A stretch of DNA of 64,000 bases from NCBI GenBank assembly GCA_030390025.1, contig CM059431.1, positions 140,122,001 to 140,186,000 on the forward strand. Reading direction: 5' to 3'. How positions within the stretch are numbered: position 1 is the stretch's first letter; every line of letters begins with the position of its first letter. Made by a program: the position numbers and the translations under genes. The DNA is from Squalus acanthias. Lineage: Eukaryota. Below, one piece after another: positions 1 through 64,000 of this stretch. The notes beneath the pieces are model-generated. The model did no database searches. It was not told where the DNA came from and worked only from the letters and a program-made list of their open reading frames with translations.

Positions 1-1800
1 GTGGGTGTGGGGCTGGGTCAGTGGGGTATGGGGCTGGGTCAGTGGGGTGTGGGTATGGGGCTGGGTCAGTGGGGTGTGGGTGTGGGGCTGGGTCAGTGGG
101 GTGTGGGTGTGGGGCTGGGTCAGTGGGGTGTGGGACTGGATCAGTGGGGTGTGGGGCTGGTCAGTGTGTTGTGGGTGTGGGGCTGGGTCAGTGGGGTGTG
201 AGGCTGGGTCAGTGGGGTGAGCTGGTCAGTGGGGTGTCGGTGTGGGACTGGATCAGTGGGGTGTGGGTGTGTGGCTGGGTCATTAAGGTGTCGGTTTGGG
301 GCTGGGTCAGTGTGGTGTGGGTGTGGGTCTGGGTCAGTAGGGGTGTCAGTGTGGTGCTGGGTCAGTGGGGTGTGGGGCTGGTTCAGTGGGGGGTGGGGCT
401 GGGTCCGTGGGCTGTCGGTGTGGGGCTGGGTCAGTGTGTGTGGGTTGTGTGTCTGGGTCAGTGTGGTGTGGGTTTGGGGCTGGGTCAGTGGGGTGTGGGT
501 GTGTGGCTGGGTCAGTGGGGTGGGGGTTTGGGGCTGGTTCAGTGGGGTATGGGTGTAGCGTTTGTTGAGTGGGGTGTCGGTATGTGGTTGGGTCAGTGGG
601 GTGTGGGGCTGGGTCAGTGAGGTGTGGGTGTGCGGCTAGGTCAGTGGGCTGTCGGTGTGAGGCTGGGTCAGTGGGGTGTGGGGCTGGGTCAGTGGGTTGT
701 GTGGCTGGGTCAGTGGGGTTTCGAGGCTGGGTCAGTGGGTTGTGGGGCTGGGTCAGGTTGTTGTTGGTGTGGGGCTGGGTCAGTGTCGCGTCGAGGCTGG
801 GTCAGTGGGGTGTGGGGCTGGGTCAGTGGGGTGTGGGTGTGTGGCTGGGTCAGTGGGGTGTGTGGCTGGGTCAGTGGGATGTTGGTGTGGGGCTGGGTCA
901 GTGGGGTGTGGGTGTGGGGCTGGGTCAGTGGGGTGTGGGGGTGGGTCAGTGGGGTGTGGGTGTGGGTTGGGTCAGTGTGGTGTGGGTGTGGGACTGGGTC
1001 AGTGGTGTGTGGGTGTGGGTTGGGTCAGTGTGGTGTGGGTGTGGGGCTGGGTCAGTGGGGTGTCGGTGTGGGGCTGGGTCAGTGTGGTGTGGGTGTGGGG
1101 CTGGTTCAGTGGGGTGTCGGTGTGGGGCTGGGTCAGTGGTGTGTCGGTGTGGGGCTGGGTCAGTGTGGTGTGGCTGTGGGGCTGGGTCAGTTGGGTGTGG
1201 GTGTGGGTTAGGTCTGTGTGGTGTGGGTGTGGGGCTCGGTCAGTGCGGTGTTGGTTCAGAGGAGGGTCTGTACCCCACTGACCAAGGCCCACACCGACAC
1301 CGCACTGACCCAGCCCCACACCGTCACCCCACTGACCCAGCCCCTCACAGACCCCTACTGACCCAGCCGCACACCCACACCCCACTGACCCAGCCCCACA
1401 TCCCACTGAACCAGCCGCACACCCCACTGATCCAGCCACACACCCACACCTCACTGACCCAGCCCCACACCCCCACCCCACTGACCCAGCCCCACACCGA
1501 CACCCCACTGACGCAGCCTCACACCGACCCCTACTGACCCAGCCCTACACCCACACCCCACTGACCGAGCCCCACACCGACACCCCACTGACCCAGCCCC
1601 ACACCCACACCCCACTGGCCCAGCCCCACACCGACACACCACTGACCCAGCCCTACACCGACAGGCTATTTACCCTGTCCTACACCGACACTCCTCTGAC
1701 CCAGCCCTACACCGACAACCCACTGACCCAGCCCCACACCCACACCCCACTGACCAGCCCTACACCGACACCCCATTTACCCTGTCCTACACCGAGAGCG
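1..1800. repeat. G-rich 20/26-bp minisatellite (GGGCTGGGTCAGTGGGGTGT[GGGTGT]) with orientation switch at ~1262-1274
   Basis: Tandem units read directly; G-rich on + up to ~1260, then C-rich reverse complement (ccccactgacccagcccc) to ~1800. Confidence 0.95.
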
Positions 1801-3269
1801 AACTGATATATTCCCAAACCGACCATCAAACGGATCATGTCCGCAGTGAGTGTACAACACTGTCAGATCGGGTTTGGGAGGTAGAATGTACCGAGTGCGG
1901 ACAACGGAAGGGCTCCCACATCGCAGTGTGCGAGCAGCTTGTCAGGAAGATGCTCAGTGATAGAGTTATAGTTGAGGAGAAAAGAAACAGCTGATGAAAC
2001 AATAACCACAGAGGATTCTAAACTCACTCACCTCAATACTTTTCAGCCTTGATCAACAGCACAGCCCGCTCCAGCTTAAAACTTCAGCAACTCCTTAATT
2101 GTATTTAAGAAGGGACACCAGAACACAGCAATGGAACGAAGCAAGTGCCGAGAAAGAATATCGAGGCTGCGAAGCTCTCTCCCATTATTGGCTTAACGCA
2201 GAGGCAAACCAGACAAATGTCCTGGACAGTCGGACAGAGCTCGGCAAAATGACACAAATGTAATCCATGGAGCCAGCTCTGTGTATCTCTGCATTGCTGC
2301 GGTTCAAGTTCTTGGCAGCAACGTCTGAAGGGCGGCATTCTACAATTCCCATCAAATACTTGTGCAAGTTTTGGCCCGTACACAAACAAGGATGAGAGGA
2401 ATTGCTGAGAGCCGCCGGCCAGAGGCGTGGGCGATAAATCAGCGCCAAGGAGAGGGTTGTACTCGCCTGACTCACTCTTTACCGATTTAAATAACAAGAC
2501 CGTTATTGGAGAAGGAATGCGATCCATAATCCTGGCCACATCAAGTTGACACCTGAATCCAGGGCTCTTAAAATGTAAAGTTTGTATTTGAAATCTGCCC
2601 TGATTTGGATTCTAAGCCAAAATACTAAAAACAGGTAAAGTTGCGATTCTTAACTCTTTAATGTCCATAGACACAGGGCGGGGTGCTCAGTGTGTTGCAT
2701 TTCAAATATATTTCAGGATATTTATTTTCCCTCCCCCTCTCGATGAGCTGAAATTCACCCCCTGGAATTCTGCAGAATGTGGAAAAGATGGAGCTCAGCC
2801 TTGAATAGAAAGAATAAAGAATTAAATGAAGAAACATCATGTTTTAAACAGTAACTCAAATCTTCCATTGCTGAATCACACTGACACAAATTAACGTTAA
2901 GCACCTCTCTTATCAAACATTCTCATTGCTCTTTGTGGGAATGATCCGTATTACCGATCTTCTTTATGTTGTTTCTGCAGCAGTCAGACGGGTCGAATTC
3001 TCCAACATTCTAAAGCAGAGAGCGTTAAAAAAAGGAATGAAAAAAAATCAACAATTTCCAACCAAAAACGTTTCATTTTCCACAAGAGCTCCCGCCTCCT
3101 CCTACACCGCACTTGCAGGAGTTAAAACCCATGAAAATGAGGGAGGGCAGTGTTTTCCCTCACCCACAGTCCTGTTTCATGGGGTAAATTTGATTTAGTT
3201 TTCCTCTGGGGAAGTTTCGGCATTCGGTACTTCAGGCTAACCGGAACTGAGGAGCCTCCAATTCTGTCC

Positions 3270-5030
3270 ATCCCAGTTTGGCATAAGAATAAAACAAAAA
3301 GGGTGACTCAACCGTGGCTAACATGGGAAATTAGGGATAGCATAAGATCCAAGGAGAGGTCATATAAATTGACCAGAAAATGCAGTAACCCTGAGGATTG
3401 GGAGCAGTTTAAGATTCAATAAAGGAGGGCAAAGGGATTAATTTAGAACGGGAAAATAGAATACGAGAGTAAGCTTGCAGGGAGCATAAAAACTGACTGT
3501 TAAAGCTTTTATAGATATGTGAAGAGAAAAAGATTAGTGAAATCTAGCATAGGTCCCTTGCAGTCAGAATCAGGGGAATTTATAATGGGGAACAAAGAAA
3601 TTTCAGGCCAATTAAATACATATTTTTGTTCTGTCTTCACAAAGGAGTACACAAATAACCTCCCAGAGATGTTGGGGAACATAGGGTCTGAAGAAAGGGA
3701 GGAACTGAAAGAAATCAGTATTTGTAGGGAAATGGTGTTCGGGAAATTGAAGGTATTGAAGGCCGATAAATCCCCAGGGCCTGATAATCTACATCCTAGG
3801 GTACTTAAGAAAGTGGCCCTAGAAATATAGATGCATTGCTGATCATCTTCTGACATTCGATGGAATCTGGAACAGTACCCATGGATTGGAGGGTAGCTAA
3901 TGTTAACCCACTATTCAGAAAGGTTGGTAGAGAGAAAACGGGGAATTGCTGACCGGTAAGCCTGACATCGGTGGTGGGGAAAATGCTGGAGTCCATTATA
4001 AAAGATGTAATAGCCGAGCACTTGGAAAACAATGACAGGATCGGACAAAGTCAACATGGATTTACAAAAGGTAAATCATGCTTGACTAATGTACTGGAAT
4101 TTTTTGAGGATGTAACTTGTAAAATAGATAAGGGAGAACCAGTGGAGTGGTGTATTTGGACTTCCAAAAGGCTTTTGATAAGGTCCCGCATAAGAGATTA
4201 GCGTGTAAAGTTAAGGCACATGGGATTGGGGGCAAGGTATTCCCTTGGATAGAGAACTGTTTGACAGACAGAAAGCAAAGAGTTGGAATAAACGGGTCTT
4301 TTTCCGAGTGGCAGGCAGTGACTAGTGGGGTACTGCAGGGATCGGTCCTTAGACCCCAGCTATTCACAATATATATTAATAATCTAGGCAAGGGAACTAG
4401 ATGTAATATCTCCAAGTTTGCAGACGACACAAAACTGGGTGGGCGTGTGTGCTGCGAGGAGGATGCCGAGAAACTCCAGGATGATTTGGACAGGTTGGGT
4501 GATTGGGCAGAATCGTGGCAGATGCAATTTAACGTGGATAAATGCGAGGTTATCCACTTTGGTGTCAAAAACAGAAAGGCAGATTATTATCTGAATGGCA
4601 ATAGATTGGGAGAAGGGGAAGTGCAACGAGACCTGGGTGTCCTTGTGCACCAGTCAATGAAGGTAAGCATGCAGGTGCAGCAGGCGGTTAAGAAGGCAAA
4701 TATTATGTTGGCCTTCATAGCGAGAGGGTTTGAGTACGGGAACAAGGATGTCTTGCTGCAGTTGTACAGGGCCTTGGTGAGACCACACCTTGAGTACTGT
4801 GTGCAGTTTCGGTCGCCTTATCTGAGGAAGGATGTTCTTGCCATAGAAGGAGTTCAGCGAAGATTAACAAGGCTGATACCTGGGATGGTAGGAATGATGT
4901 ATGAAGAGAGAATGGGTCGATTGGGCTTATACTCGCTGGAGTTTAGAAGAATGAGAGGGGATCTCATTGAGAATTATAACATTCTGACAGGACAAGACAA
5001 ACTAGATGCAGGAAGGATGTTCCCGATGGT
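3270..5030 (+). mobile_element. CR1-clade LINE ORF2 fragment (reverse transcriptase), degenerate and 3'-truncated
   Basis: Motifs KSPGPDNLHPRVLK, QHGFTKGKSCLTN, YLDFQKAFDKVPH, FADDTKL, LVRPHLEYC split over ORFs 3519, 3971 and 4147. Confidence 0.95.
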
Positions 5031-7870
5031 CGGGAGGGCTCAGTGCTCAGGTAATGATTCTGTTTTGGAGGGATCAGTGCCCACGTAAAGATTCTGTTTG
5101 GGAGGGGTCAGTGGCCAGGATATGACTCTGTTTGGGTGGGTTCAGTGGCCAGGAAATGATTTTGTTCGCAAAGAGATAGTGCCCAGGTTATGACTCTGTT
5201 TGGGAGGAGTCAGTGCCCAGGAAATGATTCTGTTTGGGAGGAGTCAGTGCCCAGGAAATGGTTCTGTTTGGGAGGAGTCAGTGCCCAGGAAATGATTCTG
5301 TTTGGGAGGAGTCAGTGCCCAGGTAATGATTCTGTTTGGGAGGAGTCAGTGCCCAGGTAATGATTCTGTTTGGGAGGAGTCAGTGCCCAGGTAATGATTC
5401 AGTTTGGGAGGAGTCAGTGCCCAGGTAATGATTCAGTTTGGGAGGAGTCAGTGCCCAGGTAATGATTCTGTTTGCGAGGGTTCAGTGCCCAGGTAATGAT
5501 TCTGTTTGGGAGGGCTCAGTGCCCAGGTAATGATTCTATTTGGGAGGGGGTCAGTGCCCAGGTAGTGATTCTGTTTGGGAGGAATCAGTGCCCAGGTAGT
5601 GATTCTGTTTGGGAGGGAGCAGTGCCAATAAAATGTTTATATTTGGGATGAGTCAGTGCCCAGATAATGATCCTGTTTGGGAGGGGTGAGTGCCCAGGTA
5701 ATGATTCTGTTTGGGTGGGGTCATTAACCAGGTAATGATTCTGTTTGGGAGAGGTCAGTGCCCAGGTAATGATCCTGTTTGGAGGGGTCAGTGCCCAGGT
5801 AATGATCCTGTTTGGAGGGGTCAGTGCCCAGGTAATGAATCTGTTTTGGAGGGGTCAGTGCCCACATAAAGATTTTGTTTGGGAGGGGTCATTAACCAGG
5901 TAATGATTCTGTTTGGGAGAGGTTAGTGCCCAGGTAATGATCCTGTTTGGGTGGGTTCAGTGGCCAGGAAATGATTTTGTTCGCAAGGAGATAGTGCCCA
6001 GCTTATGATTCTGTTTGGGAGAAGTCAGTGCCCAGGTAATGATTCTGTTTGGGAGGAGTCAGTGCCCAGGAAATGGTTCTGTTTGGGAGGAGTCAGTGCC
6101 CAGGAAATGATTCTGTTTGGGAGGGGTCAGTGGCCAGGATATGACTCTGTTTGGGTGGGTTCAGTGGCCAGGAAATGATTTTGTTCGCAAAGAGATAGTG
6201 CCCAGGTTATGACTCTGTTTGGGAGGAGTCAGTGCCCAGGAAATGATTCTGTTTGGGAGGAGTCAGTGCCCAGGAAATGGTTCTGTTTGGGAGGAGTCAG
6301 TGCCCAGGAAATGATTCTGTTTGGGAGGAGTCAGTGCCCAGGTAATGATTCTGTTTGGGAGGAGTCAGTGCCCAGGTAATGATTCTGTTTGGGAGGAGTC
6401 AGTGCCCAGGTAATGATTCAGTTTGGGAGGAGTCAGTGCCCAGGTAATGATTCAGTTTGGGAGGAGTCAGTGCCCAGGTAATGATTCTGTTTGCGAGGGT
6501 TCAGTGCCCAGGTAATGATTCTGTTTGGGAGGGCTCAGTGCCCAGGTAATGATTCTATTTGGGAGGGGGTCAGTGCCCAGGTAGTGATTCTGTTTGGGAG
6601 GAATCAGTGCCCAGGTAGTGATTCTGTTTGGGAGGGAGCAGTGCCAATAAAATGTTTATATTTGGGATGAGTCAGTGCCCAGATAATGATCCTGTTTGGG
6701 AGGGGTGAGTGCCCAGGTAATGATTCTGTTTGGGTGGGGTCATTAACCAGGTAATGATTCTGTTTGGGAGAGGTCAGTGCCCAGGTAATGATCCTGTTTG
6801 GAGGGGTCAGTGCCCAGGTAATGATCCTGTTTGGAGGGGTCAGTGCCCAGGTAATGAATCTGTTTTGGAGGGGTCAGTGCCCACATAAAGATTTTGTTTG
6901 GGAGGGGTCATTAACCAGGTAATGATTCTGTTTGGGAGAGGTTAGTGCCCAGGTAATGATCCTGTTTGGGTGGGTTCAGTGGCCAGGAAATGATTTTGTT
7001 CGCAAGGAGATAGTGCCCAGCTTATGATTCTGTTTGGGAGAAGTCAGTGCCCAGGTAATGATTCTGTTTGGGAGGAGTCAGGCCCTGGGTAAAGATTCTG
7101 TTTTGGAGGGGTCAGTGCCCAGGTAATGATTCTGTTTGGGAGGGGTCAGTGCCCAGGTAATGATTCTGTTTGGGAGGGGTCAGTTCCCAGATAAAGATTC
7201 TGTTTTGGAGGGGTCAGTGCCCAGGTAATGATTCTGTTTGAGAGGAGCCAGTGCCCAGGTAATGATTATGTTTGGGAGGGGTCAGTGCCCAGGTAATGAT
7301 TCTGTTTGAGAGGAGTCAGGGCCCATGTAATGATTATGTTTGGGAGGGGTGAGTGCCCACGCAAAGATTCTGTTTGGGAGGGGTCATTACCCAGTAATGA
7401 TTCTGTTTGGGAGGAGTCAGTGACCAGGTAATGATTCTGCTAGGCAGGTGTCAGTGCCTAGAAAATAATTATGTTAATGAGGGGCTCAGTTCCCTGGTAA
7501 TGATTAGGTTTGGGAGGCGTCAGTGTCCAGGTAGTGATTCTGTTTGGGAGGTGTCAGTGCCCAGGTAATGAATATGTTGGGGGGGGGGGGGGGGTCAGTT
7601 CCCAGGTAATGATTCTGTTCGGGAGGGTTTCAGTTCCCAGGTAATGATTAGGTTTGTGAGTAGTCAGTGCCCAAGTAATGATTCTGTTTGGGAGGGGTCA
7701 GTGCCCAGGTAATTATTCTGTTTTGGAGGGTTCACTGCCCAGGTAATAATTCTGTTTGGGTGGGGTCAGTGCCAAGGTAATGATTCTGTTTGAGAGGGGT
7801 CAGTGCCCATGTAATGATTCTGTTTGGGAGGGGTCACTGCCCAGGTAATATATCTGTTAGGGAGGGGTAA
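5031..7870. repeat. 34-bp minisatellite (GATTCTGTTTGGGAGGAGTCAGTGCCCAGGTAAT)
   Basis: Unit recurs at 34-bp spacing (gtgccc at 5281 and 5315). Confidence 0.95.
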
Positions 7871-8270
7871 ATATTTGTGACTGAAAGTGTATGTAACCGT
7901 TTCGCTTCAAAAGTACAGCCTATAGGCACTTTGGAAAAAAAATCAATTTTTTTATTAGCAACAAATTCAACATTACAACTGTTTCAAAATTAGAAAACAG
8001 CTAGTTTCCAACTTGAATGTTTTTATTGCACTAAGAAACCGCAAAAGTCTCTTTAAACTGTTTACAAATTTTATCCAAAGATGTATCTTTGCAAATGTTT
8101 ACAAAGTAGAAAATAGCTAGGTAACATTTAAAAGTTAGTACTAAGAACAACAAAACAGTACGTTGAAAGTCTTTTTTTGCTGCAATAAAAGTTCACTGTT
8201 TCACTTTAAATTGTGTCTGTTCCTTTCTTTGCCTTGCTGGTGGAGGGGGAGGTACAAGGCGTCACTATCA

Positions 8271-8698
8271 TCACCTCATGAAGGTGTTGGCTACTAACAG
8301 TTCCCGAGCAGCCTTGCTTTTGGCAGCACTTGGCTCCTCCGAGTCAGGCCTGGCCTCAGGCACATTGGCATCGTCCATGTCCTCCATTTCAGCATGGAGC
8401 TCCTCTGCAGGGTTAAGGGTCAGTCCTTCCCGCATGGAAAAGTTGTGCAAAGCACAACAGGCCACCACAATCCTTGCTACTTACAGAGGAGAATACTGCA
8501 AGGCCTCCCTGACCAGTCCAGGCACCGGAAGTGTGATTTCAGAACCCTGATTGTCCTCTCCACCACTTGCCTTGTGGACACGTGTGCCTGGTTGCATCTC
8601 TCCTGAACCTCATTATTGGTCTTGTGGTAGCGAGTCGTCAGCCATGGTTTTAGCGGGTAGCCCTTGTCACAGGTTTCCTCTTTAAAAAGATGCAGTAC
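8271..8698 (-). mobile_element. PIF/Harbinger (HARBI1-like) DDE transposase C-terminal relic
   Basis: DKGYPLKPWL...NQAHVSTRQVVERTIRVLKSHFRCLD, then frameshifted ALQYSP...VVACCALHNF; splice acceptor ttttcccctacag before 8698. A possible element end (aaaatccgggcc) lies at ~10231-10242. Confidence 0.9.
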
Positions 8699-9389
8699 CT
8701 GTAGGGGAAAAATGGAAAGAGTTGTTAAAGTCATATTAAAAAAGTGAGTGGTTAGAAATTCACGTCAGGCGGTGGTGCGACACGGGCGGTAGCGGAACGT
8801 GCGCCCGTCATACCCGCCTGATGAATATCATCGCCGGAGACCAATTTATAAAAATATTTTTTTATTTTATTCATCCATAACAATTTTGAATAGCATATAA
8901 ATCTTAACATTTAAAACATTCATATGTTCTGGCATAATTATTTTAAAAATTAGTGAAAATGAAAAAAATCATTTTTAAAAAGTCATTTTCAAGTTAAAAA
9001 AATAAATCTAATTGAATAGAATGCTTTCCTTCTCCACAGCAAAAGTTCCTCTGTAAAATACCTACACTCCTCAGGACACCCCAATGCCTCTCTTTTGAGA
9101 TCCAAAAGCACTAAAATATTTTAAATTAATAATAAAAGTTGTTAAAAACTCAAATCAGGGTTGGTCCTACACACTTTGCTAAATTTCAAAGCTAAAACAG
9201 TTCCGTTTCCGGTTCACCCCCTGACTTCCAGGACTTCTTCCTGCTGTTTCTTTATCCACAATGCAGGCTGTACGCCTGTTTTTTCTACTATAGCAGTTTC
9301 GTGCAGGACTGCTGAGCTTTATTTGGGCAAATAGACCAATCCTGCGCTAGCAGTGTTTCATTCCCCGGGGATGCGGTCAAGAAGATTTG

Positions 9390-10170
9390 AACATAAGAAA
9401 TAAGAGCAGGAGTAGGCCATACGACCCCGAGAGCCTGCTCCGCCAGTCAATAAGATCATGGCTGATCATCGACCTTAACTACACTTTCCTGCCCGATCTC
9501 CATATCCCTCGATTCCCCTAGTGCCCAAAAATCTATCTATCTCAGCCTCGAATATATTCAAAGACTCAGCTTGCACAGCTCTCTGGGGCAGAGAACTCCA
9601 AAGATATACAACCCTTTGAGTGAATAAATTCCTTCTCAACTCAGTGTTAAATGGCCTACCCCTTCTCCTGAGACTATACCCCCTAGTTATCGACACTCCA
9701 GCAGAGGAAACAACCTCTCAGCATCTACCCTGTCAATCCTCCTCAGAATCTTGCATGATTCAATGAGATCACCTCTCATTCTTCTAAACTCCAGAGAGTG
9801 TAGGCCCATTCTACACAATCTCTCATCATAGGACAGCCCTCTCATCCCAGAAATCAATCTAGTGAACCTTCGTTGCACCGCCTCCAAGGCAAGTATATCC
9901 TTCCTTAGTTAACGAGACCAAAACTTTACACAGTACTCCAGGTGTGATCTCTCCAAGGCCCTGTACAATTGTAGCAAGACTTCCTTACTCTTATACTCCA
10001 ACCCCCTTGCAATAAAGGCCAACATGCCATTGCCTTCCTTATTGCTTGCTGTACCTGCATGCTAGCTTTCTGTATTTCTTGCAGGAGGACACCCAAATCT
10101 ACCTGAACACCAACATTTGAAAGTTTCTCACCATTTAAAAAATATTCTGTTATTCTATTCTACCTACAAA
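9390..10170 (-). mobile_element. CR1 LINE 3' fragment
   Basis: VQRRFTRLISGM, SLEFRRMRGDLIE, FTQRVVYLWSSLP; typical 3' UTR ending at ~9390. Confidence 0.9.
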
Positions 10171-10249
10171 GTCTATTCTTCCTACCCTATTCTTGACGGA
10201 TTGCAAGTTCCGGCTTTCCGTCATGTGCAGAAAATCCGGGCCATGTTTT

Positions 10250-10375
10250 TAATCAAAGGCATTAAGGGATATGGGGCGAAGACGGGTAAATGTTAGTTCG
10301 CAGATCAGCCATGATCCCATTGAATGCCGAAACATGCTCAAGGGGCTAAATGGGCTATTATTCCTCTGTTCCTAT
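10250..10375 (+). mobile_element. CR1 3' end fragment
   Basis: GIKGYG-like end followed by gatcagccatgatc...gctaaatggg 3' UTR. Confidence 0.7.
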
Positions 10376-10469
10376 ACATTATTTTTCCCATTCAATGAAG
10401 TGGTGTCACGTTGTTCTGTCGGCAGACGTTAAGCCAGTAATGTCACACTAAGCTCAAAGAAGACCTGCA

Positions 10470-10930
10470 CTAGACAGGGTGTAGAGGAGATTTTCGAGGA
10501 TGTTGCCAGGAGTGCAGAATCTTAGCTATGAGGAAACATTGGATATGCTGGGGTTGTTTTCTTTGGAACAGAGGAGGCTGAGGAGAGACTATATTGAAGG
10601 ATATAAAATTATGAAGGGCTTAGATAGAGTGGATAGAAATGACCTATTTCAATTAGGAGAGAGGTCAATAACAAGGCATCATAGATTAAAGTAATTAGTA
10701 GAAGGAGTAGAGGGGGGTTGAGGTGACCCTTTTCACCCAGAGGGTGGTGGGGGTCTGGAACTCGCTGCCTGAAAGGCTGGTAGAGGCGGAAACACTCATC
10801 ATATTTGAAAAGTACTTGGATATCACTTGAAGTGCGGTAACCTACAAGGCTATGGACCAAGAGCTGGAAAGTGGGATTCGGCTGGTAAGCTCTTTTTTGG
10901 CCTGCACATACACGATGAGCCGTAAATTGT
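10470..10930 (+). mobile_element. CR1 LINE 3' fragment
   Basis: LGLFSLEQRRLRRD; FTQRVVGVWNSLP-like sequence. Confidence 0.85.
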
Positions 10931-10989
10931 TTGTCTGGGATGGACTGAACGAAAATATAATCTTTATTTGCAAATATTAGTTGAGAGAG

Positions 10990-11470
10990 AAGCCCATGGA
11001 TTAAAGAGACATTGGGCTGGAAACGAATTGGTCAGGGACAGAAAACAGAGAGCTGTGGTGAGTAGTTGTTTTTCAGACTGGAGGGCAATGTGCAGTTGTG
11101 TCCCCCAGCGGACGGTTTGGGGCCATTGCTCTTCATATATAATTATTGCCCTGGATTTGGGTATACAGAGCAAAAATCAAAGAGGCACGAAACTAGGAAA
11201 TGTAATAAACAATGAGGAGGATACTAACAGACTTCAGTAGGACATAGACAGTGTGTTAAAATGGGGAGATACATAGCAGATGAAATTTAAGGCAGAGAAG
11301 TGTGAATTGATTCATTTTGGTAGGAAGAGCGAGGGGAGGCAATACAAACGAAATGGTAAATTTTAAAGGGTGCAGCAACCTATACCGACACAAGTCTTTA
11401 AAGATGACAGGACAATTTGAGAAGAATGCTAAAAAGACATACGGTCCTTGGCTTTATAAGTAGCGGCATG
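10990..11470 (+). mobile_element. Degenerate CR1 RT fragment
   Basis: RKQRAVVSSCFSDWR..VPQ, TKLGNVINNEED..RLQ. Confidence 0.75.
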
Positions 11471-11759
11471 GCCTTGAAATGTGCCTCGGGCGGTGGAACA
11501 AACGGGCGGTATCGGGTCGGCCGCCCATTACACGCAGCGCCTGATATTCAGTTCCAGTCAGTTCACTGCATTAAAATGGCGGGAGCCGGCAGGGTGTGTT
11601 TGTGCTTTGCTGCGTTTAACTCAGATCAGTTAGAAGGACTGCACTGTGTCTCCACATATAAACAACAACCTCCTGAGCAAGTGTTATCTTTCCCGCCAGG
11701 TGGGTGCGGGGGAACTGCTGGCACTCGCCAGGCAGAGGCGGAGACGGCGCCAGGACGCA

Positions 11760-12680
11760 GACGCACTGTGAAACCCCATACGCACCATGGCAGGACCCGG
11801 ATACACTTTCAGACCCCATACACACCTGGCAGGAGCCTGATACACTGTGAAACTCCATACACACGTGGCAGGACCCTGAAACATTATGAATCCCCATACA
11901 GACCAGGAAGGACCCAGATACACTGTGAAAACGCATGCACACAATGGCCGTACCCTGCTACATTTTGAAACCCCATCCACACCTGGCAGGACCCTGATAC
12001 ATTGGAAAACCCCATACAAAACTGGAAGGATGCACATAAATTGTGAAACCCATACATACCATGGCAGGAGCCTGATACACTGAGAAACCCCATACTAACC
12101 TGGCAAGATCCTGATATACTGTGAAACCCCATACACACCTGGCAGGCTCCTGATACGTGTGAATCCCCATAAACACCTGGCAGAATCCTGATAGAGGGTG
12201 AAACCTCATACACACCTGGCAGGATCTCGATAAACTGTGAAAATGCATAAACAAACACCTGACAGGTTCCCTATACACTGTGAAACTCCATACACACCTG
12301 CAGAATCCTGATACACTGTGAAACCCCAAACGCATCTGGCAGGATCCTGATACACTGTGAAACCCCATACACACCTGGCAGAATCCTGATTGAGGGTGAA
12401 ACCTCATACACACCTGGCAGGATCTCGATAACCTGTGAAAATGCATAAACAAACACCTGACAGGTTCCCTATACACTGTGAAACTCCATGCACACCTGCA
12501 GAATCCTGATACACTGTGAAACCCCAAACGCATCTGGCAGGATCCTGATACACTGTGAAACCCCATACACACTTGGGAGGATTCTGATACACTGTGATGC
12601 CACAGACACCTGTCAGGATCCTCATACCCTTGACACCCCGTATACCCATGGCAGAATCCCAAACACTGGATCTGGATTCT
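11760..12680 (+). repeat. 39-bp minisatellite (GATACACTGTGAAACCCCATACACACCTGGCAGGATCCT), array 1
   Basis: Tandem units; internal 198-bp duplication (12181 vs 12379). Confidence 0.9.
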
Positions 12681-13169
12681 CCCACCAGGAGAAATCACAC
12701 TTTGTATCTGCACTATCGGTAATTCTATAATTTTAAACACCGCAATTAACCGCACTGTTCATTTAACAGTGAATTTACTGAGATGGACCTGTTGGTATGA
12801 ATGTTTCGTTAGATTAGAAAGATTTCATCTTAAACTAACGATAGATATTAATAAGCAAGAATGGGAAGATATATGGAGGGGGAGTTCACAGGAAGACACA
12901 TATCTGGCGAAGTTTAGGTATGGCTCTTCAGGCTCTGCCACAGCGAATTCTTAATCCTGATTACAAAACAGAGGATAAATAAGAGAGAGAAAGAAAATAT
13001 CGTAATATTCCCTCGGAATTATCACCACAATCTGTTCTCAAACAGTTTCTGTCTTCTGTCACTTCCATCCCGGGGAGGTGATATTTATTACTGTCTGATA
13101 ACCACCCTCAAAATGAGGAGAATCCAAACTTGATAACGACTATAGCACAGGAATGGTCCTTTCTATGAA

Positions 13170-15172
13170 TAACAATGTAACGTGTGTGTCTGCTGCAGAT
13201 TCACAATGATAAAAAGGGAGGTTTTTGGCAGATACAAAGGACTAGAGGTGTATAGAAAGTGCAGGGTGGTACTAAAAAAATAAATTAGGAGAGGGAAGAG
13301 GGTGCATAAAAAAACACTGGCGTGCAAAATAAAGTAAAATCCCAAGGTGTTTTATAAGTATAATAAGGGCAAGAGGATAACCAGGGAAAGAGTAGGGCAC
13401 ATTAGGGACCAAAGTGGAAAACTGTGTGTAGAGCCAGAAGATGTAGGTGAGGTTTTAAATGAATATTTTAAATCTGTGTTCACTATGGAGAAGGACGATG
13501 CAGGCATAGAAATCAGGCAGGGGGATTGTGATATACTTGAACAAATTAGTATTGAGAGGGAAGAGGTACTAGCGGTTTTAGAGGGCTTAAAAGTGGATAA
13601 ATCCCCAGGCCCTGACGAGATGTATTCCAGGCTGCTGTGTGAAGCAAGGGAGGAGATTGCAGGGGCTGTGACACAAATTTTCAGAACCTCTCTGGCCACA
13701 GGGTAGGTGCCAAAGGACTAGAGAACAGCTAATGCAGTACCATTATTCAATAAGGGTAGTAGGGATAAACAAGGGAATTACAGGCCAGTGAGCCTTACAT
13801 CAGTGGTAGGGAAATTATTGGAAAAAATTCTGAGGGACAGAATTAGTCTGCACTTGAAGAGGCAGGGATTAATCAGGGATAGGCAGCATGGCTTTGTCAG
13901 GGGGAGATCATGTCTAACTAATTTGATAGATTTTTTCCAGGGGGTGACTAGGTGTGTGGATGAGGGTAGTGCAGTTGATGTAGTCTACATGGACTTCAGT
14001 TAGGCTTCTGGCAAAGTCCCTCATGGGAGACTGGTAAAGAAGGTAAGAGCCCATGGGATCCAGGGCAATTTGGCGCATTGGATCCAAAATTGGATTACTG
14101 GCAGGAGGCAGAGGGTGATGGTCGAAGGTTGTTATTGTGACTGGAAGCCTGTGTCCAGTGGTGTACGGCAGGGATCGGTGCAGGGTCCTTTGCTGTTTGC
14201 AGTTTACATTAATGATTTAGATATGATTCTAGGAGATATGATCAGTAAGTTCGCAGATGACACGAAAATTGGTGGAGTGCTAAATAGCGTCGAGGGAAGC
14301 CTCAGGCTACAGGACGATACAGACGGGTTTGTTAGATGGGCAGAACAGTGGCAAATGGAATTTAACCCTGAAAAATCTGAGGTGATGCATTTTGGGAGGA
14401 CTAACAAGGCAAGGGAATACACAATAAATGGTAGGACCCAAGGAAGGACAAAGGATCAGCGGGACCTTGGTGTGTATGTACATAGATCCCTGAAGGCAGC
14501 AGGACAGGTAGATAAGGTGGTGAAAAATGCATATGTGATACTTGCCTTAATTAGACGTGGCTTAGAATATAAGAGCAGAGAGGTTATGATGGAGCTGTAC
14601 AAAACGCTAGTTAGGCCACAGCTGGAATACAGTGTGCAGTTCTTTTCGCCACACTATAGGAGGGATGTGCTTGCATTGGAGATGATGCAGAGGAGATTCA
14701 CCAGGATGTTACCTGGGCTGGAGCGTTTCAGCTATGAAGAGAGATTGGACAGGCTGGGGTTGTTTTCCTTTGAGCAGAGAAGGCTGAGGGGGGACCTGAT
14801 TGAGGTGTACCAAATTATGAGGGGCATTGATAGGATACATAAAAAGGAACTTTTCCACCTAGTAGAGGGGTCAATAACCAGGGGGCATAGTTTCAATCTA
14901 AGGGGCAGGTGACATAGAGGGGTTTTGAGGAAAAACTTCTTCACCGAGAGGGTGGTTCGAATCTGGAACTCACTGGCTGAAAGAGTGGTAGAGGCAGGAA
15001 CACTCTCAACATTCAAGAAGCATTTAGATGAGCACTTGAAACGCGATAGCATACAAGGCTAAGGATCAAGTGCTGGTTAATGGGATTTTAATAGACAGGG
15101 CTTGATGGCCGGCGCGGACACGATGAGCCGTAGGGCCCCTTTCTGTGCTGTATAACTCTATGATTCTATGAC
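13170..15172 (+). mobile_element. CR1 LINE, 5'-truncated, with 3' tail
   Basis: KSPGPDEM, QHGFVRGRSCLTN, FADDTKIGG, LVRPQLEY; tail tataactctatgattctatgac; internal stops. Confidence 0.95.
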
Positions 15173-16016
15173 ACTAAATGTAACTATGGAAAGTCAGTAC
15201 TCATTACCCCAGTAGCTCAGGCGATTGATGTTCAGGGATAGTTTAATTCGGCAGTTAAATTGTTAATGTCCTAACATACAGAAACAGCCTTCTCTCAGCT
15301 CACTGACGAGATACTGGCTCGGGGACCCTGGGCTCAAAGCGCAAATATCAGTAAATGAATGGAACTTTTATCAACCAATGTCCCAGATCGAAAAGTAACA
15401 ATTTCTATATAACCATGTCTGTTTTACTGAACTTCCCTATAACAGGAAGGGATAAAATGGTATAAGTAACTTTTTTCACAGTTGAAGCGGCAGCGAAATG
15501 TCAAACCGGCTGGATTTGATTTGACCAGAATTCTGGCTCCCTGTTCTGAAGCGAATAAGGAATGTTTGAGTTGAAATCCACCCTGAGGGCGGGCAGCAGA
15601 TTTCACACAGAGGGCGGAGCTCCAAGTCTCACAGAACAAGGATCAGATCAAATTCACAATTTGTGACTTGCTCAAATCAAACAAGGAACCTCTGCATGAT
15701 CGATTCTAATGAAATAACAAGGATATAACTCGCAAAATCTACACGGAAATAAAGACAGAAAATCCTTGCGGGATCAAAGTAAGATTAATGTAGCTTCTAA
15801 GAAACATTTCTGTGTTTTATTCTTCCTTTTCTCCCTTTACTCTTCCTCTCGAAAGCCTATTTCCCGCGGTTTGATATGTTCTCCAGCACCGGGGTTGCGG
15901 CTATTCTGTGAGTGAGGGCTCAGACTGTGATTGAGGACATTCCATGTTACACCTGGGATTTCAGGGCTAAACCCACCCCTGGTCTCCCCCAGTTTCCCCA
16001 CAGACACATTTTAAAG

Positions 16017-16266
16017 AGAAGTCGCACAACACCAGGTTATAGTCCAACAGCTTTATTTGAAATCACAAGCTTTCGGAGCGCTGCTCCTTCGTCAGGTGAA
16101 GTGAAGAAATAAGTGAAAAATGAAGGTATTTCTTTACTTCACCTGACGAAGGAGAAGCGCTCCGATAGCATGTGATTTCAAATAAAGCTGTTGGACTATA
16201 ACCTGGTGTAGTGTGACTTCTCACTTTTCCATCATATTCCAACACCGGCATCTCCGCATCATGGAT
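16017..16266. mobile_element. Penelope-like element terminal (pLTR) foldback insertion with 9-bp target duplication
   Basis: Inverted repeat 16016-16111 / 16127-16222; ATTTTAAAG at 16008-16016 and 16267-16275; absent from the other unit copies. Confidence 0.8.
16063..16099 (-). ncRNA. Minimal type I hammerhead ribozyme motif (Penelope-associated)
   Basis: Minus strand reads UCAC-CUGACGA-A-GGAGC agc GCUCC-GAAA-GC-UU-GUGA: conserved core, helix II, palindromic AAGCUU helix III, helix I UCAC/GUGA. Confidence 0.75.
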
Positions 16267-18414
16267 ATTTTAAAGGGGTTGCGGGACAGAAAGCAGGAAC
16301 ACGAACTCTGGGGATTTACCCCACCTAAGGTCAGCGGCGCCTCCTTCCCATGTTAGAATTTGCAGTTCAGTAAATAGGGTTTGAAACCTGGTCCATGGAA
16401 CTCTGTGCGGACTTTTACTCACTGAACCGTTTGGTGTCCAGCAGTTTTATTTAACTGATCAAAGGCGGGACCAGCAGTTCAGACCCAACACACGGTTCAG
16501 GTCAGTAAAGGGTTAACACATTCGCACTGGCCGATTATCGCTCTGTGCCGAGCACCTGGAAAATCAACCTCTGGTTACCTGAGGTCGGACTGAACACGAG
16601 ACCGTCACAGGATCGGAGCAACTTCGGAGATGAAACTACTCCCCGATTAATTATAATAATAAAATGCTTTATAATCGAGAAATCACTGTTTAACTCAGTC
16701 AGGAACGCCCGTGAAATAGGTGAGAGAATGGGGCAGGGACTTTTGTTTTTGCTGAAATAAATTCATGTTAATGAGGCGGTTATTGTCAAACTGGGCGAAA
16801 AATCAGACAGACTGATCCCTTTAGACAGAAAAAAACTTCAGGAATGTTTTACATTAAATCAGTTTCAGGTTGAAACCACCTTTCACTCAGACTGGAGGAA
16901 ACCAATTAATCATCTTCGTATTAAAAGTGCTTACTCCAATTATTAACAGGTGGCAGGGCACCGGGGCTTTTAACAAATCTCTGTTTTGCTGAACTTCCCT
17001 GGAAGAAGAGATGAAGTAAATTTTATAACTAAATTTGTTCGCAGTTGAAGCGGCAGCGAAATGTCAAACAGGTTGGATTTGATTTGACCAGAAAGGCCGC
17101 TCCCTGTTCTGAAGCGAATGAGGAATGTTTGAGTTGAAATCCATCCTGAGGGCGGGCAGCAGCTTTCACACAGAGGGCGGAGCTCTGAATCTCACAGAAC
17201 AAGGATCCGATCAAATTCACAATTTGTGACTTGCTCAAATCAAACAAGGAAGTTCTGCATGATCGGTTCTAGTGAAATAACAAGGATGTAACTCGCAAAA
17301 TCTACACGGAAATAAAGAGACAGAAAATCCTTGCGGGATCAAAGTCAGGTTAATGTAGCTTCTAAGCTTCATTTCTGTGTTGTATTCTTCCTCTTCTCCC
17401 TTCAGTCTTCCTCTCTAAAGCCTATTACCCGCGGTCTGATAAGTTCACCAGCACCGGGGTTGCGGCTATTCTGTGAGTGTGGGTTCAGACTGTGACTGAG
17501 GACAGTCCATTTTACTCCTGAGATTTCAGGGCTAAACCCACTCCTGGTCTCCACCAGTCTCCCCACAGACACATTTTAAAGCGGATGCGGGACAGAAAGC
17601 AAGAACACGAACTCTGGGGATTTCCCCCAGCCAAGTCCAGCGGTTCCTCCTTCCCATGTTAAAATTTGCAGTTCAGTAAACAGGGCTGGGAACCTGGTCC
17701 TTGGAACTCAGTGCGGACTTTTACTCACTGAACCGTTTGGTGTCCGGCATAGTTTTATTTAACTGATCAAATGCGGGACCAACAGTTCAGACCCAACACA
17801 CAGTTCAGCTCAGTAAAGGGTTAACACATTAACACTGGCAGATTATCGCTCTGTGCCGAGCACCTGGAAAATCAGCCTCTGGTTACCTGAGGCCGGTCTG
17901 AACACGATCCCGTCACTCGATCGGAGCAACTTCGGAGATAAAACTACTCCCCGAATAATTATAATAATGAAATGCTGCATAACCGAGAAATCACTGTTTA
18001 ACTCAGTCAGGAACGCATGTGAATTAGGTGAGAGATTGAAGCAGAGACTTGTGTTTTTGCTGAAATGAATTAATGTTAATGAGGCGGTTATTGTCAAACT
18101 GGGCGAAAAATCAGACAGACTGGTCCCTTTTGACAGAAACAAACTTCAGGAATGTTTTCGACTTAAATCGGTTTCAGGTTGAAACCACCTTACAGTCGGA
18201 GAGTAGGAAACCAATTAATCATCTTTGTAGTAAAAGTGATTACTCCAATTATTAACAGGTGGCAGGGCCCCGGGGCTTTTATAACATCTCTGTTTTACTG
18301 AACTTCCCTGGAAGAAAAGATGAAGTAAATTTAATAAATAACTTTGTTCACAGTTAAAGCGGCAGCGAATTGTCAAACCGGTTGGATTTGATTTGACCAG
18401 TGAGGTCGCTCCTT

Positions 18415-18790
18415 GTTCTGACGCCAATGAGGAATGTTTGAGTTGAAATCCACCCTGAGCGAGGGCAGCAGCTTTCACACAGAGGGCGGAGCTCTGAATC
18501 TCACAGAACAAAGGATCAGATCAAATTCACAATTTGTGACTTGCTGAAATCAAACAAGGAACTTCTGCATGATCGGTTCTAGTGAAATAACAAGGATGTA
18601 ACTCGCAAAATCAACACGGAAATAAAGAGACAGAAAATCCTTGCGAGATCAAGGTAAGATTAATGTAGCTTCTAAGCTTCATTTCTGTGTTTTATTCTTC
18701 CTTTTCTCCCTTTACTGTTCCTCTCTTAAGCCTATTTCCCGCGGTTTGATATGTTCTCCAGCACCGGGGTTGCGGCTATTCTGTGAATGA
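18415..18790 (+). promoter_or_regulatory. Putative CCAAT/GC-box promoter with two small non-coding exons (representative copy of the 1.3-kb unit)
   Basis: TGACG-CCAAT at 18419-18428, GGGCGG at ~18484, donor AAG|GTAAGA at 18654, 77-nt pyrimidine-rich intron ending TAAG at 18730, exon 18731-18782, donor GTGAAT (GTGAGT in other copies). Confidence 0.45.
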
Positions 18791-18914
18791 GGGCTCAGCA
18801 TGTGACTGAGGACAATCATTTTACACCGGGGATTTCAGGGTTAATCTCACTCCTGGTCTCCACCAGTCTCCCACAGACACATTTTAAAGCGGTTGCGGGA
18901 CAGAAAGCCGGAAA

Positions 18915-19265
18915 GAAGAAAGAATGAAAAACTTGCATTTTTATAGAGCGCCTTTCACGACCACCGGACGTCTCAAAGCGCTTTACAGCCAATGAAGTAC
19001 TTTTTTGAAGTATAGTCACTCTGGTAATGTGGGAAACGCAGCAGCCAATTTGCGCACAGCAAGCTCCCACAAACAGCAATGTGATAATGAAAGGATATTC
19101 GTTTTTTTTTATGTTGGTTGCGAGATAAATATTGGCCAGGACACTGGGGATAACTCCCCTGCTCTTCTTTGAAATAATGCCATTGGATCGTTTCCGTCCA
19201 CCTGGGAGTTCAGACGGGGCCTCGGGTTAACGTCTCATCCGAAAGACGGCACCTCCGACAGTGCA
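18915..19265 (-). mobile_element. Deu-domain SINE (SacSINE1/AmnSINE-like), lacking its 5' head
   Basis: Reverse complement of gtcggaggtgccgtctttcggatgagacgttaa...gtgggagcttgctgtgcgcaaattggctg...aaatgcaag tail. Confidence 0.8.
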
Positions 19266-20469
19266 GATGAACTCTGGGGCTTTATCCATTGTGGTCCTGC
19301 GGCGCCTCCTCCCTATTGTAGAATTCACAGTTCAGTCAGACAGGGGTGCGAATGTGATCCATTCTTACTCCGTATGCTTTTATTTTTTTACAGTAACGCG
19401 CTGTGTTTTTACTCACCGAACTGTTTGGTGCCCAATATATTTAACTTAACTGACAACGGCGGGGCCCGTAGTTCAGACCGAACACACAGTTCAGCCCAGT
19501 TAACTGATTGGCACTGGCCGATTTCCGCTCTGTGCTGAGCATCTGGAAAATCAACTCAAATTACCAAAAGGTAGCAAGGATCATTAATCTGTAGTTAAAA
19601 TGTAAATGTTGAAACTAAACTTGTGTAACTAATAATGTGGTGGAATGCAAGTTGGTGCTGTTGCGTGTTTATTATACCAGTGACAGCCTGACTTAAGCAG
19701 CAAATAATTGAATTTTACAAGTTCTGAAACTTGGTTATAAATTAAAGTCAGAAAATAACTTGAACTATAGTTTGGAGAAATCACTGATCCGAGACTGATT
19801 CACTTTTACATTTCCCCAGTGGGGAAAGGAAATGACGCTGACTGAGAGTTTGATTAGACACACGTGTGTGGGCACACAAGTGGAGAATTGTGATTGTAAA
19901 ACAGCAGGCACATCTACCACTTGTATGTCTATGATCATTCTTGAGATTGTCAGAGCCCGAAAGATTCCACACATAAATGCTGTGCATCACATCACTGTTT
20001 AAAGTTACATGATTCACAACATTATATATTAGTGTTAATATTAGTGGAACAGCGGCAAATGTCCTCACCTCCTACAGTGCTCATTTGTCAGGTGCTGACA
20101 CAATGAGGGTTATGGTCAATATATTCAAATAGAAGCATCAAACAGGGCACATCTCCATGAACACACAGACAATGTCACTGCCCATAAAGACCAGAGGAAT
20201 CACACCCAGCTATATATTGTATATGCGGATAAATATCATGTTAATAAAATACCAGAATTTAAAATAAATCTCAAAACCTAAAGTATTCAACACAAATCTG
20301 TGATTAAAAATAATGGAACACCACCAGCCTGTGTAAAACCGAGTGAAGGATTATTTAATTCATCAATGATCACTCGTTCCATATTTCCATCCAGAATATT
20401 CTCGACCACAGCAATAATGATGGTTTTGACAAGCATTGTGTGAGTAAATCTGAACAACTGTTGTACTTG

Positions 20470-21125
20470 GGAAACCCCATACATACCTGGCAATATCCTG
20501 ATATACAGTGATTCCATATGCACACCTGGCCGAATCCTGATACTCTGTGAAACCCCATACACACCTGGCAGGATCCAGATACACTGTGAAACCCCATACA
20601 CACCTGACAGGATTCTGATACACTGTGAAACCCCATACACACCTGGAAGGATCATGATACACTGTGAAACCCCATACACACCTGGCAGGATCCTGATACA
20701 CTGTGAAACCCCATACACACCTGGCAGGATGCTGATACACTGTGAAACCCCATACACACCTGGCAGGTTGCTGATACACTGTGAAAGCCCCTAGACACCT
20801 GGCAGCATCCTGATACCCTGTGAAACCCCATACACACCTGGCCGGATCCTGCTACACTGTGAAACCCCATACACACCTGGCAAGTTGCTGATACACTGTG
20901 AAAACCCATACACACCTGGCCGGATCCTGCTACACTGTGAAACCCCATACACACCTGGCAGGATGCTGATACACTTTGAAGCCCCATACACACCTGGCAG
21001 GATCCTGATACACTGTGAAACCCCATACACACCTGGCAGGATGCTGATACACTGTGAAGCCCCATACACACCTGGCAGCAGCCTGATAAACTGTGAAACC
21101 ACATACACACCTGGCAGAAGCATGG
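20470..21125 (+). repeat. 39-bp minisatellite, array 2
   Basis: Same unit as 11760-12680. Confidence 0.95.
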
Positions 21126-22309
21126 CCCAGGACTCTATTAATAAATCTCTCATTACCCTCTCAGTATGAGAGCAGTTTTAACCCAGTGGTGACTCTATAA
21201 GGAGCAGGTTTATAGAGCTGATATTACTAACACTTACTGTGTTGATATTAACGCAGCTAAAACGTTTTGATTAATGACGCCGGAAATATCAGGAACGTAT
21301 ATCCTGGCTGTAAAGCTCTCACCCAGTACCGGATTAATCCAGAAAATTAACGTAGACAAACTGGGCACAGGCCTGAGCACCGCAGTTGGGGTCCTTAAAC
21401 CTGCGCGAATAAAATGGCCGGGGCAGCCAGGCCGTGTTTTTGCAGTGTTGCGGATAAAGCAGATCAGTTAGACGGACTGCACTGTGCCGCTCACACTCAA
21501 CACAACAAGCTTCTGTGCAAGTGTTGTCCTGTCCCGCCAGGTGGATGGGGGAGAAATGCTAGGACTCGGCCGGCAGAGGCGGAGACTCCGAAACGGCACC
21601 AGGGAGCGCGTTGTTCTGACCTGACTCACTGTTTACCGTCTTAAAAACAGGAATATTAATATATGGGGTGGGTGGGGGGCGGATAGAGTTTGCGATCCAG
21701 AATCCTGGACACATCAGTTCAACATTAGGGTAGGCCATAAAAACAGCAATTTCAGGACCTTTGTAATTAAATTCTGTAGATAGGCGATTTCTTGTATAGA
21801 ACTTTTGACTGACTCCGAAATAAATACACCGATAACTTTCAGGTTTCACAGTGGGGAATTTTTAGTAATTATATTTTACAAGGTTTACCCTCGATTCTCT
21901 CGCACCGATTATCTTATCTTTACGCCACTGGAATTCTGTGACAACAGATGGAGCTTAGCCTTAAATAAAAACAGCCAATCACCTCCGTTTAAAGGGGCCG
22001 TTCAAACCCTCCAGTGCTGAAGTCATTGTCCAGAAACTCCGGTTAAACTTTACATTCAACAAATACTGGAATTTATTATTCAGCAGATGATTAAATGGAG
22101 GAACATCGAAGGAGGCCATTCAGCTCCTCAAGCTCGTCCATTTAATGGGATTATTGCAGATCTTTATCTCAACCACATCTACCTGCCTTTGATTCATTTC
22201 GCCCAAAACCGCTTAAATAATAAAAATCCGTCATTCTCAGTATGAAATATTAAATAGACACGTAATCCACAATAATTGGGGAGGGAATTCCATATTTCTA
22301 CTAACATTC

Positions 22310-25300
22310 TGTGTCAGTGAGGTATAGGCGTAGATTTGTATAAGTGGGGTGTCTGTGTAAGAGCAGGTTATTGTTGTGTCAGTGCAGGGCAGCGTCAGTG
22401 GGGTGTCGGTGTAAGGCTGGATCAGTGGGGTGTCGGTGTGGGTCAGAGAGGTATCGGTGTTGGGCTGGGTCAGTGGGGTGTGGGCCTGGGTCAGTGTTGG
22501 TGCGGGGCTGAGTCAATGGGGTGTGGGGCTGAGTCAGTGTGAGGCTGGGTCAGTGTGGTGTGGGGCTGGGTCAGAGAGGTATCGGTGTGGGGCTGGGTGA
22601 GTGGGGTGTGGGGCTGGGTCAGTGTGCTGTGGGCCTGGGTCAGTGGGGTGTGGGGCTGGGTCAGTGGGATGTGGGGAAGGTTCAGTGGAGTCTGCGGCCG
22701 TGTCAGTGGGGTGTGGGGCTGGGTCAGTGGGATGTGGGCCTGGGTCAGTGGGGTGTGGGGCTGGGTCAGTGGGGTGCGGGGCTGGGTCAATGAGGTGCGG
22801 GGCTGGGTCAGTGGGGTGTGTGTGTGGGGCTAGGTCAGTGGGGTGTGGAGCAGGGTCAGTGGGGTGTGGGGCTGGGTCAGTGAGGTGTGGGGCTGGGTCA
22901 GTGGGGTGTGTGTGTGGGGCTGTGTCAGTGGGGTGTGGAGCTGGGTCAGTGGGGTGTGGGGCTGGGTCAGTGGGGTGTGGGGCTGGGTCAGTGTGGTGTG
23001 GGGCAGGGTCAGAGGGGTGTGGGGCTAGGTCAGTGTGTGTGGGGCTGGGTCAGTGGGGTGTGGGGCTGGGTCAGTGGGATGTGGGGCTGGGTCAGTGAGG
23101 TGTGGGGCTGGGTCAGTGAGGTGTGGGGCTGGGTCAGTGGGGTGTGGTGCTGGGTCAGTAGGGTGTGGGGCTGGCCAATGAGGTGTGGGGCTGGGTCAGT
23201 GGGGTGTGGGGCTGGGTCAGTGGGGTGTGGGGCTGGTTCAGAGCGATGTGGGGCTTGGTCAGTGCGGTGTGGGGCTGAGTCAGTGGGGTGTGGGGCTGGG
23301 TCAGTGGGGTGTGGGGCTGGGTCAGTGTGGTGTGGGGCAGGGTCAGAGGGGTGTGGGGCTAGGTCAGTGTGTGTGGGGCTGGGTCAGTGGGGTGTGGGGC
23401 TGGGTCAGTGGGATGTGGGGCTGGGTCAGTGAGGTGTGGGGCTGTGTCAGTGGGGTGTGGGGCTGGGTCAGTGCGGTGTGTGTCTGGGTCAATGGGGTGC
23501 GGGGCTGGGTCATTGCGGTGTGGGGCTAGTTCACTCGGCTGTGGGGCTGGGTCAATGGTGTGCGGGGCTGGGTCATTGGGGTCTGGGGTTGGGTCAGTTT
23601 GGTGTGGATTTGGTTCATTGGGTTGTGGGGCTGTGTCAGTGGGGTGCGGGGCTGGGTCATTTGGGTGCGGGGCTGGTTCATTGGGTTGTGGGGCTGGGTC
23701 AGTGTGGTGAGGGGCTGTGTCAGTGGGGTTCGGGGCTGTGTCAGTGAGGTGTGGGGCTGGTTCAGTGGGATGTGGGGTTGGTTCAGTGGGGTGTAGGTCA
23801 TGGTCAGTGAGGTGTTCTCCTGTGTCACTGGGGTGCGGTGCTTGGTCAGTGGGTTGTGGGGCTGTGCCAGTTGTGTATGCGTCTGAACCAGTGGGGTTTG
23901 GGACTGGGTCAGTGGGGTGTGGGGCTGGGTCAGTGGGGTGTGGGGCTGGTTCAGAGCGATGTGGGGCTTGGTCAGTGCGGTGTGGGGCTGAGTCAGTGGG
24001 GTGTGGGGCTGGGTCAGTTGGGTGTGGGACTGGGTCAGTGAGGTGTGGGGCTGGCCAGTGAGGTGTGGGGCTAGGTCAGTGTGTGTGGAGCTGGGTCAGT
24101 GTGGTTTCGGAGTGTTGCTGAGTCAGTGAGGTTGTGTGGGACTGGTTCAGTTGGGTTTGTGAGCTGGTCTGGCTCAGTGGGGTGTGGGAGAGCGGCTTGG
24201 TCACTAGGATTTCGATCTTTAGCTGGACCATTGTGATGTGTGCTTGGGTCAGTGGGCATTCAGTGAGGTGACGGTTCATTGGCTTGATGGTGTGCGGCTG
24301 GGTGATTGGAATGTGGGGCTGGGTACTGGGGAGTTTGGGCTGTGTCAGTGGGGTGTTTGTGCTCTGTCAGTGTTGTGTGGGGCTGTGTCAGTGAGGTGTG
24401 GGTCATGGTCAGTGAGGTGTAGGCCATGGTCAGTGAGGTGTAGGCCTGGGTCAGTGGGGTGTGGTGCTTGGCCAGTGGGGTGTGGGGCTGGGCCAGTTGT
24501 GTGTGTGTCTGGGACCCTGGGGTGTGTGACTGTGTCAGTGTGGTGTGGCGCTGTGTCAGTGGGGTGTGTGTCTGGGTCAATGGGGTGCGGGCAGGGTCAT
24601 TGTGGTGTGGGGCTGCTTCGTTGGTTGTGTTTCTGTGTCAATGGGGTGCGGGGCTGGGTCAGTGGGGTGCGGGGCTGGGTCATTGGGGTGCGGGTCTGTT
24701 TCATTGGGTTTTGGGGCTGTGTCAGTGGGGTGCAGTGCTGGGTCAGTGGGGTGTGGGATTGGGTCAGTGGGGTGCAGTGCTGGGTCAGTGGGGTGTGGGA
24801 TTGGGTCAGTGGGGTGCGGTGCTGGGTCAGTGGGGTGCGGGGCTTTGTCAGTGGGGTGTGGGGCTGGGTCAGTGCGGTGTGTGTCTGGGTCAATGGGGTG
24901 CGGGGCTGGGTCATTGCGGTGTGGGGCTAGTTCACTCGGCTGTGGGGCTGGGTCAATGGTGTGCGGGGCTGGGTCATTGGGGTCTGGGGTTGGGTCAGTT
25001 TGGTGTGGATTTGGTTCATTGGGTTGTGGGGCTGTGTCAGTGGGGTGCGGGGCTGGGTCATTTGGGTGCGGGGCTGGTTCATTGGGTTGTGGGGCTGGGT
25101 TAGTGTGGTGAGGGGCTGTGTCAGTGGGGTTCGGGGCTGTGTCAGTGAGGTGTGGGGCTGGTTCAGTGGGGTGTGGGGCTGGTTCAGTGGGGTGTAGGTC
25201 ATGGTCAGTGAGGTGTTCTCCTGTGTCACTGGGGTGCGGTGCTTGGTCAGTGGGTTGTGGGGCTGTGCCAGTTGTGTATGCGACTGAACCAGTGGGGTTT

Positions 25301-26540
25301 GGGACTGGGTCAGTGGGTGCGGGGCTGTGTCTGCAGGGTGTGGTGCTGGTTCAGTGGAATGCAGTGCATGGTCAGTGGAGTTTGGGTCTGCGTCATTGCG
25401 GTGTGGGGCTGTGTCAGTGAGGTGCGGGGCTGGATCAGTGGGGTGTGGGGAAGGTTCAGTGGAGTCTGCGGCCGTGTCAGTGTGGTGTGGGGCTGGGTCA
25501 GTGGGATGTGGGCCTGGGTCAGTGGGGTGTGGGGCTGGGTCAGTGGGGTGTGGGGCTGGGTCAATGAGGTGCGGGGCTGGGTCACTGGGGTGTGTGTGTG
25601 GGGCTAGGTCAGTGGGGTGTGGAGCAGGGTCAGTGGGGTGTGGGGCTGGGTCAGTGAGGTGTGGGGCTGGGTCAGTGGGGTGTGTATGTGGGGCTGTGTC
25701 AGTGGGGTGTGGAGCTGGGTCAGTGGGGTGTGGGGCTGGGTCAGTGGGGTGTGGGGCTGGGTCAGTGTGGTGTGGGGCAGGGTCAGAGGGGTGTGGGGCT
25801 AGGTCAGTGTGTGTGGGGCTGGGTCAGTGGGGTGTGGGGCTGGGTCAGTGGGATGTGGGGCTGGGTCAGTGAGGTGTGGGGCTGGGTCAGTGAGGTGTGG
25901 GGCTGGGTCAGTGGGGTGTGGTGCTGGGTCAGTAGGGTGTGGGGCTGGCCAATGAGGTGTGGGGCTGGGTCAGTGGGGTGTGGGGCTGGGTCAGTGGGGT
26001 GTGGGGCTGGTTCAGTGTGGTGTGGGGCTGTGTCAGTGTGGTGTGGGGCTGCGTCAGTCGGGTGTGGGGCTGGGTCAGTGGGGTGTGGGTTTGTGTCAGT
26101 GGGGTGTGGTGCTGGGTCAATGGGGTTTGGGGCTGTGTCAGTTGTGTGTGGTTCTCGGTCAGTGGAGAGTGGGGCTGGGTCAGTGGGGTGTGGGGCTTGG
26201 TCAGAGGGATATTGAGCTGGGTCAGTAGGGTGTGGTTCCGGGACAGTGGGGTGTGGGGCAGGGTCATTGGGTTTGGTTCTGGGTCAGTGTGGTGTGGGGC
26301 TGCGTTAGTGGGGTGTGGGGCTAGTTCAGTGATGTATGGGGCTTGGTCAGTGGGAGTCGGTGCTGGATCAGTGGGTGTGGGGCTCTGTCAGTGGGGTGTC
26401 GGTATGGAGCTGGTTCACTAGGATTTCGTTGTGGGGCTGGGCCAGTGGACTTTCACTGCGGGGCCTGTTCATTGTGGTTTCGGGCGGGGCTGGGTGATTG
26501 AGATGTGGTGCTGGGTCAGTGGGGTGTCGATGTGGAGCTG
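22310..26540 (+). repeat. G-rich 20-bp minisatellite (GGGGCTGGGTCAGTGGGGTGT-type) with higher-order duplications
   Basis: Same family as 1-1800; internal duplications at offsets 1401 and 2774. Confidence 0.95.
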
Positions 26541-26744
26541 GGTGAGAGTTTTACAGCCAGGATATACATTCCTGATATTTCCGGCGTCATTAATCAAAAC
26601 TTTTTAGCTGCGTTAATATCAACACAGTAAGTGTTAGTAATATCAGCTCTATAAACCTGCTCCTTATAGAGTCACCACTGGGTTAAAACTGCTCTCAAAC
26701 TGAGAGGGTAATGAGAGATTTATTAATAGAGTCCTGGGTCATGC

Positions 26745-27750
26745 TTCTGCCAGGTGTGTATGTGGTTTCACAGTTTATCAGGCTCCTGCCAGGTGTGTAT
26801 GGGGCTTCACAGTGTATCAGGATCCTGCCAGGTGTGTATGGGGTTTCACAGTGTATCAGGATCCTGCCAGGTGTGTATGGGGTTTCACAGTGTAGCAGGA
26901 TCCGGCCAGGTGTGTATGGGTTTTCAAAGTGTATCAGCATCCTGCCAGGTGTGTATGGGGTTTCACAGTGTATCAGGTTCAGGCCAGGTGTGTATGGAGT
27001 TTCACAGGGTATCAGGATGCTGCCAGGTGTGTGTGGGTTTTCACAGTGTATCAGCAACCTGCCAGGTGTGTATGGGGTTTCACAGTGTATCAGCATCCTG
27101 CCAGGTGTGTATGGGGTTTCACAGTCGATTAGGATCCTGCCAGGTGTGTATGGGGTTTCACAGTGTATCAGGATCCTGCCAGGTGTGTATGGGGTTTCAC
27201 AGTGTATCAGAATCCTGTCAGGTGTGTATGGGGTTTCACAGTGTATCAGGATCCTGCCAGGTGTGTATGGGGTTTCACAGTGTAGCAGGATCCGGCCAGG
27301 TGTGTATGGGTTTTCACAGTGTATCAGCATCCTGCCAGGTGTGTATGGGATTTCACAGTGTAGCAGGTTCAGGCCAGGTGTGTATGGAGTTTCACAGGGT
27401 AGCAGGATGCTGCCAGGTGTGTGTGGGGTTTCACAGTGTATCAGCAACCTGCCAGGTGTGTATGGGGTTTCACAGTGTATCAGCATCCTGCCAGGTGTGT
27501 ATGGGGTTTCACAGTGTATCAGGATCCTGCCAGGTGTGTATGGGGTTTCACAGTGTATCATGATCCTGCCAGGTGTGTATGGGGTTTCACAGTGTATCAG
27601 AATCCTGTCAGGTGTGTATGGGGTTTCACAGTGTATCTGGATCCTGCCAGGTGTGTATGGGGTTTCACAGAGTATCATGATTCGGCCAGGTGTGCATATG
27701 GAATCACTGTATATCAGGATATTGCCAGGTATGTATGGGGTTTCCCAAGT
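26745..27750 (-). repeat. 39-bp minisatellite, array 3 (inverted, longer counterpart of array 2)
   Basis: Reverse complement units; flanks match those of array 2. Confidence 0.95.
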
Positions 27751-29334
27751 TGTTCAGTTGTTCAGATTTACTCACACAATGCTTGTCAAAACCATCTTTA
27801 TTGCTGTGGTCGAGAATATTCTGGATGGAAATATGGAACGAGTGATCATTGATGAATTAAATGATCCTTCACTCGGTTTTACACAGGCTGGTGCTGTTCC
27901 ATTATTTTTAATCACAGGTTTGTGTTGAATACTTTAGGTTTTGAGATTTAATTTAAATTCTGGTATTTTATTAACATGATATTTATCCGCATATACAATA
28001 TATAGCTGGGTGTGATTCCTCTGGTCTTTATGGGCAGTGACATTGTCCGTGTGTTCATGGAGATGTGTCCTGTTTGATTCTTCTATTTGAATATATTGAC
28101 CATAACCCTCATTGTGTCAGCACCTGACAAATGAGCACTGCAGGAGGTGAGGACATTTGCCGCTCTTCCACTAATATTAACACTAATATATAATGTTGTG
28201 AATCATGTAACTTTAAACAGTGATGTGATGCACAGCATTTATGTGTGGAATCTTTCGGGCTCTGACAATCTCAAGAATGATCATAAACATGCAAGTGGTA
28301 GAATTGTTGCTTTACAATCACAATTCTCCAGTTGTGCGCGTGTCTCGCTGTGTGGGCCCACGCACGTGCGTCCAATCAAACTCTCAGTCAGCGTCATTTC
28401 CTTTCCACACTGGGGAAATGTAAAAGCGATTCAGTCTCAGATCAGTGATTTCTCCAAACTATAGTTCAAGTTATTTTCTGACTTTAATTTATAACCAAGT
28501 TTCAGAACTTGTAAAATTCAATTATTTGCTGCTTAAGTCAGGCTGTCACTGGTATAATAAACACGCAACAGCACCAACTTGCATTCCACCACATTATTAG
28601 TTACACAAGTTTAGTTTCAACATTTACATTTTAACTACAGATTAATGATCCTTGCTACCTTTTGGTAATTTGAGTGTTTGATTATATAAGCTCGAGTGAT
28701 CAGGATCCTCCTGTCTGTGTGAAAGGTGATTTCTGCCCTGTGGTCAGTTTCGAACTAATACATTCCTGACATTTGTTTCTCTCCAAAGTGAGCGGCCTCT
28801 GTTGTTTACACAGCCGTTTGACAATAACCTGCTCATTAACGTGAATTTATGTCACCAAAAACATTAATCTCGGCTCCATTTGCCCTCCTAATTCGCATCC
28901 GTTTCTAACTGAGTTAATCGGATTTCGTCGCGTTAACAGTGATTAATGATTAGAATTAATCGGGGACAAGTTTTATCTCCGAAGTTGCTCCGATCCAGTG
29001 TTTGGATCGCGTTCAGTTCGACCTCAGGGAACCAGAGATTGATTTTCCAGATGCTCAGCACAGAGCGAGAATCGGCCAGTGCCAATCAGTTAACCCTTTA
29101 CTGGGCTGAACTGTGTGTTCGGTCTGAACAACGGGCCCCGCCGTTGTCAGTTAAGTTAAATATATTGGGCAACAAACAGTTCAGTGAGTGAAAACACCGC
29201 GCGTTACTGTAAAAAAATAAAAGCGTACGGAGTAAGAATGGATCACATTCGCACCCCTGTCTGACTGAACTGTGAATTCTACAATCGGGAGGAGGCGCCG
29301 CAGGACCACAATGGATAAAGCCCCAGATTTACTC

Positions 29335-29685
29335 TGCACTTTCGGAGGTGCGGTCTTTCGGATGAGACGTTAACCCGAGGCCCCGTCTGAACTCCCAGGT
29401 GGACGGAAAAGATCCCATGGCACTATTTCAAAGAAGAGCAGGGGAGTTATCCCCAGTGTCCTGGCCAATATTTATCTCTCAACCAGCATAAAAAAAACCG
29501 AATATCTGTCATTATCACGTTGCTGTTTGTGGGAGCTTGCTGTGCGCAAATTGGCTGCTGCGTTTCCCACATTACCAGAGTGACTACACTTCAAAAAAGT
29601 ACTTCATTGGCTGTAAAGCGCTTTGAGACGTCCGGTGGTCGTGAAAGGCGCTCTATAAAAATGCAACTTTTTCATTCTTTCTTCT
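29335..29685 (+). mobile_element. Deu-domain SINE (inverted-duplicate copy of 18915-19265)
   Basis: Same SINE sequence and same flanking context. Confidence 0.8.
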
Positions 29686-32601
29686 TTCCGGCTTTCTGTC
29701 CCGCAACCGCTTTAAAATGTGTCTGTGGGAGACTGGTGGAGACCAGGAGTGAGATTAACCCTGAAATCCCCGGTGTAAAATGGACTGTCCTCAGTCACAG
29801 TCTGAACCCTCACTCACAGAATAGCCGCAACCGCGCCGCTGGGGAATATATCAAACCGCGGGTAATAAGCTTTAGAGAGGAAGAGTAAAGGGAGAAATGA
29901 AGGAATAAAACACAGAAATGAAGCTTAGAAGCTAAATTAATCTTACCCTGATTCCGCAAGGATTTTCTGTCTCTTTATTTCCGTGTTGATTTTGCGAGTT
30001 ACATCCTTGTTATTTCACTAGAACCGATCATGCAGAAGTTCCTTGTTTGATTTGAGCAAGTCACAAATTGTGAATTTGATCTGATCCTTTGTTCTGTGAG
30101 ACTCAGAGCTCCGCCCTCTGTGTGAAAGCTGCTGCCCTCGCTCAGGATGGATTTCAACTCAAACATTCCTCATTGGCGTCAGAACAGGGAACGGCCTGTC
30201 TGGTCAAATCAAACCCAACTGGTTGGACAATTCGCTGCCACCTCACCTGTAAACAAAGTTAGTTATAACATTTACTTCATATCTTGTTCCAGGGAAGTTA
30301 AGTAAAACAGAGATTTGCTAAAGATCTCGGTGCACTCCCACCTTATGGTAATTTGAGTAATTACTTTTACGACAAAGATCATTAATTGAATTCCTCCTGT
30401 CTGTGTGAAAAGTGGTTTCAGCCTGAAACCGGTTTCCATCTAAAACATTCCGGAAGTTTGTTTCTCTCTAAAGGGATCAGTCTGTCTGATTTTTCGGCCA
30501 GTTTGACAATAACCGCCTCATTAACATGAATTTATTTCAGCAAAAACTCAAGTCCCTGCCCCATTCTCTCAGCTATTTCACAGGCGTTCCTGACTGAGTT
30601 GAACAGTGATTTCTCGGTTATGCAGCATTTCATTGTTATAATTAATCGGGGAGTAGATTTATCACCGAAGTTGTTCCGATCAAGTGATGGGATCGTGTTC
30701 AGACCGGCCTCAGGTAACCAGAGGCTGATTTTCTAGGTGCTCGGCACAGAGCGATAATCGGCCAGTGCGAATGTGTTAACCCTTTACTGAGCTGAACTGT
30801 GTGTTGGGTCTGAACTGCTGGTCCCGCCTTGGATCAGTTAAATAAAACTGTGCTGGACACCAAACGGTTCAGTGAGTAAAAGTCCGCACTGAGTTCCAAG
30901 AACCAGGTTCCCAGCCCTGTTTACTGAACTGCAAATTCTAACATGGGAAGCAGGAGCCGCTGGATTTGGCTGGGTTAAATCCCCAGAGTGAGTGTTCATG
31001 CTTTCTGTCCCGCAACGCTTTAAAATGTGTCTGTGGGGAGACTGGTGGAGACCAGGAGTGAGATTAACCCTGAAATCACCGGAATAAAATGAACTGTCCT
31101 CAGTCACAGTCTGAGCCCACACTCACGGAATAGCCGCAACCCCGGTGCTGGAGAACTGATCAAACCGCGGGTAATAAGCTTTAGAGAGGAAGAGTAAAGG
31201 GAGAAATGGAAGAATAAAACACAGAAATGAAGCTTAGAAGCTACATTAATCTTACCTTGATCCCGCAAGGATTTTCTGTCTCTTTATTTCCGTGTTGATT
31301 TTGTGAGTTACATCCTTGTTATTTCACTAGAACCGATCATGCAGAAGTTCCTTGTTTGATTTCAGCAAGTCACAAATTCTGAATTTGATCTGATCCTTGT
31401 TCTGGGAGATTCAGAGCTCCACCCTCTGTGTGAAAGCTGCTGCCCGCCCTCAGGATGGATTTCAACTCAAACATTCCTCATTGGCGTCAGAACAGGGAGC
31501 GATCTTTCTGGTCAAAACAAATCCAACCGGTTTGACGATTCGCTGCCGCTTCAAACCTGAACCAAGTTACTTATAAAATTTACTTCATCTCTTGTTCCAG
31601 GGAAGTTAAGTAAAACAGAGATTTGCTAAAAGTCCCGGAGCCCTCCCACCTTATGGTAATTTGAGTGATTACTTTTACTACAAAGATCATTAATTGAATT
31701 CCTCCTGTCTGCGCGTAAACTGGTTTCAGCCTGAAACCGGTTCCGTCTGAAACATTCCTTTAGTATTTTTCTGTCTAAAGGGATCAGTCTGTATGATTTT
31801 TCGGCCAGTTTGACAATAACCGTCTCATTAACATGAATTCATTTCAACAAAAACACAAGTCCCTGCTCCATTCTCTTACAGAATTCACAGGAGTTCCTGA
31901 CTGAGTTAAACAGTGATTTCTCGTTTATGCGTCATATCATTATTATAATTAATCGGGGACTAGTTTTTCTCCAAAGTTACTCCGATCGAGTGACGAGATC
32001 GTGTTCAGTCCGACCTCAGGTAACCAGAGGCTGATTTTCCAGGTGCTCGGCACGGAGCGATAATCGGCCAGTGCGAATGTGTTAACCCTTTACTGAGCTG
32101 AACTGTGTGTTGGGTCTGAACTGCTGGACCCGCCTTTGATCAGTTAAATAAAACTGTGCTGGACACCAAACGGTTCATTGAGTAAAAGTCCGCACTGAGT
32201 TCCAAGGACCAGGTTCCAAACCCTGTTTACTGATTTGCAAATTATAACATGGGAAGGAGGCGCCGCTGGACTTGGCTGGGTTAAATCCCCAGAGTTCGTG
32301 TTCCTGCTTTCTGTCCCGCAACCGCTTTAAAATGTGTCTGTGGGGAGACTGGTGGAGACCAGGAATGGGTTTACCCTTAAAAACCCGGTGTAGAATGGAC
32401 TGTCCTCAGTCACAGTCTGAGCCCACACTCACAGAATAGCCGCAACCCCGGTGCTGGTGAACATATCAAACCTCGGGTAATAAGCTTTAGGAAGAATAAA
32501 ACACAGAAATGAGCTTAGAAGCTACATTAATCTTATCATGACCCCGCAAGGATTTTCTGTCTCTTTATTTCCGTGTAGATTTTGCGAGTTACATCCTTGT
32601 T

Positions 32602-33710
32602 AGCATAGCATAGAAGATAGGAGCAGGAGTAGGCCATTCGGCCCCTCGAGCCTGCTCCGCCATTTAATGAGATCATGGCTGATCATCCAAATTCAGTACC
32701 CTTGCCCTGCTTTCTCCCCATATCCCTTGATCCCTTTAGCCTTAAGAAATATATCTAGCTCCTTCTTGAATATATTTAATGACTTGGCCTCAATTGCCTT
32801 CTGTGGTAGAGAATTCCATAGGTTCACCACTCACTGGGTGAAGAAATTCCTCCTCATCGCAGTCCTAAATGGCTTACCACTTATCCTTAGACAGTGACCT
32901 CTGGTTCTGGACTCCCCCGCCATCGGGAACATCCTTCCTGCATCTAGTCTGTCTAATCCTGTTAGAATTTTGTAAGTTTCAATGAGATCCCCTCTCATTC
33001 TTCGAAACTCTAGCGAATATAAGCCTAATCGACCCAATCTCTCTTCATACGTCATTCCTGCCATCCCAGGTATCAGTCTGGTAAATCTTCGCTGCACTCC
33101 CTCCATGGCAAGAACTTCCTTCCTCGGATAATGCGACAAAAACTGCACACAATACTCAAGTTGTGGTCTCACCAAGGAGTTGTACAACTGCAGCAAGACA
33201 TCTGAGCACCTCTACTCGAATCCTCCCGCTATGAAGGCCAGCATACGATTTGCCTTCTTAACCGCCTGCTGCTCCTGCATGCTTACCTTTAGCGACTACT
33301 GCACAAGGACACCCAGGTCTCCTTGCACTTCCCCTTTTCCCAATCTATTGCCGTTCAGATAATAATCTCTCTTCCTGTTTTTGCCACCAAAGTGGATAAC
33401 CTCGCATTTATACACATTATACTGCATCTGCCATGCATCTGCCCAATCACCCAACCTGTCCAAATCATACTGGAGTTTCTCTGCATCCTCCTCGCAGCAC
33501 AGACGCCCACCCAGCTTTGTGTCATCTGCAAACTTTGAGATATTACATCTAGTTCCCTCGTCTAGATCATTAATATATATAGTGAAGAGCTGGGGTCCTA
33601 GGACCGATCCCTGCGGGACCCCACTTGTCACTGCCTGCCACTCGGAAAATGACAAGTTTATTCCAAGTCTTTGCTTCCTGTCTGCCAACCAGTTCTCTAT
33701 TCAAGTCAGT
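32602..33710 (-). mobile_element. CR1 LINE 3' portion
   Basis: SGVPQGSVLGPQLF, FADDTKLGG, LVRPQLEYC, SLEFRRMRGDLIE; tail at ~32602. Confidence 0.95.
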
Positions 33711-33884
33711 ATTGGGCAACAAACGGTTCAGTGAGTGAAAATACCGCGCCTTACTGTAAAAAAATAAAAGCATACGGAGTGAGAAAGGATCACATTCTCA
33801 CCCCTGTCTGACTGAACTGCAAATTCTACAATCGGGAGGAGGCGCCGCTGGACCACAATGGATAAAGCCCCAGAGTTGGTCTGT

Positions 33885-34235
33885 ACTGTCGGAGGTGCCA
33901 TCTTTCGGATGAGACGTTAACCCGAGGCCCCGTCTGAACTCCCAGGTGGACGTAAAAGATCCCATGGCACTATTTCGAAGAAAAGCAGGGGAGTTATCCC
34001 CAGTGTCCTGGCCAATATTTATCTCTCAATCAACATAAAAAAAACAAATTATCTGGTCATCATCATATTGCTGTTTGTGGGAGCTTGCTGTGAGCATATT
34101 GGCTGCCGCGTTTCCCACATCACAAAAGTGACTTCACTTCAAAAAAGTACTTCATTGGCTGTAAAGCGCTTTGAGACGTCCGGTGGTCGTGAAAACCGCT
34201 GTATAAAATTGCAAGTCTTTCTTTCTTCTTTCTTT
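33885..34235 (+). mobile_element. Deu-domain SINE, third copy in the same unit context
   Basis: Matches 29335-29685 including upstream flank. Confidence 0.8.
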
Positions 34236-36519
34236 CCGGCTTTCTGTCCCGCAACCGCTTTAAAATGTGTCTGTGGGGAGACTGGTGGAGACCAGGAGTG
34301 GGTTTAACCCTGAAATCCCCGGTGTAAAATGGACTGTCCTCAGTCACAGTCTGAGCCCTCACTCACAGTATAGCCGCAACCCCGGTGCTGGAGAACATAT
34401 CAGACCGCGGGAAATAGGCTATAGAGAGGAAGAGTAAAGGGAGAAAATGAAGAATAAAACACATAAATGAAGCTTAGAAGCTACATTAATCTTACCTTGA
34501 TACCGCAAGGATTTTCTGTCTCTTTATTTCCGTGTAGATTTTGCGACTTACATCCTTGTTATTTCACTAGAACCGATCATGCAGAAGTTCCTTGTTTGAT
34601 TTGAGCAAGTCACAAATTGTGAATTTGATCTAATCCTTGTTCTGTGAGACTCAGAGCTCCGCCCTCTGTGTGAAAGCTGCTGCCCTCGCTCAGGGTGGAT
34701 TTCAACTCAAACATTCCTCATTGGCGTCAGAACAGGGAGCGGCCTCACTGGTCAAATCAAATCCAACCGGTTTGACGATTCTCTGCCGCTCCAACTGTGA
34801 ACGAAGTTAGTTATAACATTTACTTCATCTCTTGTTCCAGGGAAGTTAAGTAAAACAGAGATTTGCTATAAAATTCTCGGGGCCCTCCCACCTTATGGTA
34901 ATTTGAGTAATTACTTTTACTGCAAAGATCATTAATTAGTTTCCTCCTGTCTGTGTGAAAAGTGGTTTCAGCCTGAACCCGGTTTCCGTCTAAAACATTC
35001 CTGAAGATTGTTTCTCTTTAAAGGGATCAGTCTCTGATTTTTCGGCCAGTTTGACAATAACCGCCTCATTAACATGAATTGATTTCAGACAAAAACACAA
35101 GTCCCTGCTCCATTCTCTCACCTAATTCACAGGCGTTCCTAACTGATTTAAACAGTGATTTCTCGGTTATGCGGCATTTCATTATTATAATTTATCGGGG
35201 ACTAGTGTTATCTCCGACTTTGCTCCGATCGAGTGACGGGTTCGTGTTCAGACCGGCCTCAGGTAACCAGAAGCTGATTTTCCAGGTGCTCGGGACAGAG
35301 CGATAAACGGCCAGTGCGAATGTGTTAACCCTTTACTGAGCTGAACTGTGTGTTGGGTCTGAACTGTTGGTCCCGCCTTTGATCAGTTAAATAAAACTGT
35401 GCTGGACACAAACGGTTCAGTGAGTAAAAGTCCGCACTGAGTTCCAAGAACCAGGTTCCCAGCCCTGTTTACTGAACTGCAAATTCTAACATGTAAAGGA
35501 AGCGCCGCTGACCTTGGCTGGGTTAAATCTCCAGAGTTCGTGTTCCTGCTTTATATCCCACAACCGCTTTTAAATGTGTCTGTGGAGTCCAGGAGTGGGT
35601 TTAACCCTGAAATCCCCGGTGTAAAATGGACTGTCCTCAGTCACAGTCTGAGCCCTCATTCACAGATAAAAGAGACCCAGCCTGCTCATCCTTTCCTGAT
35701 AAGTATACCCTATTTGGAGAAACTACCCGGTGGGGAAATCAAAAAGAGTGGAAATTATGTTAAAATTAGATCGAGGCCATTATGGAGCAAAGACATGAAG
35801 CAATTTTTCACACAAAGCGTAGTTAGAAATCTGGAACTCAGTCTTCAAAAAGATTGGAAGCTGGGACAATTGGATCTCGCAAGACTGAGAAAGGTCAGGC
35901 TTTCTTGCAAAATTTCGAAATATATTTATCTGTTTTGTTGAGACAGCAGGAAATATCGTTGTGAATTGCTTGTGCTTCGTGAGTCCAAATTCACTTCTCT
36001 CAAGAGCGCTCGGGCCCATTGGGAAGGAAGTTATGCTTCCGATGTATAGAACGTTGATTAGTCCCATCGGGAGAACTGCGTTCAGTTTTGGCCATCAGAA
36101 TAATTGACTGGGCAAAACTAGGGCACTTGGAGTTCAATGTGAGCTACTGTGAAGTCATCCACTTTGCATTCAAGAATGCTCCAGCATCAGAAGCTCTGTC
36201 ACAGAACAAGTCTAAAAGGGGTGACCTCAGGGACATCAGAGGGCAAATATCCGCTGGGCTTCATCGATCGTCCGCGAAGGCATGGCGGATGATACACGGA
36301 AATCTTGGGGGTAAATGCCATTTACAGCAGACAACCAGGAAAACCTCCAGAGAATCTACATTGAATTTTTCGTATTATGATCTGAGGGCACGGAGGCAAA
36401 ACTTCAATCAAGTCAGTACAACATGGTGGCGATGCTAGTGGATAGTGGCGAACTTACACACCTCACTGATTTTTTGAATATCTACATCATCCTAATTAAT
36501 ATCACCAATATTAATTGTT

Positions 36520-36745
36520 AACGGAAAGAAAGATTTGCATTTATATAGCGCCTGTCACGACCACCGGATGAACCAAAGCACTTTACAGCCAATGAAGTAC
36601 TTTTTGAAGTGAAGTCACTGTTGTAATGTAGGATACGTGGCAGCCAATTTGCGTCCAACAAGCTCCCACAAAGAGCAACGTGATAATGACCAGATAATCT
36701 GTTTTTAGTGATGTTGACTGAGGGACAAATATTGGCCATGAGAAA
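36520..36745 (-). mobile_element. Deu-domain SINE 3' half
   Basis: aaagatttgcatttatatagcgcc...cagccaatgaagtac...aatattggcca. Confidence 0.75.
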
Positions 36746-36779
36746 ATATTGATTGTTCGTCATGTAAATCGGAGATCTC

Positions 36780-37385
36780 ACTCTGTGAAGGTGATCAGGG
36801 TAGGTATTGTGTCACTGGAAAAGAGGAGGTTGAGAGGTGATATGATCCCTCTTTTTAGGATCCTAACGGGACTAGATAATGTATGACCATGAGAGGTTAG
36901 TTCACCTTGTGCAAAAACAGTAGAGCCAGAGCATATGACCTGCACTTGAAGGGGTTAAATTCAAAACTAATCTGCGTAATCAACATGTCAGTGAGCGAGT
37001 GGTCAATCTATGCAACAGGCTCCCTGGGGAGACGGAGGGAGTTTTTAGTATTGATACATTGAAATGAAAATTAGATCGATTTCTTTCAGAAAATCACATT
37101 TTGGGATAGAGTATATGGGTAATTTGAGAGATGACCTGTGGTTTTTGTAGCATGCTTGGGAGAAACAGGTAATATTTTGGACCTATGATACCCAATGCTC
37201 TCCACCACTGAGGGTTTTCCTCACCTCATGTCTGGGTCTGTTGTAGACTAATTGATAAAGATCGATTGCAATTATCAGTCAACAACTCCATTATCGCGGT
37301 ATCGTATGACCAGCTGGATGGTAGAAAGCGAGCTTAGATGGCCCTAAGTATTTAGTCGGCTAACAATTTCTATGTTCGTAAAGTA
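36780..37385 (+). mobile_element. Degenerate CR1-like 3' end with long 3' UTR
   Basis: SLEKRRLRGDMI-like sequence; the UTR recurs inverted at ~59890-60190. Confidence 0.65.
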
Positions 37386-38349
37386 ACCACCTTGATCACC
37401 TTCACTGCAACCGCGATACTAACCTGATGTTGAGGTATTTTATGTAAAGTTCAGGCAGAGTAGGGACATTTTTACCTTCTCTCAGATCCATGTGCTCCTT
37501 GACTAGTCACCCATGATTACTGGCGATGACACAGAAAGAAACAAATTCATGGACTCACAATTCAAATGCTCCATATGTTTCACTTTTAATTCGACGTTTG
37601 AAAAATGTAGGCATCCTGTTCAACGCTAACCTCCTTGACATCGATATATAATTATTATCAGAAAACAGTGAGCGGCCTTGATTAGATTCATACCCTTATG
37701 AGTTTGAACAATGGTGGATGGGAACATCCCTCAGCCTTGTCCCATTCAGCAGTGAAATATTAATGAATCAACACCCTCGCCAGTTAACTTGACCTTGCCA
37801 ACAAGTCCAAAATGTCATGATAAGAACAATTGGAGCATAATTGCTCAATGGAAACAATCCATCAATCGACAGAAATGGGCTTTATTTTTCCGCATTACCT
37901 TGTAAAGCATGAGGGCAGAATAAATATCTGAGATAAAAAATTATGCAATTATATTGCCTTTACCTTACATGTTAGTATCATCGTGCACCTAGAAGGATAG
38001 TTTCCTCTGATTGTTATTACTAATAAAATCATGAATGCCTGCTTTCAAAACTCTTTTATACGTATTGCTTGAAATGTGAATTTAGAAATTCCTCCCGCCG
38101 TATTTACAATGTCCGTAACGACCGACAGAAATCCATATAGTCCATTATATTCTAAAGCATTAATGTGATTTCAGAATAGTTGTAATGGATATTTATAAAT
38201 TTTTAAATTGCTCTTGATGCAACGTTACGACAATTACAGAATCGCATTCAACTAGGATGGCAAGTTATGACAGTGTGGAGCGCAGCACCATCAGGAGAGG
38301 ACAGTCCAACTACTTTCCGGATCTTCACAGAGTTTGATGACAGTACTCG

Positions 38350-38775
38350 CCCAAGGCTTTCTCCAGAATAGAGAAGGCCGAGGTGTGACCTGATAGGAGT
38401 CTTTAAGATTATGAAACTTTCGATAGATTAGATGGAGAGAAAATGTTTTCACTTGTCGGAGTGTCCATAACTAGGAGCCATCAATATAAGATAGTCACAA
38501 ATATATCCAATAGGGAATTCAGGAGCAACTTATTTACCCAGAGTTTGGTTAGAATGTGGAACTTGCTATAATATTGAGTATTTGAGGCAATTAGTATGCA
38601 TGCATTTTAGGGGAAGCTGTCTAAACACAAGAGACAGAAAGAATAAAAGGATATGCAGGCAGTATCAAATGAAGAGGGGTTGGAAGAGGCTCGTCTGGAG
38701 CATAAATGCCGACTCCGGCCAGTTAGGCCGAGTGGGTTCTTTCTGTGCTATAAACTCTATATAACTCTATGTCAC
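38350..38775 (+). mobile_element. CR1 3' fragment
   Basis: RGDL..VFKIM, FTQSLVRMWNLL-like sequence; ctctat tail. Confidence 0.75.
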
Positions 38776-38919
38776 TAAACCAGATGGACAGCGAACTGTT
38801 CAATGAACACAGTCCGCTGCTCAGTCTCTCGGAATCCCATGTGTTGCTCAGCTTCAAATTCTCCCTGGAAGCAAATTGAAAAGTTGTCTCAGGCTCAGCA
38901 TTGAAATATTAACGTGCCT

Positions 38920-39470
38920 TTTCAAAGCTGTCCTGGCCAACATCCCATCTTGCAATCTCTGTGAACTTGAGTTCATCCAAAACTCTGTTTCCCGTATCCT
39001 AACTCGCACCAAGTCCCGTTCGCCCATCACCCCTGTGCTCGCTCAACTATGTTCGCTCCCGGTCAGGCAACACATCGATTTTAAAACTCTCAACTTTTTT
39101 TTTCAAATGCCTCCATGGCCTCGCCCTTCCCGATCTCAGTTACCTCCTCTCGTCCGACAACTCTCCGAGACCTCTGCACTCGACCAATTCTGGCCTCTTG
39201 CGCATCCCTGATTCCAGTCGCTCCACCATTGGCATTCGTGCCTTCAGCTGCCGAGGTCCTAAGCTCTCGAATTCCCTCCCTAAACCTCTCCGCTCTTCTT
39301 TAAAACACTCCTTAATGCCTGCCTATTCGATCAAGCTTTTGATCACCTGTCCTATTATCTCATTATGTGTCTTGTTGTTAAATTCTAGTCTGAAGACGAT
39401 CCTGTGGATGTCTTGGACGTTTCATTACATTAAAGTCGCTGCTTAAATGCAATTTGTTATTGTTGTTGTG
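38920..39470 (+). mobile_element. L2-clade LINE 3' fragment
   Basis: IQNSVSRILTRTKSRSPITPVL..L..LPV...IDFK and GIRAFSCRGPKLSNSLP; ttg-type tail. Confidence 0.8.
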
Positions 39471-42400
39471 TCTGTGTGTCCACAGATGCTGAATGTTTGC
39501 AGCATTTTCTGGTTTAACTTCATAATTAAAGCAACATAAATTTATTTATTTTCTTCCTATTGCGACTGATAAGGTTTGAAATTATTTAGAAACCCATTAT
39601 AAATAAAAGGCAAATAATCTACCGAATTAGTTTTCCTATACTGCCAAGAAGACAATGCACGCCATCTTTAAACGGTGATATTTTATTTTAATATAGTTTA
39701 TCATGTTGTATTTCAAAACTAAAACTTTGGTTATACAAGGAAAAACTAATAGTTTATTTCAAATACCTATCGACCTATAAATCAGACAGTTAACATCCGA
39801 AAACGCCCAATCCATTCAGGGTATTGTGTCAATTTGGTAGCAATGATGCACTTGGTAAATGTCTAAAAGGTAATGGAGTAATAAGACTAAATACTTAAGG
39901 AATTGATTCACCTGTAACAGTTATTCGCATCACTAATGACGTTAAACAGGCTGATATGACGAGAGAAGATGTGGCTGATTTAGTAGATGGTGAGATTGTT
40001 ATTGTACTGACCAGAGAAGATGTATTTGATTTAGTAGATGATAAAAGTGCTATTTTACTGACCAGTGAATATGTATCTGATTTAATAGATGGTGAAGGTG
40101 CTATTTTACTGACCAGAGAAGATGTATCATTTTGTAGATGGTGAGAGTGCTATTGTACTGACCAGAGAAGATGTATCTGATTTGGTAAATGATGAATGTG
40201 CTATTGTACTGACCAGAGAAGATGTATCTGATTCAGTAAATGATAAAGGTGCTATTGTACTGACCAGAGAAGCTGTATCAGATTTAGTAGGTGGTGACGG
40301 TGTTATTTTACTGACCAGAGAAGGTGTATCTGAGATAGTAAATGATGCAGGTGCTTTTGTACTGAACAGAGAAGATGTTTCTGCTTTAGTAGATTTTGAA
40401 GTTGCTATTTTACTGACGAGAGAAGATGTATCTGATCTAGTAGAATGTGTGGGTGTTATTGCACTAACCAGAGAAGATGTATCTGATTTAGTAGACGATG
40501 AAGGTGTTATTGAACTGACCAGAGAAGATGTATCTGATTTAGTAGATGGTGAAGGTGTTATTGTACTGACCAGAGAAGATGTATCTGATTAAGTAGATGG
40601 TGAGAGCGTTATTGTACTGACCAGAGAAGATGTATCTGATTCAGTAGATGGTGAAGGTGTTATTGTACTGACCAGAGAAGATGTATCTGATTAAGTAGAT
40701 GGTGAGAGCGTTATTGTACTGACCAGAGAAGATGTATCTGATTCAGTAGATGGTGAGAGTGTTATTGTACTGATCAGAGAAGTTGTATCTGAATTAGTAG
40801 GTGGTAAGGGTGTTATTGTACTGACCAGAGAAGATGTATCTGATTTATTGATGGTGAGTGTGTTATTGTACTGACCAGAGAAGATGTATCTAATTCATTG
40901 ATGGTGAGGGTGTTATTGTACTGACCAGAGAAGATGTATCTGATTTATTAGATGATGAAGGTGTTATTGTACTGACCAGAGAAGATGTATCTGATTTAGT
41001 AGTTAATGAAGGTGTTATTGTACTGACCAGAGAAGATGTATCTGATTTAGTAAATGTTGAAGGTGCTATTTTACTAACCAGAGAAGATGTATCTGATATA
41101 CTAGATGGTGAGTTTGTTATTGTACTGACCAGAGAAGATGTTTCTGATTTAGTATATGTTGAAGGTGCTATTGTACTGAACAGGGAAGATGTATCTGATT
41201 TTGTAGATGGTGAAGGTGTTATTGTACTGACCAGAGAACATGTATCTGATTTAGTAGATGATTTAGGTGTTATTGTACTGACCAGAGAAGCTGTATCTGA
41301 TTTTGTAGATGGTGAAGGTGTTATTGTACTGACCAGAGAAGCTGTATCTGATTTGGTAGATGGTGAAGGTGTTATTGTACTGACCAGAGAAGATGTATCT
41401 GATTTAGTAGATGATGAAGGTGTTATTGTACTGACCAGAGAAGCTGTATCTGATTTAGTAGATGGTGAAGGTGTTATTGTACTGACCAGAGAAGATGTAT
41501 CTGATTTAGTAGATGGTGAAGGGTGTTATTGTACTGACCAGAGAGTGTATCTCATTAGTATGAAGGTGCTATTGTATTGACCAAGAAGTGTATCTGATTT
41601 AGTAGATGATTTAGGTGTTATTGTACTGACCAGAGAAGCTGTATCTGATTTAGTAGATGGTGAAGGTGTTATTGTACTGACCAGTGAAGGTGTATCTGAT
41701 TTAGTAGATGGTAAAGGTGCTATTGTACTGACCAGAGAAGATGTATCTGATTTAGTAGATGGTGAAGGTGTTATTGTACTGAACAGAGAAGGTGTTTCTG
41801 ATTTAGTAGATGGTGAAAGTGTTATTGTACTGACCAGACAAGATGTTTCTGATTTAGTAGATGGTGAGGTTGTTATTTTACTGAACAGAGAAGATGTATC
41901 TGATTTCGTAGATGGTGAAGGTGTTATTGTACTGACCAAAAAAATATGTATCTGATTTAGTAGATGATGAAGGTGCTATTGTACTGACCAGAGAAGATGT
42001 ATCTGGTTTAGTAGCTGGAGCGGGTGTTATTGCACTGACCAGAGAGATGTATCTGATTTAGTCATGATTTAGGTGTTATTCTACTGACCACAGAAGTTGT
42101 ATCTGATTTAGTAGATGGTTTAGGTGTTATTGTACTGACCAGAGAAGCTGTATCTGATTTAGTAGGTTTTGAAGGTGTTATTATAATGACCAGAGAAGGT
42201 GCTTCTGATATAGTAAATGATGCAGGTGCTTTAGTACTGAACAGTAAAGATGTTTCTGCTTTAGTAGATTTTGAAGTTGCTATTTTACTAACGAGAGAAG
42301 ATGTATCTGATCTAGTAGAATGAGTGGGTGTTATTGCACTAACCAGAGAAGATGTATCTGATTTAGAAGATGATGAAGGTGTTATTGTACTGACCAGAGA

Positions 42401-45400
42401 AGATGTATATGATTTAGTAGATGGTGAGAGTGTTATTGTACTGACCAGAGAAGATGTATCTGATTTAGTAGAAGGTAAGGGTGTTATTGTACTGACCAGA
42501 GAAGATGTATCTGATTTATTGATGGTGAGGGTGTTATTGCACTGACCAGAGTAGATGTATCTGATTTATTAGATGACGAAGGTGTTATTGTACTGACCAG
42601 AGAAGATGTATCTGATTTAGTAGATGATGAAGGTGTTATTGTACTGACCAGAGAAGTTGTATCTGATTAAGTAAATGTTGCAGGTGCTATTGTACTAACC
42701 AGAGAAGATGTATCTGATCTACTAGATGGTGAGGTTGTTATTGTACTGACCAGAGAAGATGTTTCTGATTTAGTATATGTTGAAGGTGCTGTTGTACTGA
42801 ACAGAGAAGATGTATCTGATTTTGTAGATGGTGAAGGTGTTATTGTACTGACCGGAAAATTGTATTTGATTTGGTAGATGGTGAAGTTGTTATTGCACTG
42901 ACCAGAGAAGATGTATCTGATTTAGTAGATGGTGAGAGTGTTATTGTACTGACCAGAGAACATGTATCTGATTTAGTAGATGATTTAGGTGTTATTGTAC
43001 TGCCCAGTGAAGGTGTAACTGATTTAGTAGATGGTGAAGGTGCTATTGTACTGACCAGAGAAGATGTATCTGATTTCGTAGATGGTGAAGGTGTTATTGT
43101 ACTGACCAGTGAAGGTGTTTCTGATTTAGTAGATGGTGAAGTTGTAATTGTACTGACCAGAGAAGATGTTTCTGATTTAGTAGATGGTGAGGTTGTTATT
43201 GTACTGAACAGAGAAGATGTATCTGATTTATTAGATGTTGAAGGTGCTATTGTACTGACCAGAGAAGTTGTATCTGATTTAGTAGATGGTAAGGGTGTTA
43301 TTGGACTGACCAGAGAAGATGTATCTGATTTAGTAGATGGTAAGGGTGTTATTGTACTGACCAGAGAAGATGTATCTGATTTATTGATGGTGAGGGTGTT
43401 ATTGTACTGACAGAGAAGATGTATCTTATTTAGTAGATGATGAAGGTGCTATTTTACTGACCAGAGAAGGTGTATCTGATATAGTAAATGATGCAGGTGC
43501 TTTTGTACTGAACAGCGAAGATGTTTCTGCTTTAGTAGATTTTGAAGTTGATATTTTACTGACGAGAGAAGATGTATCTGATCTAGTAGAATGTGTGGGT
43601 GTTATTGCACTAACCAGAGAAGATGTATCTGATTTAGTAGATGATGAAGGTGTTATTGTACTGACCAGAGAAGATGTATCTGATTTAGTAGATGGTGAAG
43701 GTGTTATTGTACTGACCAGAGAAGATGTATCTGATTAAGTAGATGGTGAGAGTGTTATTGTACTGACCAGAGAAGATTTATCTGATTTAGTAGATGGTGA
43801 GAGTGTTATTGTACTGACCAGAGAAAATGTTTCTGATTTAGTATATGTTGAAGGTGCTATTGTACTGAACAGAGAAGATGTATCTGATTTTGTAGATGGT
43901 GAAGGTGTTATTGTACTGACCGGAGAATTGTATTTGATTTGGTAGATGGTGAAGTTGTTATTGCACTGACCAGAGAAGATGTATCTGATTTAGTAGATGG
44001 TGAGAGTGTTATTGTACTGACCAGAGAACATGTATCTGATTTAGTAGATGATTTAGGTGTTATTGTACTGACCAGAGAAGATGTATCTGATTTAGTAGAT
44101 GGTGAAGGTGTTATTGTACTGACCAGTGAAGGTGTTTCTGATTGAGTAGATGGTGAAGGTGTTATTGTACTGACCAGAGAAGTTGTATCTGATTTAGTAG
44201 ATGTTGAGAGTGTTATTGTACAGACCAGAGAAGATGTATCTGATTTAGTAGATGATGAAGGTGCTATTTTATTGACCAGAGAAGGTGTATCTGATATAGT
44301 AAATGATGCAGGTGCTTTTGTACTGAACAGAGAAGATGTTTCTGCTTTAGTAGATTTTGAAGTTGATATTTTACTGACGAGAGAAGATGTATCTGATCTA
44401 GTAGAATGTGTGGGTGTTATTGCACTAACCAGAGAAGATGTATCTGATTTAGTAGATGATGAAGGTGTTATTGTACTGACCAGAGAAGATGTATCTGATT
44501 TAGTAGATGGTGAAGGTGTTATTGTACTGACCAGAGAAGATGTATCTGATTAAGTAGATGGTGAGAGTGTTATTGTACTGACCAGAGAAGATTTATCTGA
44601 TTTAGTAGATGGTGAGAGTGTTATTGTACTGACCAGAGAAGATGTATCTGATTTTGTAGATGGTAAGGGTGTTATTTGTACTGACCAGAGAAGATGTAAC
44701 TGATTTATTGATGGTGAGAGTGTTATTGTACTGACCAGAGAAGATGTATCTGATTTATTGATGGTGAGGGTGTTATTGTACTGACCAGAGAAGATGTCTC
44801 TCATTTATTAGGAGATGAAGGTGTTATTGTACTGACCAGAGAAGATGTATCTGATTTAGTAGATGATGAAAGTGTTATTGTACTGACCAGAGAAGATGTA
44901 TCTGATTTAGTAAATGTTGAAGGTGCTATTGTACTAACCAGAGAAGATGCATCTGATTTAGTAGATGGTGAGGTTGTTATTGTACTGACCAGAGAAGATG
45001 TTTCTGATTTAGTATATGTTGAAGGTGCTATTGTACTGAACAGAGAAGATTTATCTGATTTAGTAGATGGTGAAGGTGTTATTCTACTAACCGGAGAAGT
45101 TGTATTTGATTTGGTAGAATGTGAAGTTGTTATTGCACTGACCAGAGAAGATGTATCTGATTTAGTAGATGGTGAGAGTGTTATTGTACTGACAAAAGAA
45201 CATGTATCTGATTTAGTAGATGATTTAGGTGCTATTGTACTGACCAGGGAAGATGTATCTGATTTAGTAGATGGTGAAGGTGTTATTTTACTGACCAGAG
45301 AAGATGTTACTGATTTAGTCGATGGTGTGGTGGTTATTGTACTGATTAGAGAAGATGTATCTGATTTATTAGATGGTGAAGGTGCTATTGTACTGAACAG

Positions 45401-46675
45401 AGAAGTTGTATCTGATTTAGTAGATGTTGAGAGTGTTATTGTACTGACCAGAGAAGATGTATCTGATTTAGTAGATGATGAAGGTGCTATTGTACTGACC
45501 AGAGAAAATGTATGTGGTTCATTAGCTGGAGCGGGTGTTATTGCACTGACCAGAGAAGATGTATCTGATTTTTTCATGATTTAGGTGTTATTGTACTGAC
45601 CAGAGAAGATGTATCTGATTTAGTAGATGATTTTGGTGTTATTGTACTGACCAGAGAAGATGTATCTGATATAGTAAATGATGCAGGTGCTTTTCTACGG
45701 AACAGAGAAGATGTTTCTGCTTTAGTAGATTACGAAGTTGCTATTTTACTGACGAGAGAAGATTTTTCTGATCTAGTAGAATGTGCGAGTGTTATTACAC
45801 TAACCAGAGAAGATGTAACTGATTTAGTAGATGATGAAGGTGTTCGAACAGAGAAGGTGTATCTGATTTAGTGGATGGTGAGGTTGTTATTGTACTGACC
45901 AGAGAAGATGCTTCTGATTAAGTATATGTTGAAGGTGCTATTGTACTGACCGGAGAAGTTGTATTTGCTTTGGTAGATGGTGAAGTTGTTATTGCACTGA
46001 CCAGTGAAGATGTATCTGATTTAGTAGATGGTGAGAGTGTTATTGTACTGACCAGAGAACATGTATATGATGTAGCAGATGATTTAGGTGTTATTGTACT
46101 GACTAGTGAAGATGTATCTGATTTAGTAGATGGTGAAGGCGTTATTGTACTGACCAGAGAAGGTGCAGCTGATTTAGTAGATGGTAAAGGCCTTATTGTA
46201 CTCACCAGTGAAGATGTATCTGACTTAGTAGATGGTGAAGATGTTATTGTGCTGACCAGAGAAGGTGTATCTGATTCAGTGGATGGTGAAGGTGTTATTG
46301 TACTGACCAGAGAAGATGTATCTGATTTAGTAGATGGTGAAGGTGTTATTGTACTGACCAGAGAAGATGTATCTGATTTAGTAGATGGTGAAGGTGTTAT
46401 TGTACTGATCAGAAAAGATGTATCTGATTTAGTAGATGGTGAAGGTGTTATTGTACTGACCAGAGAAGATGTATCTGATTTAGTAGATGGTGAAGATGTT
46501 ATTGTACTGATCAGAGAAGATGCATCTGATTTAGTAGATGGTGAAGGTGTTATTGTACTGACCCGAGAAGATGTATCTGATTTAGTAGATGGTGAAGGTG
46601 TTATTGTACTGATCAGAGAAGATGTATCTGATTTTGTAGATGGTGAAGGTGTTATTGTACTGACCCGAGAAGATG

Positions 46676-46952
46676 GGCTGGATTTTGTCTTGGGGTCAGG
46701 TTGGGGTCGTGTAATCTGCATTTCGTGTTTCCCCCCCGACTCCAGATTAATGTGGATGAATGATGCAATTTTCACTTAATTGGGCAATTGAGTTCCAGCA
46801 TGTGGGAACCCATGCACCAATTAGTGGTTTCAGTGGGAAAGTCGACTCTGATGATGTCATCATTGCAGGCTGCCTGGTATCAGAGAGGACCTGCCTGGCT
46901 TGCTTTTGATGTGAGTGGACCTGGATGCAAAATATTTGCGGGGGGGGGGCGG

Positions 46953-47017
<65 letters not shown>

Positions 47018-47305
47018 GGTGAGAGAGAGAGAAAGAGAGAGAGGTTTTTTTGCATCCAAGTCCTCTCACAGCAAAGGCCAGGCAGTCTAATACTACGACT
47101 ACCTTCATCACATCTCCGTTGTAATAGTGGACCTGCAGCTGATAGTCAGCTATCCACTTGTGCTCCCGCCAGGTTTCACTGGAGTGTTTCACACCAGGCG
47201 TACTACACGTCAGAAAAGGGTTAAACTAGCTAAAACGTTTCAAAATGGCATTACAGAGCCAATTTAGAGCTTGTTAAGGGCTTTAATGGCCTCTCCCGCC
47301 TCTTG
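46676..47305. mobile_element. Non-autonomous DNA-transposon-like insertion with internal (GA)n microsatellite
   Basis: Interrupts the 51-bp array; begins GGCTGGATTTT like other Harbinger-type ends; internal inverted repeat 46891-46932 / 47048-47086. Confidence 0.55.
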
Positions 47306-47799
47306 GCCAGAGATGATGTATCTGATTTCGTAGATGGTGAGAGTGTTATTGTACTGACCAGAGAAGATGTTTCTGATTTAGTAGATGGTGGGGTTGTTAT
47401 TGTACTGAACAGAGAAGATGTATCTGATTTATTAGATGGTGAAGGTGCTGTTGTATGACCAGAGAAGATGTTTTCTGATTTAGTAGATGGTGAAGTTGTT
47501 ATTGTACTGACCAGAGAAGATGTATGTGGTTTAGTAGATGGTGAGAGTGTCATTGTACTGACCAGAGAAGGTGTATCTGATTTAGTAGATGATTTAGGTG
47601 TTATTGTACTGACCAGAGAAGGTGTATCTGATTTAGTAGATGGTGAAGGGCTGTTGTACTGACCAGAGAAGTTGTATCTGATTTATTAGATGGTGAAGTT
47701 GTTATTGTACTGACCAGAGAAGATGTATCTGATTTAGTAGATGGTGAAGGTGTTATTGTACTGACCTAAGAAGGCGCATCTGATTTAGTAGATGGTGAG

Positions 47800-47900
47800 A
47801 ACAGAATTAACTCCCTCCACGGATGCTGCCTGGCCTGCTGAGTCTTTCCAGCGTTTTCTGCTGTTATTTCGGATTTCCAGCATCCGCAGTATTTTGCTAT
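47800..47900 (+). mobile_element. Short interspersed fragment (probably Penelope-type terminus) inserted in the 51-bp array
   Basis: ccacggatgctgcctggcctgctgagt...gatttccagcatccgcagtattttgct; related fragment at ~39475-39515. Confidence 0.5.
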
Positions 47901-48199
47901 CGTATCTGATTTAGTGGATGGTGAAGGTGCTATTATACTGACCAGTAAAGATATATCTGATTTAGTAGATGGTGAAGTTGTTATTGTACTGACCAGAGGA
48001 GGTGTATCTGATTTAGTAGATGGTGAGATTGTTATTGCACTGACCAGAGAAGGTGCATCTGATTTAGTAGATGGTGAAGGTGCTACTCTTCTCATCAGGG
48101 AAGAAGAATCTATGCTTAATGATATTGAGCTGTTGTTGAAATTGAGAGATGATGTTTCTGAATTAATAGATGATGAAGCTGTTACTCTACTGGCCTGGG

Positions 48200-48960
48200 G
48201 ATGATGTATCCTGATTTAGAGATGATGAACGTGCTGTAGTACTGACCTGGAATGTTGTAGCCTGATTAGTAGATGAGATTGGTACTATATTGAACTGGGA
48301 TAGCGTAGCCTGATTAATAGATGATGATGGTGCTGTATTGCTCTGGGATGGTGTAGTCTGATTTATAGATGATGATGGTGCTGTATTGACCTGGGATGGT
48401 GTAGTCTGATTTATAGAGGATGATGGTGCTGTATTGATCTGGGATGGTGCAGTCTGATTTATAGATGATGATGGTGCTGTATTGATCTGGGATGGTGTAA
48501 ACTGATTTATAGATGATGATGGTGCTGTACTGTCCTGGGATGATGTATTTTGATTTATAGAAGATGTTGGCGCTGTGTAGACCTGGGATGGTGTAATCTG
48601 ATTTATAGATGATGGTGGTGCTGTATTGACCTGGGATGGTGTAATCTGATTTATAGATGATAATGATGGTGTTGTATTGACCTGGGATGGTGTAGTCCGA
48701 TTTATAGATGATGGTGGTGCTGTACTGACCTGGGATGGGGAAGTCTGATTTATAGATGATGGTGTTGCTGTATTGACCTGGGATGGGGAAGTCTGATTTA
48801 TAGATGATGGTGGTGCTGCATTGAACTGGGATGGTGTTGTCTGATTTATAGATGATGATGTTGTTATATTGACCTGGGATGGTGTGGTCTGCTTTATAGA
48901 TGATGATGTTGTTATATTGACCTGGGATGGAGTAGTCTACTTTATAGATGATGAACGGAC
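48200..48960. repeat. 48-bp tandem repeat related to the 51-bp unit
   Basis: gatgatgatggtgctgtattgacctgggatggtgtagtctgatttata units. Confidence 0.9.
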
Positions 48961-49131
48961 TCTAGCACTGTCCTGGGATGTTTTAGACACCGCAAAAGTT
49001 AATGTCAACGCTGAATTTAAAGCCGGAAGCAGCATTGATCTCATAGTAACAACTGATGACTGTTGCATGGATCTACCTGTCAGGGAGGGTGGAAACACAT
49101 TGTTGTTTTCGGTCGATGATGGGGCCTTTGC

Positions 49132-50072
49132 CTAGTTGGAAGACGGAGGCACATTCACACTGTACAAGCTGGGCACACTCGCACTGCTCACGATAGGCAA
49201 AGTCTCACTGGTCTCGATGGGCACAGTCTCACTGTTCACGATGGGCACAGTCCCACTGTGCAAAATGGACATCGTTTCAGTGGTCACGATGGGCACAGTC
49301 TCACTAGTCACGATGGGCACAGTCTCACTGGTCACGATGGGCAGAGCTTCACTGGTCACGATGGGCACAGTCTCACTGGTCACGATGGGCAGAGTTTCAC
49401 TGGTCACGATGGGCACAGGCTCAGTGTTCACGATGGGCAGAGTCTCAGTGGTCACGATGGGCACACTCGCACTGATCACGATGGCCACAGTCTCACTGGT
49501 CACGATGGGTACAGTCTCTCCGGTCACGATGGGCACAGTCTCAGTGGTCACGATGGGCACAGTCTCACTGGTCACGATAGGCACAGTCTCACTGGTCACG
49601 ATGGGCACAGTCTCACTGGTCACGATAGGCACAGTATCACTGGTCACGATAGGCACAGTCTCACTGCTCACGATGGGCACAGTCTTACTGGTCACGATGG
49701 GCACAGTCTTACTGGTCACGATGGACACAGTCTCAGTGGTCACGATGGACATGGTCACACTGGTCATGAAGGGCACAATCGCACTGATCCAAGAATCCAT
49801 AATTGTGGATAAACTGAAAGCCACTAAGGATGCTGTAGAAGTTGGAGGCTGTGCTGTGGAACTGGGGTGTGGACCTGCTCTATCAAGTGAAGATGAGGTT
49901 TCCATTGATGAAGGGTGAATGGGCGATCGAGGCGCAGTTGAACGTCTCATGGACGTGGTTGTACTTTTGATGCGGTGGTTCACAATCCTGGAGTTGATAG
50001 AAAGTTGATTCTGGGATTCGGTGAGCGTTGGCAGCCCATTGGTCGCGGAATGCGCTCTGGTCATAGTTGTCA
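49132..50072 (-). CDS. Cobalamin-binding-family gene exon 7, open part: Ser/Thr/Pro-rich mucin-like tail with 8-aa repeats (SETVPIVT), to stop
   Basis: Strong acceptor tttctcctactttgcacag| at 50073/50072, phase 1, matching the exon 6 donor; in frame with ORF 49132..50175. Confidence 0.75.
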
Positions 50073-50629
50073 CTGTGCAAAGTAGGAGAAACAATGTCAA
50101 TAGATTATTGGAGGCAACGGGCAGTAAAGTTGGACTTGAGCGAAGACGGAAAACTGGGAGAATCGCATTTGCCAACCGTTTTGCAACACGCCTGATATTC
50201 GGTTCTGTTGGAAATAGTGGAATGAATATCGGGGTTTATAAAGAAAGAAACGGGCGACCGATGACATGCCGCCTGTTTTGCGCCCCTGCTCTTGTCGAAT
50301 TTCACCCACAACTTCTGGAGACACGCTCAAAATCAGCGCCTGTGAAAAGTGGAGCTCAGGTACAAACCAACTCTGCATTCCAGTTAGTGTGACCATTGTC
50401 ATATGTGAAGATCCCTGAGGATATCTACATTGGTGAACCTCCCGCTGGGATTGAGGCCAAGCAGATGGCTCAGGGCGTCCAATTATTTCACTTAGAAAAC
50501 TGAGCAAACATAAAGGATTCAGGAAGGTCAAGGTGTGAATGGGTAAAATCCCCACTTCAGTGCTCCTGGCAAATACCCTGGAGAAAATATCATGAAACTG
50601 GACAGTGATTTAAAACTAACAGACGATGA

Positions 50630-50860
50630 ATTGTTATGATCTGGAATGCACTGACTGAAAGTGTGGTGGAAGCAGATTCAATAGTCATTTCAAAGGGGAT
50701 TTGGATAAATATTTATAGAGGAAAACTGCAGGGCTATGGGGAGAGGGCAGGGCACTGGAACTAATTGGATTGCTCTTTCGAAGCGCCGACACAGGCACTA
50801 TGGGCGGAATGGCCTCATTCTACACTGTATCCTTCCAGGATTCATTTCCATTGGCTATTT
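50630..50860 (+). mobile_element. CR1 3' end fragment
   Basis: IWNAL.E.VVEADS...FKG.LD; gggctatgggg 3' UTR. Confidence 0.7.
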
Positions 50861-51080
50861 CTTCTGCATTTTGATTCCTAACCCCATGCGAGTAGCTTCC
50901 CATCTTTACAGCCTGGGACCAGCGCATCCAGGGAATTCTGGAGCTGAGCTTTGCATTCTGGGAACGGAACCTGCCCGATTTTCCTTCCGTTATTTTCGTT
51001 GCAGTTTTTTTTTGGGCCGTGTAACCTTCCCGTCACATTCTCCCTTATTTACCCCGCCTATGCAGCTCTTAAAGCTGAGA

Positions 51081-51269
51081 GGCGTGGTGAAATTCGATAT
51101 GGATGGGGAAGCGACACAGGAGCAATCGCTCTCACCAACCATTATAGACACGCCCGATATTCAGTTCTTTTGAAGTCAATGCGACCGAATATGGGGCGGA
51201 GCGGATATCGGGCGTCTGATGCGACACCGTCCATTTTGCGACCCCGCCAATGTCGAATTTCACCGTCCC
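51081..51269. mobile_element. MITE-like element
   Basis: Terminal inverted repeats ggtgaaattcga (51086) / tcgaatttcacc (51253-51264). Confidence 0.6.
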
Positions 51270-51303
51270 CCATACTTAGTCCGGTCTGTTGCTGTACCCT
51301 TAC

Positions 51304-51490
51304 CTTTATATACAGGACAGGTTATGTTGTTCACGTCCAGGTAACTCTTTCCTCCCAGGGCTATCGCCACCTGTGACATTGTTGTAAGGTTTTCCCAGTT
51401 TCCCCGAGAAATTTCATGCACCATTTTCTGCACAGATTTGGTGCAATTATAGACACGTGAGGTGAACACGTTTATGTTTTCGGCCAGGGC
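51304..51490 (-). CDS. Transcobalamin/intrinsic factor/haptocorrin-like gene, exon 6
   Basis: cag|...|gtaagg, 187 nt, phase 0 to 1; ALAENINVFTSRVYNCTKSVQKMVHEISRGNWENLTTMSQVAIALGGKSYLDVNNITC matches family pattern AL..WNC..I.QG.F.NP...Q..P.L.GKTYLD....C. Confidence 0.92.
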
Positions 51491-51739
51491 CTGGAGTGTA
51501 AAGAAAGTAACAATAATTTTAATATTTAATGTTAGTGATCCGGAGATCTTTCAATCGGAGCACATATGAATTCTGTTTGAAAGCACTGTAAGATAAAGTG
51601 GGGGTCAATGGAAATAAAAATCGGGAGATATTTACAAGGGCTGCGGATTCGCCATCACACATGTTACACCATCGCATGAAGTCAAAATCGACCCCCAGGT
51701 GCGTTCTGATCGGGTACAGTTTAGATTAGATTAGTGTGG

Positions 51740-52295
51740 AGACACCACACTTAGAGTACTGTGAATAGATCTGCTCTGGTTAGACCACACTTAGAGTAGC
51801 GTGCACAGCTCTGTTCTCCATATTACTAAAAAGATATAAAGGCACATCTTGAAGGTGCAATAAAACATTGGCAAGGATGATACCAGAATTCAGTGGTTAT
51901 AACAATTAGGAATGTCTGATCAGGAAAAGAGAAGACTGAGAGGTGAACTAAAAGACGTCTTCAAAATGATGAATGGATTTGATGAGGTTTCGGAGAGAAG
52001 ATATCTCCAGTTGCGGGGTGAGTCCAAAACTAGGGGCCATAAATATAAGATCGCCACTCATAAACCCAACAAAGAATTTAGGAGAAACTTCTTAACTAGA
52101 GAGTGGATAGAAGTTGTAACTCGCTCTCACAAGGAGTAGCAGAGGAGGTGAATAGCAAAGATTGATTTAAGGGGAATCTACATGAAGGAGAAAGGAATAG
52201 AAGGATATGGTGATAGGGTTAGTAGGGCGGGTGGAGCCTCGTGTGGCCCACAAACACACGAAAGGCCTGTTTCTGTACTGAAAATTCCATGTAAA
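51740..52295 (+). mobile_element. Degenerate CR1 3' fragment
   Basis: RPHLE, EKRRLRGEL, KTRGHKYK. Confidence 0.7.
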
Positions 52296-52902
52296 GATTG
52301 TCCTCTTTGAATTTGAAGTCAACTAGTTTCTCAATATAACAAAACCATCCTGTTTACATTGTTTCTCGCCACTTCAGTGTATTGATTTAATGAGCATTGA
52401 GTCATTCGCTTTCTTTTGTGGTAACTTTATCTTTGAGCGATGATGTACAATGGCCAATCTTGAATTAACCGGCCATTGTATACCACGCCCGATTTTCATT
52501 TGCATTGAATCAATGGAAGGTAAAATCGGGCGCCTGTAAATTGGAGAGCAATTGGATATTACCCATTTTACACCTTCACCAAAAGTTAAAATCACCCGTT
52601 CATCAAAAGTTAAAATCACCCCTTAACACTCTTCAAACAATGCCCTCCGCTCCTGCCGAGTTCTATCCCATGAATGGTATCGAGGTGTCTCCGAATCTTT
52701 CAACATGCTGTACTTTGCATTGCTTCACACTGAACGTCATCTGAACACGTTAGGCACCGATACACCAATATCTCAATATCGTTTCTAAGCTCTAATTGTT
52801 TACAGTCTATCGCTTAATGTGGTGTGAAGAAGCTGTTATTTACTAATTGTGCTTAGCTCGAATTAAACTAGAAACCTATTTTCTAATTTCACATCACCAT
52901 AC

Positions 52903-53078
52903 CTGCATGGCCAGCCCTGTACTGCTCAAGCTCCCAATAGGCCCGTCCTCTCTCACTTCACTTAGAATCCGCCTCATTATCCACATTATAGCCTTTGCGA
53001 TGTCAAGCCGAGATCTGCCTCTTGGTTGTTGTGAGTGTATCAGACACCTCAGACTAAGTGCCGCGGTGGCCATTGTAT
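52903..53078 (-). CDS. Transcobalamin/intrinsic factor/haptocorrin-like gene, exon 5
   Basis: tag|...|gtatgg, 176 nt, phase 1 to 0; DTMATAALSLRCL...ILSEVREDGPIGSLSSTGLAMQ matches DT.AMA.LAL.C and DG.IG.IYSTGLAMQ family signatures. Confidence 0.95.
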
Positions 53079-53119
53079 CTACAACACAGGAAACAATTAC
53101 CAACGGTTCATGGAGTAAA

Positions 53120-53445
53120 TTTGATAGGAGGGCCGGTAACGAGAGGACACAGATGTATGATATTGGCAAAAGAATCTGAGGGGAGATGGGGAGTCATTTT
53201 TGCTTTTTTACACAGCGAGCTGTTATAATCTGGAATGCACTGCCTGAACGCGTGATGGAAGCAGATTCAATGGTGACTTTGAAAAGGGAATTTGATATAT
53301 ACTTGATAAGGATAAAAATACAGGGCTATGGCTTATGGGGAAAGAGAATGGTGAGTGGGATTAATTGGTGAGCTATTTCAAAGAGCCACCACAGGTACGA
53401 TGGGCCGACTGGCCTCCTTCTGTAAGTTTGGCTGATTCTATGATA
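53120..53445 (+). mobile_element. CR1 3' end fragment
   Basis: FFTQRAVIIWNALPERVMEADS..TLKREFD..IQGYG. Confidence 0.8.
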
Positions 53446-53689
53446 TCCGAAGCCGACAAGGCAAGAGCGATCCGAGAACCCATTGATGAAGAGACGCTTC
53501 CCAAATTACCACTCGTTTTACTCTCAGCCGGTGTCCAATGGACTCCCAGCACAAGTTTACCAATCACTGATTGCAGCAACACGGCCTTGTCCCGACTACA
53601 GAATTGTGCAAGTCTTAGGTTGGAATTGAATTGGGAGTAATGGGGACAAGACTGAAACGATGAAATGCTTCTTGTAATAATACATGCAA

Positions 53690-53817
53690 GGGGTGAAATT
53701 GCACTTGGGCGGGAACGCAATACAGGCGGAATCGCATTTTACGACCGTTATGGGACCAGGCCCGATATTTACTTCTTTTGGCCGTTTTGCGGCCCCGCCC
53801 AGGTCCAATTTCAGCGC
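53690..53817. mobile_element. MITE-like element (Harbinger-type ends)
   Basis: ggggtgaaattgcacttgggcggg / cccgcccaggtccaatttcagcgc inverted termini. Confidence 0.6.
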
Positions 53818-53926
53818 TGACTCTTCACCAATCGTAACTTGTGAACTGGGGTAACCGCCTTCAAAACTCCATCAAATGGATATTATTGAAACTGTAAAAT
53901 GAAACGTCTTGTCTGCTCAGACACAC

Positions 53927-54082
53927 CTACTGTTAATTCTTTCCCGTGTTGAGCGATCTTCCTGAGATGAGCCCGGATAAAATTATGAATGAGAAAGCCC
54001 GGGACAGGTTCCTCCTCCTGACACAGCGCCAGGATCGCCAGGCTGGCTTCAGTAAAGGCCTTGAGAGAATATCCAGCGTTTT
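53927..54082 (-). CDS. Transcobalamin/intrinsic factor/haptocorrin-like gene, exon 4
   Basis: tttgcag|...|gtgtgt, 156 nt, phase 1 to 1; ENAGYSLKAFTEASLAILALCQ...ELTV(D) matches SLAILALCQ and xSVD family motifs. Confidence 0.9.
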
Positions 54083-54224
54083 CTGCAAATACAGTGACAG
54101 ACTCCAATGTTAGTGATGTGCTCCACATCTGAATAACGGGAACTACAGATGTGAAAATTCCTCCCTAGTTCGTTCCCGATCCTCTCTGTGTGACAGAAAT
54201 CAGGCCAAGGATTTAAATGAATTA

Positions 54225-54520
54225 AATAGAATTGGTGTAGAATTTACAGCACAGAAGGAGGCTATTCGGCCCAACAGGTCTAATTATGCTCCACCTGAGC
54301 CTCCTCCTACCTTACTCACTCGAGTTGCTTACCCGAGGGAGGTATTCCTTTCTCCCTCATGAAATTGTCTAACTTCGCCTTAAATACATTTATACTGTTA
54401 GGTTCAACTTCTTCTGGTAGCAAATTCCACATTCTCGCTACTCTTCGGGTAAAGAGGATTCTCCTGAATCCCCCATTATTTTTAGTAGTGACTCTACAGC
54501 GGACTAATGCTCTCCTGCAT
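54225..54520 (-). mobile_element. CR1 3' end fragment
   Basis: FTRRVARMWNLLP..FKAKLD. Confidence 0.7.
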
Positions 54521-54544
54521 GGCTTTCCAGTCCATATGACCAAT

Positions 54545-55990
54545 CATAGAAACATAGAAACATAGAAAATAGGTACAGGAGTAGACCATTCGGTCCTTCG
54601 AGCCTGCACCACCATTCAATGCGTTCATGGCTGAACATGCTACCTCAGTACCCCATTCCTGCTTTCTCGCCATACCCCTTGATCCCCCTAGTTGTGAGTG
54701 TTATATCTAACTCCCTTTTGAATATATTTAGCGAACTGGCCTCAACAACCTTCTGTGGAAGAGAATTCCATAGATTCACCACTCTCTGGGTGAAGAAGTT
54801 CCTCCTCAGCTCAGTCTTAAATGGCTTCCCCTTAATCCTTAAACTGTGACCCCTGGTTCTAGTTTTCCCTAACATTGGGAACATTCTGCCCGCATCTAAT
54901 TTGTCTAAACCAGTCAGGATTTTAAATGTCTCTATAAGATCCCCCCTCATTCTTCTGAACTCCAGAGGATACAAGTTCAGTTGACCCAATCTTTCTTGAT
55001 ATGTCAGTCCGGCCATCCCAGGAATCAATCTAGTGAACCTTCGCTGCACTCCCTCAATAGCAAGAATGTCCTTCCTTAAGTTAGGAGACCAAAACTGCGC
55101 ACAATACTCCAGGTGTGGCCTCACCAAGGCCCTGTACAACTGCAGCATCACCTCCCTACTCCTGTACTCAAATCCCCTTACTATGAAGGCCATCATTCCG
55201 TTTGCTTTCTTGACTGCCTGCTGCACTTGCATTCCCACCTTCAGTGACGGATGTACCATGACGCCCAGGTCTCGTTGCACCTCCCCTTTCCCTAATCTGC
55301 CACCATTCAGGTAATAGTCCGCCTCTCTATCTTTACCACCAAAGTGGATAACCTCACATTTATCCACATTGTACTTCATCTGCCATACATTTGCCCATTC
55401 ACCCAACCTGTCCAAGTCACTCTGTAGCCTCCTAGCATCCTCCTCATTGTTCACACTGCCTCCCAATTTAGTGTCATCCGCAAATTTGGAGATATTACAT
55501 TTAATCCCTTCGTCCAAATCATTAATATATAATGTAAACAGCTGGGGTCCCAGCACCGAACCCTGCGGTACCCCGCTGGTCACTGCCTGCCATTCTGAAA
55601 AGTACCCATTTACTCCTACTCTTTGTTTCCTGTGTGCCAACCAGTTCTCAATCCACGTCAACACATTACCCCCAATCCCATGTGCTTTAACTTTGCTCAC
55701 CAATCTCTTGTGTGGGACCTTGTCGAAGGCCTTCTGAAAGTCCAAATACACCACATCTACTGGTTCCCCCCTGTCCACCCTATTGGAAACATCCTCAAAA
55801 AATTCCAGAAGATTTGTCAAGCATGATTTCCCTTTCACAAATCCATGCTGACTTGGACCTATCATGTCGCCACTTTCCAAATGGTCTGTTATGACATCTT
55901 TAATAATTGCTTCCATCATTTTACCCACGACCGATGTCAGGCTGACCGGTCTATAATTCCCTGCTTTCTCCCTCCCTCCTTTTTTAAAAA
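54545..55990 (-). mobile_element. Young 5'-truncated CR1 LINE with uninterrupted 427-aa RT/C-terminal ORF, in intron 3 of the gene
   Basis: ORF 54645..55928 with all RT motifs; (catagaaa)n tail at ~54545-54570. Confidence 0.97.
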
Positions 55991-55991
55991 G

Positions 55992-56510
55992 ATGTCATCA
56001 TTGATGTCCAGCTAAATTCTACTATGAGAATTATCACCGGTACGCTTTTAATGACACCAACATCTTGGCTGCCCGTCCTTGCAAACATCACACCAACACA
56101 CCTACGCCACGATTATGCAGTGTCCATAGAAAACAACCGCTACACCAGCAAAGACATGCCAATCCAGGCGGACTTGAACAACCTACTACCAAACAGTCCC
56201 TAATCTAGAAGGCCATCTTGGAGCGTCGCCAAAGCCCTTCGGTGATCTCCTTAATGACCGATGGCTAAATAATTGGAAGAACTGTGACATACGGAATGGA
56301 TTCCTTATAGAGGACCCCACAGTACAACCTGAAGGATCAAACCTTCCTTGCTACCAGTGGACAATCATCAACCGCCTCATAACTGGTCATGGTAGATGCT
56401 GCCATCTTCTCCATTGATGGAAGATTAAAGAATCCCCATCATGCGACTGTGAAGCTCCCGAACAGACCCTGGAGCACATCACTGAGCACTGGAAATTCTC
56501 AGGCAGCGTA
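55992..56510 (+). mobile_element. Vingi/Ingi-group LINE C-terminal fragment
   Basis: DVQLNSTMRIITGTL..TP..WLPVLANI.P.HLR and NRLITGHGRC..LLH*WKIKESPSCDCEAPEQTLEHI zinc-knuckle-like end. Confidence 0.7.
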
Positions 56511-57000
56511 CATAAGAACCTAATTAATAGGAGCAGGAGCTTGACACTTCGAACATACTCCACAATTCAATAAGATCATGGCTGATCTTCTACCTCATCT
56601 CCACTTTCCTGCACTATCCCCATATCCCTAGTTTCATTTAATTTTCAAAAATCTATCGATCTCTGTCTTGAATGTACTCAACGACTGAGCCTCCACAGCC
56701 CTCTTAGGTAGAGAATTCCAAAGATTCACCACCCTCTGAGTGAAGAAATGTCTCCTCATCTCAGTCCTAAATGGCGGACCTCTTATTTTGAGACTGTGAC
56801 CCCTGGTTCTAGACTCCCCAGCCAGGGGTAACATCCTCCCTACATCTACCCAGTCAATCCCTGTAAGAATGTTGTATGTTTCAATGAGATCACCTCTCAT
56901 TCTTCTAAACTCTAGAGAATATAGGCCGAGTCTACTCAATCTTTTCTCATAGGACAATCCCCCCCATCCCAGGAACCAGTCTGGTGAATCTTCGTTGCAA
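56510..57000 (-). mobile_element. CR1 3' fragment
   Basis: ORF 56634..56957: SLEFRRMRGDLIE, FFTQRVVNLWNSLP. Confidence 0.9.
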
Positions 57001-57589
57001 GAAATTCACGCTGTTTCACTGGAGTCTTTGGCTTTGATATCTGATTTAGATATTGAGATTTGACTTGCTTTGCTACTAACATACAAAAGAAGAAGAAGTA
57101 CTGAATACCTTATATTATTGGCCCCTAATTATAGTCTCCTCTTCAAGTGGAAACATCTGTTCTACTTCAACCCTGTAGAAACACTTCATTATTTTAAAAA
57201 CCTCTATTAGCTCACCTCTCAATCATCTCTTTTCCAGATGAAAGAGCCCCAGCCGGTTCAGCCTTTCTTGATAAATAACATAGATAATAATAGATGAATA
57301 AATAAATGCAACAAGGGTTTTATTTCACGGATATCATCATAAATCATTGCCTTTATAAACCAGGAGTCAGCGTTCCGATTCCCTTTAGGCCTGGTGTCAA
57401 TTGGTTCTTTTAAAAAGTGTTGGATAAATATTTGCCCTTTAATGGGTTTGGAGATAATGGGAATAGATACAAACTGTGAGAGTAATTATATTGGTGTTTA
57501 CAGGGACAGATATGAACTGAGAAGGCAGTGGGATTGGAGGTTATGGGGAGCCGCCGAATGTTATGGGAATAGAACCGGAAATTGTTGCG

Positions 57590-58215
57590 ATTAAAGCAGA
57601 CTGAGGTGAGAATGAGGCTGGAGGTTATGGCGGGAGCCACAGATTGGGTGTGATTGGAGGTTATAGGGACAGGTACAGACTGAGATGTGTGTGTGATTGG
57701 AGGTTATAGGGACAGGTACAGACTGAGATGTGAGTGTGATTGGAGGTTATAGGGACAGGTACAGACTGAGATGTGAGTGTGATTGGAGGTTATGGGGGCA
57801 GGAATAGAATGAGATATGAGTGTGACTGGAGGATATGGAGAGAGGTACAGACTGAGATGTGAGTGTGATTGGGGTTATAGGGACAGGTACAGAATGAGAT
57901 GTGAGTGTGATTGGATGTTATAGGGACAGGTACAGAATGAGATGGGAGTGTGATTGGATGTTATAGGGACAGATACAGATGAGATGTGAGTGTGATTGGA
58001 GGTTATGGGGAGAGGTACAGACTGAGATGGGGGTGTGATTGGAGGTTATAGGGCCAGGTACAGTCTGAGATGTGAGTGTGATTGGAGGTTATGGGGACAG
58101 GTAGAGACTGAGATATGAGTTTGATTGGAGGTTATGGAGTGAGGTACAGCCTGAGATGTGAGTGTGATTGCAGGTTATGGGGACAGGTACAGACTGAGAT
58201 GTTCCTGTGATTGGT
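57590..58215. repeat. 43-bp minisatellite (GATTGGAGGTTATAGGGACAGGTACAGACTGAGATGTGAGTGT)
   Basis: Units at 57652, 57695 and onward. Confidence 0.9.
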
Positions 58216-58295
58216 GGTTTTCAGCTTGTGTTTGCTGAAAGATGCCTCTCAATCTCTATGCAAATAACATGCCTAAAGCATGAGTCCACACTTAC

Positions 58296-58466
58296 CTTTA
58301 GAAGATGTTATCCTAGGTATTTGGTGCAATTCACTGTACAGCCTCTCACGGAGCACCTCCACCAAATTCACCTCCTTGTTTCCTGCCGATATCTTGGCGG
58401 AGTTCCGACAAGAGGATCTGAAGGCTAAGATGTAGAAAACCAACTGGTCTATGGGGAAGTGTTCAC
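58296..58466 (-). CDS. Transcobalamin/intrinsic factor/haptocorrin-like gene, exon 3 (not in ORF track)
   Basis: ccgccag|...|gtaagt, 171 nt, phase 1 to 1; GEHFPIDQLVFYILAFRSSCRNSAK...NLVEVLRERLYSELHQI matches GQL.L.ILAL.SSC..P family motif. Confidence 0.9.
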
Positions 58467-59389
58467 CTGGCGGCAGAGGAACAAACGAGATTCAGTTTGT
58501 TCTGACTGGGTCCATCAATAACTAACTGGTTAGTGATTATAAATTCCTCTTCTACACTCTGAAGACTTGTATTAATATTCTTCCTTATTCTAACTCTCAA
58601 AAACGATTCAAAGTGCTTCAAGTGTAATAAATTATTTGGAAGTGCAGACATTCTTGTTATATCGACCAATTCGGGAGCCATTTTGTGGACAGCAATATCC
58701 CACAAATAGCAATGAAGTGAATAGCCAGGGAACCAGTTTTAAATTCTTAACCGGCGACACGGTAAATAGATTAACTGCTAATGTATCTCATTAGTACTTG
58801 TGGCATCTTGTGTCCAATTAGTTGTCGAGTTTGTCTATGAAAGATAAATGGCTGCATTTCATTGGCTGTGAAGCAAAGGCACTACAGAAATGTAAGTTTC
58901 TCCCCCTTCACTCTCCTCTCTCTTTAAACTACTTTGGGTGTTAGCTGGGGAATAAATGTTGTCCAAGACCCCGGCAGCACTCTCCCTTCTTGTTCCAATA
59001 AAGCCGTGGCATCTTCAAATTCCACAAGAAAAGATTCAGGGGATAATTTTAGATTTAAACGATGTTGTAAAATAACCGACACCAAAATGGCCTCCGATTA
59101 TAGATCCCGCCCGATGTTCACCTCCATTGGAAAGGAAAATCAAGCGTGGTGTAAAAGGGCGTCTGCTGCAATTTAGAGCAAGGGGCAGGGTAATGATTTC
59201 TGATTTCAAAACAATGAGAGGACAAGAAGTAAAACCTACGTGCAGGATGGGCGATATAGGGTTTAGGTGGAAGAACAGAGGAATGTTTAGAGCTGCGAAA
59301 TAATTTCCATCATAGTATCATGACCAAAGCTGCTGCAATAAATGACAGCTCGGCCCATTCACCTGAGGGGAGAATTCCAGCTAGAAGTC

Positions 59390-59680
59390 TCCCTCCCTCC
59401 CTCTCTTCATCTTCCTCAGTATGTGTCTGTTTCTCTCTTTCTCCGTCTCACTGTTTCTCTTTCTCAAACACACACACATACACATACACACAGAAACGTA
59501 CAGACTCGGATATATATGCACCTACATACACATATAAACACATACAGACACGTATACACACAGAGAAACACATATGCATACAGAAGCACAGACACACAGA
59601 AACGCAGAGACATACACACACACAATCGCAAATAATCCCACAGAAAGATACACACAAACACACGCAAACATATACAGAAA
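59390..59680. repeat. CT- and CA-rich low-complexity sequence
   Basis: Degenerate dinucleotide runs. Confidence 0.8.
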
Positions 59681-60367
59681 CTTCAATGGCACATTGCTGC
59701 AAATTAATCCCTGGGATCTTGATTCAAATGGTTGAGAAATTGTGTAATGTAATAAAGTGAACTGCACTGGGGAAAAGAAGGAGAATCGCATGAGGTGTGT
59801 TAACTTTCAACATTGGCTCTCACAAAATAGGCGCTATCGACAGTCATATTAGCTGCTATTTTTAAATTAACCTATGTATTTTAAATGGACGAGGACCTCT
59901 ATTCGGAACATTGGAATTGCTGGGGCGGGTAAAGACCAAGGTGCATCTAGTTCTTCTTCTACCATCCATGTAGTCTCATGATACAATGACAATGGGATTG
60001 TTGTCTAATCATAGTAATCAGTCTCTATAAATCAGTCTACATCAGACACAGACATGAGGCGAGGAATACCCGGTGCTGGAGAGCTTTGTGAACCATCGGT
60101 CCAAAATCACCTGTTCCTCTCAAGCACGCTACACTGACCATGTGTAACATCTCAAATTACACATATACTCTATCCCAAATGTTATGATCTGATATCAAAT
60201 AGAGCAATATGACATGAACGGGCTACAAGTTGGTTCATTTGTATCATGGGGCTATTCTTAGGTTCCAATTTCCTTCATTAACAATAGTTTGCCAAACACT
60301 TAACCTGTCAGTAAAAATAAAGATTTAATCCAGATACATCCACATTAACTAATAGATTAAAGCTTAC

Positions 60368-60550
60368 CTGCCCCCACCTTTCTAACAACCGCCTCACTCA
60401 GCCTTCGGAGAATGTCTTGTTCACTCTGTAGATCATGCTCACTCCCCAGGCGTAGGGCAATGAAAGCCCCGGGGTCTGGCTCCACGGACAGATCACTCGG
60501 TTTCCTCTCTATACTACGGATAAGTGATTTCTGCTGATTATCTGGAGCCG
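60368..60550 (-). CDS. Transcobalamin/intrinsic factor/haptocorrin-like gene, exon 2
   Basis: ttccag|...|gtaagc, 183 nt, phase 1 to 1; APDNQQKSLI...EPDPGAFIALRLGSEHDLQSEQDILRRL matches .PNPS..I.LRL family pattern. Confidence 0.88.
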
Positions 60551-60689
60551 CTGGAATCCACAACCGAATTATTAATCCACTCGCGTGTAAGGAACATTAA
60601 GATAGCAGTAACACTTAAAGAGATTGAGGATAATCAGAAGGCGCATGTGGCAGGTGAACACAACATATGCACATACAGTAAGAACATGT

Positions 60690-61595
60690 ATTGTAGTAAA
60701 CAGTAAGGACGATAGTAGCAGACTTCAGGAGGACACAGACAGACTGGTGCAATGGGCAGTCACATTGTAAATGACATTCAATGCAGAGAAATCTGAAATG
60801 GTGCATTTTGAATGAAGAATGAGGAGAGTTAATATAAACCAAATAGTACAATTGTATTAGGGGCGCAGGAAGAGAGAGACCTCGGGTTCACGTACACTAA
60901 TCTGTGACGGTGGCAGGACTTACTGACAAATCTTTAAAAAAAACATGACGGGATACGTGGCTTTCCAAATAGATGCACAGAGTAGAAAAGCAAAGAATTT
61001 GCGGCAAAGGTTTATTAATCATTAGTTATGCTTCTGTTAGTGCATTGTGACCAATCCTGAGCAACACACTTTAGTCAAAGCCTTGGAGAGGGTGCAGAGG
61101 AGATTTACCGGAATGGTAGCAGGGATGAGGGACTTCAGTTATGTGGAGAGACTGATGAAGCTGGGATTGTTCTCCTTAGCGTAGAAAAGGTTAAAGGGAG
61201 ATTTAATAGAGATGATCAAAATCATGAAGAGTTCTGATAGAGTAAATAAGAAGAAAGTGCTTCCACTGGCAGGAGATTCAGTGTCAGAGGACACACACTT
61301 AAAGTAACTGGCAAAAGAACCAACGGGGGTGGGGGGGGGGGGGGGTGGAAATAGGAGATTTAAAAAAAAATCATCAATGTTGCTGCGATCTGGAATGCAT
61401 TGCCTGAAATGGTGATAGAAACATATTCAATACTAACTTTCAAAATGGGAATAGGATGAGTACATGAAGAGGAAACGGGGCAGGGATTTGGGGAAGAGCA
61501 GGGTGGGTGGGACTAATTACTCTTTCAGAGAGCAGGCAGAGGTACGGTGGGCCGAATGGGCTCCTTCTGCACTTAAGGTTCCATGATTCTATAAT
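60690..61595 (+). mobile_element. Degenerate CR1 3' portion
   Basis: LERVQRRFTGM..GMRDFSYVERL.KLGLFSL; IWNALP; attctat tail. Confidence 0.8.
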
Positions 61596-61687
61596 TCTTT
61601 GATTCTAAATTACGATAAAAACTCAGCTAAAGGATAAACATCAGGTTTAGGTTAAACACTGGGAACCAAACAACAAATCGCACTTAC

Positions 61688-61757
61688 TGTATTGTTGGGA
61701 TGTTGCCGGGTACGAGGCACTGAAGAGCAGGAGTGTGAGGGTCATCACCGGGGGCAT
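61688..61757 (-). CDS. Transcobalamin/intrinsic factor/haptocorrin-like gene, exon 1 (signal peptide)
   Basis: acaATG MPPVMTLTLLLFSASYPATSQQY, 70 nt, phase-1 donor gtaagt; alternative ATG at 61745. Confidence 0.7.
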
Positions 61758-62144
61758 TGTTGAGCGCGCTCCGCGGGCCCTGTGTTAGACCCTCCTGAGT
61801 GCAGTAGGGAGGTAGACTAGGCAGCGTGACTTGGACTGTAACCGGGAAACTGGACGGTTTGGCTCAGTGGGCTGTTTCACCTTTTAACGCGACGGTCGGA
61901 GGCGGGGTTTAAGTGTGATGGAGTGAAGCATGCTGTGGTGATACCAGAAATCGGGTCATTCCGGGAGTGCTCCGTCACTGGAATTCAATTAATTTCATCT
62001 AAACAGCAGGTTACACCCACTACGCGCTCACTGCCTGTAAACTGAGGCAGCCTCACGGTTTCTCACTCAATGCCACCGAGTGTTTAACTTGCTTTGTTTT
62101 GCGCAGTCTTTCAGGAACAGCGGTGTAGGAAATGTGTTTCGCAA

Positions 62145-62580
62145 CATTAAAAACAGGAACAGGTTATTCAGTCCCTTGAACCTGATCCGCTCTTCAGTCA
62201 GATCATGGCTGATCTGCACCTCAGCTCCATTCACCCGCCTTTGCTCCATATCCGGCGGTGCCCTGACCCAGAGAAACATGTTGGTCTCAGTCCTGTAATC
62301 TACAATTGACCCCCAGCATCCACAGCCTTTTGGGGGAGCGAGTTACAGATTTCCACTACCCAGTCTGTGAAAAAATACTTCCTGATTTCACTCCTCAACA
62401 GCCTGGCTCCAATTTTAAGGTTGTGTTCCCTTGTTCGAAATCACCCACCAAAGGAACTTGCTTCTCCCTATCTGCCCCATCGGAAAATTTTATAAATTTA
62501 AACATCTCGATGAGATCACCCTCAATCTTCTAAATACAAGGGAATTCAAGGCAAGTTTATGCGACCTATCCAATGAATTG
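62145..62580 (-). mobile_element. Degenerate CR1 3' fragment
   Basis: agatcatggctgatct 3' UTR; gagatcaccctcaatcttct (RRLRGDL-like). Confidence 0.7.
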
Positions 62581-62691
62581 AACCCATTGTAGTTCTGAGT
62601 TAAAACAAAACTGCAGCAAATATCAGGGTGAATTGTTCTGATTCATGGGGCTGCAAGAAAGTGGGGATTGAGAATCTGGATTTAAAAGCAG

Positions 62692-62739
62692 CGCCCGAAC
62701 AGGGACTTGAACCTTGAGTCTCAGATTAAAAGTCTGATG
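62692..62739 (-). pseudogene. tRNA-Lys-TTT: 5'-truncated tRNA-Lys(UUU) relic
   Basis: Minus strand CATCAGACTTTTAATCTGAGACTCAAGGTTCAAGTCCCTGTTCGGGCG resembles the vertebrate tRNA-Lys3 anticodon arm to 3' end; TTTT 4 nt downstream; D arm and 5' acceptor strand missing. Confidence 0.85.
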
Positions 62740-63034
62740 AGATGTTAAACCGTTGCCTCGCCTGCCCTCCCCGGTGGACCCTGAAGACCCCACCGCAATA
62801 TTGGAAGAGGATCAGGGGCTTAATCGAATCAGCCGCCTGTTAAAGTCTGCACCCGATTTTCCATCCCATTCCTTTCAATTTTAAGGAAAATCAGGCATCT
62901 AATTCCATATCGCTCGTTTAGACCATCACCCGGAATTCAAATTCATGTGTACAAATTCCTCTTGGAGGTCAGCTCTACAGGGGCACTATCGCATCGGCTG
63001 CCTGTTGTACCCGTCGCTTCATATTCAATTCTAG

Positions 63035-64000
63035 TGAAGCCAATGGAGCTCAATATCAGGTGGGGAGTGTGGGGGCGATAATGGGACTGAATATCAGGCG
63101 GGGAGTGTCGGGCGGCCGATAATGGGACTGATTATCAGGCGGGGAGTGTAGGGGGGGCGATAATGGGACTGAATATCAGGCGGGGAGTGCAGGGCGACAG
63201 ATAATGGGACACAATATCAGGCGGGGAGTGTAGGGGGGGTGAAAATGGGACTGAAAATCAGGTGCAGAGTGTAGGGCAACTGATAATGGGACAGAATATC
63301 AGGCAGGGTATGTAGGTGCGATAATGGGATTGACTATCAGGCGGGGTGTGTAGGGGCGATAACGGGACTGAATATCAGGCGGGGAGTGTAGGGGGGACGA
63401 TAATGGGACAGAATATGAGGCGGGGAGTGTAGGGCAGCTGATAATGGGACAGAATATCAGGCGGGGATTGTACGGGTGATAAAGGGACTGAATATCAGGC
63501 AGGTAGTGTAGGGGTGATAATGGGACTGAATATCAGGCGGGGATTGTAGGGGCCGATAATGGGAGTGAATATCAGGCAGGGAGTGCAGGGGCTGATATTG
63601 GGACTGAATATCAGATGGGGTGTGTAGGGCAGCCGATAATGGGACTGAATGTCAGGCAGTGAGTGTGGCACGGCTGAAAATGTGACAGAATATCAGGTGG
63701 GGAGTGTAGTGCGGTCGATAATGGGACTGAATATCAGGCGGGGAGTGTAGGACGGCCGATAATGGGACAGAATATTAGGCGGGGAGTGTAGGGGCCGATA
63801 ATAGGACTGAAAATCAGGCGGTGAGTGTAGGGGGACCGATAATGTAACTGAATATCAGGCGGGGAGTGTAGGGCAGTCAATAATGGGACTGAATATCAGG
63901 CGGGGAGAGAAGGGGCCGATAATAGGACTGAATATCAGGCAGGGAGTGTAGTGCAGCCCATAATGGGACTGCATATCAGGCGGGGATTGTAGGGGGGCTG
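63035..64000. repeat. ~38-42-bp minisatellite (GATAATGGGACTGAATATCAGGCGGGGAGTGTAGGG...)
   Basis: Tandem units running to the window end. Confidence 0.93.

Follow-up and report, generated by a model that had tools for sequence, protein, structure and literature searches.

Alpha-domain exons of the gene

The window, meaning the whole 64-kb stretch of DNA that was analysed, carries six exons on its minus strand (61757–51304), with GT-AG at all borders, end phases of 1, 1, 1, 1, 0 and 1, and zero stop codons, which together encode 314 amino acids. Exon 1 (61688–61757) starts with an ATG at 61757 and ends in phase 1 at the donor TACA/GTAAGT; the hydrophobic N-terminus, MPPVMTLTLLLFSASYPATSQ, resembles a signal peptide. 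The alpha domain begins in exon 2 (60368–60550), continues through exons 3 (58296–58466), 4 (53927–54082) and 5 (52903–53078), and ends in exon 6 (51304–51490; …GGKSYLDVNNITCPVYK), which closes in phase 1 at the donor AAAG/GTAAGG (51304). The stop-to-stop pieces that hold exons 2 to 6 match the Pfam profile PF01122 (Cobalamin_bind, 317 positions) in order, at profile positions 21–80 (17.9 bits), 90–128 (20.4 bits), 121–181 (18.0 bits), 178–241 (44.4 bits) and 238–300 (42.6 bits), the pieces of exons 5 and 6 being the only ones to pass the cut-off of 25 bits by themselves. The same five exons are 62.9, 61.4, 69.2, 77 and 73.5% identical to the Mustelus protein P0003. This shark gene does encode an alpha domain of transcobalamin/haptocorrin/intrinsic-factor type. 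The earlier note had described this part of the locus correctly: the exons, their phases and the stop-free frame were all found as claimed, five exons matched Cobalamin_bind in order, and the proposed signal peptide looks the part.

In exon 4, KAFTE occupies the position of the corrin-contact motif of the family, TNYYQ, and all four rows of the phylogenetic clade that contains the window have KAFTE, KTFNE or KVLTE at this position. Human intrinsic factor also differs here (SAFYG), so the changed motif alone is no proof that B12 binding was lost. Intron 3 harbours a fragment of a LINE-type reverse transcriptase (54648–55994, minus strand; PF00078, 1.1e-34), and the window is rich in minisatellites with units of 21, 27, 34, 39 and 43 bp, some of them open for about 1 kb.

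The candidate terminal exon and the repeats behind it

The acceptor at 50072 (…CTTTGCACAG/TG) is in phase 1, which fits exon 6, has pyrimidines at 16 of the 20 upstream positions, and scores as high as the best acceptors of the gene. The frame that it opens runs for 941 bases to a TAG at 49134–49132, and delimits a proposed terminal exon 7 (49132–50072, minus strand) of 313 codons, rich in Thr, Ser, Val, Pro and Ile, with which the protein would reach 627 residues. The exon consists of a unique part of about 95 codons, in which the other two frames carry 4 and 2 stops over 282 bases, followed by about 27 copies of TSETVPIV, and contains a 24-bp tandem array (49148–49786, minus strand) of 26.6 copies with no indels. 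The tail was called mucin-type in the earlier note, a generous label for a sequence with 35.5% Ser+Thr and 10.5% Pro but also 25% Val+Ile, in which no mucin domain was found. By a crude pyrimidine-tract score, intron 6 offers eight further candidate acceptors upstream of 50072. Of these, 50204 enters the frame of exon 7, while the remaining seven yield just 2–21 codons. The acceptor that had been proposed is thus present and in phase, but has plausible rivals upstream. The most likely course, we infer, is phase-1 splicing of exon 6 into the 50072 exon.

Alternatively, exon 6 may read into the intron (…CPVYKGKGTATDRTKYGGR-stop) or join a short alternative last exon, as the seven candidates with short tails would allow; the product would then be alpha-only, and all Thr/Ser/Pro repeats, the 24-bp array among them, would be ordinary non-coding minisatellites of a repeat-rich genome. 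An open frame in the unique part of exon 7 is only mildly unusual, as one is also left in 397 of 5000 dinucleotide shuffles and found in 71 of 1296 intron windows (p ~0.05–0.08). Minisatellites are abundant in the window, and a non-coding 39-bp array (26747–27744) is open for 998 bases on both strands, so that 640 open bases in the 24-bp array are not unusual here. Unit-to-unit changes in the 24-bp array comprise 12 synonymous versus 45 non-synonymous ones, which is no synonymous excess over an expected synonymous fraction of 0.28, and no codon-level constraint was detected in this array or in the 48-bp array that follows. These features are consistent with an alpha-only product, but the score of the in-phase acceptor argues against it, as does the organization of the repeats. 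The Thr/Ser/Pro-rich tandem repeats noticed earlier on the gene strand are indeed there, as arrays of 24-, 48- and 51-bp units, all multiples of 3 in length and all Thr/Ser/Pro-rich when read, the first two in the frame of exon 7.

Beyond the stop codon, 64 codons are open in the exon 7 frame (48937–49131, minus strand) up to a second TAG (48939–48937), and the 48-bp array (48198–48954, minus strand; 15.6 copies of SSINQTTPSQVNTAPP) adds 249 open codons in that frame, with the two TAGs in between. The stretch 49131–48190 thus keeps the frame of exon 7, with just two TAG codons between open runs. A tail longer than 313 residues would result if a splice within the repeats, or another allele, removed both TAGs, so that the 48-bp array or more is translated. 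There are 349 frame-keeping GT...AG pairs that span both TAGs (the filter admitted pairs whose frame stays open as far as 48190 or for 150 codons past the junction), but none of them has a convincing consensus, GT and AG being supplied by the repeats by chance. Moreover, a frameshift near 48216 is followed by at least 26 more disruptions, and a longer tail is improbable.

The 51-bp arrays lie further along the minus strand. The first of these (47307–48085; 9.7 and 3.6 copies) include an in-frame TAG and one 50-bp unit. About 600 bp of unique sequence, with a (GA)45/(CT)n tract and a C tract, interrupt the 51-bp units (46700–47310, minus strand; unit spacing of 694 bp). Beyond them lies the main array (39957–46675, minus strand; 132 copies), which is untranslatable, with stops and 1-bp deletions that recur in higher-order blocks. 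A donor-like CAG/GTGAAT is located at the array end (39912, minus strand). The earlier note had read everything from 50072 to this donor as a single open repeat exon of about 10.2 kb. The donor site is present, but the stretch before it is not an open exon: its three frames hold 151, 170 and 130 stops, the longest open run, of 312 codons, is the first one, and even the best path through the 10.16 kb (dynamic programming with free frame change) crosses at least 29 stops or frameshifts, with at least 28 further disruptions beyond the first TAG of exon 7.

A giant mucin exon of about 3,400 residues, placed after the alpha domain and before further exons, would require these stops and frameshifts to be assembly errors or to mark a null allele. 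The consensus 51-bp unit, STKSDTSSLVSTITPSP, which is 76% Ser+Thr+Pro on the gene strand, would suit such an exon, as would the donor-like site and a disruption density of 2.9 per kb, about a third of that in the unique non-coding DNA of the window (~9 per kb). However, a 21-bp G-rich array has a similar density (2.5–3.3 per kb), the array contains the unique interruption, and neither a downstream exon nor a beta domain was found within the 39.9 kb beyond 39912. The lesions themselves are also informative. Spacings of the 51-bp units (n = 143) are 51 bp in 124 cases, 50 bp in 11, 52 bp in two, and 49 and 44 bp in one each. Six units have the stop ACT-TAA-TCA in common, and the blocks that start at these units are 91–95% identical over about 620 bp, versus 78% between neighbouring units. 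Because the same lesions recur in nearly identical blocks, they are real and were copied with the blocks; the recurring TAA and 1-bp deletions, moreover, sit outside homopolymer runs, which shows that they were inherited and did not arise as random errors in the reads. It is thus very hard to sustain a giant exon. The 9.2 kb past exon 7 are related 48- and 51-bp minisatellites behind a stop codon, untranslatable in the assembly, and are probably either the decayed remains of a once longer, still expanding repeat exon or were seeded from the exon.

Relatives of the gene and of its probable tail

The nearest relatives are two alpha-only proteins of Mustelus asterias (XP_078087636.1 and XP_078087635.1) and XP_069792302.1 of Narcine bancroftii. 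The phylogeny suggested in the earlier note places the window with these three rows in one beta-less elasmobranch clade (SH-aLRT 100, stem 0.94), whose sister group (SH-aLRT 96) is formed by six alpha-only, short-ended rows from Pristiophorus, Hypanus and Hemitrygon. The Narcine protein (993 residues) matches PF01122 at 72–374, has no other Pfam match, and ends in a tail of 619 residues (T 15%, V 12%, P 11%, S 10.5%), an imperfect repeat that is nonetheless open for 619 codons in frame with its alpha domain. The tails of the window and Narcine align with a blastp E value of 9e-10 (composition-corrected), and have motifs of the VPIVT/LPVVT/LSVVS type in common. The Narcine protein is a prediction, as is that of Chiloscyllium, whose model has exons 5–6 out of frame. 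The Mustelus RefSeq models lack the repeat tail and stop 2 or about 70 residues past exon 6; in one of them, the counterpart of the exon 7 start is translated in another frame (SDNYDYSVFDDQ vs SDNYDQSAFRDQ in the window).

The tail-less Mustelus models and the short ends of all six sister rows favour the alpha-only product, whereas the open, in-frame Narcine tail that aligns with the window tail speaks against it. A gene that ends shortly after exon 6 is therefore conceivable, though not the likely reading. Of the idea that the alpha domain runs on into a repeat exon, the in-phase tail of 313 codons is retained as most likely, in the same layout as the Narcine model, and the giant exon is given up.

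The gene as a whole might instead be silent or on the way to a pseudogene, the alpha exons having had too little time to decay since the loss. Nonsense codons and decay in the tail region would agree with this, the cysteine count of the spliced model is odd (5), and Thr precedes the exon-2 sequence in place of the Cys of Mustelus (…EQC-MTPDNQQ) and of Narcine (…LC-APVALE). Yet the six exons are free of stops and frameshifts, all splice sites are intact, and the terminal branch of the window is short (0.13 vs 0.55 for Narcine), which makes a dying gene highly unlikely.

The missing beta domain and comparison with known carriers

Members of the family grip B12 between their alpha and beta domains, and most of the grip sits in the beta half. 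No beta domain (DUF4430) came up when Pfam was run on 150 of the 152 minus-strand ORF pieces from 27.9 to 40.1 kb, tblastn of 87 family proteins against the 64-kb window found none, and the beta-domain HMM run over all six frames of the window reached a best E of 5.7, with no domain found. The beta domain is likewise absent from all 10 proteins of the window's clade and its sister clade. The repeat is thus best read as a C-terminal tail in a beta-less lineage and not, as the earlier note proposed, an expanded linker between alpha and beta domains.

On balance, the locus is probably an intact gene of an elasmobranch-specific, beta-less branch of the carrier family, with an alpha domain and a 313-residue mucin-like tail followed by non-coding minisatellites. 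Exons 1–6 encode 314 residues, with a signal-peptide-like N-terminus ahead of the alpha domain, and phase-1 splicing of exon 6 into the terminal exon (50072–49132) would add the tail, presumably extended and O-glycosylated, to give a product of 627 residues. The lack of a beta domain and the altered corrin-contact motif make it unlikely that the protein by itself serves as a high-affinity carrier of B12 in the classical sense. More likely, it is a mucin-like glycoprotein that is secreted and whose alpha-barrel head has been re-purposed.

The alpha domain is of the same family as those of TCN2, TCN1 and CBLIF (structures 2BB5/2BB6, 4KKI and 2PMV); the Mustelus orthologue matches 2PMV, 4KKI and 2BB6 with E values of 1.2e-21, 2.6e-17 and 7.3e-14, respectively. 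As in these proteins, the N-terminus of the window protein appears secretory, and the end of exon 6 (…GKSYLDV..C) corresponds to the end of their alpha domain. By contrast, the window has no beta domain and hence no two-domain clamp, its repeat tail begins at the position of the short linker, and it has KAFTE at the TNYYQ position.

The closest sequences are the Mustelus models, annotated as cobalamin binding intrinsic factor-like (330 and 372 residues), with 61–77% identity per exon and 69% over 291 columns; both are alpha-only. The automatic Narcine model, named mucin-2-like and 49% identical to the Mustelus alpha domain, passes directly from the alpha domain into a Thr/Val/Pro/Ser-rich tail with no beta domain, as in the window. 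Its imperfect repeats span 619 residues, compared with 313 residues of near-perfect 8-residue repeats in the window, and its N-terminus lacks the signal peptide that the window seems to have, probably owing to an error at the 5' end of the model. The earlier note had considered this architecture undescribed, and a literature search likewise found no published description of an alpha domain followed by a repeat tail, although the RefSeq model from Narcine exists.

Divergent, lineage-specific paralogues of cobalamin binders appear to be a feature that the window gene has in common with cartilaginous fish genes described before, namely little skate Tcn3 and chondrichthyan Tcn2 and Tcn1/Gif (Lopes-Marques et al. 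2014, PMC4350170). The three skate carriers are two-domain (alpha + beta) proteins according to that paper, which mentions no variant that is beta-less or has a repeat tail. Teleost Tcnba and Tcnbb, which lack the alpha domain, are described in a review as binding cobalamin with high affinity nonetheless (PMC10778862). These proteins and the window protein are both single-domain derivatives of a two-domain family, but Tcnba and Tcnbb keep the beta half, whereas the shark protein keeps the alpha half only.

The α-domain exons and the proposed terminal exon

Stop-to-stop translation of 51.2–64 kb yields six carrier-like pieces on the minus strand, five of which match the Pfam family PF01122 (Cobalamin_bind). 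The matches are collinear and cover profile positions 21–300 of 317; those of exons 2 to 6 span positions 21–80, 90–128, 121–181, 178–241 and 238–300 with 17.9, 20.4, 18.0, 44.4 and 42.6 bits, respectively, the last two pieces alone passing the 25-bit cut-off singly. Exons 2–6 were also matched by tblastn with 87 family proteins as queries. Exon borders were guided by the nearest protein, XP_078087636.1 of Mustelus asterias (P0003 in the family protein set, annotated "cobalamin binding intrinsic factor-like"). The six minus-strand exons (61757–61688, 60550–60368, 58466–58296, 54082–53927, 53078–52903 and 51490–51304) have GT–AG borders, end in phases 1, 1, 1, 1, 0 and 1, and contain no stops; borders, phases and frame coincide exactly with those of the earlier note. 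The α-domain gene itself is confirmed by the PF01122 matches and the intact exons, the Cobalamin_bind homology being found in five exon pieces in order, and the predicted protein contains an α-domain of this α6/α6-barrel family. No second carrier gene was found elsewhere in the window by family tblastn, the β-domain HMM or Pfam on ORF pieces.

The hydrophobic N-terminus, MPPVMTLTLLLFSASYPATSQ, resembles a signal peptide. The model has five cysteines, at residues 104, 162, 205, 268 and 310. At residue 24, on the 61688/60550 junction, the best splice in the window gives Thr where the Mustelus and Narcine proteins have Cys ahead of the exon-2 sequence; because five cysteines remain, one may be unpaired.

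The introns and the upstream region carry repeats of their own. Intron 3 holds a 43-bp minisatellite of 13.5 copies (57641–58219), and a tandem array upstream of exon 1 (~62950–64000) gives "YSVPLS..LHSPPDIQSHYRP" repeatedly in translations of all frames. Three small runs with the same species label (word share 0.00 each) cover 49790–54200 at intronic dispersed-repeat pieces only, with 90–95% likeness, and leave exons 4–7 uncovered, a pattern that carries no information on expression. These pieces (50530–50825, 52010–52305 and 53194–53489) have a very high summed contig depth and are probably copies of an abundant SINE-like element. Translations resembling "ICFHH.F.QCIPD" recur at 61426, 53266 and 50677.

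The proposed exon 7 opens at 50072, where the acceptor ttgtttctcctactttgcacag/TG is present in phase with exon 6, as previously claimed. The frame runs for 313 codons and is closed by a TAG at 49134–49132, which gives a model of 627 aa, with 314 aa of N-terminus and α-domain and a 313-aa tail. The tail consists of a unique part of ~95 residues followed by ~27 copies of TSETVPIV, and is rich in Thr (19%), Ser (16%), Val (15%), Pro (10.5%) and Ile (10%); Ser and Thr together make up 35.5%, and Val and Ile 25%. Over the 282 unique bases only the required frame is open, the other two having 4 and 2 stops, and equal openness occurred in 397 of 5000 dinucleotide shuffles and in 71 of 1296 intron windows. 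Differences between repeat units showed no synonymous excess in a synonymous versus non-synonymous test, in which the rigid unit cutting of the 48-bp array, with 210 differences over 720 bases, had probably lost the register. A crude score picks eight further acceptor candidates in intron 6; the one at 50204 leads into the exon 7 frame, and the remaining seven (51074, 50733, 50654, 50577, 50499, 50444 and 50339) yield 2–21 codons. The window-internal evidence that the tail is coding is modest.

At best, the predicted 313-aa tail is mucin-like. No Pfam match to accessory mucin domains (VWD/C8/TIL/CK, SEA or a membrane anchor) was found among 150 minus-strand ORF pieces from 27.9–40.1 kb and 75 pieces drawn from the 144 of at least 75 aa outside the locus; the second ORF scan also took two intron-3 pieces and kept to pieces outside other tandem arrays. 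AlphaFold2 on the isolated tail, run from the single sequence, returned a mean pLDDT of 38.3, a value that is compatible with disorder and uninformative at that input. A word search of the 312-aa tail against longer proteins had a single match, a 689-aa Logan-assembly protein with a lipoprotein-like N-terminus and linker repeats of the APVVTSE type, which was treated as low-complexity convergence. Among proteins of similar length, the Mustelus query recovered only itself in a word search.

The repeat arrays behind the proposed exon 7

The earlier note had extended exon 7 into a mucin-type repeat exon of ~10.2 kb, from 50072 to 39912. This is refuted for the present assembly, in which the three frames of the interval contain 151, 170 and 130 stops. 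Past the first TAG, the exon 7 frame continues for 64 codons to a second TAG (48939–48937), and beyond it for 249 codons across the 48-bp array (SSINQTTPSQVNTAPP; 48198–48954), where it is lost by a frameshift near 48216. A dynamic-programming path, with a cost of 1 for each frame switch and each stop crossing, needs at least 29 disruptions across 10.16 kb, 27 of them within the 51-bp arrays (47307–48085 and 39957–46675). The 313-aa tail alone, unlike the claimed exon, is an open frame. A splice removing both TAGs was sought among the 349 GT...AG pairs that passed the filter, none of which was convincing, and the plus strand of the arrays, which needs 48 disruptions, was ruled out as coding.

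The claimed exon has 2.9 disruptions per kb, against ~9 per kb in unique non-coding DNA of the window, 2.5–3.3 per kb in a 21-bp G-rich array, and none in 998 bases of a 39-bp array on both strands. Since the control arrays are similar or fully open, almost-open repeats are normal in this window, and near-openness is therefore no evidence of coding. In minisatellite-rich shark genomes, a repeat that reads as Ser/Thr/Pro beside a gene is not in itself a mucin exon.

The 21-bp array is a 4-kb minisatellite of 186 copies (22343–26399) with a GC content of 0.60–0.63 and a GC skew of ~0.6, and possibly forms G-quadruplexes. It is flanked by 39-bp arrays (20471–21117 and 26747–27744), whose two TRF consensus units are, by eye, mutually reverse-complementary and would form a large inverted arrangement. 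At the window edge, a 27-bp G-rich array (24–1255) flips at ~1260 to its C-rich complement (1272–1795), a head-to-head inverted minisatellite.

The 48-bp and 51-bp arrays may conceivably never have been coding. Their TRF consensus units resemble each other in DNA when compared by eye, with no computed alignment, and both read as Ser/Thr/Pro-rich on the gene strand. In an anchor scan of the 51-bp array, 124 of 143 unit spacings were 51 bp, 11 were 50 bp and two were 52 bp; spacings of 49, 44, 93, 100, 126 and 694 bp occurred once each, the last being a unique interruption of ~600 bp that includes a (CT)n stretch and a run of C. An in-frame stop occurs in eight units with a length of exactly 51 bp, six of which share ACT-TAA-TCA. 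By direct comparison, the blocks that start at the TAA units 44558, 43743 and 40597 are 91–95% identical over ~620 bp, whereas adjacent 51-bp units share 78% identity only. Stops and 1-bp deletions were thus duplicated with higher-order blocks, and are inherited variants rather than random read errors. The most economical origin of both arrays is a decayed longer repeat exon: an ancestral exon would have been shortened by nonsense mutations, and the arrays would have kept expanding as a non-coding minisatellite.

β-domain searches and elasmobranch relatives

The earlier note derived the repeat from an expanded linker between the α- and β-domains. Three methods detected no β exon in the window: tblastn with the 87 family proteins had no match in the 64 kb; a β-domain HMM, which recognises 60 of 96 family proteins, had none among 2578 six-frame pieces (best E 5.7); and the Pfam domain DUF4430 (PF14478) was absent from 150 of 152 minus-strand ORF pieces at 27.9–40.1 kb. 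Because the window contains no detectable β-domain, the repeat is read as a tail and not a linker, although a β exon could lie beyond the window, and the linker expansion is not borne out. The ORFs scanned in the rest of the window hold only reverse-transcriptase (RVT_1) and DDE-transposase (DDE_Tnp_4) fragments, plus minisatellites; a 34-bp minisatellite of 83 copies (5032–7868) adjoins the reverse-transcriptase fragments at 3953–5085.

A two-domain paralogue of Heterodontus francisci (XP_067874885.1, P0011) has a Pro/Thr/Ser/Leu-rich repeat (…LPSPNLTLPSPNLTL…) in its α–β linker, at residues ~270–345. Another branch of the family may thus show linker expansion of the type that the earlier note proposed.

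Queried with the Mustelus protein, an exhaustive HMMER search returned 86 relatives. The second best is XP_069792302.1 (P0004) of the electric ray Narcine bancroftii, a 993-aa model with PF01122 at residues 72–374 and no further Pfam match. Its 619-aa tail is built of imperfect repeats (Thr 15%, Val 12%, Pro 11%, Ser 10.5%), and 619 open codons in such repeats are hard to attribute to chance. The window tail aligns to it with a composition-corrected E of 9e-10, and the motifs VPIVT/LPVVT/LSVVS are common to both. In a bamboo shark model (GCC19399.1, Chiloscyllium punctatum), α exons are likewise followed by a Thr/Pro/Val-rich tail, but this model counts for little because its exons 5–6 are read out of frame. 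Against a repeat tail, both Mustelus models stop shortly past exon 6, and in one the sequence homologous to the exon 7 start is read in another frame. The comparative evidence for a coding tail is stronger than that from within the window.

A maximum-likelihood tree of 77 rows was computed by a quick IQ-TREE search with SH-aLRT support alone, after removal of P0050, of all proteins below 250 aa and of eight rows of the protein set that were multi-stretch or chimeric (P0024, P0032, P0037, P0046, P0053, P0064, P0083 and P0084). The window protein, two Mustelus proteins (XP_078087636.1 and XP_078087635.1) and the Narcine protein form a clade (SH-aLRT 100, stem 0.94), whose sister group (SH-aLRT 96) comprises six α-only proteins of Pristiophorus, Hypanus and Hemitrygon. 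A β match is absent from all 10 rows. Because both subclades contain sharks and rays, the β-less state probably predates the shark–ray split, if the models are complete.

The best reading, towards which we lean slightly, is an α-domain with a 313-aa tail in a β-less elasmobranch clade, and the 627-aa protein is probably real. Of the fusion between an α-domain and a Pro/Thr/Ser repeat proposed earlier, the α-domain and the in-phase acceptor stand, and the 10-kb exon and the expanded linker fall for this assembly.

Proposed function and known carriers

The binding of B12 between α- and β-domains is established, the three mammalian carriers being two-domain clamps, and most of the grip resides in the β half, which an α-only protein lacks. 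PMC4350170 describes B12 as sitting between the two domains in solved carriers, and TNYYQ of haptocorrin as the α-domain motif that hydrogen-bonds the corrin ring. At this position the window protein has KAFTE, Mustelus KTFNE and Narcine KVLTE; the motif is altered in all four clade rows, and [TS]x[YF][YF]Q is found in most of the 77 aligned rows. Human intrinsic factor, with SAFYG, is likewise off the motif. Because the β half is absent and the corrin-contact motif changed, a re-purposed or partner-dependent head is expected. The product would be a secreted glycoprotein whose α-barrel head, re-purposed or active only with a partner, is borne on an extended, probably O-glycosylated tail. A wider scenario, which we consider improbable, is a clade of β-less "half carriers" with one branch fused to a mucin-like tail, the head, retained in mucus or another secretion, either clamping B12 jointly with a separate β protein or having acquired a new ligand or the role of a receptor decoy.

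A conserved elasmobranch branch restricted to the α half would show that this barrel can be re-used independently, with the tail as a glycoprotein-like addition in one ray model or more and, probably, in the window gene. The history of B12 transport in early jawed vertebrates would also gain a group of paralogues not yet described. Our literature search surfaced a single paper on chondrichthyan binders (Lopes-Marques et al. 2014, PMC4350170), whose main text describes Tcn2, Tcn1/Gif and Tcn3, a divergent skate form, each with two domains, and no β-less or repeat-tailed form was found. In RefSeq, the architecture of α-domain plus tail appears in the automatic Narcine model alone, under the misleading name "mucin-2-like". 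TCN1, TCN2 and CBLIF share the α-domain with the window gene, for which the searches of the window detected no β-domain. According to a review (PMC10778862), β-only teleost proteins retain high-affinity B12 binding. The α-only branch would complement these binders, and a split clamp in trans would mirror the teleost β-only Tcnb, which keeps the opposite half.

Follow-up and report, generated by a model that had tools for sequence, protein, structure and literature searches.

What does the alpha domain of a vitamin B12 (cobalamin, Cbl) carrier do when it stands without its beta domain, at the head of a Ser/Thr/Pro-rich tail that is cut short by a stop codon? In B12 carriers this barrel-shaped domain is known as one half of a clamp, and the question is raised by a gene on the minus strand of the 64-kb stretch of Squalus acanthias DNA analysed here (the window). 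Seven exons (70+183+171+156+176+187+941 = 1884 nt) were assembled and translated into 627 amino acids with a sole, terminal stop, reproducing every exon length given by a sequence-only reading of the same DNA (exons at 61757-61688 through 50072-49132). All six introns are bounded by GT-AG, with 12/12 splice dinucleotides canonical. Searches for tRNA and Rfam families gave no match.

The predicted product consists of a signal-peptide-like leader (called by eye), a cobalamin-binder alpha domain and a 313-aa Ser/Thr/Pro tail. Exon 1 (61688-61757) contains the start codon and the leader, and ends, before a GT donor, in the codon for Tyr23, a Cys in relatives. Exons 2-6 match successive parts of Pfam Cobalamin_bind (PF01122; 5/5, E 0.005 to 3e-10 each), and exons 2 (60368-60550, 63% identity to the Mustelus model) and 3 (58296-58466, 61%, carrying Cys104) are also matched by our alpha HMM. 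Exon 4 (53927-54082, 69% identity to the Mustelus model) holds KAFTE in place of TNYYQ together with Cys162, exon 5 (52903-53078, 77%) retains Asp194, changes Asn243 to Ser and carries Cys205, and exon 6 (51304-51490, 77% identity) ends the domain with Cys268 (now unpaired), Gln292 and Cys310. The coding part of exon 7 (49132-50072) supplies the tail, and its join to exon 6 is predicted from the acceptor, the phase and a model from the ray Narcine. The product is predicted to be spliced as described, secreted and glycosylated. Three presumed RNA runs contained next to none of the sequence words of the gene, a result without weight as to its expression.

Both parts of the earlier statement that an alpha domain is present and a beta domain absent were borne out. 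A beta-domain HMM, built by us from 59 beta domains out of 95 fetched proteins, found no match to the beta domain (PF14478, DUF4430), which is C-terminal in the carriers and their primary Cbl site, in the six-frame translation of the window, cut into 3015 pieces (best E 3), and the alpha HMM, used as a positive control, recovered all five alpha exons among the same pieces (E 1e-4 to 2e-15). Inside the window, no beta exon was found within 39 kb downstream of the gene. A weak alpha-HMM match at 35121-34993 (E 0.036), which sits in a unit repeated within the window, was rejected as chance.

Protein relatives were sought with a word index, an insensitive method by which one of 10 candidates, one of 2765 and three of 7999 scored proteins matched; because the last set was limited to lengths of 652-2000, longer relatives cannot appear. 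In a quick tree of 75 of the 104 proteins, the window product, two Mustelus models and a Narcine model form a clade (SH-aLRT 100, stem 0.96) within the TCN1/GIF group (support 91), and the window end branch is short (0.17). The closest relatives found are Mustelus asterias XP_078087635.1 and XP_078087636.1 (67% over 307 columns), two near-identical alpha-only models named "cobalamin binding intrinsic factor-like", which, unlike the window gene, have no mucin tail (both end at or soon after exon 6), have doubtful N-termini and keep the first conserved Cys. The fold predicted for the Mustelus relative (pLDDT 85) is an alpha6-alpha6 barrel with TM scores of 0.68-0.72 to IF/TC/HC, and intrinsic factor is the closest match both in sequence and in the fold of this relative. 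Narcine bancroftii XP_069792302.1, an automatic NCBI model named "mucin-2-like", likewise joins an alpha domain to a long Thr/Val/Pro/Ser tail without DUF4430 and shows the same motif replacement; it is a prediction only, and differs from the window gene in its open 627-aa tail, in which no regular 24/48/51-bp arrays were noted, and in its retained first Cys. Chiloscyllium GCC19399 combines a partial alpha domain with a similar tail, and tail lengths vary widely among the relatives.

Carriers of known structure, gastric intrinsic factor (IF, CBLIF; 2PMV, 3KQ4), haptocorrin (HC, TCN1; 4KKI) and transcobalamin (TC, TCN2; 2BB5), share the PF01122 barrel, the leader and five of six core cysteines with the window product, but they have the beta domain, whereas the window gene is beta-less and multi-copy, with TNYYQ replaced and the linker exon apparently grown into a mucin-like tail. 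The alpha-only proteins Hypanus XP_059841370, Hemitrygon XP_072907805 and Pristiophorus UPI00398F79C3 form a sister clade (support 90, not starred) and, unlike the window copy, keep TDYDQ/TDFYQ and have no mucin tail. The little skate Tcn3 is, according to Lopes-Marques et al. (PMC4350170), a similarly divergent, elasmobranch-specific family member; all three skate carriers are described there as two-domain and no mucin tail is mentioned in the text consulted, the window being compared with them by description only. Because the beta-less Narcine model groups with the window at 100% support, the stop codon did not remove a beta domain. Judged from these comparisons, the beta-less layout is the old architecture of the family, shared by Narcine and Mustelus, and not a consequence of the stop, and the multi-copy alpha-head/mucin-tail family spans sharks and rays. 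No description of it was found in the literature searched.

The premature TAG (49132-49134) was checked in ten contigs from public sequencing runs. One contig is identical to the window over 49104-49180, with 0 differences and the TAG included, so the stop is real and an assembly error was rejected; the other nine read AAG (Lys), the codon that sister copies and a second species have. One run gave no cover at this codon, and in another, read to about 55%, the lack of a TAG contig carries no weight. By the comparison with AAG the TAG derives from a sense codon through a nonsense change, as had been proposed. It had also been suggested that a sense codon in the reads would refute the stop, and sense codons were indeed seen, but since the gene is multi-copy and the sister copies read sense, they cannot do so. 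One sample holds four versions of the stretch around the TAG, which together with the AAG majority indicates that the family is multi-copy and that a minority copy carries the stop. The stop is young, since contigs that agree without a difference over 123 bp run on into AAG. Beyond it the same frame stays open for 64 Ser/Thr-rich codons, in agreement with the sequence-only reading, until a second TAG. This includes a unique spacer (48955-49131, minus strand), which the second species keeps, with neither a stop nor a gap listed. Among its 39 other listed differences there are 0 new stops against about 2 expected, which is weak evidence, and the split into 11 synonymous and 28 non-synonymous differences, against a neutral 26%/70%, makes no constraint visible, at little power. 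Before the private, recent stop the tail would have measured about 3300 aa, against the present 313 aa.

Three minus-strand arrays occur in the present and former tail, each with a period divisible by 3 and Ser/Thr/Pro-rich in the coding frame. A 24-bp array (49148-49786, about 27 units of 8 aa) is free of indels and stops. A 48-bp array of 16-aa units (48198-48954) carries the second nonsense change, CAG to TAG at 48937-48939, and a frameshift near 48200, and a 51-bp array (39957-48085), a former coding tail of more than 130 copies of a 17-aa Ser/Thr/Pro unit, is broken by about 14 separate frameshifts and by 10 stops in register. Two non-repeat insertions interrupt the former tail, one of about 90 bp (47810-47896) with no other copy within the window and one of about 610 bp (46690-47300) that includes a TC microsatellite. 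The former tail may have ended at 39895-39956 (minus strand), where the register runs without a stop as far as a TAA at 39897; a possible GT donor lies near 39910, and AATAAA occurs at 39758 and 39550. As had been claimed, all frame lesions, about 20 in the former tail of roughly 9 kb, lie 3' of the first TAG, the 1881 nt before it being free of them; the chance of every lesion falling downstream is about 0.03-0.04 under a uniform rate that ignores faster change in arrays. Because one 1-bp deletion recurs at six places in the same sequence context, the lesions are not random read errors. An assembly error covering the whole tail was rejected in view of the two insertions and the shared deletions, although single homopolymer indels may still be errors.

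A repetitive Pro/Thr/Ser domain is thus present, in 8-aa repeats over 313 aa (46% Ser+Thr+Pro) and, in the former tail, in 16- and 17-aa repeats. No Pfam match to VWD, CysD, cystine knot or SEA was obtained in exon 7 or in two tail ORFs, nor is a membrane helix indicated in the product (top 19-residue hydropathy 1.74, inside the repeats), and the product would accordingly resemble neither gel-forming nor membrane mucins.

With respect to B12, Asp194 and Gln292, which we take to be B12 contacts, are retained in the window copy and both changed in Narcine. TNYYQ, given as the alpha-side corrin-binding motif in PMC4350170, is replaced in 4/4 clade rows (KAFTE here, KTFNE in Mustelus, KVLTE in Narcine), as are Asn243 and Tyr245. 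Its loss alone does not exclude binding, because human intrinsic factor, too, deviates from it. Isolated alpha domains have been reported able to bind Cbl (PMC11107200). The clade-wide replacement suggests that B12 binding was lost and that the product is probably not a B12 carrier, which agrees with the poor binding expected earlier.

The ORF had been called intact, which for the head holds as to frame and splice sites but not as to cysteines. The first conserved Cys, present in 30/36 two-domain references, in Mustelus and in Narcine, is Tyr23 in this copy only, and Ala94Val is likewise private to it. Five of the six core alpha cysteines are present, against 6/6 in relatives, and the three core disulfides would be incomplete, Cys268 having lost its partner Cys23 if the pairing follows that of rat TC. 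The protein rate is not raised, judging from branch lengths and private changes: 40/54 conserved alpha columns are kept (Mustelus 39/54), and unique changes number 14 against 37 in Mustelus with Narcine as outgroup, or 13 against 11 with Pristiophorus.

The explanation that we prefer, to which we assign an even chance of being right, is an elasmobranch alpha-head/mucin-tail family of which this copy is decaying toward a pseudogene. The family would originate from the TCN1/intrinsic-factor branch. The beta domain would have disappeared while the signal peptide and the alpha barrel stayed, and the linker exon would have grown into a long tail of Ser/Thr/Pro repeats; the products of the family would most likely be secreted, O-glycosylated mucus proteins, in which the barrel may serve as a globular head for a non-B12 partner, encoded by many copies that turn over. 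The present copy, with its private recent stop, private loss of a disulfide partner and decayed remaining tail, would be under relaxed selection, and may still be transcribed. Its clean frame and splice sites, the confinement of lesions to the downstream side and the lack of a rate increase were counted against decay. Also weighed against the preferred explanation were the retained Asp194 and Gln292, the reported Cbl binding of isolated alpha domains and the tail-less ends of both Mustelus models. For this copy taken by itself a young pseudogene appears about as likely as a working short form, the two alternatives already posed by the sequence-only reading. The short form, within the same family, would be secreted as 627 aa, of which the last 313 make up a glycosylated tail; its free Cys268 might link chains, and its tail would have been shortened by successive lesions under selection on the head. 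Besides the evidence just named, the short end branch, the absence of an excess of private changes and the widely differing tails of relatives fit this reading, which we regard as plausible, if short of an even chance: the Cys kept elsewhere is lost, the stop is young and in a minority copy, the copies are redundant, exchange with sister copies by gene conversion could account for the clean head, and the uniform-rate test disregards faster change in arrays.

Two further readings were weighed. The family might still handle B12, the alpha-mucin closing over B12 that is bound by a separate, beta-only protein, to form a mucus-tethered trap; separated TC and IF alpha and beta domains do reassemble on Cbl (PMC5599065; PMC6257451), beta-only proteins exist in teleosts according to PMC4350170, and Asp194, Gln292 and, in the Mustelus model, the fold are kept, but the clade-wide loss of TNYYQ and Asn243, with the additional changes in Narcine, makes this quite improbable. 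It is very improbable that the exon 6-7 join is unused, leaving either an alpha domain alone, about 330 aa long, through read-through of intron 6, which meets a stop after 14 codons, or joins outside the window, with the repeats an unrelated satellite. The ends of both Mustelus models would suit such a reading, but the acceptor is good and in the right phase, the arrays are in frame, a comparable tail is present in the models from Narcine and Chiloscyllium, and the search for a beta exon in the 39 kb downstream within the window was negative.

A bolder version, which we consider rather unlikely, would see in the family an undescribed, expanding class of secreted elasmobranch mucins whose B12-carrier alpha-barrel head recognises a ligand new to it (a receptor, a separate beta-only partner or a microbial product) and which diversify by birth and death like an innate-defence family, the present copy being a selected short form with a cross-linking free Cys. 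The single copy in the window matters less in itself, mainly showing the turnover of the family. A second function for the alpha fold is implied, because the lineage kept the barrel across sharks and rays without a beta domain, replaced the motif, added a mucin-like stalk and multiplied. This type of mucus protein was not found in the papers searched, and with the family the capacities of an isolated alpha domain can be tested directly.

The homologues of the window mark it as DNA of a cartilaginous fish. The gene lies on the minus strand and consists of seven exons (61757-61688, 60550-60368, 58466-58296, 54082-53927, 53078-52903, 51490-51304 and 50072-49132), which total 1884 nt and translate into 627 aa, the only stop standing at the end, as the sequence-only reading had stated; all six introns are GT-AG, with exon 7 joined by predicted splicing. 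The Pfam domain Cobalamin_bind was matched piece by piece, in order, by exons 2-6, and the best match of exons 5 and 6 among solved structures was intrinsic factor (IF), exon 5 weakly. Together with a Ser+Thr+Pro content of 46% in residues 315-627, this bears out the proposed alpha domain and mucin tail. The beta domain, said to be lacking, indeed found no match (best E 3) in the 3015 six-frame pieces of the 64-kb window, about 39 kb of which lies past the tail on its downstream side, using an HMM built from 59 of the 95 fetched proteins, while in the same pieces an alpha HMM recovered 5/5 exons as positive control. The gene is a real feature.

Several mobile and repetitive elements were present in the window. 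LINE-type reverse-transcriptase fragments (RVT_1) were located at 54645-55994 (minus strand, intron 3, a 449-aa open frame), 4132-5088 and 14004-14912 (both plus), with more RVT_1-like pieces near 56634-57005 and 32831-33700, and a broken DDE_Tnp_4 transposase piece at 8271-8764 (minus, E 1.6e-9). A unit of ~1.3-1.6 kb occurs in several copies of ~90% identity at 16267-21177 and 26538-35666, and 27098-32333 recurs in inverted form at 16267-21117. Many minisatellites with GC skew and periods of 21-43 bp occupy 24-1795, 5032-7868, 11764-12659, 22456-27744, 57641-58219 and 63052-63998; the long open frames in them are repeat artefacts. A piece at about 62690-62740 (minus), ~1 kb 5' of the start codon, resembles by eye the 3' half of tRNA-Lys but had no ARAGORN or Rfam match.

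The closest sequences are two Mustelus asterias models (XP_078087635.1/XP_078087636.1). Used as query in a full HMMER search, the Mustelus model returned 86 matches, the top non-self one being the "mucin-2-like" XP_069792302 of Narcine bancroftii, in which an alpha domain is followed by a 627-aa Thr/Val/Pro/Ser tail without beta domain. A Chiloscyllium model combines a partial alpha domain with a similar tail, and the Mustelus models end shortly past exon 6, without tail. A quick ML tree built from 75 of the 104 proteins (short and duplicate rows omitted) joins the window gene, both Mustelus models and Narcine in one clade (support 100, long stem of 0.96) inside the TCN1/GIF group (91), adjoining other alpha-only elasmobranch models (90). 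The absence of the beta domain therefore spans sharks and rays and predates the window stop, all these relatives being automatic models. Beta matches were missing from 36 of the 95 fetched proteins, many of which are surely incomplete models. Models from Pristiophorus, Hypanus and Hemitrygon (P0005, P0006, P0094; ~320 aa, alpha-only, TDxxQ motif kept) are sister to the window clade (support 90); either they are incomplete or they represent a second lineage without beta domain. In the two-domain Heterodontus member XP_067874885 a 7-aa Pro/Ser/Thr repeat extends the linker, which may illustrate how the tail originated.

The predicted fold of the Mustelus relative (pLDDT 85) matches IF, transcobalamin (TC) and haptocorrin at TM 0.68-0.72, and of 54 conserved alpha columns, defined on 44 two-domain references, 40 are kept in the window protein, 39 in Mustelus and 33 in Narcine. 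Asp194 and Gln292, which we take to be B12 contacts, are kept in the window protein (numbering checked). All three have lost Asn243/Tyr245 and replaced the TNYYQ motif (KAFTE in the window, KTFNE in Mustelus, KVLTE in Narcine), from which human IF departs too. According to published work, this motif hydrogen-bonds the corrin ring (PMC4350170), the primary cobalamin site lies in the beta domain (PMC3331988), cobalamin binds beta first and isolated alpha and beta domains are able to bind it (both PMC11107200), and purified TC-alpha with CD320 held none (PMC5599065). By inference, the window protein is likely to bind B12 poorly.

Exon 7 once held about 10 kb of coding tail, since the periods of all three tail arrays are divisible by 3 and the arrays are Ser/Thr/Pro-rich when read in register. 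Past the TAG at 49132-49134 the frame continues open for 64 codons, the same-frame continuation noticed earlier, until, at 48937-48939, CAG has become TAG in the first unit of the 48-bp array; a shift near 48200 is followed by a 51-bp array of >130 units ending at 39957. Non-repeat insertions lie at 47896-47810 and about 47300-46690. The 33 indel pieces listed were clustered by context into ~14 frameshifts, leaving out an insertion edge and a pair that compensate each other, alongside 10 in-register stops of four types. One deletion is found six times in identical context, and two more deletions twice each, so the decay is real, though single homopolymer indels may be errors.

For the stop region (48925-49180), contigs from 4 of 17 listed public sequencing runs were compared. 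One contig of run X2 is identical to the window over 49104-49180, TAG included; its start lies exactly 30 letters ahead of the variant base, like a graph bubble arm, one letter under the bridging rule. As X2 is possibly the source sample, this contig does not count as an independent individual. AAG (Lys) was found in five other X2 contigs, in 1/1 contig of X5 (another study, 55% read) and in 3/3 of X10 (another species label), while X3 contigs did not cover the site. Since an exact contig carries TAG and the others give AAG, the TAG is a real, derived nonsense change, as had been suspected. The gene is also multi-copy: four different X2 contigs span 49159-49180, exceeding two alleles, and two versions of 48979-49101 differ at 6/123 bases; contig depth was taken as no measure of copy number.

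Decay of the window copy has, in our assessment, about an even chance; that it works as a short form is somewhat less likely. In favour of function, frame and splice sites are clean, the end branch is short in the quick ML tree (0.17), and unique changes in the window protein vs Mustelus number 14 vs 37 (Narcine as outgroup) and 13 vs 11 (Pristiophorus as outgroup). The frame lesions all fall downstream of the TAG, as had been claimed, and for 17 lesions, a low tally (~22 by context), chance would place all of them there with P 0.03-0.04 if uniform, or 0.03-0.12 with the two nearest only; this uniform-rate test, however, leaves aside gene conversion and faster change in arrays. The 24-bp array upstream of the stop (0 indels, 0 stops in 212 codons) is a weak sign, because 1/72 of its one-step changes would give a stop. 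Against a working short form, the first conserved Cys, intact in Mustelus and Narcine, is Tyr23 in this copy, which would leave Cys268 partnerless if pairing is as in rat TC, and Ala94Val is likewise private to it. Moreover, the TAG is young and present in a minority of copies, and sister copies supply redundancy.

The product is most likely a glycoprotein secreted into mucus or another exocrine fluid, in which a leader would precede a compact barrel as head, presumably binding something other than B12, and an extended, putatively O-glycosylated tail would follow. Among the papers listed in the literature searches, mostly outside subscription journals, no alpha-plus-mucin protein was described; a term search of PMC10532229 found neither cobalamin nor transcobalamin, and data on the skate carrier Tcn3 with possible bearing on orthology are in the supplement of PMC4350170. 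The significance of the finding rests on the family more than on the window copy.
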